A stretch of DNA of 64,000 nt from NCBI GenBank assembly GCA_965661285.1, contig CBFIDD010000001.1, forward strand, positions 436,852 through 500,851, read 5' to 3'. Under the pieces are notes generated by a model. It saw only the letters and a program-made list of their open reading frames with translations, was not told the origin of the DNA and did no database searches. Below are positions 1-64,000 of the stretch, piece by piece (the stretch's first letter is position 1; the number at the start of each line of letters is the position of its first letter). A program made the translations under genes and the position numbers. Origin of the DNA: Poseidonia sp. Its GTDB lineage: Archaea; Thermoplasmatota; Poseidoniia; Poseidoniales; Poseidoniaceae.

Positions 1-14
1 TTGGCGCCGGCGCC

Positions 15-701
15 ATGGACCCCACGGCGCTGGGTGCACGTCCTGACGGCCTGGGTGCCGCCGCTGGCCGCCCGCTCCGCGGCTTGATGGGACAACAGGC
101 ACAGGAAGAGCCTCGCCTCGGTCTGGGTAACATGCGAGCACCGATGACCAGCGCACGACCGTTGGCTGGACAAACACCCCCCGTTCGTACGGTTCGCCAG
201 CCCATCGCCCAGCCTGAGCCCGTTCGTAACGTCAGAAAACCCATCGCAGCAGCAGAGCCTGCCTTTGTACCCCAAGAAGAGACCGCCATGGAAGACGTTG
301 GCGAGACCATGATCGAGGAAACCACAGCAGCCGAAGAGCAATCGGTTGAGGAAACCGTTCTTCCGGAGGTCAAAGAAGACCTTTCGGTCGCCGAGGAACT
401 GGCAGAGGAGACACTCGCTGAGGACATCGAAGAGAACCCGACGACCATGCAGCGTCCGACGGCCCTGCTCAAACCCATTCGTGGAACACTGCGACCGCTT
501 GAACAGGAAGAGGAGGTGCAAACGGCACCGCTAACACCTGTCGGCCACATGCTGATTCCCGAGAAGAAGCGAGGACCACCGCCCTCGTCTTCCATCGGAC
601 AACAAAAGGCCAGCCTTCGGCCCGTTCGTGGAACCTTGACGCCCGTGTCAAAACAACCCGTCAAGCGTCTTGAACCAAGTCATAAGAAAGACGAGGACTG
701 A
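15..701 (+). CDS. Hypothetical protein; Pro/Glu-rich low-complexity C-terminal part, probably starts before the window
   Basis: Open frame with genome-typical codon usage; internal repeats VR(T/N)VR(Q/K)PIA and L(K/R)P(I/V)RGTL(R/T)P. Confidence 0.6.
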   Translation: MDPTALGARPDGLGAAAGRPLRGLMGQQAQEEPRLGLGNMRAPMTSARPLAGQTPPVRTVRQPIAQPEPVRNVRKPIAAAEPAFVPQEETAMEDVGETMIEETTAAEEQSVEETVLPEVKEDLSVAEELAEETLAEDIEENPTTMQRPTALLKPIRGTLRPLEQEEEVQTAPLTPVGHMLIPEKKRGPPPSSSIGQQKASLRPVRGTLTPVSKQPVKRLEPSHKKDED

Positions 702-761
702 TCTTCACCGTTTGCACGGCGAAGCGCGCTGTTCATATCTGTCGGACCCCTCGGTACCGGC

Positions 762-3209
762 ATGAAGCGATGGTTGGCGTTTCTCGTGGTTTTCCTGCTT
801 GGGGCGCAAGCGGGCATGGTCGGTACGGTTTCCGGCGACCTCTCCTTGTTGACCAACAGTGGTGAAACCGACAGTCTTGACCGCCCCATCGTCCTGTGGG
901 AAACCCTGGACGACGGACGAATCCTTACCGTGGACAACCATGGCAACGTGAGCGTAAACGCATTCAACAACGGTGTGCTCTCAACCCAGTGGACCGTATT
1001 CCTCGAGGTCGATGCGAACAACGCACGGCTGGACGATGCACAAGAGCTCGTGGCTATTGCACACGACAGCGGCGCTTACGTCGTGCAGATGAGCACGCAG
1101 ACCGTGTATTGGAACATCACAACACCCGACCCCATCGACGAAGCGGTGCTGGACAAAGAGGGCGACATTTGGTTGGTGTACTACGCCGGTAAACGCAGGG
1201 CTGACCAGTACGACACCACCGGCTTTACCGGGATCAGCAGCTCAACGATTGCATCTGGCATTTCGGCGTTTGAAATTCTCCATGACGGCCGCGTCGCCAT
1301 CGCCTCCTACAACAAAAAGATCTACGTACACGGTAGCGATGGAACGGTCACCAACACCCTCAGTGAGCCAAACGGCATCGTCTCCTCGCTGGTTGAAGTT
1401 GACAACACCACCCTCCTCGCTGGAACGACAGGTGGTACGCTCTATCACTACGATACCGACACATGGGCATCGGCCAGTCTCGGTCTCGGGCACACCAAGC
1501 AAACGACCTCAATCGAGGCGTACAGCGAGATGTACATGGTTGGGGCCAAACAAGGCAAAACGACCTTTGTTGACCAGTCCAATTTCACCGTGATTCAAAC
1601 GTTCACGGCGTCAGGCGACATCATTGCGACCGAGCCCGAGTTCACCGGCCAGTTCTTCGCCATCGGCGTGTTGCCCACCCAAACCAAGGTCGTGTATTTC
1701 GACCTCGACAGCGACCAAGACGGCGTGAACGACCTCAAGGACGCGTTTCCAAACGATGCAACCCAAACCACCGACACCGACGAAGACGGCTACGGCGACG
1801 ACCCCAACGGCAATCAAGCCGATGCGTTTCCAAACGATGCCACCCAGTGGGCGGACAGAGACGGGGATGGCTACGGCGACAACGTTGCTGGTGAGAACCC
1901 CGACCTCTTCCCCAACAACGCCGACCAGTGGGCCGATGCTGACGGGGATGGCTACGGCGACAACAGAAACGGACTCGACGGGGACGTGTTCCCCGAGGAA
2001 TCCACGCAGTGGGCCGATGCCGACCGGGACGGCTACGGGGATAACCCGGACGGATTCAAACCCGACAGTTGTCCCGGCGTGAACGCGTTCTCAACCCTCG
2101 ACCGTTATGGCTGCCCGGACAGCGACCTTGACGGCTACTCAAACCCCGACGAGAATTGGACTGCAGAAGACGGCGCCGATGCGTTGCCCAACAATCCAAC
2201 CCAGTGGCTGGACGGCGACGGTGACGGCTACGGAGATGCCTCCGAAGGGGAACGTCCAGACGCTTGCCCCTGGGAATTTGGAACCTCCACCAAAGCGGTC
2301 AGCGTGGACCCGAACAGCACCCAAGGCTACACCAGCATTCCGTCCTTTGGATGCCTTGACGAAGACGGCGATGGCTATGTTGACCGAACCGAATCTCCGC
2401 TCATGGACAGTGACCCCGACGAACACTTTGACGGGGACGGTGATGGTGTTGGTTCAAACGCAGATTACGATGATACCCGGGGCTTCATCCAAACCGAGCA
2501 AGACCACTGTTTGAACGATAAAAACGACACTTCGGAGGCCTGTATGGGATGGAACGACCCTGCGTATCAGGCCTACGTTAACAGCGTTGAAGAAGGGACG
2601 TTTGTCTTGGGCTATAACGCCTGGAACACCACTAAAGACGACCAAGAAAACGGAGGCACCACATTGGGTTCGGTTGATGACGATACCTTGAATCAAGTCG
2701 TTATGGTCGGTCTTGTGGCCTTTGTGGGCTTGACTGCGCTCATTCTCGGGGCTGCCTACATCATCAATCGTCGCAAGGAAGCGGCGACCACCAAGGAGTA
2801 CGGAGGCGTGCGCCCCGGTATGTCAGGCGATGCTGCGAAGGAAGCCTTGGAAGGCCGAGGAGGTCTCTCGGCTGCTGGTGGCATCATTTCGGATGCCTCG
2901 TGGGACGATGATGTGGCCCAACTTGACTTCGAGCAACCATCGGATGGCTTCGACGATATGGCGTTGAAATCCGAAGACGGGGTGAGCGATGCCGGGTCGA
3001 TCACCTACGATGAGGAGAGCATCGAGTCCATTGCCGGCGTGGGGATGGAATCGGCGCCTGCTGAGGCCGATCCGGAGCCAAGCCCTGAGACGCCCGAGCG
3101 ACCAGCCGAAGCCCCACCCCTGCCAGAAGGTGGCCTTCCCGACGGATGGACCATGGACCAATGGCAATGGTACGGCCATGAGTGGCTCGCAAAATACGGG
3201 AAGAATTAG
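762..3209 (+). CDS. Membrane-anchored surface protein: beta-propeller-like N-domain, thrombospondin type-3 Ca-binding repeats, TM helix, C-terminal Trp-rich motif
   Basis: Signal peptide MKRWLAFLVVFLLG; many DxDGDGYGD/DAFPND repeats; TM VVMVGLVAFVGLTALILGAAYII-NRRK; ends PPLPEGGLPDGWTMDQWQWYGHEWL. Confidence 0.85.
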   Translation: MKRWLAFLVVFLLGAQAGMVGTVSGDLSLLTNSGETDSLDRPIVLWETLDDGRILTVDNHGNVSVNAFNNGVLSTQWTVFLEVDANNARLDDAQELVAIAHDSGAYVVQMSTQTVYWNITTPDPIDEAVLDKEGDIWLVYYAGKRRADQYDTTGFTGISSSTIASGISAFEILHDGRVAIASYNKKIYVHGSDGTVTNTLSEPNGIVSSLVEVDNTTLLAGTTGGTLYHYDTDTWASASLGLGHTKQTTSIEAYSEMYMVGAKQGKTTFVDQSNFTVIQTFTASGDIIATEPEFTGQFFAIGVLPTQTKVVYFDLDSDQDGVNDLKDAFPNDATQTTDTDEDGYGDDPNGNQADAFPNDATQWADRDGDGYGDNVAGENPDLFPNNADQWADADGDGYGDNRNGLDGDVFPEESTQWADADRDGYGDNPDGFKPDSCPGVNAFSTLDRYGCPDSDLDGYSNPDENWTAEDGADALPNNPTQWLDGDGDGYGDASEGERPDACPWEFGTSTKAVSVDPNSTQGYTSIPSFGCLDEDGDGYVDRTESPLMDSDPDEHFDGDGDGVGSNADYDDTRGFIQTEQDHCLNDKNDTSEACMGWNDPAYQAYVNSVEEGTFVLGYNAWNTTKDDQENGGTTLGSVDDDTLNQVVMVGLVAFVGLTALILGAAYIINRRKEAATTKEYGGVRPGMSGDAAKEALEGRGGLSAAGGIISDASWDDDVAQLDFEQPSDGFDDMALKSEDGVSDAGSITYDEESIESIAGVGMESAPAEADPEPSPETPERPAEAPPLPEGGLPDGWTMDQWQWYGHEWLAKYGKN

Positions 3210-3469
3210 ACCCAGACGATGGGCAAACTTGCCTTGAGAGCACCGAGTTCAAGACCCGTGTACAAGGGCTTTCCATCAACCTTACAGGTGCTCATAACCA
3301 ACCACAAAAAGCCGTTCCACGCCGTGGCATCGGCAAACAATTCCACCTTTCCGTGGATGGCGGCCATCAGCAACTGCGCCTGCTCCGTTTCATCGCTGCA
3401 CAGACCCTTGACCAAGTCCTTGGCCTCGAAACGATAACCCGGAGGACGCCACGACATCATGGTCATCAA
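3206..3469 (-). CDS. Small hypothetical protein resembling a truncated, degenerate PIN domain
   Basis: YRFEAKDLVKGL...LLMAAIHGKVELFAD follows the PIN b1-a1-a2-b2 pattern; overlaps the stop of the upstream RHH gene. Confidence 0.5.
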   Translation of the reverse strand: MMTMMSWRPPGYRFEAKDLVKGLCSDETEQAQLLMAAIHGKVELFADATAWNGFLWLVMSTCKVDGKPLYTGLELGALKASLPIVWV

Positions 3470-3708
3470 ACCTGGAACGGTGCGAGGTTGAGGCGTTCGG
3501 CGAGATGGTCGACATCGACGTCGACGGCTTGCTTCATTCGCTCTCGTAGCATGTCGATCTCACCTCGCATCTTCAACATCTTGTGGGTACGAATCATCTC
3601 GGCGAGCAACTCATTGACGCTCCTGTGGCCGCCGGTCGTGCGCAGCGTGTTCAGCTGGCGTCGAATCTCATAACTCACGCTCACGGAGGTCATGCCTTCT
3701 GCTGTCAT
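3466..3708 (-). CDS. Small ribbon-helix-helix DNA-binding protein (VapB/SegB-like)
   Basis: TSVSVS strand, helix YEIRRQLNTLR, turn GG, helix SVNELLAEMIR, then a helical tail; TTAAGTA box about 40 nt upstream. Confidence 0.65.
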   Translation of the reverse strand: MTAEGMTSVSVSYEIRRQLNTLRTTGGHRSVNELLAEMIRTHKMLKMRGEIDMLRERMKQAVDVDVDHLAERLNLAPFQV

Positions 3709-3818
3709 GGGAATACCTGCTCAAGGTTCGGTTTGGGCCCATACTTAACCCATGCGAAGGGTTTCACGGTTGAAGAGCCCGTTTGACGAGCAAAAAGAAC
3801 CCTCCGAAGCGATTCGTC

Positions 3819-4778
3819 CTAGCGGATGTTTCGCTCTCGTCGTAGCCTCGATTCCTCAACCACGCCGAATTCTCGTCGGACTTCCTGCACCCGCTGGTGC
3901 ACTTCCTTGGCCAGCGTCCAGTACTCCAGACTGCCAGCACCCGCTCCCGAATTTGTGGGTTTGTTGAGAATCACCGTCGGTGCACCGCTCCACGGTGCTT
4001 CAGCCACCTTCGCCAAGCGGCGCACGGTGGTGTTGAACAGTTTGTTCGGCATCTTCTTGTTCACCTGATCACAAACATAGGTGCTGAGTTTGGAACGCCC
4101 GTCGACCATGGTCATGACGATGCCAAAAATCTTCAGATTCCGGTTGATGCGTCGCTGAATCATTTTGATGGAATTCATCAGCATGCTGAAGCCTTCGAGG
4201 GCGTAATACTCCGCTTGAACCGGCACCATCACCCAGTTGGCGGCGCACATGGCGTTGATGGACAGCAGGCCCAGTGAGGGCGGCGTATCGATGATGATGT
4301 AGTCAAACTCGTCCATGATGGGAAGAAGCGCTTCTTGCAAGCGGGTCTCACGGCCAATTTTGTGACTCAACTCAATTTCCGCACCGGAGAGGTGAATATC
4401 GCTGGGGAGGATCCACAGATGACCGGCGTCAATGGTATCGGGGACTTTTTTCCCACCGTTTCGATTGCTCCATGCTTCACGCATCGCCTTGGTAATTTCA
4501 CTTGGAGGAATGAGGTACTCCTCTATCAGGGGCAATTCTTCCCCACCGTCGTTGGTCAGAAGGTCGTACACCGTTTTCTTGATTTTCTTCTTCTCTAAGC
4601 CAAACGACGTCGCACAGTTCCCCTGCGGGTCCAAGTCGACGAGCAACACCTTAGCCGGCGGCAACCCTTGTCGACGCGAGCCTTTGGCCAGTGCAGCAGC
4701 GACGTTGACAGCCGTGGTGGTCTTCGCACACCCACCTTTTTGGTTCGCGACGGCGATGACCATTTTGTAAGGATTCAC
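3819..4778 (-). CDS. parA: ParA/Soj-family ATPase
   Basis: Deviant Walker A NQKGGCAKTTT, DLDPQGN, IIIDTPPSLG, PVQAEYYALEG. Confidence 0.92.
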   Translation of the reverse strand: MNPYKMVIAVANQKGGCAKTTTAVNVAAALAKGSRRQGLPPAKVLLVDLDPQGNCATSFGLEKKKIKKTVYDLLTNDGGEELPLIEEYLIPPSEITKAMREAWSNRNGGKKVPDTIDAGHLWILPSDIHLSGAEIELSHKIGRETRLQEALLPIMDEFDYIIIDTPPSLGLLSINAMCAANWVMVPVQAEYYALEGFSMLMNSIKMIQRRINRNLKIFGIVMTMVDGRSKLSTYVCDQVNKKMPNKLFNTTVRRLAKVAEAPWSGAPTVILNKPTNSGAGAGSLEYWTLAKEVHQRVQEVRREFGVVEESRLRRERNIR

Positions 4779-4847
4779 GGTGTTTCACCTCCGGCAGTTT
4801 CAGCAGGAAGGAACTCCCCTTTGAATGCGAGCCTCAAACGCCCGGTT

Positions 4848-5849
4848 TCAAGCGGGTTGAATCACAGGCACGGGCACTTCGGAGAGAATCTTCCGAACGA
4901 TGTGCATACCGGTGATGCCACGGATTTTGGCTTCAGGCTTCATGTTGATACGGTGGGAGATGATCTGCAAGGCAATGCCCTTGATGTCATCGGGAATCAC
5001 ATAGTTCCGCCCTGCGATGGCTGCTGCGGCACGCCCGGTCTTGAACAAGGCCTGACTTGCACGTGGTGAAGCTCCGTTGATAACGCGATGATCTTCGCGG
5101 GTGCGCTGAACGATTTCGATGATGTAGGAGAGAATGGCGGGGTCGACGTGCACCGTTTCAAGCGCTTTCTGCATGGCGACGACCTTCTTGGGCGAGGTGA
5201 CCTGTTCGACCACGTGTTCGTCCTGCCCTCGCAATTTTCGTCGGGCAAGGATGGCCTTCTCCTCAGCACGGTCGGGATAGCCCATGCTCATCTTCATCAG
5301 GAAACGGTCCATTTGAGCCTCAGGAAGCGGGTAGGTTCCTTCCTGTTCAATCGGGTTTTGCGTGGCGATAACGACGAAGGGAGCGGGCAGTTTGTGCGTG
5401 ATACCTTCAATGGTCACCTGCTTTTCTTCCATCGCTTCAAGCAGGGCAGCCTGGGTCTTTGGAGGAGCACGGTTGATCTCGTCAGCAAGGAGAATGTTGG
5501 AAAACAAAGGACCAGCACGGAGTTTGAACTCACCGGCTTTCTGGTCGTACATGTACGTCCCCATGATGTCCGAAGGCAGCAGGTCAGGCGTGAATTGGAC
5601 TCGCTTAAATTTGCACCCGAGTGCTCGGGCGAAGGTGTTGGCGAGCAAGGTCTTGGCCAAACCGGGGAAGTCTTCGAGAAGCATGTTACCGTTGGAGAGA
5701 ATACCAACCGTAACTCGGCGCAGGTTCTCGTTCTTTCCAATGATGACCTTGCTGACCTCGTTCATGAGGCTGTTGGAAATCGCCGAGACGGTAGCAATCA
5801 AATCCTGGGTGCGTGCGCCACCGGCGCTTCCTTGCATGCTTGCTTCCAT
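4848..5849 (-). CDS. moxR: MoxR-family AAA+ ATPase
   Basis: EDFPGLAKT, RVQFTPDLLPSDI, LADEINRAPPKTQAALLEAM, ATQNPIEQEGTYPLPEAQMDRF. Confidence 0.93.
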   Translation of the reverse strand: MEASMQGSAGGARTQDLIATVSAISNSLMNEVSKVIIGKNENLRRVTVGILSNGNMLLEDFPGLAKTLLANTFARALGCKFKRVQFTPDLLPSDIMGTYMYDQKAGEFKLRAGPLFSNILLADEINRAPPKTQAALLEAMEEKQVTIEGITHKLPAPFVVIATQNPIEQEGTYPLPEAQMDRFLMKMSMGYPDRAEEKAILARRKLRGQDEHVVEQVTSPKKVVAMQKALETVHVDPAILSYIIEIVQRTREDHRVINGASPRASQALFKTGRAAAAIAGRNYVIPDDIKGIALQIISHRINMKPEAKIRGITGMHIVRKILSEVPVPVIQPA

Positions 5850-5947
5850 CTCAAACCCTCGTTTGTAAAATCATGTCCGCTCATATCTTATATGAATGTG
5901 TGCGCTTTCCGCGACAAAAATGCTCATGCAGACTTCATGACAGTGGA

Positions 5948-7894
5948 TTAGCGTCCCCAGAAATGGTTGTCCTTTCGGTGAAGTGCGACGATTTCATCCA
6001 GAATTTCTTCTTCGAGGGCAGACAACTCCACCTTCTTGAGGCGCTTGACGTGACGTTCGGGGACATCGACGTAGAATTCGTCCAATTCGTCGATGTGTCG
6101 GCCGACGGTTGGGCCCTGAATGGCCACTGCAATTTCATCGCCCTGCATGGCTTCTTTGACGTCCTCGCTTGCTCGTGTGCGCAGGCTCTTGACCTGTCCC
6201 ACGGGCGTACCGTCCAGTTTCATGAGGCGCTGCCCGATGTGGATTCGCCCGCCGAGGACGCGCATACCGACGATGGCGGGGCCTTTGGCACGGAACGTAT
6301 GGTCCTTCAGGTAGCGCACCTTTCCGGGATACACAAGGGCTTCCCGCTGTTCCTCCTCAATCGCCGCTTTCGTTTCTTCCTGCCAGTCTTCGAACGCGTC
6401 CATGATGTGGTAAATGATGGGTCCAGAGATGAACTTGACCTCAGCGTCATCGTCGGCGAGTTGTTGAGCAACATCGCTGGTGTTCGCTTTGGTGGAAAAA
6501 CCGAGAATGACCTTTTGCAGCGGATCGGCAGCGGACTTGGCCATCAGGATGTCTTTCTTGTTGACGGGGCCCACCGTGGCTTGGCGCACCGGAATGTTGC
6601 GTTGATGCAATTCGAACGCTAAGGCTTCCAGACCACCGACGGTATCGGCCTTGATGACCACCCCGGTTCGGTCCTCTTCGGCTCCCCGACAGTCCCCTTT
6701 GGTGGTGTGTGCTTGGAAGGCCTGTCGCGCAAAGATTTCCTTGCACGAGGAACACATGACGGGCATGCTGTTGAAAATGGCACGCCACTCCTCACGAATG
6801 GCTTCCTCAGCCGTCTCGATTTCTTCGGCCGTGTTGGCAAGATGCAAGGTGGTTCCGGCGATGGCGGCTTCGAGTTTCGGAGCGACGATTTTGACCCCGC
6901 AAGCAGCTTCGACGGCGTCGAAATTGACCCAGCGTTTTCCGGCGTCTCGCATTTCAGCCATGCCTTGTGGGCGCTTGAGCCCCTTGATGTGGGTGGTGAA
7001 GGGCCCGTCTTGGCCGGCGAGCATGATGCTGTCGCCGACCTTGAGTTCACCCCGGTAGAGAATGACGTCAACGGTTTTCCCCATCCCGACTTCGTCCCTC
7101 ATCTCCAAAACGGTCCCTTGAGCGGACCCTAACGTGTCCGTGAGGCGGTCCTCGAGGAAACGTTCCGCCAAACCGACGGTGACGGCGAGCAGGTCTTGGA
7201 GCCCTTCGCCCTCTTTGGCCGACATGGGAACGAGCGCAACGTTTTGTCGGAAATCTCGAATTTGGTCGTAACGCTCAAGATTAAACCCGTGCTCAGAGAA
7301 TTGGCCGACAATTTTCCAATAACGCTCTTCAAAGTAGGCCCGAACATCCTCGCGCTGATTCTGGAAGGATTCGATAAACGACCGACCTCGCTCACTACGC
7401 CAACCGTGAAGGCGGTCAACCTTGTTGCCTGCAATCACAAACGGCGTGCGGGTTTCCTTGAGAATGTTGAGCGATTCAATGGTCTGGGGCTGCAAGCCTT
7501 CCATGATGTCGACGACCAGGACCGCGATGTCAGCCACCGAACCGCCTCGATTTCGGAGTGAAGCAAAGGAATGGTGCCCTGGCGTATCGATAAACAACAA
7601 TCCGGGAGATTTGAAATTCTTCCCGCCCAGCATGGCGGCGCAGGTTTCGTTGAGGACATCAGCGGGTACTTCCGTTGCGCCGATGTGCTGGGTGATGCCA
7701 CCCGCCTCGCGGTCCATGACGCTCGCTTGTCGCTGGCTGCCGATGGAGCGAACCATGTCCAGGACGCTGGTTTTGCCGTGGTCGACATGGCCGAGCACCG
7801 AGACGATGGGTTGTCGGTTGTGGCCTCGTGGAGGTGCCTCGCCCTCATCGGCGGGTGTGACCTCTTCGGTAGTCATGATATCACCACTTGACAT
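5948..7894 (-). CDS. infB: Translation initiation factor aIF5B (IF-2) with zinc-finger insertion
   Basis: RQPIVSVLGHVDHGKT, EAGGITQHIGA, IDTPGH, NKVD, SAKEGEG; position upstream of ndk-L24e-S28e-L7Ae. Confidence 0.96.
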   Translation of the reverse strand: MSSGDIMTTEEVTPADEGEAPPRGHNRQPIVSVLGHVDHGKTSVLDMVRSIGSQRQASVMDREAGGITQHIGATEVPADVLNETCAAMLGGKNFKSPGLLFIDTPGHHSFASLRNRGGSVADIAVLVVDIMEGLQPQTIESLNILKETRTPFVIAGNKVDRLHGWRSERGRSFIESFQNQREDVRAYFEERYWKIVGQFSEHGFNLERYDQIRDFRQNVALVPMSAKEGEGLQDLLAVTVGLAERFLEDRLTDTLGSAQGTVLEMRDEVGMGKTVDVILYRGELKVGDSIMLAGQDGPFTTHIKGLKRPQGMAEMRDAGKRWVNFDAVEAACGVKIVAPKLEAAIAGTTLHLANTAEEIETAEEAIREEWRAIFNSMPVMCSSCKEIFARQAFQAHTTKGDCRGAEEDRTGVVIKADTVGGLEALAFELHQRNIPVRQATVGPVNKKDILMAKSAADPLQKVILGFSTKANTSDVAQQLADDDAEVKFISGPIIYHIMDAFEDWQEETKAAIEEEQREALVYPGKVRYLKDHTFRAKGPAIVGMRVLGGRIHIGQRLMKLDGTPVGQVKSLRTRASEDVKEAMQGDEIAVAIQGPTVGRHIDELDEFYVDVPERHVKRLKKVELSALEEEILDEIVALHRKDNHFWGR

Positions 7895-7910
7895 GCGGTG
7901 TTATGAGGCT

Positions 7911-8369
7911 TCACTCGTAAACCCAGGTGCCCATGGTGTTCTCCCATGACATCAAGCCTTCGGGGAACCACAAGCCGATTTCAAATTCGGCGGTTTCAGG
8001 GGCGTCTGATCCGTGAATCATGTTGAAGCCCATATCCATGCCGAAATCGCCACGAATGGTGCCCGGGTCGGCGTTTCGACCATTGGTGGCGCCGATGAGT
8101 TTGCGGGCGACGGCGATGGCCTCAACGCCCTGCCATGCCATACAGACAACGGGACCGGAGGTGACGAACTTGATGAGGCCAGGGAAAAAGGAACGCTCCT
8201 TGTGCACGTCATAGTGCGAGCGGGCGATGTCCTCGGTCGGCACCATGGCTTTCAGACCGACGAGCTTGAGGCCCTTTCGTTCAAATCGTCCAATAATTTC
8301 GCTGATGAGACCGCGCTGTACGCCGTCGGGTTTGATCATAACATATGTTGTTTCCATGGTGTTCACCAT
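7911..8369 (-). CDS. ndk: Nucleoside diphosphate kinase
   Basis: [25 protein letters not shown]. Confidence 0.97.
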
Positions 8370-8428
8370 ACCGACCCAAAAGTGACCCGTTTATGGGCGT
8401 TGCTGTAGGGCTGTGCGGACGTCAGCCT

Positions 8429-8620
8429 TCACTGAATGCCGCCCTTGACGTAGTGGCGAGTCCACTTGACCTTGCGGGCATTTCGCTTGAGTAGGAGTTG
8501 GTTCTTGCGAGCCTTGCTGCTCTTGAACCAGAGAACACTACCGTCCTTGCGGACAAACATCATACCGGTGCCGGGTTCGATTTCCTCGCCCGTAAAGTTG
8601 CAAATTCGTCGTTCTGGCAT
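8429..8620 (-). CDS. rpl24e: 50S ribosomal protein L24e
   Basis: CNFTGEEIEPGTGMMFVRKDG, ARKVKWT. Confidence 0.95.
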   Translation of the reverse strand: MPERRICNFTGEEIEPGTGMMFVRKDGSVLWFKSSKARKNQLLLKRNARKVKWTRHYVKGGIQ

Positions 8621-8625
8621 TGTTC

Positions 8626-8850
8626 TCACCGTGCGTTCAGCTTGCGGGCTTCACGGCCCGTGTCCTTGAGCATCAAAATGTCGCCAACGCGAATGGGTCC
8701 GACGACGTTTCGGCTGATGATACGGCCAACGTCTCGGGGGTTGGGAGCGTCGTTGACACGCACCTTGACTTGTGTTGCTTCTCCGGTCATTCCGGTTCGG
8801 CCGACGATCTCGACCACTTCTGCTGGCCATCCACCAAGTTCTTCACTCAT
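8626..8850 (-). CDS. rps28e: 30S ribosomal protein S28e
   Basis: [36 protein letters not shown]. Confidence 0.95.
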
Positions 8851-8873
8851 CGTTCTCAACTCGTCGTGGGGAT

Positions 8874-9248
8874 TCAGTTGTTCTTGAGGGCTTTGATTTC
8901 CTCAACAACTTCGTGGAATTTCTCTTGGGCGCCTTTGGTGATTTCCATCACGGCCACGGAGGCTGCGGTGGTGTCCTTTGGCATACCGATGCCCTTGGCA
9001 AGGAATTCTTGGCTGGGGACATAGCCGAAGGGGATGTCTTTTTCAGCGCAAATCAAAGGAATGTGAGCGAGCAACTCTGGAGGGTTGACGTCTTCTGCAA
9101 GAATGATGAACTGGGCCGTTCCGCGCTCGGCGGCTTTGGTCACTTCGTTGCTACCTTTCTTGACACGACCGTTCTTGTTGAGGTCGATCATTTCATAGAT
9201 TTTGTTGGCTAGGTCTTCTGGGGTTTCAAATTGCACATGTACACTCAT
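8874..9248 (-). CDS. rpl7ae: 50S ribosomal protein L7Ae
   Basis: [29 protein letters not shown]; start moved to the ATG at 9248, which has a purine-rich RBS. Confidence 0.95.
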
Positions 9249-9300
9249 TGGAATCTCTCCTTCCTCGTGATGGGGGCATGCTTCCGCACGACCCCGCGGA

Positions 9301-9306
9301 TATAAA
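9301..9306 (-). promoter_or_regulatory. Putative TATA box (TTTATA) of the rpl7ae-rps28e-rpl24e operon
   Basis: Archaeal boxA-like hexamer about 55 nt upstream of the rpl7ae start. Confidence 0.5.
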
Positions 9307-9375
9307 CGCAACGGAGGCGACACGGGAGGGTAATTTTCCACCCTTGTCGAGAATCAAGGCGCAGTGTCGTGGTTT

Positions 9376-10323
9376 TCAGGATGAGTGCCCCAATTGGCTC
9401 AAGACTTCACCAACGCCTCTGGCCAGCGCCGGACCCCCTGAAATCACGTCCCGTGCGTTGGGCAGCGACCCCGTGGCGTGGACGCCGTCGACGTAGCGAA
9501 GCAGACGGGCGATGGCCCCACCCGTGAACAGTCCGTGGCTGCAGGCGGCGTGGACTTCAACCGCCCCCTGACTTCGGAGGGCTTCGGCTGCACGACAGAT
9601 GGTCCCGCCGGTGGCGATCATGTCGTCAACGATGGCGACCGACTTCCCGGCCACATCCAAATCTTTGGCTTTGTGAACGATGGTATGGGCGTCGATTCGT
9701 GTTTTTTCAAGGTACGAGAATTCGCACCCAATTTGTTGAGCGACGCTCGAGGCTCGGTCAATGGCACCTTTGTCGGGAGACAGGATGAAATCAGGATCGA
9801 CCGATTCTTTGAGATGATGCGCCAGTTCGGGCATGGCGGTTGTGAAGGCCACCGGTATCGACATGTCGCTCAGGACGGCCGGTGCATGCAGGTCGAGCAG
9901 AACCATGCCGTCGCACCGGGTAGCAAGCATCTCGGCAATGGCACGCGCCGAAATCGATTCGCCCGGCTTGAATCGCTTGTCTTGCCGAGAGTACCCAAAA
10001 TAGGGAATCGCCAAAATGACACCTTTTCCTACGTCAGGGAGGGTCTGAGGGCCTATTTCTCGCAAATTTTGCAAACGGCCAGCGCGAACGTCTTGAATGG
10101 CATCCAACATCAGCAAGGTTTCCACGATCCCAGAGTCAGGGAAGGTGTTTGACACGAGGACAACGGGTTCGACTCGAAGAGCTTCCAGCGTTTCGGTGGG
10201 GATTCGAATGTACCCTTCCGTATCGGGGAACCGACGGGTCTCAAGGGAGTGGTGGTCCCACCCCATGGTTTCAGCGAGTTGTTTCGCCATGGTCGATGCG
10301 TTGCTACCAGATACGACGACCAT
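9376..10323 (-). CDS. prs: Ribose-phosphate pyrophosphokinase
   Basis: RRFPDTE, PYFGYSRQDKRF, LSPDKGA, IVDDMIATGGT; the ORF-track N-terminus runs through a tRNA, so the start was moved to 10323. Confidence 0.93.
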   Translation of the reverse strand: MVVVSGSNASTMAKQLAETMGWDHHSLETRRFPDTEGYIRIPTETLEALRVEPVVLVSNTFPDSGIVETLLMLDAIQDVRAGRLQNLREIGPQTLPDVGKGVILAIPYFGYSRQDKRFKPGESISARAIAEMLATRCDGMVLLDLHAPAVLSDMSIPVAFTTAMPELAHHLKESVDPDFILSPDKGAIDRASSVAQQIGCEFSYLEKTRIDAHTIVHKAKDLDVAGKSVAIVDDMIATGGTICRAAEALRSQGAVEVHAACSHGLFTGGAIARLLRYVDGVHATGSLPNARDVISGGPALARGVGEVLSQLGHSS

Positions 10324-10391
10324 GCCATCCCCTTGGTCAAAGCCAACGGCTGGCCCTTCATCTTCTTTGCGAGACGCTTGAACCGTGAGAA

Positions 10392-10468
10392 TGGTGCGCG
10401 AGGCAGGACTTGAACCTGCGACCTCCCGGTTATCAGCCGGGTGCTCTAACCGACTAAGCCACCCGCGC
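10392..10468 (-). tRNA. tRNA-Ile(GAT), CCA encoded
   Basis: GCGCGGG acceptor, anticodon arm CCCGG-CT-GAT-AA-CCGGG, T arm GCAGG-TTCAAGT-CCTGC, 3' ACCA. Confidence 0.95.
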
Positions 10469-10543
10469 AAGGGTAAACTCGCCGACTTGACCCCCCGTCA
10501 TAAGCATGACGGCTCGCACTGGAGTGCTTCTCGACGAAAGGAA

Positions 10544-11128
10544 TCACTCTTCTTCCATGTTGTTGATCGTGATGTACGAAGGCAACTGCATGACTTTCTC
10601 GAAGGTTCGGGAGAGGACGACTTCGTCCAATCGCTCTCGGGTTCGTGCCAGGGCCGTAATCGGAATGCGAATCGTAGGCTCAACGCCGAATTCCATTTGC
10701 ATGCGCATGCGGGTGGTGACGATGACGCCCTTGTACGTGCGCTTTACGCGAAACAGGCCCGTGATAACGCCGATTTCCTCACCCTGGTTGTCGAGGACGG
10801 CTCGGTCAAGCATCTCGTCGGGTGCATACAACTTCTCATCGATGCGCACGGTGTTGCGCCAGCGGCGCTGCAACTCGCGCATGGATTTCGACAGCTTGAC
10901 GGTCCCGTCGCCTCGGATGCTGTGAACCAGTTCCTTCGGTAGCGGGGCCAATTCGGCCGGCTTTCGCATGTATTCGTCAGCAACGTCGGGTGCCACTTGA
11001 ATCCGCATGGATTGCACACGGGCCTCGTTTGGGTGGTGTCGCTCACCCACGATCGTTCCTACTTTCTTATCGTTGACATAGACATCGCGTTGGATCAATT
11101 CCTGGATGCCGTAATCTGTGTTTTTCAT
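10544..11128 (-). CDS. Tandem PRC-barrel domain protein (CdpB-like)
   Basis: Two PRC-type starts, ELIQRDVYVNDKKVGTI and EMLDRAVLDNQGEEIGVI. Confidence 0.7.
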   Translation of the reverse strand: MKNTDYGIQELIQRDVYVNDKKVGTIVGERHHPNEARVQSMRIQVAPDVADEYMRKPAELAPLPKELVHSIRGDGTVKLSKSMRELQRRWRNTVRIDEKLYAPDEMLDRAVLDNQGEEIGVITGLFRVKRTYKGVIVTTRMRMQMEFGVEPTIRIPITALARTRERLDEVVLSRTFEKVMQLPSYITINNMEEE

Positions 11129-11537
11129 TTCCCATCTCTCCTGCCGATTTTGTTCGGCTTACCCTTCTGTCGACATCGGCACCTAATATATTCTTCGTAG
11201 AATAAAATATCATTTCCAATTACATTTGACGCATAATCTACCCTTCAACCAATTGAAATATAGAAAAAAATTTGATTTTTGATGTCGCATAACGCGTCAA
11301 ACTGCAGTTGAATTCTTTCTTCTATCGAGTAGGCAAAGAAACTGATTTCCAATTGGAAACACAAGAATAGAGAAAATTTCTTCCGCCGATACATTTCGGG
11401 GCGTCAACAGATCTGAAAGTTTGCATTTTTCAATTGAGGATTCGCATATTTTCGCGATTTTTGCTGCTCCTCGCCCGTTGAGAAGTGTGAGCACCAAGCC
11501 GAGAAGTCTTGATGAGGTAGGCCCCCTGCGTTAACCC
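11129..11537. promoter_or_regulatory. AT-rich intergenic island between divergent genes, carrying several CAATTG-core palindromes (candidate centromere-like or origin region)
   Basis: Sharp drop in GC; TTTCCAATTGGAAA at 11346-11359; related sites at 11213-11222, 11246-11259 and 11427-11440; inverted TTTGACGC/GCGTCAAA at 11225/11294. Confidence 0.6.
11346..11359. repeat. 14-bp palindrome TTTCCAATTGGAAA, exact copy 1 (intergenic)
   Basis: Read directly from the sequence. Confidence 0.9.
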
Positions 11538-12338
11538 ATGACCGTCGTGATGCTGCTCGCTGACCCCCAGCACCCGCTGGTGTCGGCCGTCGTGGAACGG
11601 GGTATGATGGAGGGCCTCACGTTCACCACGACCCCAGTGCTGGAAGACGCCCTCAAACACGAGCACAAGGCGATTTTGCAAGCCTTTCCGGACAGCTTTC
11701 AGCCTCAACGAGAAACCACGGTGGCTGATTGGTCCATCGAAATCGCAGGAGCGCAAAGGCCGCCCGCAAACTGCCCGATTCACCGACGCATGACCGTTCA
11801 ATTCGGCCACGAGAACCCCACAACATCCAGTGAGCACCTGGTTGTTTTCGTTCACGATATGCTGCCGCCAGCACCCGTTTCCGAAGAGGCCGGCTTCTTC
11901 GCCGTGTGGCTCACGCACGTCGAGGAGAACACCAAACCCGACCTCAGGGGGGATCAACGATACTGGTGTGACCGGTTTGATGTGGCGTACGGCGTGGTTG
12001 AGCTCCTCAAAGGCAAGCCCGAGGAACCATCGCTTCACTTGGCGGGCCGACGAGCGTGGTCACTTGAGGAGACCTGGATGGAATTCACAGACCTCGCACG
12101 GCGTGCTCGAGCCGGACAAACGGGCCATTTCGAGGTGGACCACCTCGTTGCAAAAGGCGTCCAGTCCGTCAAAGCCGTCAGCGTGGAAGCGGCGGCGAAT
12201 CGCTACGAACGACCGGACTTGGGCGCCATTCACCGTTTTCTCAAGAACGTGGACGGCGAAGGTTGGCGCCCAAAAATACCGCTACGCCAAAGTTTGATGT
12301 TCGTCCTTGCTGACCTCAACGAGCGTCAAGACGCGTGA
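11538..12338 (+). CDS. Hypothetical protein, possibly a degenerate extended-SDR (epimerase-like) fold
   Basis: C-terminal GWRPKIPLRQSL and RFDVAYGVVELL resemble epimerase motifs; no GxxGxxG. Confidence 0.55.
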   Translation: MTVVMLLADPQHPLVSAVVERGMMEGLTFTTTPVLEDALKHEHKAILQAFPDSFQPQRETTVADWSIEIAGAQRPPANCPIHRRMTVQFGHENPTTSSEHLVVFVHDMLPPAPVSEEAGFFAVWLTHVEENTKPDLRGDQRYWCDRFDVAYGVVELLKGKPEEPSLHLAGRRAWSLEETWMEFTDLARRARAGQTGHFEVDHLVAKGVQSVKAVSVEAAANRYERPDLGAIHRFLKNVDGEGWRPKIPLRQSLMFVLADLNERQDA

Positions 12339-13342
12339 GGCTCACTGAAGAGGTCAGCACCCAGGAGCGGAAGCAGGAGACTCGCATCACCTTCAACACA
12401 GACGTGCGGGGCCTCCGGCCTCATCTTACCCCACGAGATGGCTTCACGGAGCCGTGCACCCGAGAGGCTGCCATCGTGCTCGGGTGCCGTGGTGATGTAA
12501 ACGGCACTGTCAAGCCCGCCGCGGTATTGATTCCACCATATGACGTGATGTTTGGAGATGCCTCCTCCAACCATCAAGGCGTTCGAGGTTTCAACGTCCC
12601 AGGTCAAGTCGCTCATGATTTGCTCGTCAGCCAGGGTGTCAAGGTGGAAATCTCGGTGTTTTTGCCTGAACATGAACAACTGCGCACCGATTGAACCGTC
12701 GGTGATGCCCGGGATACACACGGGAATACGGTGTTTTGCAGCCCAATAAATCAGCGTATCCGGCGTTCCAATACGCTCGCCGAGCTCCCATACAAGATGG
12801 ATGGAGCCAAAGCCTAACCAAGCATCGGCGCCCGTCTTTCCCGTTTGTTCAAGTCGGTCGTTGTAAATCTCTTCGAGGACGGGCAGGACCACGGCTTCAA
12901 TGATTTCACCGTAGGATGCGTTGGGTACGATCACGTTGCCAAGTCGCATCAATTCGTGTTGACCCAACTCGATATCATCCAGTTCAAACGAGCCGTGGTA
13001 GTAGTGCTTGTAGGCGCGTGCAATGTCGTGGTCAAGCGTTCCGCAGGTGGTTGAAACCACGTTGAACATCTTTCGCTTGATGGCTTCAACGAAGAAACCA
13101 CGGGTCCCCGTGGCACACAAACAGGCGGGGAACGAAAGCCAGTTGGTCACCTTTGTTGCATCACCGTCCACGGCCGCTGCTTCACTGCGCATCTGCTCAA
13201 GGATGCTGCGGGCCTGCGCGAACTTCGTTGCAGTAAAGCCTCCAGCCAACGCCATTTGATCAATCAGCGCACGAGGAGAGCTGGCCTTTGAGAAATCATA
13301 GTCGACGACGGGGACATCAAAGGCATCAGGGTCAACAGCCAT
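12326..13342 (-). CDS. dys: Deoxyhypusine synthase
   Basis: GGFTA, STTCGTLDHD, RLGNV, PGITDGSIG, GGGISKH, DGSLSGARLREAISWGK. Confidence 0.95.
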   Translation of the reverse strand: MAVDPDAFDVPVVDYDFSKASSPRALIDQMALAGGFTATKFAQARSILEQMRSEAAAVDGDATKVTNWLSFPACLCATGTRGFFVEAIKRKMFNVVSTTCGTLDHDIARAYKHYYHGSFELDDIELGQHELMRLGNVIVPNASYGEIIEAVVLPVLEEIYNDRLEQTGKTGADAWLGFGSIHLVWELGERIGTPDTLIYWAAKHRIPVCIPGITDGSIGAQLFMFRQKHRDFHLDTLADEQIMSDLTWDVETSNALMVGGGISKHHVIWWNQYRGGLDSAVYITTAPEHDGSLSGARLREAISWGKMRPEAPHVCVEGDASLLLPLLGADLFSEPHAS

Positions 13343-13393
13343 GGTACAACCTCGCGGCTTTGCTTCATGAAGGTGGCCCTCAGAGGGGTTGGA

Positions 13394-15823
13394 CTAATCG
13401 TTCCAGCGTTCCAATTCATGAAGCCGGTCTCGAAGTCGTGCGGCTTCTTCAAAATCAAGGTCCTTGGCCGCTTCGTTCATCGCTTGTCGCAACGATTCCA
13501 TGAGGGCTGCTCGCTCGTCTGGCGAGAGATCGGCAGCGAGGTCATCTGGTTCATCATATGTCAATTGAGAATTTGAATTTTCAATTGCTTTTTCACTCTT
13601 CTCGGTCGCACCCCACGAACCCGCCCCGAGTCGCAAGCGCTGCGCCCAGTCGCCGTCTCGACGTCCACCTTTTTTGGCGATGAGGCGGCGTTTCCCATCA
13701 CTTCCCGTGGTCGTGCCGGCGATGGTTTCGTCCTCGGTCTGCCCCATGACGGGAAGGGCCTTGACGATGGTTTTGGGGGTGATGCCCAACGCTTCGTTGT
13801 TGGCTTGTTGGCGTTGTCGACGTTCGAGCGTTTGCCGAATGGCCGCCTCCATGGCAGGCGAAAACCCGTCAGCATACAGGAGCACCTTGCCGTTTTGATT
13901 TCGAGCGGCTCGACCGATGGTTTGCAAGAGACTTCGCTCGTTTCGAAGGAAACCCTGGCGGTCAGCATCGAAGATGGCCACCAAACTCACTTCTGGAATG
14001 TCAAGACCCTCTCGCAGCAGATTGATGCCGACAATCACGTCGATGTGCCCGTGGCGCAGGGCGTTGATGATCTCGGTGCGCTCGATGGTGTCAATTTCCG
14101 AATGCAAGTGGTGCGCCTTGACCCCCATTCGATTGAGGTAGGCCGCAACCTCCTCTGCGAACTTGATGGTCATGACGGTCACCAAACACCGCTCACCTTG
14201 TTCAATTCGGGCGTTGATCTCAGTGAGGAGGTCGTTGATTTGACCGGCCGTTGGACGAACCTCGATCTCCGGGTCGAGCAGGCCAGTGGGCCTCAGCTCC
14301 ATCTTCGCAATGCCCTGTATGCTCTGAAGCATGTCGTACATGGATTCGGCTTCGGGGTGCTTTTTGGAGATATCCGGCTCTCCCGCCCCGCCGCCGCTGG
14401 GCGAGTGCAGAAGGCCGTTGGGGACGGTTTGTCCGGTGATTTCGCAAAGGTGCCGAAGTTCACGTTCACCCGGCGTGGCGGAAACATAGACCATTTGGGG
14501 GACCAAACGCTGGAATTCAGGGAGTTTAAGCGGGCGGTTGTCCGCTGCGGTTGGCAAACGGAAGCCGTGCGTGATGAGGCTCTCTTTGCGAGAACGGTCG
14601 CCGTGGTACATGCCCCCAACCTGCGGGAGGCTCACGTGGGATTCGTCCATGATGACGAGGTACTTCTGTGGATCGCCGTGGAATTGATTGGCGCACGCCG
14701 CGAAGAAATCAAGCAGGCAGTACGGCCGTTGACCCGGTTCACGGCCATCAAAGTGCAAGGAATAGTTCTCCACAGACTGGCAGTGGCCGATTTCACGCAG
14801 CATTTCGAGGTCGTATTCGGTTTTCTGCTCCAGACGGTAGCGTTCGAGTTCTTTGCCCTGTTGGGCGAACCACTTGCTGCGTTCGTTGAGTTCTTGCTCG
14901 ATGGATTCCAAGGCCGCCTCAAACCGTTCGGGGCTGGTCATGAAGAATTCCTTCGGGTGAATCCATGCCTCCTCAAGGTTGTCCAACGCCTCCCAAGACA
15001 CCGGGTCACAAATTTGGATGCTCTTGATACCGTCAAAGTCGAACACGATGCGAAGCGGGTCGTCGCGGCTTGGCATCCAGATGTCGACCACTTCACCTCG
15101 GACTCGACATTCGCCTCGCTTGAGGTCGGTTGTCGTCCGGCGATATTGAAGTTCAATTAATTCCCTCAGAAGGTCGCGGGTTTCGATGGCTTGTCCTACA
15201 TGGCAGCGCAGATGATACTCCAGGAAGGTCTCGGGCGGATTCAAACCGTAAATGCAGGAGACCGATGAGACGACCACGCAATCCGGTCGGGAAACCAACG
15301 AGGCCACCGCCGCAAAGCGCTCTTGCTCGATGCGTTCGTTAATGCTCAGCTCTTTGTCAATGTACAGGTCCCGCTTGGCGAGGTAGGCCTCTGGCTGATA
15401 GTAGTCATAGTGAGAGACGAAATATTCCACCGCATTGTCGGGAAAGTAACCCACCATTTCCTGATGTAACTGGCGAGCAAGGGTCTTGTTGTGGCTCATG
15501 ATGAGGGTCGGGATGTTGAGTTGCTCGATGATGTGCGCCATGGCAAACGTCTTGCCGCTGCCGGTTACACCCAGCAGCACACAACGTTCTTGACCATTTT
15601 CCAATTGGGAAATCAATTTTTCTATTGCTTTTGGTTGGTCTCCGGCCGGGTCAAACTCGGCGTGGAGACGGAACCGCTTCACGTCGGGCCTCAATTCCTC
15701 GAGCGCAGCCCCGTCGAGGGCTTTGGAGAGGTCAAACGGATTTCGCTCAGAAAGGTCGACCTCCAACAGCGGTTGGTCAGCCAGCGCCTCAAAAGAGCCG
15801 TCGTCGTCCCAGTCATTCACCAT
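13394..15823 (-). CDS. uvrB: Excinuclease ABC subunit B
   Basis: PAGDQPKAI, GVTGSGKT, HNKTLARQL, YDYYQPEAY, DESH, GINLLREGLD, C-terminal UVR domain DFEEAARLRD. Confidence 0.97.
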   Translation of the reverse strand: MVNDWDDDGSFEALADQPLLEVDLSERNPFDLSKALDGAALEELRPDVKRFRLHAEFDPAGDQPKAIEKLISQLENGQERCVLLGVTGSGKTFAMAHIIEQLNIPTLIMSHNKTLARQLHQEMVGYFPDNAVEYFVSHYDYYQPEAYLAKRDLYIDKELSINERIEQERFAAVASLVSRPDCVVVSSVSCIYGLNPPETFLEYHLRCHVGQAIETRDLLRELIELQYRRTTTDLKRGECRVRGEVVDIWMPSRDDPLRIVFDFDGIKSIQICDPVSWEALDNLEEAWIHPKEFFMTSPERFEAALESIEQELNERSKWFAQQGKELERYRLEQKTEYDLEMLREIGHCQSVENYSLHFDGREPGQRPYCLLDFFAACANQFHGDPQKYLVIMDESHVSLPQVGGMYHGDRSRKESLITHGFRLPTAADNRPLKLPEFQRLVPQMVYVSATPGERELRHLCEITGQTVPNGLLHSPSGGGAGEPDISKKHPEAESMYDMLQSIQGIAKMELRPTGLLDPEIEVRPTAGQINDLLTEINARIEQGERCLVTVMTIKFAEEVAAYLNRMGVKAHHLHSEIDTIERTEIINALRHGHIDVIVGINLLREGLDIPEVSLVAIFDADRQGFLRNERSLLQTIGRAARNQNGKVLLYADGFSPAMEAAIRQTLERRQRQQANNEALGITPKTIVKALPVMGQTEDETIAGTTTGSDGKRRLIAKKGGRRDGDWAQRLRLGAGSWGATEKSEKAIENSNSQLTYDEPDDLAADLSPDERAALMESLRQAMNEAAKDLDFEEAARLRDRLHELERWND
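13558..13591. repeat. Pair of degenerate palindromes (CAATTG cores 20 bp apart) inside uvrB
   Basis: ATGTCAATTGAGAA and TTTTCAATTGCTTT in an AT-rich patch. Confidence 0.6.
15598..15631. repeat. Near-exact palindrome TTTCCAATTGGGAA with a degenerate partner 20 bp away, inside uvrB
   Basis: 13/14 match at 15598-15611; TTTTCTATTGCTTT at 15618-15631. Confidence 0.75.
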
Positions 15824-15844
15824 GGAATCACCCGCATGCTCGCA

Positions 15845-16576
15845 TCAGGGGAGATAAAGTCCGCCGTTGACATGAAGAATGGCGCCTGTGATGTAGGATG
15901 AATCAGGACCGACGAGGAAGGAAACGGTGGCCGCCATGTCCTCGGGTGAACCCACACGCTGAAGGGGCACTTCCTGTTCCCGCTGCTGACGCTTTTCGGG
16001 GCTATCGCCGGCGAGGATGTCGGTGTCCACGTAGCCGGGGGCGAGAATGTTCACACGCTTGCCCTCTGGACCAACGGACTGTGCAAGCGAGCGCGCCCAC
16101 GTCGATAGGGCAGCTTTTGAGGCGGCGTAATCTGCGCCGTGCGGGGAGCCCCGAGTCCCGAGTTGAGAGCCAACCACCACCATCCGTGCGTGTGGCGTCA
16201 AGTAGGGCTGGACGGCTTTCCACACGGCTACGGCACCCTCAAAATTGGTTTTCATGGTCGCCGTCAAATCATCGAGGGTCATGGCGTGGCCCTGCACCCG
16301 GTTGTAGACGCCGTGATTCAACACGAGCACGTCAATGCCTCGATCCATCCACGGGTGTTGACCGAGCAAGCCAACCTCGCCCATGTCAGCACAGTCGACC
16401 TTCACCGCCAACGCATCGTCGCCACGCTCTCGGATTTCATCAACGATCATCTCGGCTGGCTTGGAAGATTGATTGTAGGTGAGCAGGACGTCGTAGCCGT
16501 CAGCGGCCAAGCGGTCGGAGATGGCGGCACCAATTCCTCGACCACCACCGGTGACAAGCGCTACGGGACGGCTCAT
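15845..16576 (-). CDS. SDR-family oxidoreductase (FabG-like)
   Basis: TGGGRGIG, YAASK, VNILAPGYVDT, YITGAILHVNGG. Confidence 0.92.
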   Translation of the reverse strand: MSRPVALVTGGGRGIGAAISDRLAADGYDVLLTYNQSSKPAEMIVDEIRERGDDALAVKVDCADMGEVGLLGQHPWMDRGIDVLVLNHGVYNRVQGHAMTLDDLTATMKTNFEGAVAVWKAVQPYLTPHARMVVVGSQLGTRGSPHGADYAASKAALSTWARSLAQSVGPEGKRVNILAPGYVDTDILAGDSPEKRQQREQEVPLQRVGSPEDMAATVSFLVGPDSSYITGAILHVNGGLYLP

Positions 16577-16620
16577 GAGGTGGGGTGGGCTTCATTGTTC
16601 ATGAAACCATGTGAGCGCTT

Positions 16621-17007
16621 TCACACATCGTCGGGAAGGAATTGCGCCAACTGAGGAGGTTGCCAGCCCTCGGGCTTCAGCACCTTGCCGTCTTCGCGAC
16701 GGATGACCTTACCGTCCACCAACTTGGCCATATTGGAGCGGTGAACCTCATTGAAGGCATCGTCGTAAATGTCCTGCATGCCGTGGTTGATGATGGTTCC
16801 AGCGAGGATGTAGCCAATATCGGCCAGCGCATCCAAGACCTCAACCAAATCCCCTGCACGGGCGGCCTCGGCGTACTCTTGCACTTCTTCGGTCAGCAGT
16901 TTGATTCGCAGCTCGATCAGTTCATCTGGCCCGAGACCGGGGGCGTCAAGTTTGGGAATCTCAAAGGCTTGGTTGAATTCAAGCAGCGAGGCGACGATGG
17001 GGTTCAT
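16621..17007 (-). CDS. MazG-like/PRA-PH nucleoside triphosphate pyrophosphohydrolase
   Basis: LLTEEVQEY, DALADIGY, EVHRSNMAK, REDGKVLKP. Confidence 0.88.
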   Translation of the reverse strand: MNPIVASLLEFNQAFEIPKLDAPGLGPDELIELRIKLLTEEVQEYAEAARAGDLVEVLDALADIGYILAGTIINHGMQDIYDDAFNEVHRSNMAKLVDGKVIRREDGKVLKPEGWQPPQLAQFLPDDV

Positions 17008-17074
17008 GAACAGCGTTTCTCAAGCCGGCTCAAGAACCTTCACCACCTTGAGTTCGAGGTGATGAGCGGGTGCA

Positions 17075-17995
17075 TCAGTCAAGTGCAGAACCTGCAGATT
17101 CGACCGAGAATCCGAAGACCAAGGCGACCAACAATACCCATCCCGTGAGCATTGACACCCGAAACAGCACCGTTTGGAAGTCGGCGAAGCGATTCATCCG
17201 AAGAACGACGACGATGTTGGCCAGTGCCATGATGGCTGCGGCACCGAGGAACCAAATCCCGTCCATAGGATCCGAGATTGCAAAGCAGGCAAACCAGAGC
17301 AGCGAAAGTTGCACCGTCGTGCGTGTTGTTGCCTTGTCCCCAAATTTCGACGGGAAGGAATGGATGCCCTGCTCGCGGTCGCTCTCAACGTCCATGCGAG
17401 CGTAATTGATGTCAAAGGCGGCAATCCACAAGGCGACGCCAATGGAAATGGGCAGGATGGTCGGCACCCAAAGGAATTCGGTTCGCCCGGATAGCAAGCC
17501 GGTGATGGCCCCCCAGCCGTGAACATCTGCAGCGATGGCGACCCAAGCCCCGGCGGGAGCGAGACCGAGGCAAAGCCCCAGCCAGAAGTGGCACCCCCAA
17601 GTAAAGCGCTTCATGTACGGGTAGATCACGAAGGTCAGCACGGGCAGCCAGGCCATCATCAGAGCGACCCTGTTCAGCAATCCAGCGCTGATGAGTAACA
17701 TCGCCAAGAACACGGCTGCAAGGCCCCAGGCCGCCCCCATGCTCATGCTGCCAGAGGCGAGATGGCGTCCTTGTGTGCGAGGATTGGCGGCGTCGATGTC
17801 GCGGTCAATGATTCGATTGAGGGCCATGGCGAGCCCTCGGGCACCGACAGCGGCAAACAGGATCCAAACAAGGTCCATTCCAGGCTCGATGTTAAACTGG
17901 CGAAGAGCGATCATGTAGCCCATCAGTACGAATGGGAGGGAGAACAGCGTATGCTCGATTTTGATGAAGGACAAGACTTGCTTGACGTCCATCAC
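17075..17995 (-). CDS. UbiA-family polyprenyltransferase (MqnP-like)
   Basis: IKIEHTLFSLPF, MALNRIIDRDIDAANPRT, FDINYA, D..SDREQGIHSFP. Confidence 0.9.
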   Translation of the reverse strand: MMDVKQVLSFIKIEHTLFSLPFVLMGYMIALRQFNIEPGMDLVWILFAAVGARGLAMALNRIIDRDIDAANPRTQGRHLASGSMSMGAAWGLAAVFLAMLLISAGLLNRVALMMAWLPVLTFVIYPYMKRFTWGCHFWLGLCLGLAPAGAWVAIAADVHGWGAITGLLSGRTEFLWVPTILPISIGVALWIAAFDINYARMDVESDREQGIHSFPSKFGDKATTRTTVQLSLLWFACFAISDPMDGIWFLGAAAIMALANIVVVLRMNRFADFQTVLFRVSMLTGWVLLVALVFGFSVESAGSALD

Positions 17996-19932
17996 TCAGG
18001 GCCCCCAAAGGAAAGGTGGGGTGGCCATTCGTATTTCTTGAGTTCGGGGTGAGCGGCGACCTTGGCCAGCGTTTCCTCATCGTGCAGAGTTACAGCAGGC
18101 CAGCGGCGCACGCCGTGTTCTTCGGAAGGGATGGGCGTGGTCGCGTCCCAACAAAGGCGGGACTTCTGGTCGTCAAAGGTGAGGCCGCGTCCCACATCAA
18201 AGCGGGAGGTCAACTGCCAAAGCAGGCGACGGCGAGCTTTCGTGTGCGTCATATCCAGGTCGTCGTTGGTGATGAATAACCAACGTAGATTCTTTCCAGA
18301 ATCCAATTGCCAAATTGAATTTCTCAATTGAAGAATTTGCTCAATTCGCTTTCCTTCTTGTTCATCGTTCCCGTCGTGCTGTCCCGTTCGGGGACTTGGG
18401 GTGCCCTCGATGGAGGTTGAAACCACGAGCATGTTGTCTCGCAGCATCCGTGCTTGACGAACTTCGGGAAGAGCGGCCACGGCCTCAAGGCCGGTGAAGG
18501 GTTCTGAGGGCTTGGTGCCCTGTCGCCACGCAGGTGTTGGTTGATTGTAGGAGCCCTCAAGCGGCTCGTCCGAAGAGCGAGGGTCGGTGGAGACCAACGT
18601 CGTGGCGTCGATGAGCAGCTTGTCGTGAACGTTCTCGAAGGGCGAAGCGGCTTCCAGTGCATCCGCCACCATACCCGGAAGCACCACCACGTCTTCGCTG
18701 ATTTCCACCTTGTCGTTGAGTGCGTCAAGGAAAGCCTCGAGGTCCTTGGGATTTTGATCGGGGTCGATGGCGGCGATGACCTTGAGGAACATCATTTGCC
18801 CAGCACCAAGCAATCCGAGTGCTGTTTTACGGCCTTGGCGAGGATAACGTTGTTTGGAAGCAACAATGGCCAGGTTGTGAAAGCCGGTTTCGAGGGGCAA
18901 ATGCACGCTTTTGACGTCGCGATGTTGGAACTGAAGAACAGGAGAGAATTGACGCCCAATGGCCTCACCGAGGAACCCGTCCTCCATCGGGGGAAGACCG
19001 ACGATGGTTGCGGGAAGGATAGCATCGGACCTGCAGGTGATGGCGGTTACGTGGAGTACGGGATACTGACCTGTCAGAGAGTAAAATCCGTAGTGGTCCC
19101 CAAACGGACCCTCAAGTTTGGTCTCGGTGGGGTCGCAGTACCCTTCGATGATGATATCGGCCTCCGCGGGCACCCAGAGGTCTTGGGTCAGGGCCTTGGT
19201 GATGGGAAGGGATTTCTGGCCGAGGATCCCTGCGAATTGATACTCCGAGAGATTGTCCGGAAGGGGCGAAATCGCTGAAAAAATGAGTTCTGGTGGCCCA
19301 CCGATGCAAACGGCCACCGGCATTCGTTCACCTTTGGCAGCGTGTTCGGCGCCGTGCTTGTGAATCTGCCAGTGGAGTCCGAGTTCGGTCTCGTTGTGGA
19401 CCTGCGCCCGATACATCCCAAGGTTGTGCTCGCCGCTCGAATCTTTGGTGACCACCAGCGGCAGGGTGACGAAATGACCGCCGTCCATCGGCCACGTCTT
19501 GGGAATGGGCAGTTTGGTCAGGTCGTTGGGCAAACGGACGCGCTGCCCCTTGCCCTTGCGGACTTTCTTGGGCGGCATGGCGAGAGCGTCTCGCAGCAGC
19601 GGCAGACCCTTCCATGGCTTTCGCATGTAAAGGCCGATATCGGGTTTCATCATCGCCACCATGCGGTCGCCGATTTCCGTCTCATGGGTGGCGCCAAGTG
19701 CCTGCAACGTCCGGTCGTGGCCTCCAAAGGCGTTCATCAGAAGCGGGATGGACGAAATCGTGCCATCGGCCAGCCGTGGCTGCTCGAACAGGACCGCTGG
19801 CCCGTCGTTCTTGACCAGGAGGTCGGCGATGGCGCCGGCTTCGTAGACGACGTCGACCGGCCGGTCTATGCGAAGCAATTCATCCCGTTCTTCGAGATGC
19901 TTCACCCAACGCCTCAACGTCTTCCAAGCCAC
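17992..19932 (-). CDS. UbiD-family decarboxylase (MqnL-like) with extended C-terminus
   Basis: WPMDGG, NLGMYR, HWQIHKHGA, EGPFGDHYG, VGLPPMED, LLGAGQMMFLK. Confidence 0.9.
   Translation of the reverse strand: MAWKTLRRWVKHLEERDELLRIDRPVDVVYEAGAIADLLVKNDGPAVLFEQPRLADGTISSIPLLMNAFGGHDRTLQALGATHETEIGDRMVAMMKPDIGLYMRKPWKGLPLLRDALAMPPKKVRKGKGQRVRLPNDLTKLPIPKTWPMDGGHFVTLPLVVTKDSSGEHNLGMYRAQVHNETELGLHWQIHKHGAEHAAKGERMPVAVCIGGPPELIFSAISPLPDNLSEYQFAGILGQKSLPITKALTQDLWVPAEADIIIEGYCDPTETKLEGPFGDHYGFYSLTGQYPVLHVTAITCRSDAILPATIVGLPPMEDGFLGEAIGRQFSPVLQFQHRDVKSVHLPLETGFHNLAIVASKQRYPRQGRKTALGLLGAGQMMFLKVIAAIDPDQNPKDLEAFLDALNDKVEISEDVVVLPGMVADALEAASPFENVHDKLLIDATTLVSTDPRSSDEPLEGSYNQPTPAWRQGTKPSEPFTGLEAVAALPEVRQARMLRDNMLVVSTSIEGTPSPRTGQHDGNDEQEGKRIEQILQLRNSIWQLDSGKNLRWLFITNDDLDMTHTKARRRLLWQLTSRFDVGRGLTFDDQKSRLCWDATTPIPSEEHGVRRWPAVTLHDEETLAKVAAHPELKKYEWPPHLSFGGPE
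18300..18350. repeat. Cluster of degenerate CAATTG palindromes inside the UbiD gene
   Basis: Cores at 18304, 18325 (TTCTCAATTGAAGA) and 18342 in an AT-rich patch. Confidence 0.6.
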
Positions 19933-20047
19933 ACTTGCCCCTGCGGGTTCTTGGCTTTGAACCTCCGTATGGAAGCCATCGCAGGTAAAACGACCTCAAT
20001 GGTCCACCGTTGCCTTCATGGGCTTCCCCCCGCTGGTTTGACACAAG

Positions 20048-21277
20048 GTGGCATGGATGTACGATGTGGTCATCATCGGAGCGGGCCCAGGAGGCGGTTC
20101 TGCCGCGCTTCACGCCGCCCGCGCAGGCCTCTCAACACTTATCATCGAAGCAGACCCGGAAATAGGGACGCCCGTTCACTGCGGCGAGTGCCTTTCCGAT
20201 CTCGCTGTGCAAAACTTGGACCTTGAACTGCCCGACCACGTCAAAGCCCTGGACGTCAAAGGCATCAGGGTGATTTTCCCCGACGGGACAGAAAAATTGC
20301 TCACCGAAGAGGGTTACGTGCTCGAAAAACACCTGTTTGAGCGATGGTTGGCCGACGAAGCGGTGGACAAAGGAGCCGAACTTCTGCTCCACCATCGCGT
20401 GACCGGCATGGAACGAATTTACAATTCAGAAAATCAATTTTCCAATTGGAAACTTGAAGGACGAGGCGATGCCTTTCCCGTTGAGTGTCGAGCGGTCATT
20501 GATGCCTCGGGGGTTTCGGGCGCTGCGGCAAAGTTCCTTGATATGGGCGGCGATGTGGAGGTCATTGCCGGCTTCCAGTACGAAATTCTCGACGTCCCCA
20601 ACGACGGCTACCTCGATTTCTATCTCTGGCCAAAATACTCCCCTCACGGCTACGTCTGGATGATCCCCAAGGAAGGAGGGCGAGCCAACGTCGGCCTGGT
20701 CACCACCGACAAAAAAGGCGCCATCAAGTACCTCGAATCCTTCATTCAAGACACCTACCTGAACGGCAAACCCACCGTCAATCCCCCTTGGCGAGCCGAA
20801 GGCATCAAGATTCGACCGTTCGGTGGGACCATCCCCATTTCCGGCCCCCGCACAGCCACCGTTGGCGACGGCGTGGTGCTTGTCGGCGATGCGGCCGGAT
20901 TCACCTCTCCACTCTTTGAGGGAGGTACACACCTTGCGTTGTGGTCAGGGCGAGAAGCGGCCCAGACGGTGGCTGCTGCACTGAAGGAGAACGATGTTTC
21001 TGCTCAGCGCCTCATGGCGTATGAGCGTGCGTGGAAGAAGAAATTCCCCCCCTATCACAAGATTTTGAAGGGGAAGACGGCGCTGTACGAACTCAGCGAC
21101 GAAGAAATGTCGGCCATGGCCCGTTGCTTACCAAACGAACTCGGGAACATGAGTCCACTCGACAAGGCCGTCATTGGTTTGAAAATCCTCGTGCGCCGCC
21201 CCATGTTGCTGACCAAGCGCGTGATTTCTGTGCTCCTCTCGTTCGGCTATTCCCGGGCGAAATTCTTCGGATGGTAG
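20048..21277 (+). CDS. Geranylgeranyl reductase family FAD oxidoreductase
   Basis: DVVIIGAGPGG, PVHCGECL, GYVWMIPK, VGDAAGFTSPLFEGG. Confidence 0.9.
   Translation: MAWMYDVVIIGAGPGGGSAALHAARAGLSTLIIEADPEIGTPVHCGECLSDLAVQNLDLELPDHVKALDVKGIRVIFPDGTEKLLTEEGYVLEKHLFERWLADEAVDKGAELLLHHRVTGMERIYNSENQFSNWKLEGRGDAFPVECRAVIDASGVSGAAAKFLDMGGDVEVIAGFQYEILDVPNDGYLDFYLWPKYSPHGYVWMIPKEGGRANVGLVTTDKKGAIKYLESFIQDTYLNGKPTVNPPWRAEGIKIRPFGGTIPISGPRTATVGDGVVLVGDAAGFTSPLFEGGTHLALWSGREAAQTVAAALKENDVSAQRLMAYERAWKKKFPPYHKILKGKTALYELSDEEMSAMARCLPNELGNMSPLDKAVIGLKILVRRPMLLTKRVISVLLSFGYSRAKFFGW
20439..20452. repeat. 14-bp palindrome TTTCCAATTGGAAA, exact copy 2 (inside the GGR gene)
   Basis: Read directly; partner TTTACAATTCAGAA has its core 21 bp upstream. 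Confidence 0.9.
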
Positions 21278-21311
21278 GGCCCGCTGCCTTCATGGAAAAA
21301 GAGCAAAGGCC

Positions 21312-23870
21312 ATGAGGGTCGCCCAACCCCCCAACACCATGTGGGGGCTTACGATGTGGTTGGCCCTCGCCGCGACGTGTTTTCTGCTGGCCAAGCCAAA
21401 GCTTCACGAAAGGGACACGCCCCTGTCGGCGGCGCTGCACGTGGCCATGGTCCTGCCTTTTGTCAGCCTTGCTGGCCGCTTCTTGGTGAACGACACCTCA
21501 ATTCTGCACGTCGCAGCCTTTGGCGGTGCAGATTTACCGCTCAAATATCGATTTGCAGCCACCTGGGCTGCCCGAGAAGGTCCGCTCTTGATGTGGCTCG
21601 GCTGGATGGCACTGGTCGCCTGGGTGTGGCGCAAACCGCTGCCGGGGGAGGCAAACGGGACGGTGCAGGCGTGGCGACTTCGCGCCATGCACCTCATGAG
21701 CCTGACGTTGTTGCTCATCGCTTTCTCGCTGGACCCGTTCAAACCGACGCCGGCGTTTTTCCTCGGGTCTGGACTCAACCCTCTTCTTCAAACCGATTTG
21801 ATGGTCATCCATCCACCGTTGATTTTCCTCACCTACGCTCTCTGTCTCCATCTGACGGCCATCGCCCTGTCCGCCGCCTACACCGACGAGACCGAAGCCC
21901 TCGGCCAACGCATGCTCCACCTGGCCCGACCCGGTCTGCTGATGGCCACCTTGGGGATTGGCTTGGGTGGTTTGTGGGCCTACCTCATCCTTGATTGGGG
22001 CGGTTATTGGGCGTGGGACCCTGTGGAAACGGGTTCGTTCTTGCCTTGGCTGGCGCTGGTGATGATCGTTCACCTGCGCACTCGCCCGGGGAAGGTCAAG
22101 CCGGAAGTTTGGATTGGAGGGGGGCTGGCCACCGGCGTGCTTGCTTTGTTTGCCACCACGGTCACCCGTGCAGGTGGTGTCTGGGCCTCCTCGGTTCACA
22201 CCTTCGTCAACTCCGACAACAGCACCCCGCCCACCGATGTCTTTGGGCGGTTGATGGTGCTGCGAGACGACGCCGCGGCGACTGAAGTCATGACCTACGT
22301 AGCATGGATGTTCGTTCTCATCGGCTGCTGGCTCGCCGTTCAACGCGCCTCCTCGAACGCTCGGCCGCTCAGCCTGACCTCAGCCTGGCCGGTGGCCATT
22401 CCGACGGTGTTGACGCTGCTTGGATGCCTCGTCTTTACCGGCAGCAACGGCGAAGGCCTGTCGTGGACCGCCGTTCCCGACGGTGTCTTTGTGGCCCTGT
22501 TGGTCGTCCCCCTGGCCGCCGTTAGCAAAGGGGAAACAACGGCGCTTGACGACGATGTAACGGCCTGGACCTATCACCGGCTGACCCCCATACCGCTCGA
22601 TGTCGCCCTGGTCGTCATCATGTACGCCTTGACCGGTGATGTGTGGATGGCTACGGCCACCGCCGTGCTCTTTGTGCCGCTTTACCGTTCAAACGATACC
22701 CTCGCCGCTTGGCCGTGGGCGGCTGCAGGCGTGATGCTGGGCCTCGCCCTGGCATGGTCGCAAGCGATGAGCATCGGCGTGGCCGGTCTGCTGCTGCTCG
22801 CCTTTGTCCTCCCGTGGCTGCTCGCTCCCCAGAACGACGCTGCAAGTGGAGGAACACTGACCGCAAAAAGGAATCAGCAGCGCCTGGCATTGTGGGGCAG
22901 CGTTCTGGTTGTCAGCCTGTACCTCGTTCTGACCTGGGTGTTGTTGCTCACCAGCATCGATGCGGTCAATTTCGAGGCGCACGAACTCTACGGCGCCCCC
23001 TTCCTCGCCGCCGTGGGCGCATCCTTGTTCGTCTACACCCGCCGCAAGGACGACCCCAAACATACGTTGGGTTTGCTGAGCGCTGCTGCCGCTGTCTCGG
23101 TCATTGGATTCGTCGCCGCACCCTCGGTGTTTGGAGGCGATGCAACCACCACGGTCTCCAACAGCCTCACACGCGGCCACATCGTTTGGGTGTCGCTGCC
23201 GATGCTGGCCCTCGCCACAGCCCCCGTGGCGCGAGAAGTGGTTCGCCAGTGGACGAAAACTAAGGCAAAGCGAACGTTCCTCCGCCTTCCTCTTGGCGCT
23301 CACGTGGTCCACCTCGGCCTCCTCTTGCTTCTCCTCGGCCATCTTTCCACCACGGTTTTGGTTGACCGAGGCGACGCCAGCCACCGGCTTTCGCTCGTCA
23401 AAGACGAGGTCATCGTTCACGAGGGGCTCGGTTTTGAGTTCACGGAATTGGTGCTGGAGAGCGAGGGATTGGAGGTCGGTGACGGCTTTATCGGCGTGAG
23501 CATCGATGTGTTCGCCATGGAGGGTGCGACCGTCGGAGAGAAGATTGGCACCGTTACGCCCGGCACCTTACGCTTTGACGACCAGGGTATTCCGCGGTCG
23601 GAGGTGGACACGCTCACCCGGCTCACCGGCGATGTGGTGTTCATCTTTGACGGTAGCCAAGCCGGCGCACTGATGGCCTCCTCAAACGGAGGAAGTTTGG
23701 AGGACATTGAACTCGTTCGTGTAACTGTCTACGACCTACCGCACTCCCATTTGGTCTGGGCTGGATGGGTGATAATGATGGGAGGCATGGCGCTCGTGGC
23801 CCTTGCGGGCATCAAAACCTCCGTGCAGCCCCACGAACGCAAGGTCAAATCCAGCACCGAGGAAGAATGA
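21312..23870 (+). CDS. ccmF: Cytochrome c biogenesis heme lyase CcmF
   Basis: WAAREG, GLNPLLQ, IHPP, WAYLILDWGGYWAWDPVE, SVHTF. Confidence 0.9.
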   Translation: MRVAQPPNTMWGLTMWLALAATCFLLAKPKLHERDTPLSAALHVAMVLPFVSLAGRFLVNDTSILHVAAFGGADLPLKYRFAATWAAREGPLLMWLGWMALVAWVWRKPLPGEANGTVQAWRLRAMHLMSLTLLLIAFSLDPFKPTPAFFLGSGLNPLLQTDLMVIHPPLIFLTYALCLHLTAIALSAAYTDETEALGQRMLHLARPGLLMATLGIGLGGLWAYLILDWGGYWAWDPVETGSFLPWLALVMIVHLRTRPGKVKPEVWIGGGLATGVLALFATTVTRAGGVWASSVHTFVNSDNSTPPTDVFGRLMVLRDDAAATEVMTYVAWMFVLIGCWLAVQRASSNARPLSLTSAWPVAIPTVLTLLGCLVFTGSNGEGLSWTAVPDGVFVALLVVPLAAVSKGETTALDDDVTAWTYHRLTPIPLDVALVVIMYALTGDVWMATATAVLFVPLYRSNDTLAAWPWAAAGVMLGLALAWSQAMSIGVAGLLLLAFVLPWLLAPQNDAASGGTLTAKRNQQRLALWGSVLVVSLYLVLTWVLLLTSIDAVNFEAHELYGAPFLAAVGASLFVYTRRKDDPKHTLGLLSAAAAVSVIGFVAAPSVFGGDATTTVSNSLTRGHIVWVSLPMLALATAPVAREVVRQWTKTKAKRTFLRLPLGAHVVHLGLLLLLLGHLSTTVLVDRGDASHRLSLVKDEVIVHEGLGFEFTELVLESEGLEVGDGFIGVSIDVFAMEGATVGEKIGTVTPGTLRFDDQGIPRSEVDTLTRLTGDVVFIFDGSQAGALMASSNGGSLEDIELVRVTVYDLPHSHLVWAGWVIMMGGMALVALAGIKTSVQPHERKVKSSTEEE

Positions 23871-23933
23871 ACCCCTCCAATGGAATTATGAAGGGGGGGC
23901 TGGTCGCCGAAACATCCACTTGGAGGGAACACC

Positions 23934-24779
23934 ATGGAAGAAGGAACAATTGTTCACGTTGATTACGAGCTCTACAACAGCGAAAGCGGCGACCTCATCG
24001 AAACCACGCGAGAAGACGTGGCCAAGGAGCACGAAGCCCATCAAGAAGGCCGCTCCTACACGCCCATGGTGTGCGTTGTCGGTGGTGGCAACCTCATCCC
24101 CGGTTTTGAAGCCGCTCTGGCCGAAGCCAAGGCCAACAAGGAAATCGAAGTGGTCATTGAACCCGCTGAAGCCTACGGTGAGAAAGACCCCGAGCAGATC
24201 GAAACCATCAGCATCGACAAACTCATTCGGGCTGTCAAAGACCCCAATTCGCTCTACATCGGCGCTCCGGTAAACATTGGCAACCGCCAAGGCTACCTGT
24301 CCTACTTGGCCGCAGGTCGAGCCCGCATCGACTACAACCACCCCATGGCTGGAAAGACCCTGAAGTACAGCTTCAAGGTTGTCAAGGTCGTTGAAGGGAA
24401 GGAAGAACAAGTCATGGCCCTGCTGGAATCCAACACCGGCCACAGCGACTTCGGCGTGTCGTTTGCCGGCGATGACCTCAACATCACCATTCCACAAACC
24501 ATGCTCTTCGATACCAACGCTGCCATGATGAAGTTCCGATTGGTCACCATCATCAGGGACGCTGTCGAGTGCGGCAAGGTGTCGTTCATCGAAGTCCACG
24601 AACCCCGTGGATTTGGCCTCGGTGATGACGAGGATGACCACGATCACGACGAGGCTGAAGACCTCTCCAAACTCTCTGTTGCCGAACTCAAAGAGCGATT
24701 GAAGGCAGCTGGCTTGCCTGTTAGCGGCAAGAAAGCCGACCTGATCGAACGCCTCTCCGCTTCGGGCGAAGAAGAGTGA
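23934..24779 (+). CDS. slyD: FKBP-type peptidyl-prolyl isomerase (long archaeal SlyD type) with C-terminal SAP domain
   Basis: LIPGFEAAL, EAYGE, DYNHPMAGKTLKY; tail LSKLSVAELKERLKAAGLPVSGKKADLIERL. Confidence 0.9.
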   Translation: MEEGTIVHVDYELYNSESGDLIETTREDVAKEHEAHQEGRSYTPMVCVVGGGNLIPGFEAALAEAKANKEIEVVIEPAEAYGEKDPEQIETISIDKLIRAVKDPNSLYIGAPVNIGNRQGYLSYLAAGRARIDYNHPMAGKTLKYSFKVVKVVEGKEEQVMALLESNTGHSDFGVSFAGDDLNITIPQTMLFDTNAAMMKFRLVTIIRDAVECGKVSFIEVHEPRGFGLGDDEDDHDHDEAEDLSKLSVAELKERLKAAGLPVSGKKADLIERLSASGEEE

Positions 24780-24832
24780 ACCAACGGAAAAGGAATAGGC
24801 GACCACGCCGTGGGTCGTCATACTGAGCCCTG

Positions 24833-26215
24833 ATGACCATGAGCGAGATGAGCCCGTCATCCGACTTTCCAGAACCGTTGCCTGACGACCGGTATTCTCC
24901 GGTTGAAAAGGCGCTGATTTGGGCCGCCATCGCCCTCGTTTTTGCCATCACTGCGGGGTTGATCCTCGCCTTTGATACCGTATGGACCGAGACGCTCAAA
25001 CCCATCATCTGGGACCCTGTGGTCAAGGATGCAGGTGTGGCGGGCGACGCTGGCTATACGCCACAAAACACCGCCATCTACACCTTGAGCATGCTCGCCT
25101 GTGTGGTGTTGTTTCAAGCCCTGTTCCGAAAATGGGCCTTGCCCTGCGACGAGCGCATGACGGTGGCCCTCATCGCATGGGTGTGCCTTGCCCCGGTGTT
25201 GCGGGTGCTCGAAGATGCTGATTTCTTCTCGTCCTCTCGAGACGTCTTGTTCATTTCACCCATCATTCACCTCCACCTCGCAGCATGGCTGGTCGGCGTG
25301 GCGGTGCTAAGCCATCTCACAGGGCGAGCCTTTGACGGCCGTTCGGACGATGCATCGCAGGAAGCCCAAGTCACGCTTCTGGCCGGTTTGCTCTTCGTTC
25401 TCCTCTTTGGGCACTGGTACCTGCTGTATCAGCCCGCCTACGCCAGCCACCCCGATGTATCGTTCTCCTTCGCAACGGGCGGTTTGGCCGTTTCTGCAGC
25501 CGTCTTGTGGGCAACCTTGGTGATGACACGTGGCTGGCCCGCGATGACCCGTGGCATGTACGCCTTCGCCACCGGTGCGGTGGTGCTCGGTGTGGCCCAT
25601 TGGATTCAATTCATGCTCACGCCATGGGCTCAAGAAAGCGGTATGGCCTCCGGGGACATCACGTTCTGGCCGGCCCTCATCGTCCTTGGTTTGCCCGCTA
25701 TCGTCTGCGTTGCGCTGTACCGAATGGGTAGAGAAGATGCACACCAACTCCGGCTCACCGGTTTCTCAGCCGGCGTGCTTCCAGCCCACATCGGCATCAA
25801 ACAATGGGAAGCCGAGGCCGAACAATGGGCCGACCACCCGGTTGAATTCCTTTCCAACAAAGCCCTGCTCGCCCACCCCATGGTCCTCGGGATGGTCTTT
25901 GGGCAGTTGTGCGACGGCTTTGCCACCATGATGGGGATCGACATGTTCGGGTATGGAGAAAAACATCCGGTGAGCGATGCCGTCATCCAATTTGGCGGCA
26001 GGATCAACGACAGTGTGGGTATTGAATGGGGCGAAGGCGCCTGGTTGTTTGCGCTGGTCAAAGCGGCGCTCGTCGGACTCATCGTGTGGCTCTTCGTCCA
26101 GATGCGCGTGGAACACCGGCAGCAACATTTCCGTCTGCTCATCGTCCTCGCCGTGCTCATCGTCGGCCTCGCACCGGGCCTGCGTGATATCGGACGACTG
26201 ATGCTCGGCGTATGA
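24833..26215 (+). CDS. DUF63-family polytopic membrane protein
   Basis: GYTPQNT, LRVLEDA, FISPIIH, GQLCDGFAT, YGEKHPVS, GLAPGLRD. Confidence 0.8.
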   Translation: MTMSEMSPSSDFPEPLPDDRYSPVEKALIWAAIALVFAITAGLILAFDTVWTETLKPIIWDPVVKDAGVAGDAGYTPQNTAIYTLSMLACVVLFQALFRKWALPCDERMTVALIAWVCLAPVLRVLEDADFFSSSRDVLFISPIIHLHLAAWLVGVAVLSHLTGRAFDGRSDDASQEAQVTLLAGLLFVLLFGHWYLLYQPAYASHPDVSFSFATGGLAVSAAVLWATLVMTRGWPAMTRGMYAFATGAVVLGVAHWIQFMLTPWAQESGMASGDITFWPALIVLGLPAIVCVALYRMGREDAHQLRLTGFSAGVLPAHIGIKQWEAEAEQWADHPVEFLSNKALLAHPMVLGMVFGQLCDGFATMMGIDMFGYGEKHPVSDAVIQFGGRINDSVGIEWGEGAWLFALVKAALVGLIVWLFVQMRVEHRQQHFRLLIVLAVLIVGLAPGLRDIGRLMLGV

Positions 26216-26280
26216 GTTGCCACCCGTTGGCTTCCATGCAATTAAGTGCAGGCTTCGCTTCGCCCAAATGAGGGCTCAAC

Positions 26281-27891
26281 ATGGACAGGTTGCCGACCAG
26301 AGTCAATCGTGCCGACCCCGACTTTGCCGCCCGAAAAGCCCACAACCTTGCCCTTGTGGATGAGTTGCGAGCTCGTTTGGAGGCGGCCTCCGAAGGCGGT
26401 GGAGGAAAATACGTCGAGCGCCATCGTTCTCGCGGAAAGCACCTCGCAAGAGAACGCATTGAGCGCATTGTCGACCCCGGAACGGCCTTTCTCGAACTTT
26501 CACCGCTCGCCGCTTACGAACTCTACGACGGGCGAGCCCATTCCGCCGGCATCGTGACCGGAATTGGCATGGTGCACGGCCGGGAATGCCTCTTCGTTGC
26601 CAACGACGCCACCGTGAAAGGCGGTTCATACTATCCCATGACCGTCAAAAAACACATCCGTGCCCAAACCGTAGCCCACGAAAACCATCTGCCCTGCATC
26701 TATCTCGTGGACTCCGGCGGTGCGTTCCTGCCCCTTCAGGACGAAGTCTTCCCCGACATCGGCCACTTTGGGCGAATCTTTCGAAACCAAGCACGCATGT
26801 CGGGCGATGGCATTCCACAAGTTGCGGCCGTTCTCGGGTCGTGCACGGCGGGCGGTGCATATGTTCCCGCCATGTCGGACGAATCCATCATCGTGAAAGG
26901 GAACGGAACGATTTTCCTCGCAGGCCCACCCCTCGTCAAAGCGGCCACCGGAGAGGAAGTGACGGCCGAGGAACTGGGTGGCGCTGATGTTCACACGGCC
27001 CAATCCGGTGTCGCCGACCATTTCGCAGAAGATGAGAACGAAGCCTTGCGAATGGTTCGCAACGCGATCGAGAACCTGGGCCCTGTTGAGAAAGCCCCGG
27101 CAGCGATGCAGGAACCCGAGCCGCCCGCACACGAAGTTGAAGACCTCATGGGGCTCATTCCAGCGGACAACCGCACCCCCGTCGACATTCGTGAGATCAT
27201 CGCTCGCATCGTTGACGGTTCTCGATTTCACGAGTTCAAATCCCGGTATGGCACCACCCTTGTTTGCGGATTTGCCAACATCCACGGGCACAAAGTCGGC
27301 ATCGTGGCCAACAACGGTATTCTCTTCTCTGAGTCGAGCCAGAAGGGCGCCCACTTCGTGGAGCTCTGTGGGCAACGGGGCATCCCGCTCGTGTTTTTGC
27401 AGAACATCACGGGCTTCATGGTCGGCAAGGCCTACGAGGCGGGCGGCATCGCCAAGGACGGGGCCAAGTTGGTCACCGCCGTGTCGTGCGTGAACGTTCC
27501 AAAATTCACGGTCATTGTCGGCGGCTCACACGGCGCAGGGAACTACGGGATGTGCGGTCGTGCCTACGACCCCAGGTTCCTCTTCATGTGGCCCAACAGC
27601 CGAATTTCCGTCATGGGTGGCCCGCAAGCGGCCGATGTCTTGACCACCGTCAAGCAGGACCAGCGTGCACGTGAAGGCACCCCGCCCATGGAAGGCGAAG
27701 AACTCGAAGCCTTCCGGCAACCCATCCTTGACAAATACGAAACCGAGGGCAGCCCGTACTATTCCACCGCTCGTCTCTGGGACGACGGCATCATCGACCC
27801 GAGGGACACGCGAGACGTGTTGGGGCTGTGTTTGGCCACCGCTCGAAACGCCCCGCTGCCCGACGACCGGTACGGCATCTTTAGAATGTGA
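26281..27891 (+). CDS. liuB: Methylcrotonyl-CoA carboxylase, carboxyltransferase (beta) subunit
   Basis: [65 protein letters not shown]. Confidence 0.92.
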
Positions 27892-27892
27892 T

Positions 27893-27926
27893 TTTTATAT
27901 TCGAAATTTGACTTTGCAATTGGAGA
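27893..27926. repeat. Degenerate palindrome pair in the liuB-hydratase intergenic gap
   Basis: TTTGCAATTGGAGA (12/14) at 27913-27926; TTTTATATTCGAAA 20 bp upstream. Confidence 0.7.
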
Positions 27927-27933
27927 ATTCAAC

Positions 27934-28797
27934 ATGATAGCAATGGACGAACCACCCGCCACTTCCATGGTTTCGCTGACCGTTGACGGTTCCCGAGCGA
28001 ACCTCACCCTGACTCGCCCCCGCAAATTCAACGCCATGAACGTGGAGATGATCCAAGAACTCATCACGCTGCTCGAGTGGACCGCTCAACGCAGTGCTGG
28101 TCGCCTCGAGGCCCTTCACGACGCGGAAGGCCGACCGTACCTGCGCACGCTGGTGCTGAAGGGCGAAGGCAAGCATTTCTGCGCCGGAGCCGACATCAAC
28201 ATGATGCGGGATGCAGGCGCCAACACGCCAGAAGAGAACCGGGCGGACTCTGAGCGACTCGACCGGTTGTTCAACGGGTTGTGGGCCCACCCCTGCTTCA
28301 CCATCGGTGCGGTCCAAGGCGTGGCTTTGGGCGGAGGCGCCGGCCTCATCGCCTGTTGCGATTACGTGGTGGCCACCGGCAACATCCGCATCGCGCTGTC
28401 GGAAGGCAAACTCGGCATCCTCCCGGCCGTCATCGGCCCGTACGTCTACCGACGTCTCGGCTCAGCCACCTTCCGTCGCCTCTCCATGCAGGCCAGCCGA
28501 ATCAACGGCGAAGAAGCGCTTCGCGTGGGCTTCGTCGAGGCCCTCGTGGAAAGCAACGACGACCTTGAGGGCGCCGTGGAGCGCATGATTGCCGAAGTCA
28601 TGACCACCGGGCCGTCCGCCGTCACGTTGTCAAAGGAACTCACGCTTGGATTCGACCGCTGGACGGCATCTGATCTTGCCTTGCGCGAGTGGACGCTTGA
28701 TTTTACCAGTCGTATGCGAGGTTCAAAAGAAGGCCAAGAAGGCCTCTCCTCCTTCTTGGAAAAGCGACCGGCGAATTGGAAACCTCAAGACGAGTAG
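27934..28797 (+). CDS. liuC: Enoyl-CoA hydratase family (likely methylglutaconyl-CoA hydratase)
   Basis: FCAGADI, ALGGGAGL, SEGKLGILPAVI; operon context. Confidence 0.85.
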   Translation: MIAMDEPPATSMVSLTVDGSRANLTLTRPRKFNAMNVEMIQELITLLEWTAQRSAGRLEALHDAEGRPYLRTLVLKGEGKHFCAGADINMMRDAGANTPEENRADSERLDRLFNGLWAHPCFTIGAVQGVALGGGAGLIACCDYVVATGNIRIALSEGKLGILPAVIGPYVYRRLGSATFRRLSMQASRINGEEALRVGFVEALVESNDDLEGAVERMIAEVMTTGPSAVTLSKELTLGFDRWTASDLALREWTLDFTSRMRGSKEGQEGLSSFLEKRPANWKPQDE

Positions 28798-28803
28798 GGA
28801 GGG

Positions 28804-30312
28804 ATGAACATCAAGGTCCTCGTTGCAAACCGTGGAGAAATCGCTTGTCGAATTCTTCGCGCATGCAGGGAAGCAGGCCACCCCACCGTCGCCGTGTGCG
28901 CCCCCAACGATGAAGGGACCATGTTTACCGAAATGGCTGACGAGGTGGTGGTGCTCAACGGCGAAACCATCGGCGAGACATACCTCGATCAGGAACAGAT
29001 TATTCAAGCCGCTTCATCAACGGGAGCGACGGCGATTCACCCCGGATTTGGCTTTCTCTCCGAGCGGGCCGATTTTGCTCGAGCGGTCAAGGCTGCCGGG
29101 CTGGTATGGGTCGGCCCGTCTGCCGGAGCCATCGAAAAGATGGGCGACAAAATGACCGCCCGTCAAACGATGCGGGCCGCTGGCGTTCCCGTGATTCCCG
29201 GCGAAGAGGTCGAAGAAGAGGATGAGCAAGCCGCCATTGAAGCGCTGCGCCAAGCCTCGACAAGGGTCGGCTACCCGCTCCTGTTGAAAGCCTCCAGCGG
29301 TGGCGGCGGCAAGGGAATGCGAGCGGTTCACGACCCCGCTGATTTTGACCAGGCCGCTACGGGCGCTCGTCGCGAAGCCGTGGCCGCCTTCGGCGACGGG
29401 CGGATTTACATCGAACGCTTGCTATCGGGCTCAAAACACATTGAAATCCAAGTGCTCGCCGACGGCCACGGGCGTACGATTCATCTTGGCGAGCGTGAAT
29501 GCAGCGTGCAACGGCGCCACCAGAAAGTGTTCGAAGAAGCACCGGGACCCACCATGGACCCCGAACTGCGCGAGGCGATGGGACAGGCTGCCGTGGCAGC
29601 GGCTGAAGCGGTGGATTACGTCGGTGCGGGGACCGTCGAATTTCTTCTTGCGCCCTCCGGCGAGTTCTTTTTCCTCGAGATGAACACCCGAATCCAAGTT
29701 GAGCACCCGGTTACGGAACTGGTCACCGGCGTGGACATCGTACGAGAACAACTCCGCATTGCTGGCGGAGCGCCCATGTCCTGCGGACCGTTGATGCTTC
29801 GCGGACACGCAATTGAGGTTCGGCTGTACGCCGAGGACGCCGCCAACGGGTTCCTCCCCTCCATTGGCCCGCTCGCCTTGTTTCGACCGCCCGAGGGGCC
29901 CGGTATTCGACTTGACACCGGTGTTCGCGAAGGGGACGAGGTGACACCGAATTACGACCCGATGCTTGCGAAACTCATCGTTTGGGCCCCTTCACGGCCA
30001 GAAGCCTTGCAGAAAATGCGACGGGCACTGGATGAATTTGTCGTGCTTGGCACCACCACCAACATCGAGTTCCTTCGCGACCTCTGCGATGTTGGCCCAG
30101 TTGTCGACGGCTCAACCACCACGACCACCATCGACGACCTGTGGCCGGACGGATGGAATCCACCAACAGCACCGATGCTGGAAGAGGCCTCCCTGCTGGC
30201 GGCGGCCAGCGCGGAAACGCTCGGACTCCATCGCCGAATCGCTGCTGGCTCATCCGGCGAGAGCAACGAGCCGGCCAATCCGTTCACCACCATTCAGAGG
30301 AGGTTTCCCTGA
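28804..30312 (+). CDS. liuD: Biotin carboxylase subunit of an acyl-CoA carboxylase
   Basis: VLVANRGEIA, HPGFGFLSE, GGGGKGMR, ERECSVQRRHQK, EMNTRIQVEH, YDPMLAK. Confidence 0.9.
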   Translation: MNIKVLVANRGEIACRILRACREAGHPTVAVCAPNDEGTMFTEMADEVVVLNGETIGETYLDQEQIIQAASSTGATAIHPGFGFLSERADFARAVKAAGLVWVGPSAGAIEKMGDKMTARQTMRAAGVPVIPGEEVEEEDEQAAIEALRQASTRVGYPLLLKASSGGGGKGMRAVHDPADFDQAATGARREAVAAFGDGRIYIERLLSGSKHIEIQVLADGHGRTIHLGERECSVQRRHQKVFEEAPGPTMDPELREAMGQAAVAAAEAVDYVGAGTVEFLLAPSGEFFFLEMNTRIQVEHPVTELVTGVDIVREQLRIAGGAPMSCGPLMLRGHAIEVRLYAEDAANGFLPSIGPLALFRPPEGPGIRLDTGVREGDEVTPNYDPMLAKLIVWAPSRPEALQKMRRALDEFVVLGTTTNIEFLRDLCDVGPVVDGSTTTTTIDDLWPDGWNPPTAPMLEEASLLAAASAETLGLHRRIAAGSSGESNEPANPFTTIQRRFP

Positions 30313-30770
30313 TGCAACACACCTTCGCATCCAAAGAAGGGCCCTTGGAGGTGACGCTGGCTCGCAACGGCGAGGCGTTTGTGTTGGAGGGCCACGAGCT
30401 CACGGTCCACAACAGAGGCCGATTGCACGTTCGGTTGCGAGATGGACGGGTTTGTTTGGCGCACGTTGCCAAGGTGGGCGATGTTTGGTGGATCCACCTT
30501 GACGGGCGCACGTATCGCTGGGAGCGTATCGAGGCCGGCTCCTCGAGTGCTGAGGATGAAGGCGGACTGGTGGCGCCCATGCCCGGCAAAGTTCTCGAAG
30601 TCCTCGTCAACGAAGGCGATGCTGTTGAAGCAGGGACGCCCTTGATGGTGCTGGAGGCCATGAAAATGGAGCATCGCATCGTTGCTGCGTCCGAAGGAAC
30701 CGTCACCTCGGTTCATTTTGCTGCTGGCGACCAGGTCGCCCAAGGCGCTGTGTTGTTGGAATTGGATTAG
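30312..30770 (+). CDS. Biotin carboxyl carrier protein
   Basis: APMPGKV, EAMKMEH biotinylation motif; TGATG overlap with the upstream gene. Confidence 0.92.
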   Translation: MQHTFASKEGPLEVTLARNGEAFVLEGHELTVHNRGRLHVRLRDGRVCLAHVAKVGDVWWIHLDGRTYRWERIEAGSSSAEDEGGLVAPMPGKVLEVLVNEGDAVEAGTPLMVLEAMKMEHRIVAASEGTVTSVHFAAGDQVAQGAVLLELD

Positions 30771-30787
30771 ACACGCCATGCCTGCAT

Positions 30788-30824
30788 AATTTTCCAATTG
30801 GAAAATTGATTTTTCAATTCGTAA
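30788..30824. repeat. 20-bp perfect palindrome AATTTTCCAATTGGAAAATT (exact copy 3) with a degenerate partner 20 bp away
   Basis: 30788-30807 read directly; TTTTCAATTCGTAA at 30811-30824. Confidence 0.9.
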
Positions 30825-30933
30825 TTTTCATGCCGTATTTCCGAAGAAATGAACGCTCTTTCGCCTTCGAAAATTGGCTCTGCCGACCTACAAGAAAACG
30901 GACGGTTATAAAGCAAAAGAATGTGCAAAAATC

Positions 30934-33708
30934 ATGCGAAATCCTTTCATGATGCTCACAGACTGGAGCGTTGACCGACCAAAGCAAGCTTTCACAGCCG
31001 TGTTTCTCGTGATGGTGTTCCTGGCCTCCGGCGGGATGCACCTTCAATTTGACAACAGCGAGGACGGGTTCTTCCCCGACGACCCGAGCGTCGACCTGCT
31101 CGACGAGGTGGAAAGCGAGTACCGTGCGAACCTCGACTTTATTCGGGTGCTTGACGAAATCGAGGCCGAGGACTTGTTGCTGGCCGAGACGTGGCACCAG
31201 TTGGCCGCTATCGAGGCCATGATGCTCAACGATTCCAATTTCGAGCCGTACCACTACCCCTTGTTTGGCACACAAGCCAACAACGGGCCTGCGGGTCAGG
31301 CCATGCAGTGGATGGCCCTGCAAGACAAAACGACGGCCGGGCTGTGGCTGGATGATGTCCAGAGCGCTGCCCTTGAGGTGCTCACTGCCGATGATGACAA
31401 CTTGACCGGGGCGCTGGCCAACCTTTCGCTGGCAGCCTCGCACATCCCTCCCGTTGAGCCGGTCAGCCCCGATCGCTTGCTGGCATGGGACGCTGACGAG
31501 CCCGCAGCCTGGTTGGCCCGCATGGACAGCGGCGAAAACCTGAGCGGCGATTTGGGCCAACTCATGGCCCATCTTTCGAGCATGACAGTCAACAGAACTC
31601 CCGCGCAGGCGGGCCAGATATCGGCGGTCACCGGCCCACTCCAAGGCCAACTTGGCCCTCTGATGGGGCTGCAAGGTGTTGACTTCCGAGCCGCCATTCT
31701 CTCCTGCCTTCCCACCGAGGACGCCAACGACCCTTGGGTGTCGGACGGACCGGTGATGGTGACGCTGGTGGTCTCGAGCGAACCCTTGGACTACGGATAC
31801 GACGTTCTGGGAGATGTTCAAGCCGACCTGACGGCATGGGCGGAAGCCATGGAACTCGAGGTGGTTGCGGCAACCAACGACAGCGAGATTCGAACCTTCT
31901 CCTTCGCGCAGTTTGCGGAAAACTCCAGCGCCACGATTGGAAAGGAGATCGGCATGCTCACAAGCGCCGCCATGCTCTTGCTGGGCATCATCCTGTGGTT
32001 TAACTTCAGAAGCGTTCGAGAAACGGCCTACGTGCTCTTCCTCACGGTCATCGCCATCGCCGCCACCTACGGTCTGTCGGGTTGGTTGCAATTTGCCGGG
32101 GTGGACATGACCTTCAACGCCGCCATGAACTCCATTCCGGTGCTGCTGTTGGCCATCGGCGTGGATTACGGCCTGCACGTCGTTCTCCGCATTCGTGAAG
32201 AGCTCAGCGACGAAGAGCGCCGAGACCCCCAAGGACGGACCACGCTTCGGGACTTTGACAAGCAGGCCCGACAGCGTGCCATCCGTCAAGGGACCATCCT
32301 GACCTCCATCGCCTTGATGATCGCCATCACCACGGACATCGTCGGGTTCCTCTCCTTCCGCCTCTCCTCGCTGGCGTTCTTGCAGGTGTTTGGTACCGTG
32401 ATCGCCATCGGCCTGTTCCTCATCTATCTTCTCAGCATCTCGGCCTTACCCGCCCTCATGCTCATCCTGCCGACCAAGAAACTCCCGCTTGAGCGCGCCA
32501 GCAAGGTGACGGTTGGTCCGCTGTCGCAAAACATCGCCAAACTCTCCCAACGCCCCAAACTCGTTGCCGTCATTGCCCTCATTTTGCTCGCACCGATGGT
32601 GGCCGGTTTCCAACAACTCGAAGTGGCGTTTGAGCAACGAGATCAACTGGACGATTCGGTCCCGGTGGTGCAAGACTTCCTGCTCATCAGCGACGAGTTT
32701 GGTACCAGTCGTTCACCGCTCTATGTGGTGATCGACGGCGATGTCATCAGCGAAGCAGGACGAACGGCGTGGACGGCGGCCTTCACCACGATGTCGGCCA
32801 GGGACGACGTCAGCGGTGTGCCTACGGGCATTTGGGACGTGTACGAACAGGCACGGCTCCAAGACCCGGTCCTGGACGGGTTCTTGCTCGCCGCCGAAGC
32901 CGGCGACCAAACCGCCTACAACGACCTGCTGGCGTGGTCGTTGGACAACGAAACCGGCGTGGAAACCACGAAGAGTTTGCTCGCCAGGGATGGAACACAA
33001 ACACTGCTCTCCTTCCAAGCCGATACCTTGGACTGGGGCGCCACCGTTGATTTGGCTGAAAGCATTGAAGCCTCGCTGGAACAACTTTCAGCAGAGGCTG
33101 GCGACGGCTTTACCCTTCGTCTGAGCGGCCGAGCCCTCATCAACGCCCAAACCACGGCGGACGTGGCGTCAGCATCGGTGCAATCCACGGGCATCGTCGC
33201 CGTGGTCATCCTCTTCATGCTCGTGGGCATTCACACCGTGCGCAACGAGAACAACCTCAAGGAAGGGCTGCAGCGCGGCGTCGTCTCGTGGATACCCCTC
33301 ATGATGGTCGTGTTCTGGGTCTACGGCATCATGGGCTACACGGGCTACAACATCAACTCACAAACGGTCACCATCGGCGCACTTTCTTTGGGATTGGGCG
33401 TCGATTACGCCGTTCACTTCACCACACGACTGGAGGAAGAAGCCGAACACCAACCCCTGGCCCCACCGGTGGAATGGGTTGCCAAATCCACCGCCACAAC
33501 CGGACGCGCCATGGCAGGTGCTGCGTTGACCACGGCAGGCGGTTTTGCCGTGCTCAACCTCTCGGCGCTGCTCCCGCTTCGACTGTTTGGTCAAGCGTTC
33601 GTCGTCGCCATTTCGCTGGCCTTGCTGACAAGTCTGCTCATCCTGCCAGCCTTCTACACGCCGTTCCTCAAGCGCACAGCGCTCGCTGCAAAAGGTGAGG
33701 CGGAATGA
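30934..33708 (+). CDS. MMPL/RND-family transporter
   Basis: Two halves, each with a GVDY motif (AIGVDYGLH, LGVDYAVH), TTDIVGF/TTAGGF, large extracytoplasmic loops. Confidence 0.9.
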   Translation: MRNPFMMLTDWSVDRPKQAFTAVFLVMVFLASGGMHLQFDNSEDGFFPDDPSVDLLDEVESEYRANLDFIRVLDEIEAEDLLLAETWHQLAAIEAMMLNDSNFEPYHYPLFGTQANNGPAGQAMQWMALQDKTTAGLWLDDVQSAALEVLTADDDNLTGALANLSLAASHIPPVEPVSPDRLLAWDADEPAAWLARMDSGENLSGDLGQLMAHLSSMTVNRTPAQAGQISAVTGPLQGQLGPLMGLQGVDFRAAILSCLPTEDANDPWVSDGPVMVTLVVSSEPLDYGYDVLGDVQADLTAWAEAMELEVVAATNDSEIRTFSFAQFAENSSATIGKEIGMLTSAAMLLLGIILWFNFRSVRETAYVLFLTVIAIAATYGLSGWLQFAGVDMTFNAAMNSIPVLLLAIGVDYGLHVVLRIREELSDEERRDPQGRTTLRDFDKQARQRAIRQGTILTSIALMIAITTDIVGFLSFRLSSLAFLQVFGTVIAIGLFLIYLLSISALPALMLILPTKKLPLERASKVTVGPLSQNIAKLSQRPKLVAVIALILLAPMVAGFQQLEVAFEQRDQLDDSVPVVQDFLLISDEFGTSRSPLYVVIDGDVISEAGRTAWTAAFTTMSARDDVSGVPTGIWDVYEQARLQDPVLDGFLLAAEAGDQTAYNDLLAWSLDNETGVETTKSLLARDGTQTLLSFQADTLDWGATVDLAESIEASLEQLSAEAGDGFTLRLSGRALINAQTTADVASASVQSTGIVAVVILFMLVGIHTVRNENNLKEGLQRGVVSWIPLMMVVFWVYGIMGYTGYNINSQTVTIGALSLGLGVDYAVHFTTRLEEEAEHQPLAPPVEWVAKSTATTGRAMAGAALTTAGGFAVLNLSALLPLRLFGQAFVVAISLALLTSLLILPAFYTPFLKRTALAAKGEAE

Positions 33709-34247
33709 AGCGGAGAACGGTCTTTTGGTTCATCAACATCGTTGGACCGCTCATCCTTCTGTCCTACTGGAGGGGCGTGAATGCATTTGACGACCCGTCC
33801 GTGTACTGGGGCAATGTTCCCGAAGGCATGCAATCGTTCATCGTCCCGTGGATGTTTGTTGCGGCTGCGGGCTACCTGGTGATGTTCCACCGGTTTTTCT
33901 TCGCTTGGAGCGAAGACGAGGTCACTTCCTTGCACTGGCCGTGGAAGCAAAGCGATGGGAAAGGCATCCAACGCCTCTTTGTATTGTATGCGGCTTTTCT
34001 TCTGACGTCCTTGATTTGGATTGACTTGACGCGCATCTACATCGAGGGGCCGAGCATGCTCGTAGCCGTGACGATCGTGGCCGTGCTCTGGACCGCCGGC
34101 TTGGCTTCCGTTGGTTTTGGTGTGCTCGTCTGGCCTGCTCGCAAGCGACTGCATGGTGCGAACTACGCCATGGTTGGTTCGTTCATGCTCTCGATTCAAT
34201 GCATGTGGTGGGACGCCATCTATTGGGTCGTGAACTTCGGATTTTGA
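33705..34247 (+). CDS. Hypothetical Trp-rich membrane protein (about 5 TM)
   Basis: Hydrophobic segments; ATGA overlap with the MMPL stop. Confidence 0.7.
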   Translation: MKRRTVFWFINIVGPLILLSYWRGVNAFDDPSVYWGNVPEGMQSFIVPWMFVAAAGYLVMFHRFFFAWSEDEVTSLHWPWKQSDGKGIQRLFVLYAAFLLTSLIWIDLTRIYIEGPSMLVAVTIVAVLWTAGLASVGFGVLVWPARKRLHGANYAMVGSFMLSIQCMWWDAIYWVVNFGF

Positions 34248-34284
34248 ACAGGCGTTGATATACGGACCGGGAAGATTGAATACC

Positions 34285-34905
34285 ATGGCTCAAGCAAAGC
34301 GATTGGTTTCCGTGTTGGTGCTGCTGATGATGTTGGCAGGCTGTACGGCTGCTCCGGTTGAAAATGCCGTGGAAAACGAGGAAGATGCGGTGCTTTCACC
34401 GATTCCCGAACGCCTCTCCTTCACCGCACCCACCTTTGACCGAGAGGTCGACAACGGGTCTTCCCACGACCTGCGGCAATCCTTTGACGGTCCCGTGCTG
34501 ATGTTGTGGGTCGCGGCGGGCTGCAGTGGATGCCATGATTGGACCGACATGTTGAGGCAAGAACTGGAGGCTGGAAACATCTCCAACACCACGAACATCG
34601 TCTCCGTCCATCGCTATCCAGCCTTTGAGTCCATCAACGATGTACGAGAACGCTACACCACCAACAACACCTCCACCTCCACCCCTTGGCCGCTCTTGCT
34701 GCCCTCTGAATCAACCAACGTCATCGATGTGGATACCGGACGAATGACCGATGTGAACCTCTACCGCGCTTTTGAAAACCCCGTCACCCCCACCCTCCAG
34801 GTGCTTGACGGGGACGGTCGGCTCGTGTGGACGTCGAAAACATACTGGGCCAACGCCACGGTTTTGGAGGAAGCCTTGAACATCATGGAGACGGGTGGCC
34901 TGTGA
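34285..34905 (+). CDS. Thioredoxin-like lipoprotein (TlpA/redoxin-like)
   Basis: Lipobox MLAGC, WVAAGCSGC CxxC motif, TPT cis-Pro loop. Confidence 0.75.
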   Translation: MAQAKRLVSVLVLLMMLAGCTAAPVENAVENEEDAVLSPIPERLSFTAPTFDREVDNGSSHDLRQSFDGPVLMLWVAAGCSGCHDWTDMLRQELEAGNISNTTNIVSVHRYPAFESINDVRERYTTNNTSTSTPWPLLLPSESTNVIDVDTGRMTDVNLYRAFENPVTPTLQVLDGDGRLVWTSKTYWANATVLEEALNIMETGGL

Positions 34906-34906
34906 C

Positions 34907-35362
34907 ATGGTCGCCTTCATCGACATCCTGTTTTGGTTCTCCAGCATCTACATCTTCCCGTTCTGGCTGATGATGTGGTTTGCCCCCACCCACGAGCGAA
35001 CGGCTGCACTGATGCGAAACGAGTGGGTCTACCTCGCCCCGCTGGCAGCTGCGTACACGCTGGCGGTGCTTCCGAACCTCGTTGACATTCTGGTGCTGCT
35101 GGGAAGCGACATGCCCAGCCCCGACATCGTGGTGGAGATGTTCTCCGAGCGTGAGGTCATTTTGATCGGATGGCTTCACTACCTGGCGTTTGACCTCTTC
35201 GTTGGGCGTTGGACCTGGCAGCGCCTGGTGGCGACGGGCAAGCCGATCTATGTCTCCTTCCCGGTCTTGTTGCTCTCGATGTTCGTGGCGCCCCTCGGCG
35301 CCCTCATCGGCATGGTCGTCACCCGCGATTATCGTGAAGAGACCACGGCAAGGGAGGCTTGA
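34907..35362 (+). CDS. ABA4-like (DUF4281) membrane protein
   Basis: PFWLMMWFAP and GWLHYLAFDLFVGRW signature. Confidence 0.8.
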   Translation: MVAFIDILFWFSSIYIFPFWLMMWFAPTHERTAALMRNEWVYLAPLAAAYTLAVLPNLVDILVLLGSDMPSPDIVVEMFSEREVILIGWLHYLAFDLFVGRWTWQRLVATGKPIYVSFPVLLLSMFVAPLGALIGMVVTRDYREETTAREA

Positions 35363-35478
35363 GCAGTGGGTACCCTTTGCTCACCTCACAACCAATTGGA
35401 ACCCCTCGTGAGCAAGCATGAGCATCAAGGCCATAGGCCAAACAATGCATTAAATGCTCAAATTCCGGTTTTTCACTC

Positions 35479-35691
35479 ATGAAGAACGTCGGAGGACGTG
35501 AGCGGATGGCTCGTGCCGTGTTCGGCTCTGGCGTTGTCATCTTCGACTTCCTCGCCACGGTTCACATCGAAGTCGTCTTCCTCATCGTGGGCCTGTGGGG
35601 CGTCCTGACCTCCGCCTTCGGCTACTGCCCGTTCAACGGGTTGCTCAACCGAAACACGTGCCAAATCGACATCCAACCGGCTCAAGGCTGA
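35479..35691 (+). CDS. DUF2892/YgaP-like small membrane protein
   Basis: MKNVGGRERMAR...TSAFGYCPFNGLLNRNTC. Confidence 0.8.
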   Translation: MKNVGGRERMARAVFGSGVVIFDFLATVHIEVVFLIVGLWGVLTSAFGYCPFNGLLNRNTCQIDIQPAQG

Positions 35692-35706
35692 GGGCAAGGC
35701 GAGGCG

Positions 35707-37011
35707 TCAGCCCCAATTGCACGGTTCCAACACCGTTTGACCGCTCATGAACGGTTGAAGTGCCTCAGGAATCGCAACCCGTCCGTCCTCAAGTTGGTAC
35801 TGCTCCATGATGGCGACGAGCGCCCGAGAGGTCGCTACAGCGGTTGAGTTGAGGGTGTGGACGATGGGTTGGTTGGGATGACCGGGCTGGCCATAGCGAA
35901 TGCGCAAGCGGTTGGCTTGGTAGTCGGTGCAGTTGGAACAGGAAACGATTTCCTTGTACTGGTTGGCGCCGGGAATCCAGGCTTCCAAGTCGTATTTTTT
36001 AGCCGCAACCGTTCCCATATCGCCGGTGCAAATGTTGACGATTTCGTAGTGAACACCGAGGCTGTTCCACAAGTCAATGCAATTCTGGAGCAATTCTTCG
36101 TGAAGCGCCCAGGAGTCTTCGGGCTTGGCGATGATGATCTGCTCAATCTTGGTGAACTGGTGCACCCGCCAAATGCCGAGATCGCTCTGGCCGTGGCTGC
36201 CGACCTCGCGGCGGAAACACTGGGACACGCCGACCATGCGCAGCGGCATTTGCTCTTCGGGGATGGTTTCGTCCATGTACATCGCCGTGAGCGGGTGTTC
36301 TGAGGTGGCGATCATGTAGTACTTGTCGGGCTCAATCCCGTACATGACGGTCTCAAAATCGCCGAGGTCCGTGACGCCCTCGTACGCTTCCCGGTTCATC
36401 ATGACCGGCGGCTGAACAAAGGTGTAATCCCGCTGGCGAAGGAAGTCCACGGCGTACTGCTGGAGGGCGAATTCGAGTCGGGCAAGGTCGCCTTTGAGGA
36501 AATAGAAGCGGCTCCCGGTGATTTTGGCGGCACGCTTGAGGTCGACCCACTTGTTCATCTCGATGAGTTCGTTGTGCGTGCGCAGCTCAAAGGTAAATTC
36601 CGGCTTGGTGCCGTGAACGGCATGGGCTGTGTTACCGGATTCATCGTCGCCCACAGGGACATCTGCATGCAGGATGTTGGGGATGGACATGCGCAACCTG
36701 TCGCGCACCGCCATGGCTTCGTTGGTCTTGGCTTCCATCTCCGCAATCTTTTGTCCAAGGTCGGCGACCTGGGCCAAAATGGCCTCTGCGGCTTCATGGT
36801 CGCCCGCTTTCTTGGCGGCGCCTATGCCCCGAGCCGCCTCGTTTTTTGCACGACGAAGCTGGTCGGTTTCGTGGAGAAGATTGCGCCAGGCTTGGTCGAG
36901 ATCGATCACCTTCTCGATGTTGTCGTGGGGCAGGCCACGCTTCGTGTGGTCGGCGCGAATCGTATCGGCGTGTTCTCTAAACATGGTCATGTCAAGCATT
37001 TGGATCACCAC
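35707..37011 (-). CDS. serS: Serine--tRNA ligase (bacterial type)
   Basis: N-terminal coiled coil, IATSEHPL, CFRREVG, VHQFTKIE, EIVSCSNCTDYQ, HTLNSTA. Confidence 0.96.
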   Translation of the reverse strand: MVIQMLDMTMFREHADTIRADHTKRGLPHDNIEKVIDLDQAWRNLLHETDQLRRAKNEAARGIGAAKKAGDHEAAEAILAQVADLGQKIAEMEAKTNEAMAVRDRLRMSIPNILHADVPVGDDESGNTAHAVHGTKPEFTFELRTHNELIEMNKWVDLKRAAKITGSRFYFLKGDLARLEFALQQYAVDFLRQRDYTFVQPPVMMNREAYEGVTDLGDFETVMYGIEPDKYYMIATSEHPLTAMYMDETIPEEQMPLRMVGVSQCFRREVGSHGQSDLGIWRVHQFTKIEQIIIAKPEDSWALHEELLQNCIDLWNSLGVHYEIVNICTGDMGTVAAKKYDLEAWIPGANQYKEIVSCSNCTDYQANRLRIRYGQPGHPNQPIVHTLNSTAVATSRALVAIMEQYQLEDGRVAIPEALQPFMSGQTVLEPCNWG

Positions 37012-39239
37012 GAGATGTTGAAACTGAAAATATCGCCACCGACAAAGAGCAAGCCGCCGATGAAGAAGCCCAAAATGGCCCCACCGTTCAGCAAGGGTAG
37101 GCCGGCTTGGGCCTTCCCTCGAGCCACGTAGGTCATCAAAACAAGGTAGCCCAAGAGCGCACCGACGAGGGTGAACATGGCCACTTCAAACGCAACACTC
37201 GGATCAAGCCACTGCATGGCAGAAAGGACGAGCATGCCCGGGAAGATGATGTCGCCCAAACCCATGAACATGGCTTCGCTGTTCTTCTTTCTCTTCCGCT
37301 TCACCACCGCACCCTCGGGAGGCGGAGAGGGGGCCGGGCGCTTGGCGCGTTCGGTCTCCTCGATGAGGGAATAATCGCTGTCTTGCGGGGCGACGAGGAG
37401 GATGGGGAGGCGCAGGCCAACCATCGTGTCGGCCAAATCCAACATGTGTTTTGACTTGTAGACGGCCCAGAAATCGTAAACGGCTGCGAGCGCCATGAAC
37501 ACGATGGCCAAGGCGGGCACAAACGTGACGCCCAGCATGACCGAGACACCGGCACCGAGCAGCACGCCCGTGGTGTTCACGACGTACCATTCGCTGTGGA
37601 CCACCAGCAAAATCAGCAAGAGCACGGTCACGGCAAGACCGGCGAGGGTGGGTCCAGTCAGTATTTGGAGCCCGTAGAGCGGGAACATCTCCGAGGTCAG
37701 TTCTCCCCGTTCAATCACAGTTGTCTGAGTCCCACCGGGTGAAGAGCGAAGCACGACCAGTTCGGCATCATCATCATCGAGAGCGAAGAAGACGTTGTGT
37801 ACATCCTCAGCGACGTCGAAACTGGCCCGATTCACGAGGGAGGTCGTGTACAACCAATGCGCTTGGCCATCGCCAACGACCAACAGATCGCTGTATCCCG
37901 AATCGTCCAAATCGGTAATTCGAACCGACGAGACCTCGCTCACCAATCCGTCAAGATTCATCCGTTCTTGGACGGTGTAGGCTTCCTCACCTTCGAGCGT
38001 TCCATTCCACTCAATGCCGACCACTGAACCTTCCGAATCACCGATGATGATGAAGCGCTGGGATTGGAGTTGCGTACCGATCTCGTTGAAATTTTCCGTC
38101 ATGAACGGCGACCATCCAACATCAGCAGAGGTGAACGAAGCGGTCGCATCGGATGCTTGTTGCATGAGATAGGTTGCATCGGCGAGGGCGCCCTGGACGG
38201 CGTCGTCAAGGGGTGGGGCATTGCTCTCGAGCAGAACGCTTGCCGCCAAATCAGGGGTGACCAGCAACCATTCATCCTCGTCCAGCAGATGGCTCTCGAC
38301 CGGTGTGTTTTCAGTTGAAAATCCGGGAATCGCCCATCGGGCTTGGTAGGTGAGCACACCGGGGAATTCCTCAAAGGTGTTGAAACGAACCATTTCATCA
38401 TAAGCGTTGATGAGGTAGACAGCATCGGTTGTTGAAACGGCAAGGACACAACCCGCATACATGTTGTCCAAGGGGCGGTACTCCCCATCAACCCAGGTGT
38501 GGCAAGCATAGCTCTCGGTCAACTCCCCGGTTGTTATGTCGACGGACCAGGCGTAATCTCCGGAGGCAAAGGTCAGCATGTCGTTGGAGGTGGTCATGGT
38601 CAGCGCGATGGCTGATTTGTACACTTGATAGGGGTGAGAGAGGTTCCAGACCGGCTCAACATAGTCGTTGGATGCATCCCACGCTGTGAGTTCCACGGTG
38701 GTGTTGACGCCGCCTTCTTCCACCGTGTAGAGAATGTATCCGTATTCCCCCCACGTGCCGACGAAAACACCGTCCTGATCTTCTGCAGACTCGATCTCAA
38801 AGGGCGTGGTCTCAAAGTTGAGGACCAACATGTGGGCAAGCGGCACCGTGGTGTACATCAGCGCGATGGTCAGCACGGCGTACATCCCGTACTTGATGAT
38901 GTACTGCTTTCCCCATTTGGCGAGGAAAATGATGAGGGCCGTGAAGGCAAAGATCGCCACCAGTTCAAGGGCAACGTAGCGAACCTGGGTGGCGCCTGAG
39001 GCGCCGAACGCATGCAATTCACCCACGTCGTAGTAGGGTCGGATGTACATGGCAAGCGCAATGGTTGCGACGAACATGCCGGCCATGCCGGCCATGCCGC
39101 GCCACTGCTCGGCCATCAGCGAGCCAAGACCTTCGCCATCACGAAGTTCGTCCTCAACGTCGGCGAAGCGCTGAGAAACGTGACGCTCCTCGTTGGACGC
39201 TGTCGCATCGCTCATGGTGGTGCCAATCCACTCTTCCAT
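37005..39239 (-). CDS. Presenilin/SPP-family intramembrane aspartyl protease with a large inserted ectodomain
   Basis: AVYDFWAVYKSKHM, MGLGDIIFPG, QAGLPLLNGG; start uncertain. Confidence 0.85.
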   Translation of the reverse strand: MEEWIGTTMSDATASNEERHVSQRFADVEDELRDGEGLGSLMAEQWRGMAGMAGMFVATIALAMYIRPYYDVGELHAFGASGATQVRYVALELVAIFAFTALIIFLAKWGKQYIIKYGMYAVLTIALMYTTVPLAHMLVLNFETTPFEIESAEDQDGVFVGTWGEYGYILYTVEEGGVNTTVELTAWDASNDYVEPVWNLSHPYQVYKSAIALTMTTSNDMLTFASGDYAWSVDITTGELTESYACHTWVDGEYRPLDNMYAGCVLAVSTTDAVYLINAYDEMVRFNTFEEFPGVLTYQARWAIPGFSTENTPVESHLLDEDEWLLVTPDLAASVLLESNAPPLDDAVQGALADATYLMQQASDATASFTSADVGWSPFMTENFNEIGTQLQSQRFIIIGDSEGSVVGIEWNGTLEGEEAYTVQERMNLDGLVSEVSSVRITDLDDSGYSDLLVVGDGQAHWLYTTSLVNRASFDVAEDVHNVFFALDDDDAELVVLRSSPGGTQTTVIERGELTSEMFPLYGLQILTGPTLAGLAVTVLLLILLVVHSEWYVVNTTGVLLGAGVSVMLGVTFVPALAIVFMALAAVYDFWAVYKSKHMLDLADTMVGLRLPILLVAPQDSDYSLIEETERAKRPAPSPPPEGAVVKRKRKKNSEAMFMGLGDIIFPGMLVLSAMQWLDPSVAFEVAMFTLVGALLGYLVLMTYVARGKAQAGLPLLNGGAILGFFIGGLLFVGGDIFSFNISW

Positions 39240-39312
39240 ATCAGCCTCGCGTTCTTGCAAGGTGTGAGTACCGAAGGAAAGAGCCTATGGTGAACGGTGG
39301 GCTGCACCGAAC

Positions 39313-40596
39313 ATGGTCGCTGCTCATGAACTCCGTCCGTGGCTCGAGACGACCAAACATCGAGGCATGGCGCTCGGCTTAGCCAACACCCACCGGGCCC
39401 TGCGGGAACTCCACCTTGCTTGCCCTGCCTACGAGACCGTGCATGTGGCTGGAAGCAACGGAAAAGGCACGACTGTGGCGACCCTGAGCGCAGCCTTGTC
39501 CTCAACCGGCATTGACCATCTCGCCTTTACCTCCCCACATCTTGTTCGTGTTGAGGAACGCATTCGCTTGAACGGGCGACCGGTCTCAGCCGCCCGCTTT
39601 GATGAGGGATTGCGCCGGGTTCACGCCATGGTTCAGCGCACAGGGATTCAGTTGACGTTCTTCGAAACCACCTTCCTCGTGGCGATGGTGCTGGCCGATA
39701 TCGAACCGATTCGGGTACTGCTGCTTGAAACCGGACTTGGGGGGCGTTTGGACGCCACGCGAGTCGCTGCGGCTGACGTGGCGTTGGTGACCTCCCTGAG
39801 TCTGGAGCACACCGAGGTGCTTGGCGACACGCTGGAGGCAATCGCAGGGGAAAAGGCAGCCATTGCTCGGCCGGGACGACCGCTGGTGGTTCGTGAGGTG
39901 AGGCACCACGAGGCCAAGGCTCGCATTGAGCGGTGTGCGCTTGAGGCGGGCATGGAAGGGATTGACGAGGCGTCGGCGCCGGCCAACCTGCAGTGGGTTG
40001 GTGTTGATGCTGGCGCCACCTACTTTGAGGAAGCCAGCACCTTGGCAAAGGTGGTCTGGATGCATCTGGCGTGCGCGGAGAAGAAAGAATTCCCCAACAT
40101 CCGCGCATTACGCTGGCCGGGTCGGATGCACGAGGTAGCAAGCCCCGGACAGGCGTCCATGACGTACCTTCTCGAAGGCGCTCACAACCCCAGCGGGATG
40201 GAAGCCTCGTGTGCACAACTGCAAGGGCAACCGCGGTGGCGGGAACCATGGGCGCTGCTGCTCGGCTCCACACCGCAATCGAACATGGAGGTCTTGCTCC
40301 GTCCCCTGGTTGAATTTTGCAAACGCCATCCGCCGGTTTCGGTCGTGGTCACCGAGCCTCAGTTCGGCCGCTACCCGGGCGTTGCGTGCGACGATATCGA
40401 GGCTGCGCTGGCCGAAGCAGGGCTGGCCACCACCGTCTCCTTCCGGTTGCCCGAAGAAGCCGTGGCGTGGCTGGAAAGCCAGAACCACGGGGCCCAGACC
40501 GTCTTCTCCATCGGCTCGCTCTACCTGCAAGGCAACGTTCTCGCCGCCCTCGGGGCCGATGACGACGAGGCGCTGGCGATTGTGGCGAAGGAATGA
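39313..40596 (+). CDS. folC: FolC-like folylpolyglutamate/dihydrofolate synthase
   Basis: HVAGSNGKGT, FTSPHL, ETGLGGRLDAT, WPGR, GAHNP, GSLYL. Confidence 0.88.
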   Translation: MVAAHELRPWLETTKHRGMALGLANTHRALRELHLACPAYETVHVAGSNGKGTTVATLSAALSSTGIDHLAFTSPHLVRVEERIRLNGRPVSAARFDEGLRRVHAMVQRTGIQLTFFETTFLVAMVLADIEPIRVLLLETGLGGRLDATRVAAADVALVTSLSLEHTEVLGDTLEAIAGEKAAIARPGRPLVVREVRHHEAKARIERCALEAGMEGIDEASAPANLQWVGVDAGATYFEEASTLAKVVWMHLACAEKKEFPNIRALRWPGRMHEVASPGQASMTYLLEGAHNPSGMEASCAQLQGQPRWREPWALLLGSTPQSNMEVLLRPLVEFCKRHPPVSVVVTEPQFGRYPGVACDDIEAALAEAGLATTVSFRLPEEAVAWLESQNHGAQTVFSIGSLYLQGNVLAALGADDDEALAIVAKE

Positions 40597-41108
40597 AACA
40601 CCAAGGCCGATTCATGGAAACCGGTGAGCGCATGAAGGACAAGCATCTGAAGATTCGAATCCAACAGTGCTTGGCGCTGGCCGAAGCCTCAAACTGTCCG
40701 CGCCGCACCTTCGGGGCCCTGCTGGTCGACCCGCAGCGCAACGTGGTGCTGATGGACGGCTACAACGGCGGGCCTCGTGGCGGCGGACGCTTGTGCGGTG
40801 GAGAAGAGTGCCTTCGCGACACCATGAACATCGAGTCGGGAACTCGCGTGGAAATCGGGTGCCACCACGCCGAGATGAACCTCATTTGCAACGCTGCGGC
40901 CAACGGCGTACCCACCAACAACGCCTGGCTCATCGTCACGGGCGAGCCGTGCATGATGTGTGCAAAACTGATTCATCACGCCGGCATTGAGCGTGTCGTC
41001 ATCGTTGATGGGGGCTTCATGGGCGAAAACGGCGTGGGCTACCTTGAGAATCACGGCGTTGAGATTCAGCGCACGGAAGGCCCGAAAGACCCTCGAGGCG
41101 AATCTTGA
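40593..41108 (+). CDS. dCMP deaminase family protein
   Basis: SNCPRR, DGYNG, HAEMN, PCMMCAK. Confidence 0.88.
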   Translation: MKHQGRFMETGERMKDKHLKIRIQQCLALAEASNCPRRTFGALLVDPQRNVVLMDGYNGGPRGGGRLCGGEECLRDTMNIESGTRVEIGCHHAEMNLICNAAANGVPTNNAWLIVTGEPCMMCAKLIHHAGIERVVIVDGGFMGENGVGYLENHGVEIQRTEGPKDPRGES

Positions 41109-41132
41109 GTCTTCGTCGAATACCGCCTCATC

Positions 41133-42956
41133 TCAAGGCGTGTAGTTGAGGAACATGAAGATGCCAAAGAGGAAGATCAGCATCGGGACGATGAAGATTT
41201 CAAACAACGAACGATTCTTCGCCAGCACGTCCATCTCCGTCCCGTAGTGCATCACCGAAGCATCACCCGTTTCGGTGGTCGGGACCATCGTGAGCAAAGC
41301 CTGCGCCAGCGTATCGTGGCTGCCCCACGCTTCCATGTGCTCACGTTTGCGAGGGACGCAATCGCCCAAGATGTAGAGAGGGTCACCGATGCCCACACCG
41401 ACGAGGTCCCACTTCCAATCGCCTCGCTGCCACGAATCGAGCAAGGGCCCGTAGTCGAGGGGCTTTTTGACCCACAAGGACGGGTCGATGAGCATCCCGC
41501 CCGAACCGTCGTGAATCATGAAGGGGACGCCCCCGCTCTTGGTTTCTCGATGCTCCCACGAACAGTGGGTGTCACCGTCCGAATTGGTTCGGCACACGTA
41601 CTGGTAGGACTTCCACTGCCAGGCCACCAAGCCTTTGTGCGTGCGACCTCCGACCGTCATCTCGGGTGTTCCAGCCACGGAAGGCCGCACCTGACCGACG
41701 AGTTCTGCTTGGCCAACGGCCGCACTGCGAATTGGGGAGGTTGGCAGGTCCCGAATCAATCGATTGAGTTTGAACTGTTTCCATGCACTGTAAAACCAGA
41801 TGAGGTTGATGACGGTTACCGCTATGGTCATGCCCCAGCCGAGCGTGGTATGAAACGCTGAACCGTCCCTCGCTCGAAGGTCAGCAGAGAGCCAAATAAA
41901 CGACGAGGCAAACACCAGAGCGCCCAAACTGTAGGGCGTGATGAAGGCCGCTTTTGGTGTGCCGATGACCTGAGGGTGCTCAGGAATGAGGCGCCCGCCC
42001 TCGTCACCCGCGTACGGCTCGTCAAAGCGGGTCGGCGTTGGCGCGCCGAAGAGCCAGTCGTTCTCCACCGAGCGCGAGGGGTGGTTGCTGTACGCCAACG
42101 GCGCAAAATTCGGGCCGAAATGGGGGAACAAGCGCCCGCTGGAACCGAGCACGCCCGGAGCCGAGGTGGTGTCCATGGCCGCCGAACGGTTTGCCTTGCG
42201 AACCTTTCGCAGTTCTACAAGCAAGGGCGGGGACGTGCTGTACATGAAGATCAAACCGCTGAGGCCGGAGCTGAGCAAAGCCCAGCGGCCCCGGTCCTCT
42301 CGCTGGGTGACCTCTTGCGGGTCATTGGTCGGGTTGTTGAGGTTGCCAATTTCCGATACCGAGAGCAGTTGGTAGCGAGGGGGGTCCTCCTCAACCAGAA
42401 CAAATGCATTGAATTTGGAGTTGCATTCGCAATCAACGCCGTGGCCTTGAATCGTCCGTGACCACTCGCTTCCACAACCGGGGTCGATGACCTCGCCTTC
42501 GGGTGAGAGCGAACCTTCAAGCGAAAAGGCCGCTTGGATGGCGACGCCTTCTGAATCCATCATGGTCAACGGCTGGGCGTCTGCCATCCAGAAATCATAA
42601 TCCCAGCTGCCTCCACCCTCGCCGTCTTCCTCCCACGAACAATCATCGTAGGCAAGAACACCTTCGACCAGTTCCAACGGGATCACGACAAAGGCAGCTT
42701 CCGATGCGTATTCCCCACTGCCATAGCCCTTCTGAAGAGGACCGTGGTCGTACAAGCCCATATCGTCGTGGAGGTAGGGAAGAACGGTCGCTTCTTCAAC
42801 GCGAGGAATGTCCGGAATAACGAGGCTGCTCGTGTACATTCCAAAGGCAATCAAGACACCGAGGAGGGACAAAAGGTAGCCCGCCATGTGTCTGCCCTTC
42901 GGTTTTGGGAGGAAGAAGAAACCTTGGTCGATGCTGTGAACATCGGTCGGCCCCAT
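41133..42956 (-). CDS. Membrane protein with a C-terminal GIDE-like domain
   Basis: LIRDLPTSPIRSAAVGQAELVGQV, PFMIHDGSG, GDPLYILG; several TM helices; GGAGGT RBS before the ATG at 42956. Confidence 0.65.
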   Translation of the reverse strand: MGPTDVHSIDQGFFFLPKPKGRHMAGYLLSLLGVLIAFGMYTSSLVIPDIPRVEEATVLPYLHDDMGLYDHGPLQKGYGSGEYASEAAFVVIPLELVEGVLAYDDCSWEEDGEGGGSWDYDFWMADAQPLTMMDSEGVAIQAAFSLEGSLSPEGEVIDPGCGSEWSRTIQGHGVDCECNSKFNAFVLVEEDPPRYQLLSVSEIGNLNNPTNDPQEVTQREDRGRWALLSSGLSGLIFMYSTSPPLLVELRKVRKANRSAAMDTTSAPGVLGSSGRLFPHFGPNFAPLAYSNHPSRSVENDWLFGAPTPTRFDEPYAGDEGGRLIPEHPQVIGTPKAAFITPYSLGALVFASSFIWLSADLRARDGSAFHTTLGWGMTIAVTVINLIWFYSAWKQFKLNRLIRDLPTSPIRSAAVGQAELVGQVRPSVAGTPEMTVGGRTHKGLVAWQWKSYQYVCRTNSDGDTHCSWEHRETKSGGVPFMIHDGSGGMLIDPSLWVKKPLDYGPLLDSWQRGDWKWDLVGVGIGDPLYILGDCVPRKREHMEAWGSHDTLAQALLTMVPTTETGDASVMHYGTEMDVLAKNRSLFEIFIVPMLIFLFGIFMFLNYTP

Positions 42957-43046
42957 ACCTCCACTATGGGCTATCGTCCTATAATTCAACCTCCGGAACG
43001 GTACAAGGAAGGGAAGAACGGCGGAGAAAAGGCCCAGTGGAGGTCG

Positions 43047-43196
43047 TGCCGGGGCAGGATTCTCACTCAAACGGCTTAGCAGCCGTGCAGTTCTCACCCT
43101 GCTGCTGGGTAATGCCGGGGGCAGGATTCTCACTCAAACGGCTTAGCAGCCGTGCAGTTCTCACCCTGCTGCTGGGTAATGCCGGGGGCAGGATTC
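43047..43196 (-). repeat. tRNA-linked tandem repeat: three copies of the tRNA-Leu 3' end separated by two identical 50-bp spacers (period 66-67 bp)
   Basis: TGCCGGGG(G)CAGGATTC starts at 43047, 43113 and 43180 with identical intervening sequence. Confidence 0.92.
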
Positions 43197-43261
43197 GAAC
43201 CTGCGAAGCAATATGCAGAGGAGCTTGAATCCACCCCCTTTGACCACTCGGGTACCCCGGC
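43180..43261 (-). tRNA. tRNA-Leu(CAA)
   Basis: GCCGGGG acceptor, D arm with GAGTGGTCAAA, anticodon loop TT-CAA-GC, long variable arm, GCAGG-TTCGAAT-CCTGC, discriminator A; one T:T mismatch in the anticodon stem; no CCA. Confidence 0.88.
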
Positions 43262-43294
43262 TTCTGTTCGTGCCGTGAGGCCCGTTCTTCTTGA

Positions 43295-46200
43295 CTATTC
43301 CTCTTGTGGAATGTCCGCCAAATCAACGGGTTTCGGGGGCGGTCGACGATGCGAAACGATGCGTCGAATTCGTTCCAAGTGATATGATTCAGCGCGTTGA
43401 GCGCGTTGCTGTCGAACGACGAAGAGCACCATGCCCGCCACGAGCAAGGAAAGCGCCGAAAGGCTGAGTGTCGCCATGCTGCTGTTGGCGTCATCGCCCT
43501 CGCCCGCTTTGATATCAGCCATGGGAACCGGAACCTGCGGCGTGTGGTTGACGATCTCGAGATTCAGGCCTAGCCGACCGACTTTCCAGGCCTCGATGTT
43601 CCATACGAAATTCACCCATTCTCCAGAAGCCAGCGACCGCGTTTCGTTGGCCATGATGCGTCCTTCATCGTCTCGTAGCAGCACGTTCATCTCCCCTGGC
43701 AAGAGACCGTCGTTGGCAATCCGGGCATAGATCGAAACGTTCTCACCAACGGTTGGGCGGAACGGGGTGGCTGAGAGGTCGGTGAGAACGGGTTCAAACG
43801 CATACCACGTCAACCCGACGTTCAGTGGCGCACGTTCTGTCCCGTAGCCCGTCAAGGTTCGTCCAGACCGGTCGCTGGCCTCGAACCAGACGATGAGCAC
43901 ATCACTGCGTGTCAACGCAACATCGTTGGGGAGGAAGTTGACCGTCCCGTTGTACACCGTGAATTCATTGACCACCTCACGAAGCGGGAGGAAGAAGGCC
44001 TTCTCGGTGCCCGCCACGGGTTGACCAAGACGATAGAACACAGCATGCATCTTCAGCGCGGTGGGTGGCATATCGGTGTCGTCGCTGATGCTCAGGGAAA
44101 CCTCAACCGCTTCCAGTTCATTGGAGGGGAGGTTCTCAAGCATCCCCGGTTCGAGAACGAGTTTTGGTGCAGCATCATCCACGACGACGTTGTAGTGCAG
44201 GGGACCGAAGGCTCGCTCATCGTAGCCTTGAGCCTCAACGGTCAGGGTGCCGGTATCGTTGTACATCACGTTCTCGTTCATGGAGACGTTGAATTCCACC
44301 GCCCCGGATTCGGTCATGTTGAAATGTCCAATTTCAGACCGCTCACCATCACTCAGCGTCCAGACAAACGAACCCGTTGCTGGGAGGTCGCGGGCGAGCA
44401 CGTCGGTGCCGTTGTGAAACACCCCAATGCGATGATGGACCGCCTCGTTTCGATGGAACCAATAGGTGGAGCCGTTGTTATCACCGAAGGGCGCTTGCAT
44501 GTCGGTGATGTTCAGCCATTCAACGCCAACCTCGGTACCGGGAGTCCAGGACAATCCGCCCAACTGATACAATCCAAGACCGAGGTCCTGCCCTTCATCG
44601 AACACCTTGAGGGAGGGCGTCCCACCCTCTGCAGCGATGGTGGTGCTGGCGTTCCAGTCCAAGCGGAACGAGACGGTCACGTCGTAGGTGGTCACCAGCG
44701 GTCGTTTCACCACCTGTACGGTGGGTGCTTCAATGAAACACAACTCGTCGAATTCCACGCCGCCAAAACGAGGCTCGTAGTGGATGAAGCAGGCCGACTC
44801 GTTTGTTTCGCCCAAGAGCGCCAAACGAAGGCTTTCGAGCGAGGAAATTCCATTCGCGTCGCCTAAGGCAAACGAGAAGGTGTGTTCGTGGCCCGCCAGC
44901 AAACGGTTGTTGATCCGGTCGAGACGGAGGCTCTCGACGTCAACGGTGGTGTCCGAGCGTCGCTGAACGCTGATGGTGGCCAGATCGTCCGATTCACCGA
45001 AGGACCCGCCGCCGGTCAAGGGATTTCCAGCGAGATCTTCTCCCTTCAGAACCACGCTCACGCGCCCAACCGGGCTGTTGTCGGGCACCACGCTTTGGGA
45101 CGAAAGAAGAGGAAGGTCAACCTCGAGTTGGGCGACACCGCGGTTTAGACTCACGGTTTGCATCGTGTATTCGCTCTCTTCCATGATGCCGTTGCCGTTG
45201 GCATCGTCGCGCCGCTCAAGCCACGTCCACACCTCCAACTGACTCGAGAGTCCTTCGGGGTCGCTGAGTTGAAGCCGCAAGGCGATGTCCTTGCCGTACA
45301 TCGAAACATGGCCGTCGGCGACCACTTCCTGTCCCGAATCCAAGACATGCAGGGAATCCACCTCAGGTGGAACGGTGTCGTGCAAAAAACGGGTCGGCGT
45401 CAACACCACCGTTCGGTCCTCGCTCGTCGTGACGGCGTCAACCGGCCCACGACGCGTGAGACTGGGTCGAAGTTCGAAGAAGGTGTTACTCGGAAGGCCC
45501 TCTGACTGCGACGGTGTCGAGAGTGAAACAGAGAACCACCCTCCCGATGTGACCTCAGCCGACCATGCTCTCGACCAGTTGACAGGTTCGTTCAACCACT
45601 CGTCGGGGCCCCCCGAGAGGTTCTTTGATGGTACGGCTCGCAACGTCACGGTGACTTCGGCTTCACCGGCGTCTACCCACTGGTTCGCAATGCCTTCCAT
45701 CCGAACCCGCCCCTCGGCATGCAGGGTTTGGTTTTCGTTCAGGTGGTAGGGCCAGAAGGAATTGGTCCAGTCGTCAATCCGGCGTTGGTCGGTGTCTGAG
45801 ACAGTAAAATCAACCACTTCAAGGTCGTTTTCAACCTCGTTGAACGCAGTTTTCCTCACGAACACCTCCGGTCCGGTCTCAAGCCCGTTCTCGTCTTGGG
45901 CCGTCGTCAAGACATGGAGGTCGTCCATATCGTTGAGCAACCATGTGCTGGTCAGCACCCACTGAACACTGCAAGTGTTGAGGGTGCAGGAGACACTGGA
46001 AGCGGCAGCGTCCAAGTGCGCGAGGCCCACACCGTCCAATTGCCTGAATCGAGGCGCATCTTGAATCCGGTCAAGTTCGACATGAACGACAGCGTCATTG
46101 AGGTCGCCGGACGGCGAGAGATGGAACGCCACCTTGGTGATGTCAGGGGCATTCTCGCTCGCATCGAGAGGGTTGAGGCGCGTGTGGTGCGTGGTGAAGG

Positions 46201-49200
46201 AGACCGTTTGTTCTGGTAGCCATCGCGTGTAGCTGGGGGCGTCCACCTGTTCCACCATCACGGGTACAGCGGAGGCTCCAACGGCCACGCGTAGACCCCC
46301 TCGCTGCGTCATGATGTGAAGGGGCACATCCAATACGGCTCGCATATCACCGTCATACGAGGCCTGCTTGGCCGAATTGAGGGAAGTGGCGGAGAGGTCC
46401 ACTTCGACGGTGGTATCGGGAAGAAGGTGCATCAGGTTCAGAACTTTGACATCGGCAACGCCCACAACGGTGATGTCAAGAGCGCAGGTCAACAACGAAC
46501 GGTTGGTCGAGAAAGCCGCAACCGAGGTGACCGAAGCACACGGTGAGGAACCTTGGTGTTGGATCATTCCGCCATGGCCGATGGTTTGTACGACCCCGCC
46601 GATGCGCACCTCCGCACCCTCGCTGGCATTGCTCACCATGAGGGAAAAGGCCGGGCCTTCCCCGGGTGGGAGGTTGGAGGGCAGACGACTGAGCGTTCGG
46701 TACGCCAGCTGCAAACTCGAGTTTTCCATCGGGATTGAGGGCGATGATTCGTTATGGGCCCAGAGAATATCCGTCCCGTTGTGAACGGCTTCGGTCCATC
46801 GGGTGTTGAGGCCAAGATGGTCGTCCATCCCGATTGGCGGCCACGTCATGACGGAGACGTTGTTCCACCCCAACGCCATGGAGGGCGCTTGTGGCGGGAT
46901 GACACAATCCAATTCCGCCTTGGCACGAACAAACGCTTCTCCACCCGTGGCCGTGAGGGTAAACGCAGGCATCAACGCCATCGTACCTCCAAGTGAATGG
47001 TTCAGGAAGGTGGTTTTTATCGGCGAGGGGGAATGCGACGAGGCCACCACCTGGCCGTTTGGTGTCGTCCATGTGAGGTTATCACCCACCGTCGTGAGTC
47101 GGTAGCCATCGTGGGGGCAAGCCACAAAGCGGGGCAGCGGGAGCGAGAAGGGGGCTGCAACCTGAAGCGTTCCATTCTCATCCATGCTCGAGGTGGCGGC
47201 GCCCGTGGGCCTGTCAAGGACATGCTGCGGACCAATGTAGGTGGTTCGTCCGACGCTAAGGCTGTGGACCAAGGGCGTCACAAAGGTGTCGTTGGTGCTC
47301 ATACGGACCCGGACATGCACCGTTGGATGCTCGTTTGGGTCGAGCGCCAATTGAGCCGGAAGCTGCAGATGCTCATGCTGCGGGATGGGGTTGTGCTGGG
47401 CATCGAGAATGTCAAACAGCAAGGTGGTCCCATCAGGGCGTTCGTACCAGCCATCAAGCCAGCCGTATCCAAAAATCGGGTCGGGGGAAATCGGCTTGGA
47501 AATCCAGCTCCCGGCCGGTTCAAACACGTCCACTTCAATGCCGGCGTCGTCGATGTACCAACCATCGCCTTCGATGTACGTGTCTGAAAAGAATGAGAAG
47601 CGCGCTTTGAGCGACTGCCCGGAAAGATTGGACAAATCGTAGGTCTTCAATTCAAAATCCCGTGGATTGGAGGCGCCGCAACCACCGGCAACGCTTGAAC
47701 CATCGATGATGCCTTGGCTGAAAAGTGGTGAATTGGTGTTTACGGTGGAAATTTGGTCGTGGAAGCCGTTGAGTTGAGGAGGAAGCCACCACCACTGTTG
47801 ACCGCCATCGGTTGAGATGGAAACGCCGCCACCGTCCCAATTGGCTTCGGTGCATACCCACGAACGGAAGGAAAGGCGTGCTGAGGCATTGGTCGGAATG
47901 CTGTATTCTTGCGTGGTCAGATGCGTGTAGATGTTGTTGGTGTATTTCGTGGTCAAATTCACGGCGGCGCCGTTTTGTCCAGAATAAAAGACACCGGGGC
48001 CGTAGCCGGATGTGTCGCGGGTTTGACCGATTTCCCAACCGTCAGGCCACGTGCCTTCAATGACCCAACCCGGAGGGGTTGTCATCGAGGATTCAAAGGA
48101 CTCAACACGCGATTCTGGAGGGTTGACGCCAAACGAGCTGGTCCAGTTCCATTCGTTGATTCGATTTGATGAGCCGTCCAACCAACCCCGCTGGTCGCCC
48201 ACCTCTCCGGTGGTGAGAGAGGAAAAATTCGACACTTGGAGGCGTTCCTCCTGGGCGGTCCCCGGCCGGTGGACGACCTGCACGTTGTCGATGGCGACGC
48301 CTTCCCAACTCGACGAAGCAAAACCCCCGTAGCCGGTTTGCTGGTTGGTCATGACTTGAAACATGAAGAGGATGCTTGATGCGTTTGGGTGTGAAGAAAC
48401 AGCACTGGGGAGATTGTAGGAGATGGGGCGCCAGCCCAGAGATTCATCCGTGTAGTAGGTTCCTTGAATGGATAGCCCGTTTCCGGGAAGACCTGGGATT
48501 CCTGAAACCGGTGCCCATGTCGTCCCGTTGTTGACGCTGATGTAAACCATGAGATTGTCTGAATACGACCCCTCAATGTCCCAGTTGGCCCAGAATTCAA
48601 TCTCCATTGGCCCAGTGAATGATGAGAGATTGGCGGGGAGCAAAAGACGACCGTCGGCATTGTCCGCATAATCGCCGCTCATGTTTCCGTGGAACCACGC
48701 ACCGGGAAGATCCCCGAGGTTGGTCAGGGTGAAATTATCCAAAAACCAGCCTGCTCGGTCGCCAGCCGTGGTTGATGTTTGGAAACAAAATCGGATTTCA
48801 AGCGTGGTGGCCGCCGAAGGAATGACCCCGTCGAGATTGAAATGGGCGTGCTCCCATGCGCTTGACTGGCCCGACCAAACCGCACCCGGCGTTCCACTGA
48901 GCGTCGAGGTGTTGGTGTAGGAAGGACGGGGTGTCAACACCTGCCACGCACCGCCCGTCGTACGGGCTTCCACCCATGCTGCATCGTCGTCCTTGAATGA
49001 AAGCCAATGGTCGAAGGTCAAGTTGTACTGATTGACAAAAGCCGGTACCAATTCCTCAGGCGAGGCCAGGCAACCGCTCATGTTGGCCGACAACCCTCCC
49101 AAGGCTTGGGTGGCCAGCACGCGCTGACCGTCCGTCGCCGTCGAGGGTTGGTGTTGAACAGCCGTACCGTTCAGAGGTAGGACATTCCACGCGTTGTGAT

Positions 49201-49648
49201 GAGGACCTTCGCCTTCCCAATCCGGAAGGGTTTCGATGAGGGTTTCAAAGTCGGTCAGACTGGCCAAGGTGCTCTCGGTTGCCAAACTCAACTGACCGCC
49301 GTGTCCGATATCTTGGGTGTCATCATGGGTGCCACTCCAACCGGTATTGGCGTCAATACCGAAGCGGGTCGCTGTGTCGGGGGCTTCCGCCCACATCGGG
49401 GTGACGGACAGGGAACCGCCCGAAAACGTGTGATTGTACGGGACGCTCAGGATGCCTGTGCTTGTCAAATTGAGACCCAATTCGTTCGGTTGGGGCGTGT
49501 AGTATGTGGCTCGTGCAGGGCTGTCCTGTGCGGACGGCTCGGCTGCGGGAACCATCGAAGACAGCGAGACCAACACGATCAGGAGGCATAAGCCAACGGC
49601 AACGGCGGGCTTTTGCGCCGAAACACCGGGACCTGGACAAGCCGTCAT
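43295..49648 (-). CDS. Giant (about 2100 aa) membrane-anchored surface protein with jelly-roll/MAM-like modules, Ig-like domains and a CARDB-like domain
   Basis: N-terminal signal; repeated S.NGG..W and GW(F/Y)(L/I)D motifs; PFRPTVGENVSIYARIANDG; C-terminal TM plus basic tail. Confidence 0.8.
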   Translation of the reverse strand: MTACPGPGVSAQKPAVAVGLCLLIVLVSLSSMVPAAEPSAQDSPARATYYTPQPNELGLNLTSTGILSVPYNHTFSGGSLSVTPMWAEAPDTATRFGIDANTGWSGTHDDTQDIGHGGQLSLATESTLASLTDFETLIETLPDWEGEGPHHNAWNVLPLNGTAVQHQPSTATDGQRVLATQALGGLSANMSGCLASPEELVPAFVNQYNLTFDHWLSFKDDDAAWVEARTTGGAWQVLTPRPSYTNTSTLSGTPGAVWSGQSSAWEHAHFNLDGVIPSAATTLEIRFCFQTSTTAGDRAGWFLDNFTLTNLGDLPGAWFHGNMSGDYADNADGRLLLPANLSSFTGPMEIEFWANWDIEGSYSDNLMVYISVNNGTTWAPVSGIPGLPGNGLSIQGTYYTDESLGWRPISYNLPSAVSSHPNASSILFMFQVMTNQQTGYGGFASSSWEGVAIDNVQVVHRPGTAQEERLQVSNFSSLTTGEVGDQRGWLDGSSNRINEWNWTSSFGVNPPESRVESFESSMTTPPGWVIEGTWPDGWEIGQTRDTSGYGPGVFYSGQNGAAVNLTTKYTNNIYTHLTTQEYSIPTNASARLSFRSWVCTEANWDGGGVSISTDGGQQWWWLPPQLNGFHDQISTVNTNSPLFSQGIIDGSSVAGGCGASNPRDFELKTYDLSNLSGQSLKARFSFFSDTYIEGDGWYIDDAGIEVDVFEPAGSWISKPISPDPIFGYGWLDGWYERPDGTTLLFDILDAQHNPIPQHEHLQLPAQLALDPNEHPTVHVRVRMSTNDTFVTPLVHSLSVGRTTYIGPQHVLDRPTGAATSSMDENGTLQVAAPFSLPLPRFVACPHDGYRLTTVGDNLTWTTPNGQVVASSHSPSPIKTTFLNHSLGGTMALMPAFTLTATGGEAFVRAKAELDCVIPPQAPSMALGWNNVSVMTWPPIGMDDHLGLNTRWTEAVHNGTDILWAHNESSPSIPMENSSLQLAYRTLSRLPSNLPPGEGPAFSLMVSNASEGAEVRIGGVVQTIGHGGMIQHQGSSPCASVTSVAAFSTNRSLLTCALDITVVGVADVKVLNLMHLLPDTTVEVDLSATSLNSAKQASYDGDMRAVLDVPLHIMTQRGGLRVAVGASAVPVMVEQVDAPSYTRWLPEQTVSFTTHHTRLNPLDASENAPDITKVAFHLSPSGDLNDAVVHVELDRIQDAPRFRQLDGVGLAHLDAAASSVSCTLNTCSVQWVLTSTWLLNDMDDLHVLTTAQDENGLETGPEVFVRKTAFNEVENDLEVVDFTVSDTDQRRIDDWTNSFWPYHLNENQTLHAEGRVRMEGIANQWVDAGEAEVTVTLRAVPSKNLSGGPDEWLNEPVNWSRAWSAEVTSGGWFSVSLSTPSQSEGLPSNTFFELRPSLTRRGPVDAVTTSEDRTVVLTPTRFLHDTVPPEVDSLHVLDSGQEVVADGHVSMYGKDIALRLQLSDPEGLSSQLEVWTWLERRDDANGNGIMEESEYTMQTVSLNRGVAQLEVDLPLLSSQSVVPDNSPVGRVSVVLKGEDLAGNPLTGGGSFGESDDLATISVQRRSDTTVDVESLRLDRINNRLLAGHEHTFSFALGDANGISSLESLRLALLGETNESACFIHYEPRFGGVEFDELCFIEAPTVQVVKRPLVTTYDVTVSFRLDWNASTTIAAEGGTPSLKVFDEGQDLGLGLYQLGGLSWTPGTEVGVEWLNITDMQAPFGDNNGSTYWFHRNEAVHHRIGVFHNGTDVLARDLPATGSFVWTLSDGERSEIGHFNMTESGAVEFNVSMNENVMYNDTGTLTVEAQGYDERAFGPLHYNVVVDDAAPKLVLEPGMLENLPSNELEAVEVSLSISDDTDMPPTALKMHAVFYRLGQPVAGTEKAFFLPLREVVNEFTVYNGTVNFLPNDVALTRSDVLIVWFEASDRSGRTLTGYGTERAPLNVGLTWYAFEPVLTDLSATPFRPTVGENVSIYARIANDGLLPGEMNVLLRDDEGRIMANETRSLASGEWVNFVWNIEAWKVGRLGLNLEIVNHTPQVPVPMADIKAGEGDDANSSMATLSLSALSLLVAGMVLFVVRQQRAQRAESYHLERIRRIVSHRRPPPKPVDLADIPQEE

Positions 49649-49775
49649 GGGAGAAACACCTCGCTGTGTGAGGTGGGGTTTTGTGATATGAAAGGGTGTT
49701 ATGATTGCGTCATTCAAAGAGAACCGATTGTTTGCATGAAGAGGATTCAAATCCCGTCACCCTCACGTCGTCAAC

Positions 49776-50792
49776 ATGACCGCTGTTCGCAATCTCGACA
49801 GCGCCCAAGCGCAAGAGATTGAGGAACAGTTGTTCACCACGCATCGGCAGCAACTGCCTCGCCACGTTCCCATCCCGCTGCCTCGCCAAGATTTCTGGGA
49901 GATGGTGAGGGCCCTGCTCTCGACCCTTGATGTTGACATCCAAGACATGGTCCGAAAAGGTTCGACGGACATGCGTTTACAGAACCTGCAAAAGCGGCAG
50001 ACCAACATTCGACGCATCGCCTCGGAGTTGGCACGCAAACGCATGGTCGCCATGATGCAGCACGTCGCCAGCCAAGCGCTGCGAAGCGGCGTCAACCCAA
50101 GTATCGCACAAGAACTCCCCTCCTTGGATTGGCAGCGTCACGACCCTGCCGAGAAAGCCTTCTATCACGCCTTGCAACTCAATGTTGACCGTTTCAAGAA
50201 AGAAATCGACTGGCAGGGAATGCAGCAAGGCCTCCTTGGAGAATTGCGAGCACCGCCCAGACCGCACGCTCCGGGCACCATGCAGTTGGACGCTTTTGTT
50301 GACGACGGCCAAATCACCTCTCGGCCACCGCCCGATTTGGCGTTTGAAGACAACATGGAGCCACTTCCCCCACCCGAAGACGATGCCGAAGAACGATGGA
50401 TGGACGATGCATCGTGGGCCGATGAAGAAGCCTACCTCATGGCGGACATGATGGACGGCGGAACGACACCCCCGTCGGTGGAACCGGCACCACAAAAAGG
50501 TGAGAAGCACGGTGCAGCGATGGAATTGGCACCCTCAAAAGAACCGATGCACATCATTGAGGATGCGCCGCCTGCACCGCAGGACGACCTTGCGCCAACC
50601 GCCACAATCGAGGAAGACCCAAGTGTGAACGAAGAAAATGTTCGAGTACGGATTTTGGAGACGATGCCCGAGCCGATCATGGACGCATCGGGCGAGGCGC
50701 TGTCCCTGGAGGCCGGTGATGTTCACTTCCTCGACGAGGGCACCGCTGCGTGGTTGGTGGACGCAGGCGTAGCTGAGCGGGCCGAGGTGTGA
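49776..50792 (+). CDS. GINS complex subunit (Gins51-like) with a long acidic linker
   Basis: Helical A-domain, then C-terminal B-domain VRVRILETMP..IMDASG..LSLEAGDVHFLD...AAWLVDAGVAE. Confidence 0.7.
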   Translation: MTAVRNLDSAQAQEIEEQLFTTHRQQLPRHVPIPLPRQDFWEMVRALLSTLDVDIQDMVRKGSTDMRLQNLQKRQTNIRRIASELARKRMVAMMQHVASQALRSGVNPSIAQELPSLDWQRHDPAEKAFYHALQLNVDRFKKEIDWQGMQQGLLGELRAPPRPHAPGTMQLDAFVDDGQITSRPPPDLAFEDNMEPLPPPEDDAEERWMDDASWADEEAYLMADMMDGGTTPPSVEPAPQKGEKHGAAMELAPSKEPMHIIEDAPPAPQDDLAPTATIEEDPSVNEENVRVRILETMPEPIMDASGEALSLEAGDVHFLDEGTAAWLVDAGVAERAEV

Positions 50793-50860
50793 ACCACAGG
50801 TTCCAGTCGCACAAAAGCAGAGCTCGCACTCGAAGCGACGGGTTCAACAGAGCGTTGCGC

Positions 50861-51190
50861 TCAGTTGATGTTTCTCATCGAGATCTCAATGCTGACGGTG
50901 TCAGGGATGGGAATCTTGGTGACCGATCGAAGCGCTCCTTGGTCCTTCGCCGTGGAGATGTCCATCTCAAGCAAACGCTTGTGGATGCGCATTTCCCAGT
51001 GATCGTAGGTTTCGCTTCCTTCGCCATCGGGTGCCTTGCGGACAGGGACGACGAGACGACGGGTCGGGAGAGGAATCGGTCCTCGGAGGTTGATACCACC
51101 GCTGTCGCAGATGGTTTTGATTTGGCTGGCAACGTCATCGATGTCCTTGTGGTTTTCACCGGTCAACTTGATGACAGTTACAGCAACCAT
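50861..51190 (-). CDS. rps10: 30S ribosomal protein S10
   Basis: GPIPLPTRRL, RKAPDGEGSETYDHWEMRIHKRL. Confidence 0.96.
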   Translation of the reverse strand: MVAVTVIKLTGENHKDIDDVASQIKTICDSGGINLRGPIPLPTRRLVVPVRKAPDGEGSETYDHWEMRIHKRLLEMDISTAKDQGALRSVTKIPIPDTVSIEISMRNIN

Positions 51191-51228
51191 TCAATTCACT
51201 CCTCGCACCAATCTTCCAGTGAGCGAAC

Positions 51229-52518
51229 TCACTTCTTCTCGATCTTCAAGCAGACACCAGCAGCCACGGTCTTGCCCATGTCGCGGATGGCGAAGCGGGA
51301 AAGTTCTGGGAAGGTGTCCATTTGCTCGATAGCCAACGGCTTGGTTGGCTGGAAGCGGATGAGACAGGCGTCGCCGGTCTTCAGGAAGGAAGGGTTGGCT
51401 TCCTTGCCGGACTTGTTGGTCTTCTCCAGGAGTTCCATGAACTTCACAGCGACTTGAGCGGTGTGAGCGTGGAACACGGGGGTGTAGCCAACGGAAACAG
51501 CCTTTGGAATGTCCATGAGTTGGATTTGTCCAACGAAGTGCTCGTCGTGTCGAACGAAGGTTGGTTCATTGTCGGAGTAGCCTGCGACGTCGCCACGGCG
51601 AATGTCGTCAGCAGCGAGACCACGAATGTTGAATCCGACGTTGTCGCCGGGTTCGGCCTTGTCGACCATGGTGTGGTGCATCTCGATGGACTTCACTTCA
51701 CCACTCTTCATGGAAGGGTTGAACACGACGTTCTTGCCGACGTTGAGGACACCGGTTTCGATTTTACCAACAGGCACGGTTCCGATACCGGAGATCTTGT
51801 AGACATCCTGAATTGGCAAGCGGAGAGGCTTGTCGGATGGCTTGTCTGGCATGGGGGTGGCGTTGATGGCCTCGAAGAGGGTGGGACCCTTGTACCATGG
51901 GCACTTGTCGGACCTGGTGAACACGTTGTCGCCGTTGAGGGACGAGGCAGGGATCATGGGGACGTCGTCAGGCTTGAAGCCGGCCATGCGGAGAAGTTGG
52001 GACACTTCCTTGCAGGCAGCGTTGTACTTCTCTTCGGTCCAGTCGACACCGGAGATGTCCATCTTGTTGACGTGGACGATGAGGCCCTTGACACCAAGAA
52101 CCTTGGCCAAGAACGCGTGTTCCTTGGTCTGGGCGTTGACACCGTCGTTGGCAGCGCAGAGCAAAACAGCGGTGTCAGCTTGGGATGCACCGGTGATCAT
52201 GTTCTTGACGAAGTCGCGGTGGCCTGGAGCATCGATGATGGTCCAGTAGTAGTCAGGGGTGAAGAACTCCTTGTGAGCGACGTCGATGGTGATACCACGC
52301 TCGCGCTCTTCCTTGAGTCCGTCCATCACGTACGCAAGTCCGAAACCGGCTTTACCGGATTCAGCAGCGAGTTTCTCGTTCTTCTCGATGACGTGCTCTT
52401 CGATGTGACCGGAGTCGAGGAGGAGACGTCCAACGGTGGTGGACTTTCCGTGGTCGACGTGACCGATAAACACGATGTTGCGGTGTGGCTTGCTTCTGTC
52501 TTCCCATTGTGATGGCAT
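51229..52518 (-). CDS. tuf: Translation elongation factor EF-1alpha
   Basis: GHVDHGKST, ERERGITID, DAPGHRDFVKNMITGASQAD, NKMD, RFAIRDMG. Confidence 0.98.
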   Translation of the reverse strand: MPSQWEDRSKPHRNIVFIGHVDHGKSTTVGRLLLDSGHIEEHVIEKNEKLAAESGKAGFGLAYVMDGLKEERERGITIDVAHKEFFTPDYYWTIIDAPGHRDFVKNMITGASQADTAVLLCAANDGVNAQTKEHAFLAKVLGVKGLIVHVNKMDISGVDWTEEKYNAACKEVSQLLRMAGFKPDDVPMIPASSLNGDNVFTRSDKCPWYKGPTLFEAINATPMPDKPSDKPLRLPIQDVYKISGIGTVPVGKIETGVLNVGKNVVFNPSMKSGEVKSIEMHHTMVDKAEPGDNVGFNIRGLAADDIRRGDVAGYSDNEPTFVRHDEHFVGQIQLMDIPKAVSVGYTPVFHAHTAQVAVKFMELLEKTNKSGKEANPSFLKTGDACLIRFQPTKPLAIEQMDTFPELSRFAIRDMGKTVAAGVCLKIEKK

Positions 52519-52556
52519 GGTAATCGCTCCTTAGCAGGCCATGCGACAAATATCCC

Positions 52557-52566
52557 CTATATCAAA
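52557..52566 (-). promoter_or_regulatory. Putative TATA-like element TTTGATATAG upstream of tuf
   Basis: Identical 10-mer at a similar distance upstream of rps8e (60613-60622). Confidence 0.55.
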
Positions 52567-52617
52567 AGCGCGACGCGCACATCGAGCGTTCTTGAGCGAG
52601 AAAACGCACCTTTGGGC

Positions 52618-54075
52618 TCATTCCGTGCCCAATATTTCACCGTCGTCACCAATCTTGTAGAGGCGAAGGGTGCTGGTAGCGCCGCGCATGGCGAGCGGGC
52701 TTCCCGAAATGGCGACGACCCGTTCGCCTGGCTTGATGCGACCCTGGACGACCAGCTGCTCCACCGCTTCTCGCATGGTTTCGGAACCGCGGTCGTGCTC
52801 CTTGGAGAGAATGGCATCGACACCGGGAAGGAGGCAGGTTCGGCGAAGGGCACGCAAACGGTCGCTGACCGCCGTGACGGGTATGTCGGGGCGATAACCG
52901 GAAACCAATCGAGGCGATGTCCCGTGTTGGGTGGCGACCACAATGCGAGAGGCGCCCGCTTCACGGGCGAGTTCCACGCCAGCATGAGCCACCGCACGGG
53001 TCGAGCGAAACCTCGCCAAAGCCGTCGGGCGAAGGTCGGAGGCGTCCAGGCCTTCTTCGGTAGCGTGAACGATGCGCGCCATCGTTTCCACGGTCTCAAG
53101 GGGGTATTTGCCCGATGCTGTTTCGCCCGAGAGCATGACCCCGGTGGCGCCGTGACGAATAGCGGTGGAAACATCGCTCACCTCGGCGCGGGTTGGGCGC
53201 GGTTGAAACGTCATGGAATCAAGCATCTGCGTGGCCACGATCACCGGCATGCCTCGCTCAAGCGCTTTGTCGATGATTTGCTGCTGTACCACCGGGACGT
53301 TTTCGAGCGGAATTTCAACGCCCAAATCGCCACGTGCCACCATCACGGCATCGGCGGTATCGAGGATGCTGTCCAAGTTTTCCAGCGCCACGGGATGTTC
53401 GATCTTCGCCAGAACGGGGACGTGCATGGAGGCGGCCCGCACGGCTTCCTTGGCGGGGAGAAGGTCTTCAGCCGTTCGGACATAACTCACGGCGATGTAG
53501 TCCGCACCGTTCTCAAGGGCGTGCTGGAGTGCCGCTTGGTCCTTCGGGCCGATGGCGGGAAGGTCAACCAGCGTACCGGGAACGTTCACACCTTTGCGGC
53601 TGCTGATCGGGCCACCGTCTTCGACACGGCAACGAACCTTCCCGTTGGCTTGTCCGGTCGTTGCCAGCACCGTGAGGCGAATCAGGCCGTCAGCCACGAG
53701 GATGGGGTCCCCAACCTTCAACTCTGCAGAAAGGCCACCGTATTCGACCGGAAAATCGGTGCCGCCGGTGGCCTGAAGTTCTGCAACTCCGCAGTGGAGA
53801 ACAATTTTCCGACCCTCTTCCAACATCTCAACTTCGGGAAAATTTCCGAGCCGGAGTTTCGGCCCGGGGAGGTCGGCGAGGATACATGTCGGTCGGCTGA
53901 GTTCGTCTTCGATGGACCGAACACGGTGGTAGAGTTCTGTTTTGTCCTCCGGCTCGCCGTGGGAGTAGTTGAACCGACAAACGTCCACACCCGCCTCGAG
54001 GAGGGCTTTCAGCGTGGGTCGGTCATCGCAGGCTGGACCGATGGTCGCCACGATGCTCGTCCGTCGCACGCCCAT
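52618..54075 (-). CDS. pyk: Pyruvate kinase
   Basis: IVATIGPA, RFNYSHG, DLPGPKLR, AKIE, MVARGDLG, TQMLDSM, MLSGETA. Confidence 0.96.
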   Translation of the reverse strand: MGVRRTSIVATIGPACDDRPTLKALLEAGVDVCRFNYSHGEPEDKTELYHRVRSIEDELSRPTCILADLPGPKLRLGNFPEVEMLEEGRKIVLHCGVAELQATGGTDFPVEYGGLSAELKVGDPILVADGLIRLTVLATTGQANGKVRCRVEDGGPISSRKGVNVPGTLVDLPAIGPKDQAALQHALENGADYIAVSYVRTAEDLLPAKEAVRAASMHVPVLAKIEHPVALENLDSILDTADAVMVARGDLGVEIPLENVPVVQQQIIDKALERGMPVIVATQMLDSMTFQPRPTRAEVSDVSTAIRHGATGVMLSGETASGKYPLETVETMARIVHATEEGLDASDLRPTALARFRSTRAVAHAGVELAREAGASRIVVATQHGTSPRLVSGYRPDIPVTAVSDRLRALRRTCLLPGVDAILSKEHDRGSETMREAVEQLVVQGRIKPGERVVAISGSPLAMRGATSTLRLYKIGDDGEILGTE

Positions 54076-54079
54076 CCCC

Positions 54080-55309
54080 TCACTTGTAGTAGAGACGGAT
54101 CACGAACTGGTCGATGTTGAAATCGTTGACCCGTTCGTTGCGGATTTTCATGGTCCATTCGCCGTCGCCGTAGGTGGACTCCGTGTCGGCGAACATGTAG
54201 CCTGAGAGTTTGAGATGGATACAGTCCTGCTCACTGTCGCAATCGCCGTCGTCTCGAGACTCGATGTCGGTGGAGGTGGTGTTCTGCGCTTCCTCGTCCT
54301 CTTCGTTGTAGGCGTAGATGTCCAGTTTTGCTCGGCAGTTGTTGGCGCCAGGCAGGGACGTGCAATCGCCGTCTTCTTTGGGATATTCAAGTTCAATCTG
54401 CGCCTTCACAATGGTGTTTCCTGCAACTTTGTCGTAGTGGATGAGCGAGTCAAAATCCAACTCTGCGGGGTTACCGCTGCTGTTGCCTCCAATTTCAAAA
54501 TCGCTCCAATAACCGGCATAGCTGACGTACACTCGGATGGTGGCGCTGTCCGTCATCTCAACGTTATTTGTGACCGTCAGCCCGATTTCGTATTCGCCAG
54601 GGGCGACGTTGCTCCAATCGACGGTGGCACCGACCAAGTCATCATCGTTTTCAGGGTCGCCGTCGTTGTCCTTATCTTCGGTTAAATCAAGGTCCCATGC
54701 ATACCCGTCTTCGGGGATGTATTGTGAGGTTGCATCGCCCGATTCCGAAGACGACGCATCGAGTTGAACCGTGGTGGTTTCGGTGATGGAACGGTCGGTG
54801 TTGGTCTTGTCTCGAGCACAGATCCACACGAGAATATGCCGTGTTTCGGTAATCTCCTCGTCCTCGCAGTCCTCATCGTCAGCATACTGGGTGATTTCGG
54901 CGGTCGGGGCTTCTGCACTTTCGGGCGACACCGTCAGGTCTCGAACTTGTTCGGAGGTGGTGGTTCCATCGGAAACCTCCAAGGTGATTTTGTAGGTCTT
55001 TGCTTCGTCAAAGGTCCATGTCGCTGTAAGCCCCGTCGCGTCAATGTCGATGGAACCTTCGGTATCGAAATTCCACCGATACGTCAAGGACCCGTCACCC
55101 GGCGTGGAGCTCGAAGCATCGAAACTGACGGTCGTGCCAACCTTGACGTTCTTGCTTGGAGAAAAACTGAACACGGCGAGAACCTCCTCACGGTCAGCCT
55201 CCGAGCCGTCTTCGAAGATGCAGCCCGCCAACGAAGAGCAGAGCATCAAGCCCGCCATGAGCACGGAACGCGTGTACCTTCCCATGAACCGACGTGGTGG
55301 CTCGTTCAT
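54080..55309 (-). CDS. PKD-domain lipoprotein
   Basis: Lipobox SLAGC; FDASSS..LTYRWNF and LDASSS..YAWD PKD motifs; acidic Ca-binding-like loops. Confidence 0.82.
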   Translation of the reverse strand: MNEPPRRFMGRYTRSVLMAGLMLCSSLAGCIFEDGSEADREEVLAVFSFSPSKNVKVGTTVSFDASSSTPGDGSLTYRWNFDTEGSIDIDATGLTATWTFDEAKTYKITLEVSDGTTTSEQVRDLTVSPESAEAPTAEITQYADDEDCEDEEITETRHILVWICARDKTNTDRSITETTTVQLDASSSESGDATSQYIPEDGYAWDLDLTEDKDNDGDPENDDDLVGATVDWSNVAPGEYEIGLTVTNNVEMTDSATIRVYVSYAGYWSDFEIGGNSSGNPAELDFDSLIHYDKVAGNTIVKAQIELEYPKEDGDCTSLPGANNCRAKLDIYAYNEEDEEAQNTTSTDIESRDDGDCDSEQDCIHLKLSGYMFADTESTYGDGEWTMKIRNERVNDFNIDQFVIRLYYK

Positions 55310-55336
55310 CAAAAGGGCTTCCTCAACTTGAGGTGT

Positions 55337-58021
55337 TCAGAAGGAGAACAGGCTGGTTTGCTTATTTCCTGCCATCAGGTCCTTTGCGTTCCAGTCAAAG
55401 GCTTCCGTGATACGACCCACTGCGGCTGCCAAACGCTCAGCATAGAACTGCCCGTCGTAGACCACGTTGGCTTGGTCCTCCTCATTTTCAAGCCAAGGCA
55501 CGGCCTTCATGGGCGGCTTACTCGCATCGGTGACCACGTAGGACACCTTCATTCCGGTCGTGAAGCCAAGACCCCGTTGGATGCGCTGCTTGGCGACGCG
55601 GACTTGGACCATGCTGTCCGGTTTGCTGTAATCCTTGGTGAAATCCACATCGTCCGGAGCCTTTACCGGCGTTCGAACCACGCGACCCTTGCAGGATTTT
55701 GCAAGCACGACCTCGCTGGCGGGAACCGCGCCCTTGCGAAGGGCTTCCACCCGCTGCTTGGCGTAGGCGACGAGTTCATCCCCCTGGTCGGCCAGGGCGT
55801 AGCGGAAGATTTCTTTCATGGTCGTGGTGAGGTAGCTAAACGAATCCGTGCGCTGTGTTTCGTACCCCCGGACCAGCATCTCGTGAGATGGCCAAACCAC
55901 CTGGCCGATGTAGCGTTTCTTCGCACCGTGGCTGAAGAAGACCGAGAGACCTTTCTCGAATTCCAACACCGCGGAATCTCGACTGTAGGCAGCGGCAAGT
56001 TCCTGGCCAAACGCCACCATGCTCGCCACCGCGGCCTCGTGCGCTTCAACAAGCGCTCGTGCCTCTTCGTCTCCGGAAGCGGCTCTCGTTCGGTCATCCT
56101 CGCTGAGTTGACGAGGGGCTTCGGGAGAGATCGGGCTTCGCACGAAAATCGAATCGGTGTCGGAGTAGACCACGCCGTGGCCTTCGTTTTCCACCGCAGC
56201 GATGATGCCCTTGATGTTTTGACGGGCCCAGGCGGTGATGGACGAGCCCAAATCTCGGTGCGTGAAACGGTAGAATCCACTGGCAAAGACCCCGTAAAAG
56301 GAGTTCATGAGAATTTTCACAGCGTACTGCATCGCATCGTGGAAGGCTTCCGCAGTTTCGTCATCGTCGGATTTCGCCCGCCTGATGGCTGCTTTGTGCT
56401 CATCCCGCTGCGCCATCAAGTCCTCCAACAACGCCGGAACCATGCCTTTGCGGTCCTCAGCGAGGCGGAACTTGCTCTCGATGGGCGAGGTGTGATACTG
56501 GCCTTCAGCCGGTGGGTCGGGTTGGGCCGGGTCGATGCGGGTGGTGTAGCAGATGTTGTGGCCGATCATGATGGACGGGTACATGCTCTTGAAGTCAAGA
56601 ACCGCAATCCACGGGTGAAGACCTGCCTCGACGTCGTGGACGTAACCGCCGGTGATTTGACCCTGTTTGGCTTCAGCAGAACCGGTGAGCGGAACGGCGA
56701 CGTTTTGCTTGTCCGCAAGACGGATGACGAGGGAATCGATGAGTTGGCTGGTGCTTCCGTTGGCTGCGGTATCAAACGGCACCTTCGCGACCGCAGCCAC
56801 GGCCTCCTTTCTGCGAACCGCTTGTATCGCTCGTAGGATGTCCAACGGAAGTTCTGCATCTCGTATGCAATAGTCCAACACCTCGTCAGGCCTTGTCGCC
56901 CATTCGTGGTCCATGTTGGACGCATCAACGTCCATCTTGTGCTTTTCCTCATCGTCGGGGAAGAGAAGGGTGGCAACAAACGACAGCGTTTCCCTGCGGG
57001 GACGCAAGGCTTGCCGTGCCTGCCACCACGCATCCATGACGACGCGCCCCGAGAGGTTCCAAGCACGGTTGCTCTGACGCTTTGGGACGAGAGCGTCACG
57101 TTGGCGCTTCAATTCGGACTCCATCGGTGGAGCGCGCCCCCACCCGAACAGGGCCTTGGTGCCTTCCCAGCCTCGCCCACGCTGGAGAATCGCCGTGCGG
57201 TCAGCCAGTCGAGGCAGGTCAAAATTGTCGATATTGTAGCCCGTGATGATGTCGGGGTCGGTGGCTTGGACCGTGGCGGTCAATCCCTCGAGAATGTCTT
57301 GCTCTGTTCCTCGGTACGAATAGACCGTTCGCTTTCCAGTCGCAAGATGTTCGACACAGGCTGCGGCACAGAGGACGTGTTCATGTTCAATGCTCGTTTC
57401 GAGATCAAAGGAGAAGACGGTGTAAGGAACCTGGAAAGGCTCGGTTGACACGATATCGTCAACCTCACATCGAACGGTGCAATCCACGCCGTACCGCCCC
57501 GCACCGCCCGCTTCGATGACCCCGGGTTTGGCGACGGGCCCATCATCGTCTCTTGTATCAACGGCGCTTCCCGAAAACGCAACGTGCATGCCGACATCGC
57601 CGTCAAGGAAAAACCGGTTGACGAAGGGAATATCTCCGGAATAGATTTGCCACGACCTCGACTTCAAGAGTTTTCGAAGCGAGGGGACGTGGAAGGGTTG
57701 CTCAACTTCGATGGTCCACACCGGGCGCTGGCCCAACTGCGTCCATTTCACGACCGGCCCGGTAACATCGACGATATGTTCCATCGCACGAACCTGAGCC
57801 AGACGATCTTCGACAAAGGCGGGTACATCTCCGGATGAATCCCAGGTGCCAATGGGGGCGATTTCGAAGGTGGGTCGCAAGCCGTGGACGAGCAAGCAAA
57901 CGGACTGGCCCGAATCGGTTCGGCCGAACAACTCGACCACGGTGAGTGGGCGCGCCTCGCCCTCAACGACGGTTTGGGTTGAGCGGTACCGTCCGCTCAC
58001 AATGCCCATTCGTCCCTCCAC
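55337..58021 (-). CDS. polB: Family B DNA polymerase
   Basis: Exo motifs FDLET and GYNIDNFDL; pol motifs DFKSMYPS, KILMNSFYG, YSDTDS, KKRY; C-terminal PIP box QTSLFSF. Confidence 0.96.
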   Translation of the reverse strand: MEGRMGIVSGRYRSTQTVVEGEARPLTVVELFGRTDSGQSVCLLVHGLRPTFEIAPIGTWDSSGDVPAFVEDRLAQVRAMEHIVDVTGPVVKWTQLGQRPVWTIEVEQPFHVPSLRKLLKSRSWQIYSGDIPFVNRFFLDGDVGMHVAFSGSAVDTRDDDGPVAKPGVIEAGGAGRYGVDCTVRCEVDDIVSTEPFQVPYTVFSFDLETSIEHEHVLCAAACVEHLATGKRTVYSYRGTEQDILEGLTATVQATDPDIITGYNIDNFDLPRLADRTAILQRGRGWEGTKALFGWGRAPPMESELKRQRDALVPKRQSNRAWNLSGRVVMDAWWQARQALRPRRETLSFVATLLFPDDEEKHKMDVDASNMDHEWATRPDEVLDYCIRDAELPLDILRAIQAVRRKEAVAAVAKVPFDTAANGSTSQLIDSLVIRLADKQNVAVPLTGSAEAKQGQITGGYVHDVEAGLHPWIAVLDFKSMYPSIMIGHNICYTTRIDPAQPDPPAEGQYHTSPIESKFRLAEDRKGMVPALLEDLMAQRDEHKAAIRRAKSDDDETAEAFHDAMQYAVKILMNSFYGVFASGFYRFTHRDLGSSITAWARQNIKGIIAAVENEGHGVVYSDTDSIFVRSPISPEAPRQLSEDDRTRAASGDEEARALVEAHEAAVASMVAFGQELAAAYSRDSAVLEFEKGLSVFFSHGAKKRYIGQVVWPSHEMLVRGYETQRTDSFSYLTTTMKEIFRYALADQGDELVAYAKQRVEALRKGAVPASEVVLAKSCKGRVVRTPVKAPDDVDFTKDYSKPDSMVQVRVAKQRIQRGLGFTTGMKVSYVVTDASKPPMKAVPWLENEEDQANVVYDGQFYAERLAAAVGRITEAFDWNAKDLMAGNKQTSLFSF

Positions 58022-58167
58022 GTAGCAACCCCAGTGACCTTCATCATTTCACCCCATTAGAACCCATCTACGACCGTTGATGGAGAATCTTCTCACATGC
58101 GCAAAAAATGCGAGAGCAATCCTTGAAAGCCTCATCTCAATCGCTCAGTTTGGTAGGACGGTTGAGC

Positions 58168-59184
58168 ATGGACGAATCATTTGACTGGGACAGCCTCACG
58201 TTTTCGCTCACGCCAACCGACACGATGTACGTGACGACCACGAACGCTGACGAGCCGTGGATGCCCGGCGAACTCCACCCCTACGGCCCCGTCCCCATGT
58301 CGCCTGCTGCAGGGGTCCTCAATTACGGCCAAGGTTTGTTTGAGGGAATGAAAGCCTACCGGACCTCAAAAGACCGCATCGTGTTTTTCCGCCCAGAAGA
58401 AAACGCTCGACGCATGCAGCGTGGGGCTGACCGACTGAAGATGCCGCCCGTGCCCGAATCCATTTTTGTTGATGCTGTTGAACAGGTCGTCGCCGCCAAT
58501 CAGCACTGGGTGCCTCCCTCTGGACGAGGCGCCATGTATGTTCGTCCGCTCTTGATGGGAAGCGGCCCCGTTCTCGGCGTTGCCCCCGCCCCGGCGTACA
58601 CGTTCATGATTTACGTCACCCCCGTTGGGCCGTATTTCAAGGGCGGGATGGTGGCCATTGACCTGTTGATTTCCGAAAACCACCACCGTGCGGCTCCCGG
58701 AGGGTCGGGTGGCGTCAAAGCCATTGGCAACTATGCGCCGGGAATGAAACCCAGTAAAGAAGCAAAGGCTCAAGGCTATGCTGAGGTGATTTACCTCGAT
58801 GCTGAAACCCACACCGACATCGAAGAAGTGGGTGCGGCGAACTTCTTCTGTGTGAAGGACAAGGTCCTCTACACGCCGGAACTGACGGGAACCATCCTTC
58901 CCGGCATCACCCGAGACTCCATCATTCAACTCGCTCGACACCGCGGCTACGACGTGGTCGAGGGCAAGGTGCCCGCCGCTTTCGCCATGGCGGCTGATGA
59001 GGCCTTTTGTTGCGGGACAGCCGCCGTGATTTCCCCCATCGGTTCCATCACGCACGACGGCGAGAAGACCGTGTACGGCGACGGCCAACCCGGCACCATC
59101 ACGGTTGAGCTCTACGATGCCCTGACCGGCATCCAAAACGAGACCGAAGACGACATCTTTGGCTGGCTTCATCCGTTGCCCTGA
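58168..59184 (+). CDS. ilvE: Branched-chain amino acid aminotransferase
   Basis: LNYGQGLFEGMKAY, YVRP, KAIGNYA, EEVGAANFF, ILPGITR, GTAAVISP. Confidence 0.95.
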   Translation: MDESFDWDSLTFSLTPTDTMYVTTTNADEPWMPGELHPYGPVPMSPAAGVLNYGQGLFEGMKAYRTSKDRIVFFRPEENARRMQRGADRLKMPPVPESIFVDAVEQVVAANQHWVPPSGRGAMYVRPLLMGSGPVLGVAPAPAYTFMIYVTPVGPYFKGGMVAIDLLISENHHRAAPGGSGGVKAIGNYAPGMKPSKEAKAQGYAEVIYLDAETHTDIEEVGAANFFCVKDKVLYTPELTGTILPGITRDSIIQLARHRGYDVVEGKVPAAFAMAADEAFCCGTAAVISPIGSITHDGEKTVYGDGQPGTITVELYDALTGIQNETEDDIFGWLHPLP

Positions 59185-59654
59185 CGGCGAGAAACCACCG
59201 CCCAAGCCAACACCAACGCGAACGCTGTGGCCGATGCCGAGAGGAACGGTGTGTTTTCCTCCTCAACCTCCACGAGCGGCTCTTCCGCTAGAGGAGGTGC
59301 GGGTTCAACCGTGATTTGGCCGACCATGCCCATGGATTCGTGCGGCTCGCAAACAAAGTCGTAGGTGCCGTTGCTGCCTCGCTCAAACGTGTAGGAATAG
59401 TCCACTGAGCGCTCTGGTTCCCCCGAATCGAACACGTCGTTGGCTTCAACCGCATTGTGAGGAAGGGCCTGCCCGCTCCAAAAGAAACGGACCGTATCAC
59501 CTTCGGTGATGGTGACCTGGGATGGGGAGAACCGCAGATTGGTGCTGTCAACGCTGATGACGACGGTTTCTGGTTCATCGCTTTGAGGCTCGAGATCGCC
59601 TTGAACACCACCGGCCAGGAAAAGCACTGTCAACAGCACGAGGAGGGTTCGCAT
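59169..59654 (-). CDS. Plastocyanin/halocyanin-like blue copper protein, membrane anchored
   Basis: Signal peptide, PHNA, CEPHESMGM copper ligands, C-terminal TM. Confidence 0.9.
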   Translation of the reverse strand: MRTLLVLLTVLFLAGGVQGDLEPQSDEPETVVISVDSTNLRFSPSQVTITEGDTVRFFWSGQALPHNAVEANDVFDSGEPERSVDYSYTFERGSNGTYDFVCEPHESMGMVGQITVEPAPPLAEEPLVEVEEENTPFLSASATAFALVLAWAVVSRRQGNG

Positions 59655-59697
59655 GTTCAGAAATGAACCTCAAAGGTTATCAAATTCTGTTTCGATT

Positions 59698-60141
59698 TCA
59701 ACGCTTTTTGAGGCTCTTTCGCTTCTTGAAACTGCTGCGCTGTTGCGTGTTTTTCCGCTGGGAGCGAGCACGGCGGTCGCCGGTTTTGGGCCCGCTTGCC
59801 GATTGTTTGACGGCTTCTTGACGCTGATTGCGCTGCATTTCCCTCCATTGACCGCCGATGAGTTGGAGCAACTCTTCTTTGCTCCCCGCACCGATGGATT
59901 CCTTCGCCCCTTTGGCCGATACCCAGAGACGACCTTCCCGGCCGTGAGGACGGCGTGGATGAGACGTGTGCTCTTCACGCTTGATTTTGCGAAGACCCAC
60001 CGCACGTGCCGCCATGAAGAGGCCCTCGAGGTCTGGCTTGAGGACCGAAGCGTCTTTTGGAACGCGCCGACCGGCACGGCGAGATTGTTTCATGTCAAAA
60101 TAACCCGGCCAAACACAAAGTCGGTCGGGGTTATGGTCCAT
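59698..60141 (-). CDS. srp19: Signal recognition particle protein SRP19
   Basis: VWPGYFD..SRRAGRRVPK, HPRRP..GR. Confidence 0.9.
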   Translation of the reverse strand: MDHNPDRLCVWPGYFDMKQSRRAGRRVPKDASVLKPDLEGLFMAARAVGLRKIKREEHTSHPRRPHGREGRLWVSAKGAKESIGAGSKEELLQLIGGQWREMQRNQRQEAVKQSASGPKTGDRRARSQRKNTQQRSSFKKRKSLKKR

Positions 60142-60195
60142 GTGCTCGCCTCATACGCCGCTCACGGCGTGTTCTCTTCAAGCCGTCGCTCGGCT

Positions 60196-60576
60196 TCACT
60201 CGAGCAGGACGCCGTTGATGACACCGTCTTTGCCCGGGCGGGACGTGATGCGCACTCGACCTTTGTCCGTCTCGATGACGGCACCTTTGACCAGGATGTT
60301 TCGTCGAACGTAGTTGGGGTCGGAAGCGTTCTCAACCACGCTGTGAATCGTGCCCAAGGTCGTCTTCCCGTTCTTCGGGTTGTTGATGCTCACTTGGTTG
60401 GCGGCCATCACGCGGACCATGGTGTTGCCACCGGTCTTGCGGTAGACCTTCCGCTTGGGTTCGCCAACGAGGGCGAATTGCTTCTCAGTGGAAATTTCGG
60501 TCGCTCGCTTGCCGCGTGCCTGAACCTTGCGTCCACCGGATGGTTTGCGTCGTGAAATTCCGTGCCATTGAGCCAT
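60196..60576 (-). CDS. rps8e: 30S ribosomal protein S8e
   Basis: WHGISRRKPSGG, GGN, NYVRRNILVKGAVI, TSRPGKDGVINGVL. Confidence 0.96.
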   Translation of the reverse strand: MAQWHGISRRKPSGGRKVQARGKRATEISTEKQFALVGEPKRKVYRKTGGNTMVRVMAANQVSINNPKNGKTTLGTIHSVVENASDPNYVRRNILVKGAVIETDKGRVRITSRPGKDGVINGVLLE

Positions 60577-60612
60577 AGGGATGTCTCCTGCGTCGCCACC
60601 CACCGGCAGGGG

Positions 60613-60622
60613 CTATATCAAA
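60613..60622 (-). promoter_or_regulatory. Putative TATA-like element TTTGATATAG upstream of rps8e
   Basis: Identical to the element upstream of tuf. Confidence 0.55.
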
Positions 60623-60629
60623 GCAACCC

Positions 60630-61238
60630 TCACGCACAGCCAACATCAATCTCCGAAAGGCAATCCCCTTCGGCGTTGGTCAGACGCGCCACGACCCTGT
60701 CGCCCGGATGCAATTCCCCCACTCCCTGAGGCGTGCCCGTGAACAACACATCGCCTTCTGCTACAGGAGCCCATGTTCGCAAGGATTCGATTTGCTGCCG
60801 TGGCGAGACCGACATTTCGTGCAGGGGAGTTGACTGGCGAGGGGTACCGTTCACCTCGAGTGAGACATGGAGGCCGACGTCGTTGGACACGATGGCTTCC
60901 CAGGACCCATCCCACAACGACCACGGTCCAATCACCGCCGAGGACGTGAAGCATTTTCCTTTGGCCCACGGCAGTTGCTCTGCACGGAGGTCGCTCTGCG
61001 TCGCACGGTCGGTCAAATCCAAGCCGACAGCCAACGCCACCGGCTTCAGGCCAGGGCCGATACGAACGACGCACTCAACCTCGTGATGCACCTCACCAGG
61101 ATGTTGGCTGACAGGAATCGGCCCGCTGTCGTGGAGGCAACCCGATGGTTTGACGAAGAAGATCGGTTCGGCAGGCAGTTGATTTCCCAGCTCCAACGCG
61201 TGTTTGGAGAAGGTTCGGATGGTGCACCACATGGCCAT
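60630..61238 (-). CDS. Fumarylacetoacetate hydrolase family protein
   Basis: HALELGN, PIFFVKP, VHHEVE, GLDLTDR, PWAKGKCF, GDVLFTGTP.GVG. Confidence 0.92.
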   Translation of the reverse strand: MAMWCTIRTFSKHALELGNQLPAEPIFFVKPSGCLHDSGPIPVSQHPGEVHHEVECVVRIGPGLKPVALAVGLDLTDRATQSDLRAEQLPWAKGKCFTSSAVIGPWSLWDGSWEAIVSNDVGLHVSLEVNGTPRQSTPLHEMSVSPRQQIESLRTWAPVAEGDVLFTGTPQGVGELHPGDRVVARLTNAEGDCLSEIDVGCA

Positions 61239-61313
61239 GGTTTGATGACAGGGTTTTGGTTCATCAAGAGCGCGATGCCCAAGGATGATAGCCCCGCCGC
61301 CCTCGTCCGTCTC

Positions 61314-61820
61314 ATGGCCAACGAGTGGAGCATCCGCAAGCGGCGACCGGTTCGGCGGAAACACATCGCACCGCTGCTGAAGACCTTGGAGAGCGACCTC
61401 GCCATTGACTTGAACATTGACGGTGCTTTTCTCGAAATGGCAGAATACGGCCCGTGGACCATGGTGTTTGTCGACCGCACCCCCCTCGTTGTTGAATTGA
61501 TAGACGACGAAGGAGAACGATGCGTTTTCCTCACGCTCCGCGGCTTTTTACAACACATGGACGCGCTCAAGTGGGTGGAGGTTGACCACGGTGCCATCCC
61601 GTTTCTGATGAACGGTGCCGATTGCATGGTCGCTGGTGTTCACGGGGCAGAGCCTTCGGTTCAATCCGGCGACCTGGTATGGATTCGCGACATGACGCAC
61701 AAACGTCCGCTCGCGCTCGGATGGGCCATGGACGAAGCCGAGGCCCTGGTGGAAAACACCAAAGGAAAGGGCATCAAAACCGTCCATTGGGTCGGAGATG
61801 AACTGTGGGACATGGAATAA
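61314..61820 (+). CDS. PUA-domain RNA-binding protein (DUF1947/MCT-1-like)
   Basis: LTLRG, VEVDHGAIPFLMNGADCM.AGV, KGKGIKTVHWVGDELW; start uncertain (61275 or 61314). Confidence 0.88.
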   Translation: MANEWSIRKRRPVRRKHIAPLLKTLESDLAIDLNIDGAFLEMAEYGPWTMVFVDRTPLVVELIDDEGERCVFLTLRGFLQHMDALKWVEVDHGAIPFLMNGADCMVAGVHGAEPSVQSGDLVWIRDMTHKRPLALGWAMDEAEALVENTKGKGIKTVHWVGDELWDME

Positions 61821-61867
61821 ACAGCCCCGGGAAGAACCCAAATAAGGGAGCAGAAGGAGGGTATACT

Positions 61868-62470
61868 ATGATGCGCAGGGTTTCCCTCGTTCTGGCGTTT
61901 TGTATGATGCTTTCAGCCATCGCTGGCGCGCATGCTGGTGAAAGCGAAGGTGGAGAAGACGTCAACCCCGGCGACGATGTGCCTTTTGAGGTGATTGAGC
62001 GGACGACGCCCTCGCAGGACAGTACGCCGTGGTCGCTGAGCGTTGCGCTCGACCAAGACGCTGTTGACAACGGTACGACGCTTGAAATCACCACCCAAAT
62101 TTGCCTGAACAATGGCGTATGCGACCCGCCCATGAAACAAGACGCCACCGTGAGTGATGATGGAAGCACCTACAGCATGGCGTTGGAGCCGCCATCCGAC
62201 CACTCGTACGTGAACTGGCGCATCAAGGCCACCTACCCAGACGAATCCACCGAGAACTTCCCGAACGGCGAATGGTACAAGACGTGGTCTTCGTGCTACT
62301 ACCAAGCCGATGGGTACGGCGGTATCCACGCTGACGGAGATGGCTGCAACGTGCCCGGCTCGGGCGAAAGCGAGGGTTTCTTGCCGTCGGTTGGGATGCT
62401 GATGACCTTGGTCGCCGCCTGCGGAGCAGCGGTAGCGGTGGCCGGGTGGTCGTCGCGAAACCGAGCGTGA
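61868..62470 (+). CDS. Secreted Cys-containing hypothetical protein with C-terminal anchor
   Basis: Signal peptide; QICLNNGVC; GFLPSVG + TM + basic tail. Confidence 0.7.
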   Translation: MMRRVSLVLAFCMMLSAIAGAHAGESEGGEDVNPGDDVPFEVIERTTPSQDSTPWSLSVALDQDAVDNGTTLEITTQICLNNGVCDPPMKQDATVSDDGSTYSMALEPPSDHSYVNWRIKATYPDESTENFPNGEWYKTWSSCYYQADGYGGIHADGDGCNVPGSGESEGFLPSVGMLMTLVAACGAAVAVAGWSSRNRA

Positions 62471-62474
62471 GTCC

Positions 62475-62876
62475 TCAGCGATTGGCTTGATGTTCAACCA
62501 AACGCTCGATGAAGCGGCGCTGTTCCATTGACCACGCCGTGAGAAGCACGCTGACGCTGGTTCGCTCCTTGTTCAATTGGCCCTCGGAAAACCCGGCGGC
62601 CATCAGATCGCTTTCGACCAGAGGAAGATGCTCGCCGGTCATGACAAGCCGGCAGCCGTCGGCTTCAATCCGTGCAGAACCCCACGCAAAGGCGAGGGTG
62701 GCCTCCTCGGCTTCAAACTCAAGTCCGCCGGCGCGCAGGAAGCGTTGAAGGGCTGCAAACAACGCCTCGCCGTCGCCTTTCTGGCCGTCGTCCACACCGC
62801 CATAGGCCGAGAGAAAATCCAACTCGGTTTCGTTCTGTGTCATCAGGTGGTCAAGGCCCCGGGCGTCCTCGCTCAT
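62475..62876 (-). CDS. Hypothetical protein
   Basis: Coupled to the upstream gene by a TGATG overlap; typical codon usage. Confidence 0.6.
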   Translation of the reverse strand: MSEDARGLDHLMTQNETELDFLSAYGGVDDGQKGDGEALFAALQRFLRAGGLEFEAEEATLAFAWGSARIEADGCRLVMTGEHLPLVESDLMAAGFSEGQLNKERTSVSVLLTAWSMEQRRFIERLVEHQANR

Positions 62877-64000
62877 CAGCCCAACTCCTCGACGGAAAGA
62901 CTGGTCCACCCGATGAGTCGACCGTCGGTAGCGTCGGCGAGGAGGGAGAAACTGCGGTCTTTGTTGCCGTCTTCCCACTGCCGCTGAACGTCCACCGTCG
63001 TGGCACCTGAGGTATCGAGGAAATCGCTGAAGTCAATACCAAAACCGGTGCCGGGAACGACGACGAGGTAGCCCATGCTCGTGGTGGCGTGGGGACCGTT
63101 GTTGTCGTAGAGCCCCATGGGCCCGGTCAACGCCGGGAAACGTTGGTCGTCCATCAATCGGGATTCAATGTCGTGGAGGGGAAGCACCTTGGGAATCGCA
63201 TCCCGATTGTGGGTAATGGATTCGTCAAACGTGCCTTTGGCAATGTATTCGCAAACCAGCGCTTCACTTCCCCCACCGGAGACCGAAAAGTGGAGCCAAC
63301 CGGCCGTGGTATCGCTGTCCACCCAGGAGAGATTCCACTCCGTCGCCGTGCCGTTCTGATGGTCCACGGCTCGCCAGACATACCCGTCGTTTTGCAAGGC
63401 CGTGACCGCTCCAGAGGCCACGCCGCTGAATTCATCAATGCAAGTCATGGCCACGTCGAGCGGATGTTGACGCACGGTGGAGTTGTCGGGAAGATGGGTG
63501 GCGTCAACGCCCCAATTCACGAGTTCGTCGTCATCGGGATTGAGGTCGTTGGCTTGCGGACGGTTATCGTAGGTCTTGCCCAATTCAATGGCTTTGATAC
63601 CCCGGGAAAGCGTGGTTTGCTCGAACGTGTGGTGGAGTTCAATCTCACCTTCCGGCAACACGGCATCAACACCTCGCTGCTGCCAAGCTGAACAACTGCT
63701 CTGGGAGGCTTCGCTGCTGCTGATGGCCACATCGACCGTTTGGCGGGCAGCCCACGGACTATCGGCGTCCAACCACATCGTCATGGATGCATACCCGAGA
63801 CAGAAATCGCGAACATCCCGATGGCTGGCGGTCACCTTCCACATGCTGGTGGATCCGACCTTTTCAGAACCGGTCACCCGCCATTCCCATCCAGAGCTGG
63901 TTCCGGTCGCATCTTTGGTGATGTAGGCGTTGCCAAAGAAGTCAGCCAGTTCAACCGGTGCGATGACCATGCCAAGACCGGGTGAGAGTTCCTCAAGGTC
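62876..64000 (-). CDS. Hypothetical, probably extracytoplasmic protein (5' part outside the window)
   Basis: Long open frame running to the window edge; beta-rich, with Cys residues. Confidence 0.65.
   Translation of the reverse strand, partial: DLEELSPGLGMVIAPVELADFFGNAYITKDATGTSSGWEWRVTGSEKVGSTSMWKVTASHRDVRDFCLGYASMTMWLDADSPWAARQTVDVAISSSEASQSSCSAWQQRGVDAVLPEGEIELHHTFEQTTLSRGIKAIELGKTYDNRPQANDLNPDDDELVNWGVDATHLPDNSTVRQHPLDVAMTCIDEFSGVASGAVTALQNDGYVWRAVDHQNGTATEWNLSWVDSDTTAGWLHFSVSGGGSEALVCEYIAKGTFDESITHNRDAIPKVLPLHDIESRLMDDQRFPALTGPMGLYDNNGPHATTSMGYLVVVPGTGFGIDFSDFLDTSGATTVDVQRQWEDGNKDRSFSLLADATDGRLIGWTSLSVEELG

Follow-up and report, generated by a model that had tools for sequence, protein, structure and literature searches.

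The window analyzed here is a 64,000-nt (64-kb) stretch of DNA from a Poseidonia sp. with a genomic GC content of ~58%, and it carries a set of AT-rich elements at seven loci (P1 to P7). The unit under conservation is an oriented element of ~35 to 48 bp that consists of three dyad-symmetric boxes, namely, a weaker CAATTG, a central AAATT-S-AATTT (also written AAAWT-S-AATTT), and an invariant CAATTGGA. A logo of 136 unique instances places the dyad centers ~10.5 bp, or one helical turn, apart, with a purine-rich run preceding the AT box and with two bases before CAATTG that differ from locus to locus. The preliminary description of this DNA had taken as the unit a 14-bp palindrome with TTTCC/GGAAA half-sites, a definition that gives way to the longer, oriented three-dyad element. 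The sites that it named are present: the exact 14-mer TTTCCAATTGGAAA occurs at 11346, 20439, and 30791, near-copies lie at 15598 and 27913, and the weaker sites at 11246, 11427, 13558, 13578, and 18321 are real CAATTG-centered boxes, 13558 and 13578 being two boxes of one element and 18321 part of another. Six full elements at 13.5 to 30.8 kb and four single boxes in a 409-bp spacer at 11.1 to 11.5 kb make up the seven loci, and four of the seven are intragenic (uvrB twice, UbiD, and GGR), as had been described.

P1 (11129..11537) is the 409-bp spacer between a divergent PRC-barrel gene (10544-11128, minus strand) and a poorly conserved ORF (11538-12338, plus strand). Its four single CAATTG-type boxes (11213-11226, 11246-11259, 11346-11359, which is the exact 14-mer, and 11427-11440) occur in both orientations, and their weak nhmmer matches (E values of 0.31 to 7.8) are consistent with reading them as half elements. 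The ~170 nt adjoining the PRC-barrel gene (11129-11297) are nearly invariant among relatives. In an alignment of the window with 22 loci, the boxes stand at conserved columns among the 14 rows listed, and an AT-rich TATA-like box, a 5'-UTR hairpin, and a GGAG-type ribosome site are seen ahead of the ATG, the boxes lying upstream of the likely PRC-barrel gene promoter. P2 (13547..13594, minus strand; nhmmer E value of 1.8e-5) is a full element at codons 744 to 759 of uvrB, 213 nt ahead of the start of a deoxyhypusine synthase gene, and in an alignment of 37 sequences it forms an island of conservation in a linker with otherwise hypervariable protein sequence. P3 (15587..15634, minus strand; E value of 9.4e-7) occupies codons 64 to 79 of the same gene. 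P4 (18297..18333, minus strand; E value of 6.4e-7) lies at codons ~534 to 546 of a UbiD-family menaquinone decarboxylase gene, in the C-terminal extension and ~300 nt upstream of a UbiA/MqnP-like gene. P5 (20411..20458, plus strand; E value of 6.1e-7) holds an exact 14-mer at codons ~122 to 137 of a geranylgeranyl reductase (GGR) gene. P6 (27894..27928, plus strand; E value of 6.2e-6) fills the 42-bp spacer from a carboxyltransferase stop to an enoyl-CoA hydratase start (27934), with CAATTGGAG 8 to 9 nt ahead of the ATG, and all 58 sequences listed (the window and 57 loci) have the element in this position. P7 (30789..30825) includes a 20-bp perfect palindrome, scores better on the minus strand (E value of 3e-7) than on the plus strand (6.4e-4), and lies between a biotin carrier protein stop (30770) and an MMPL/HAE3 transporter start (30874), adjoining a promoter-like TTTCATG box; it is known from this window alone, being outside the relatives' loci that were compared. 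A minus-strand ORF at 30294-30797 is spurious; the real gene at this place is on the plus strand and encodes the biotin carrier protein. After this correction, five of the six full elements are co-oriented with the local genes by nhmmer strand. Some of the flanking genes have related functions (menaquinone, isoprenoid reduction, acyl-CoA carboxylase, and lipid-type transporter).

The sites are due to something other than chance, and they are clustered within the window. None of 100 dinucleotide-preserving shuffles had any copy of the exact 14-mer, and with up to 2 mismatches there are five matches versus 0.23 expected, a number reached in none of the 100 shuffles. A core pattern of 21 nt, with as many as 3 mismatches allowed, has eight matches at six loci, all in 13560-30813 and with no mismatch at P4 and P7, versus 0.07 expected, and again no shuffle of 100 reached eight. 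All eight 40-bp intervals with a GC content of ≤27.5% in the 64 kb fall in 11175-30842 and have the motif in each, in agreement with the earlier observation that AT-patch sites are confined to ~11 to 31 kb. A search of the 64-kb window with nhmmer recovered the six full elements with E values of 3e-7 to 1.8e-5, and the best match outside 11 to 31 kb (46704-46732) had an E value of 0.19 and was not AT-rich. A span as short as that of the seven loci has a P value of 0.004 for seven random loci. Three of the seven are promoter proximal or intergenic, whereas intergenic DNA makes up 4.9% of the region (P = 0.004).

Conservation was assessed in up to 80 Poseidonia loci with GC contents of 40 to 60%, using codon alignments of 37 uvrB, 76 UbiD, and 74 GGR sequences and, as the measure, same-amino-acid, same-codon identity, with the z score of its peak. 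The four intragenic elements are the highest synonymous-identity peaks in these genes, with identities of 0.79 to 0.92 versus gene means of 0.40 to 0.43, and the excess over amino acid constraint that the preliminary description had set beforehand as a test was found in all of them (z scores of 4.5 to 5.7). P3 is the top peak of uvrB (z = 5.7; identity of 0.92 versus a gene mean of 0.43) and P2 the second highest (z = 4.5), and P4 and P5 are the top peaks of UbiD (z = 5.5) and GGR (z = 5.6), respectively. Of nine control genes, eight never exceed a z score of 3.5, and the peak of the ninth (z = 5.6) is an artifact of a hypervariable tail. The GC3 of the elements is 0.06 to 0.23 versus 0.66 to 0.68 for the host genes (in uvrB, 0.06 for P2 and 0.19 for P3 versus 0.66). 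At least one element is present in 78 of the 80 loci, nearly always in the same genes, and the exact 14-mer of P5 recurs at the orthologous place in many loci, including a genome with 41% GC (L032); the spacing between elements is lost where synteny is broken. The same nucleotide motif sits in three different reading frames, as well as in spacers, and selection therefore acts on the DNA. Purifying selection on the DNA sequence itself holds the copies across the genus Poseidonia.

A miniature inverted-repeat transposable element (MITE) or an in-frame palindromic element was considered and rejected, as the copies stand at orthologous codons in all relatives examined. Solved bacterial UvrB (PDB) and the segment encoded at P3 can be aligned with no gap, and the copies are therefore not insertions, although P2 and P4, which lie in lineage-specific extensions, may go back to an ancient insertion. 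A hairpin or structured RNA was also rejected: among 136 unique instances, 13 candidate pairs show no double-sided changes, the left-arm boxes vary (e.g., 49, 54, and 49 unpaired cells of ~134 at three pairs), and the right arm is invariant. Since the left-arm changes are never compensated, a hairpin is ruled out. More broadly, action of the element at the RNA level, whether by binding a protein or an sRNA, by directing processing, or by folding into a hairpin, would suit the sense orientation of five of the six full elements to the local transcription unit and the intercistronic position of P6, but it is very improbable given that the P1 boxes lie in both orientations upstream of a likely promoter, that P7 scores best antisense, and that Rfam families have no match in 10.9 to 31.1 kb.

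The positions of several copies bear on transcription. A specialized promoter, in which the BRE/TATA-like AAAWT-S-AATTT followed by the proximal CAATTGGA box drives leaderless or internal transcripts, would account for the sense orientation of five of the six elements, for the BRE-like purine-rich run ahead of the AT box, and for P6, where the ATG at 27934 is ~26 nt from the central AT box (manual count). It is nevertheless quite improbable, for the upstream box of most genes in the window is another one (ccTTCATG), no start codon stands at a suitable distance from P3 or P5, P7 is directed away from both neighbors once the spurious ORF is removed, and the conservation is ~45 bp long and includes positions downstream of the would-be start. 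The elements may instead be operators or enhancer-like sites of a transcription factor with a local regulon that comprises the PRC-barrel gene, the acyl-CoA carboxylase/hydratase operon, the MMPL-type transporter gene, and the menaquinone and isoprenoid genes, the intragenic copies acting on downstream genes or as roadblocks. P1, P6, and P7 adjoin start codons or promoter-like boxes, an excess over the intergenic share of the region, and the densest and best-conserved boxes are just upstream of the TATA-like box of one gene; P2 and P4 precede the next gene at short distances, five of the six full elements follow the direction of transcription, and several flanking genes have membrane or quinone themes. 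This explanation is rather doubtful. Four of the seven loci are deep in coding sequence, and two of these, P3 and P5, which are the most strongly conserved copies, have no gene start within downstream reach. In addition, the gene set is mixed, with uvrB, deoxyhypusine synthase, and heme lyase genes beside lipid genes, the element is absent from the other ~30 promoters in the remaining 44 kb, and the window has no recognized transcription factor gene besides an 80-amino-acid (aa) ORF.

The AT-rich spacer at P1, with its repeated boxes, also recalls a replication origin. The elements would then be variant origin recognition boxes (ORBs) bound by Orc1/Cdc6, the origin being either this spacer or the strand switch at ~20 kb with extra initiator sites nearby, as in the dp1 intragenic ORB cluster of Thermococcales. 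Some copies have TTCCA/TGGAA dyad halves, as do ORBs and mini-ORBs, and the accessible parts of two reports give these half-sites as common to the archaeal ORB consensus (PMC4153887 Table 2), record Cdc6-bound intragenic ORB clusters over 5 kb (PMC1904270), and describe intragenic ORB clusters as conserved across a taxonomic order (PMC4153887 Table 2; PMC1904270). The AT-rich part of the spacer is 180 to 400 bp long in relatives, gene orientation diverges at 19.9/20.0 kb, and ParA operons are often near origins, according to the part of the source available (PMC13722703). We consider an origin unlikely. No Orc1/Cdc6 gene was detected by Pfam among the 50 ORFs of the 64-kb window, and the canonical ORB core shows no enrichment (15 matches versus 10.3 expected, with 18 of 100 shuffles reaching 15). 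Pyrococcus ORBs, as far as that account extends, keep the TTCC part without any change (PMC1904270). In the elements this part varies, as seen in the logo at the two bases that correspond to CC, and the dyad has one extra central base (a two-base center with an AATT core) and no G-string or G-rich extension. Furthermore, GC skew has no clear turn at 11 or 20 kb, and most genes to the right of P1 would be head-on to replication from P1.

To the left of the elements, a Soj-type ParA ATPase gene (3819..4778, minus strand; Pfam AAA_31, 3e-53, and CbiA) is directly followed, after a 110-bp gap, by an ORF of 80 aa (3466..3708, minus strand). The ATPase matches ParA 8ray (7e-52), Thermus Soj 1wcv (8e-43), and, over 76 residues, chain 7dut ("SOJ protein"; 2e-16), which we take to be SegA, and its Poseidoniales homologs carry the source names "chromosome partitioning protein" and "Soj." The 80-aa ORF has 145 homologs, of which the named ones come from Poseidoniales/Poseidoniaceae metagenome-assembled genomes (MAGs), and its N-terminal 23 residues hardly vary even where overall identity falls to 42%, an invariance that parallels that of the CAATTGGA box. 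It is a candidate site-binding protein with a putative ribbon-helix-helix (RHH) fold; its neighbor clusters in the Atlas are auto-named RHH/CopG, searches of Pfam, NCBIfam, and PDB gave no significant match, and the AlphaFold2 (AF2) monomer is all-helical and has no Foldseek match at an E value of <5. The pair is adjacent in a relative (L041) too and is still linked to the region despite an inverted block. The ParA gene is a candidate member of the element system. The operon is 6.4 kb from the nearest site and up to ~27 kb from the others; no site was found at or in it, with CAATTG absent from positions 1 to 9390, and no ParB-family domain was detected by Pfam among the 50 ORFs of the window.

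Our favored reading, to which we give a probability of roughly 40%, is that the elements are cooperative binding sites of a dimeric protein and act as centromere-like or domain-organizing sites. The dyad architecture of the element fits a dimeric DNA-binding protein. Several dimers of a single sequence-specific protein would line up along one helix face of each element, and the seven loci would jointly mark a chromosomal domain of ~20 kb. As nucleation points for a ParA-type system, the sites would let the bound protein, for which the putative RHH protein encoded right after the ATPase gene is the favored candidate, tether the domain to the nucleoid-bound Soj-type ATPase encoded 6 to 27 kb away. 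We infer that a protein binds, which protein this is, and that it serves segregation. Binding sites for a dimeric protein that mark one domain had been proposed in the preliminary description; the dyads, the clustering within the window, and the ParA gene with its small putative RHH partner nearby agree with this proposal, and the ParA operon without a site of its own does not. With three of the seven loci promoter proximal, a regulon is a less likely but real alternative to the accompanying view that such sites are centromere-like rather than promoter operators. Also counting against a centromere are the 80-aa fold without a confirmed RHH match, the spacing that is not kept where synteny is broken, and the partly related functions of the flanking genes. 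The promoter proximity and the co-orientation of the elements are explained at least as well by a transcription-related role. A bolder form of the favored reading is possible, if doubtful: the elements would be the chromosomal centromere of Marine Group II, a genus-wide array of DNA-conserved composite three-dyad sites in housekeeping genes, to which an 80-aa adaptor specific to the lineage would bind and so link the domain to a Soj ATPase of the bacterial type.

In the surface ocean, Poseidoniales rank with the most abundant archaea. To our knowledge, none is in culture, and nothing is therefore known of their chromosome organization, replication, and segregation. The present analysis yields a sharply defined cis-element with base-level conservation data and a short list of candidate binders. 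It also provides an unusually clean case of a noncoding signal in conserved coding sequence, in three reading frames and over a GC range of 40 to 60%, which is useful for gene-finding, codon usage, and selection studies on MAGs.

Several known systems resemble the elements in part. The bacterial sites of parS/ParB and Noc are palindromes that are often intragenic, are conserved at the DNA level, and cluster in one chromosomal domain near a Soj-type ParA gene, features that the elements share. In contrast, Pfam detected no ParB-family protein among the 50 ORFs of the window, ParA is followed by an unrelated ORF of 80 aa, the element has a greater length and a composite build, and the host is an archaeon. 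The operator and centromere arrays of RHH proteins (Arc, MetJ, CopG, omega, ParG, and ParR) consist of short dyad or repeat boxes about one helical turn apart, to which dimers bind cooperatively on one DNA face. The elements likewise have several short dyad boxes about one helical turn apart, but they are scattered along 20 kb and set within genes, whereas the known arrays are at the operon of the protein itself or at a plasmid centromere.

Comparable archaeal systems in print are the SegB and HpaB sites, and a literature search found none for Marine Group II. In SegAB of Saccharolobus/Sulfolobus (Sulfolobales), the gene of a ParA-type ATPase precedes a small gene whose product is site specific, much as a ParA gene precedes the 80-aa ORF here, and the motif consists of short hexamer dyads at many discrete sites that are mostly intragenic and enriched around the operon (here, four of seven, within 64 kb). 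According to the accessible part of the report, SegB, an RHH protein, has 46 sites with a palindrome made up of two hexamer dyads, and 83 to 84% of these sites are intragenic; strong peaks cluster near segAB, within tens of kb of the operon, sites are also directly upstream of segAB, and a chromosome-organizing role is proposed (10.1101/2025.02.07.637068). The SegB motif described there, TCTAGA-S-TCTAGA, is 13 bp long and also stands upstream of segA, whereas the present element is a 35- to 48-bp AT-rich composite of three dyads with none at the ParA operon. Moreover, bacterial Soj matches this ATPase better (8e-43 to 7e-52) than 7dut does (2e-16), the ATPase is not a SegA ortholog, and none of the PDB chains, including that of SegB, matches the 80-aa protein in sequence. 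HpaAB of Haloferax volcanii pHV3 combines a bacterial-type ParA with a small downstream RHH adaptor that has no ParB sequence similarity, and HpaB binds six discrete AT-rich sites (hpaS3) on a GC-rich replicon with little spreading, as stated in the available portion of that paper (PMC13722703). In the same portion, all six hpaS3 sites are upstream of coding regions and hpaAB overlap by 4 nt (PMC13722703), whereas here four of seven loci are intragenic and the genes are 110 bp apart. If the centromere reading is true, ParA-plus-small-adaptor systems reach a major planktonic lineage. The elements described here would then add to SegAB and HpaAB a third type of ParA-based segregation system in archaea, and the first example from a plankton lineage that is abundant but uncultured.

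The 14-mer TTTCCAATTGGAAA, which the preliminary description had proposed as a dispersed palindrome marking a centromere-like or chromosome-organizing site array, is present in exact form at 11346, 20439, and 30791, and 100 dinucleotide-preserving shuffles yielded no copy at all. Near-copies had been claimed at 15598 and 27913, and both were recovered with up to two mismatches allowed, giving a total of 5 matches against 0.23 expected. The weaker sites noted at the same time are also real and represent second boxes of the same elements. The GC content is 54 to 62% throughout the window, and a scan of its whole length in 40-bp windows found eight patches with a GC content of ≤27.5%, all of which lie in 11175 to 30842, in keeping with the earlier remark that no comparable AT-rich patch occurs in the window outside about 11 to 31 kb. 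All eight patches have a CAATTG-type core; the window has 20 CAATTG hexamers in all, 11 of which fall in the patches. The patch and motif scans thus confirm the original observation.

Alignment of the patches revealed a longer, oriented element. An nhmmer profile built from six window copies found exactly six full elements in the window, with E values ranging from 3e-7 to 1.8e-5, and a 21-nt core pattern allowing ≤3 mismatches gave eight matches at these six loci, versus 0.07 expected. The best profile match elsewhere (46704 to 46732; E value, 0.19) is not AT rich and was dismissed as noise. Host genes were placed by Pfam and NCBIfam. P2 (13555 to 13591) and P3 (15595 to 15630) lie inside uvrB, at codons 744 to 759 and 64 to 79, respectively; P4 (18297 to 18333) lies in the C-terminal extension of a menaquinone-type UbiD decarboxylase, and P5 (20418 to 20454) lies inside a geranylgeranyl reductase (GGR) family gene. 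P6 (27894 to 27928) fills the entire 42-bp spacer ahead of an enoyl-CoA hydratase gene, and P7 (30789 to 30825) is located between genes for a biotin carrier protein and an MMPL/HAE3 transporter. P1, a 409-bp spacer (11129 to 11537) separating a PRC-barrel gene from an ORF of low conservation, holds four single boxes and no full element.

Several features of the host genes were recorded alongside. Compared with the family profile, UvrB (13394 to 15823) carries about 49 additional N-terminal residues, and a long linker of hypervariable sequence precedes its UVR domain. The UbiD-family decarboxylase (17992 to 19932) is extended at its C terminus by about 200 residues, and two elements sit in such lineage-specific parts of UvrB and UbiD. 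The biotin carboxyl carrier protein is encoded on the plus strand at 30141 to 30770 (Biotin_lipoyl, 5e-18) and completes an operon of carboxyltransferase, hydratase, biotin carboxylase, and carrier protein. The minus-strand ORF at 30294 to 30797 is spurious because the plus strand encodes the biotinyl domain.

A logo was derived from 183 non-overlapping matches in the window and related loci, representing 136 unique sequences. A weak CAATTG on the left is followed by AAAWT-S-AATTT, which is strongly conserved; after two positions that vary comes CAATTGGA, which is invariant, and five bases further on a T is conserved. Each box has dyad symmetry, and the centers of the three are spaced by about 10.5 bp. 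The two bases ahead of the right CAATTG differ by locus, being CC in GGR, CT in uvrB, and GG in UbiD; therefore, the 14-bp TTTCC/GGAAA palindrome originally put forward is not the conserved unit and is a trait of some copies only.

Relatives were collected by a contig search with the UbiD protein, and the best 80 of 491 confirmed loci were taken with up to 10 kb on either side, which leaves the position of P7 out of reach. All 80 loci encode UbiD at 75 to 97% identity, and nearly all are labeled Poseidonia, Poseidoniaceae, or Poseidoniales. With GC contents between 0.40 and 0.60, they cover a very wide compositional range within one genus-level group that shares gene order. One contig (NZEQ01000075.1) is titled a Verrucomicrobiales bacterium MAG, yet its UbiD is 97% identical to that of the window and it carries the same elements, so it is probably mis-binned. 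At least one element was found by the profile at an E value of ≤0.01 in 78 of the 80 loci, with 62 matches in UbiD, 53 in uvrB, 42 in GGR, 8 at the hydratase start, and 12 without gene assignment; the low number at the hydratase start reflects the threshold rather than absence, and P6 was found in all 58 sequences listed for the hydratase spacer. The P1 boxes occupy conserved columns in a 23-sequence alignment. Where synteny is broken among the 80 loci, the elements remain with their genes.

Codon alignments of twelve genes were analyzed in 12-codon windows for the frequency of the same codon among sequence pairs with the same amino acid. In this comparison of synonymous positions, which the preliminary description had proposed for the uvrB, UbiD, and GGR orthologs, the intragenic copies proved to be conserved beyond amino-acid constraint. 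The two highest peaks in uvrB (37 sequences; gene mean, 0.43) are P3 (0.92; z, 5.7) and P2 (0.81; z, 4.5), and the top peaks in UbiD (76 sequences) and GGR (74 sequences) are P4 (0.79; z, 5.5) and P5 (0.84; z, 5.6), respectively. Eight of the nine control genes lack any synonymous peak above a z of 3.5, and the peak in the ninth, heme lyase (23817 to 23852; z, 5.6), is artefactual, arising from a hypervariable C-terminal tail in which few codons can be compared. At the intragenic elements, about 45 consecutive nucleotides have frozen third positions while the flanks vary freely, and in the uvrB linker the element forms a conserved island in an otherwise unalignable protein sequence. GC3 is 0.06 to 0.23 in the elements versus 0.66 to 0.68 in the host genes, and the four host genes read the motif in three different frames. 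Amino-acid constraint or chance is ruled out by the synonymous-codon results together with the use of three frames and the presence of copies in spacers. Rare-codon pause sites are ruled out as well because the sequence is kept in relatives with 40% GC, in which the codons concerned are no longer rare.

A hairpin in RNA or a cruciform in DNA was excluded by the pattern of variation, in which one arm varies and the other is invariant, with no compensation. Among the 136 unique instances, differences are frequent in the left arm (e.g., at three of the six outer pairs, the non-pairing cells number 49, 54, and 49) and absent from the right arm, and 0 pairs are changed on both sides. The only Rfam matches in the window were two tRNAs, and the stretch from 10.9 to 31.1 kb had none even at an E value of ≤1, and an element acting at the RNA level is very improbable. 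Separately, the longest ORF of ribose-phosphate pyrophosphokinase (9376 to 10470) overruns a same-strand tRNA-Ile gene (10392 to 10468), and its true start therefore lies downstream of 10392. A mobile element was rejected for P3 and P5 on the basis of the codon alignments and the gapless alignment of P3 to a solved bacterial UvrB, from which it follows that the element arose within coding sequence already present and not by insertion. The simplest reading of the sequence patterns is that the element would be recognized by a protein as double-stranded DNA, and three dyads one turn apart suggest that several dimers may bind side by side on one helix face.

What such a protein would do is less certain. 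The elements could be sites of a transcription factor regulon, which is possible though doubtful. Three of the seven loci are promoter proximal, compared with 4.9% intergenic DNA in the region (P = 0.004), five of the six full elements point with transcription, and several neighboring genes concern quinones, isoprenoids, and acyl-CoA; however, P3 and P5 have no downstream start to serve, and the element is absent from all other promoters in the window, where a ccTTCATG box often stands instead. This box (or TTCCATG) recurs about 17 to 45 nt upstream of many starts (e.g., 13343 to 13393, 19933 to 20047, 21278 to 21311, and 30826 to 30840) and may represent the standard promoter box of this GC-rich lineage, in which leaders would mostly be very short. 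That the element is itself a special promoter is less likely, indeed improbable. The P1 boxes, which occur in both orientations, are located upstream of the PRC-barrel gene's probable promoter. The approximately 170 nt upstream of that gene (11129 to 11297, minus-strand sense) are almost invariant across relatives and contain the 10-mer TTATGCGWCA repeated in direct orientation at a distance of about 55 nt, together with a TATA-like box, a GGAG ribosome site, and, in the 5'-UTR, a small hairpin; for so compact a genome, this control region is unusually elaborate.

Binding by Orc1/Cdc6 is unlikely. The TTCCA/TGGAA halves are shared with the archaeal ORB consensus (PMC4153887, Table 2), an intragenic ORB cluster is described for Thermococcales (PMC1904270), P1 is a long AT-rich spacer, and gene orientation diverges at about 20 kb. 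Nevertheless, no orc1 gene was found in the window, the canonical ORB core is not enriched there, the TTCC part is variable in the logo, and there is no GC-skew turn. The orientation switch is sharp, with 15 of 16 genes on the minus strand in 3.4 to 19.9 kb and 11 of 12 on the plus strand in 20.0 to 35.4 kb, and the UbiD/GGR spacer at which it occurs has neither an AT-rich stretch nor a GC-skew turn.

The only binder candidate found in the window is encoded by the operon at 3466 to 4778, comprising a Soj-type ParA (3819 to 4778, minus strand; Pfam AAA_31, 3e-53; PDB ParA 8ray, 7e-52; Thermus Soj, 8e-43) and, 110 bp downstream, an 80-aa ORF (3466 to 3708, minus strand). The 80-aa protein has 145 homologs, the named ones from Poseidoniales-type MAGs, and its first 23 residues barely vary even in homologs with overall identity as low as 42%. 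Neighboring Atlas clusters carry the automatic names ribbon-helix-helix (RHH)/CopG; the RHH fold was not confirmed by Pfam, PDB sequence search (chance-level rows only; E values of ≥0.77), an AF2 monomer (25-row alignment; pLDDT, 78; all helical), or Foldseek of that monomer against the PDB (nothing with an E value below 5). The 80-aa protein is a candidate binder of the sites, with a putative RHH fold. RHH operator arrays are known for Arc, MetJ, CopG, omega, ParG, and ParR, in which dimers bind short boxes about one helical turn apart cooperatively. Bacterial parS and Noc sites are palindromic and often intragenic. PRC-barrel proteins have a role in archaeal cell division; the protein encoded beside P1 was set aside as a binder, having weak PRC similarity only (Pfam E value, 0.002; Atlas) and a single-sequence AF2 model too poor for use (pLDDT, 39). 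In one related locus (L041, 16171 to 21160), the ParA pair is still linked to the region despite lying in an inverted block with NDK, aIF5B, and MoxR, about 4 kb from the UbiD/UbiA genes, suggesting that a large inversion has occurred within this region in the species concerned. The window also encodes two large probable surface proteins, one of 815 aa (762 to 3209) that combines numerous Asp-rich, calcium-binding-like repeats with a membrane anchor at the C terminus and one of 2151 aa (43295 to 49750) with a MAM-like domain.

On the strength of the candidate ParA pair and two archaeal precedents, we favor, tentatively and with a probability of about 0.4, the reading that the sites would be centromere-like or domain organizing for a ParA/adaptor system, although the window scan found no site at the ParA operon itself. 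The centromere reading is compatible with that of an origin-proximal domain. In the open-access literature covered, including that on origins, Orc1, ParA, or segregation in Marine Group II/Poseidoniales, nothing was found on this element, and the sole motif-like match was the fly BEN-domain factor site CCAATTGG, which is irrelevant to archaea. In one of the precedents, SegB, an RHH protein whose gene follows that of the ParA-like SegA, recognizes a 13-bp palindrome made up of two hexamer dyads; of its 46 sites, 84% are intragenic, and the strong peaks cluster around segAB (bioRxiv 10.1101/2025.02.07.637068). In the other, HpaB, also an RHH protein, partners a bacterial-type ParA and has six AT-rich binding sites on pHV3 (PMC13722703). 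Sequence-specific, often intragenic sites for a chromosome-organizing protein are thus already known, and what is new here is the composite three-dyad form, the lineage, and the likely adaptor.
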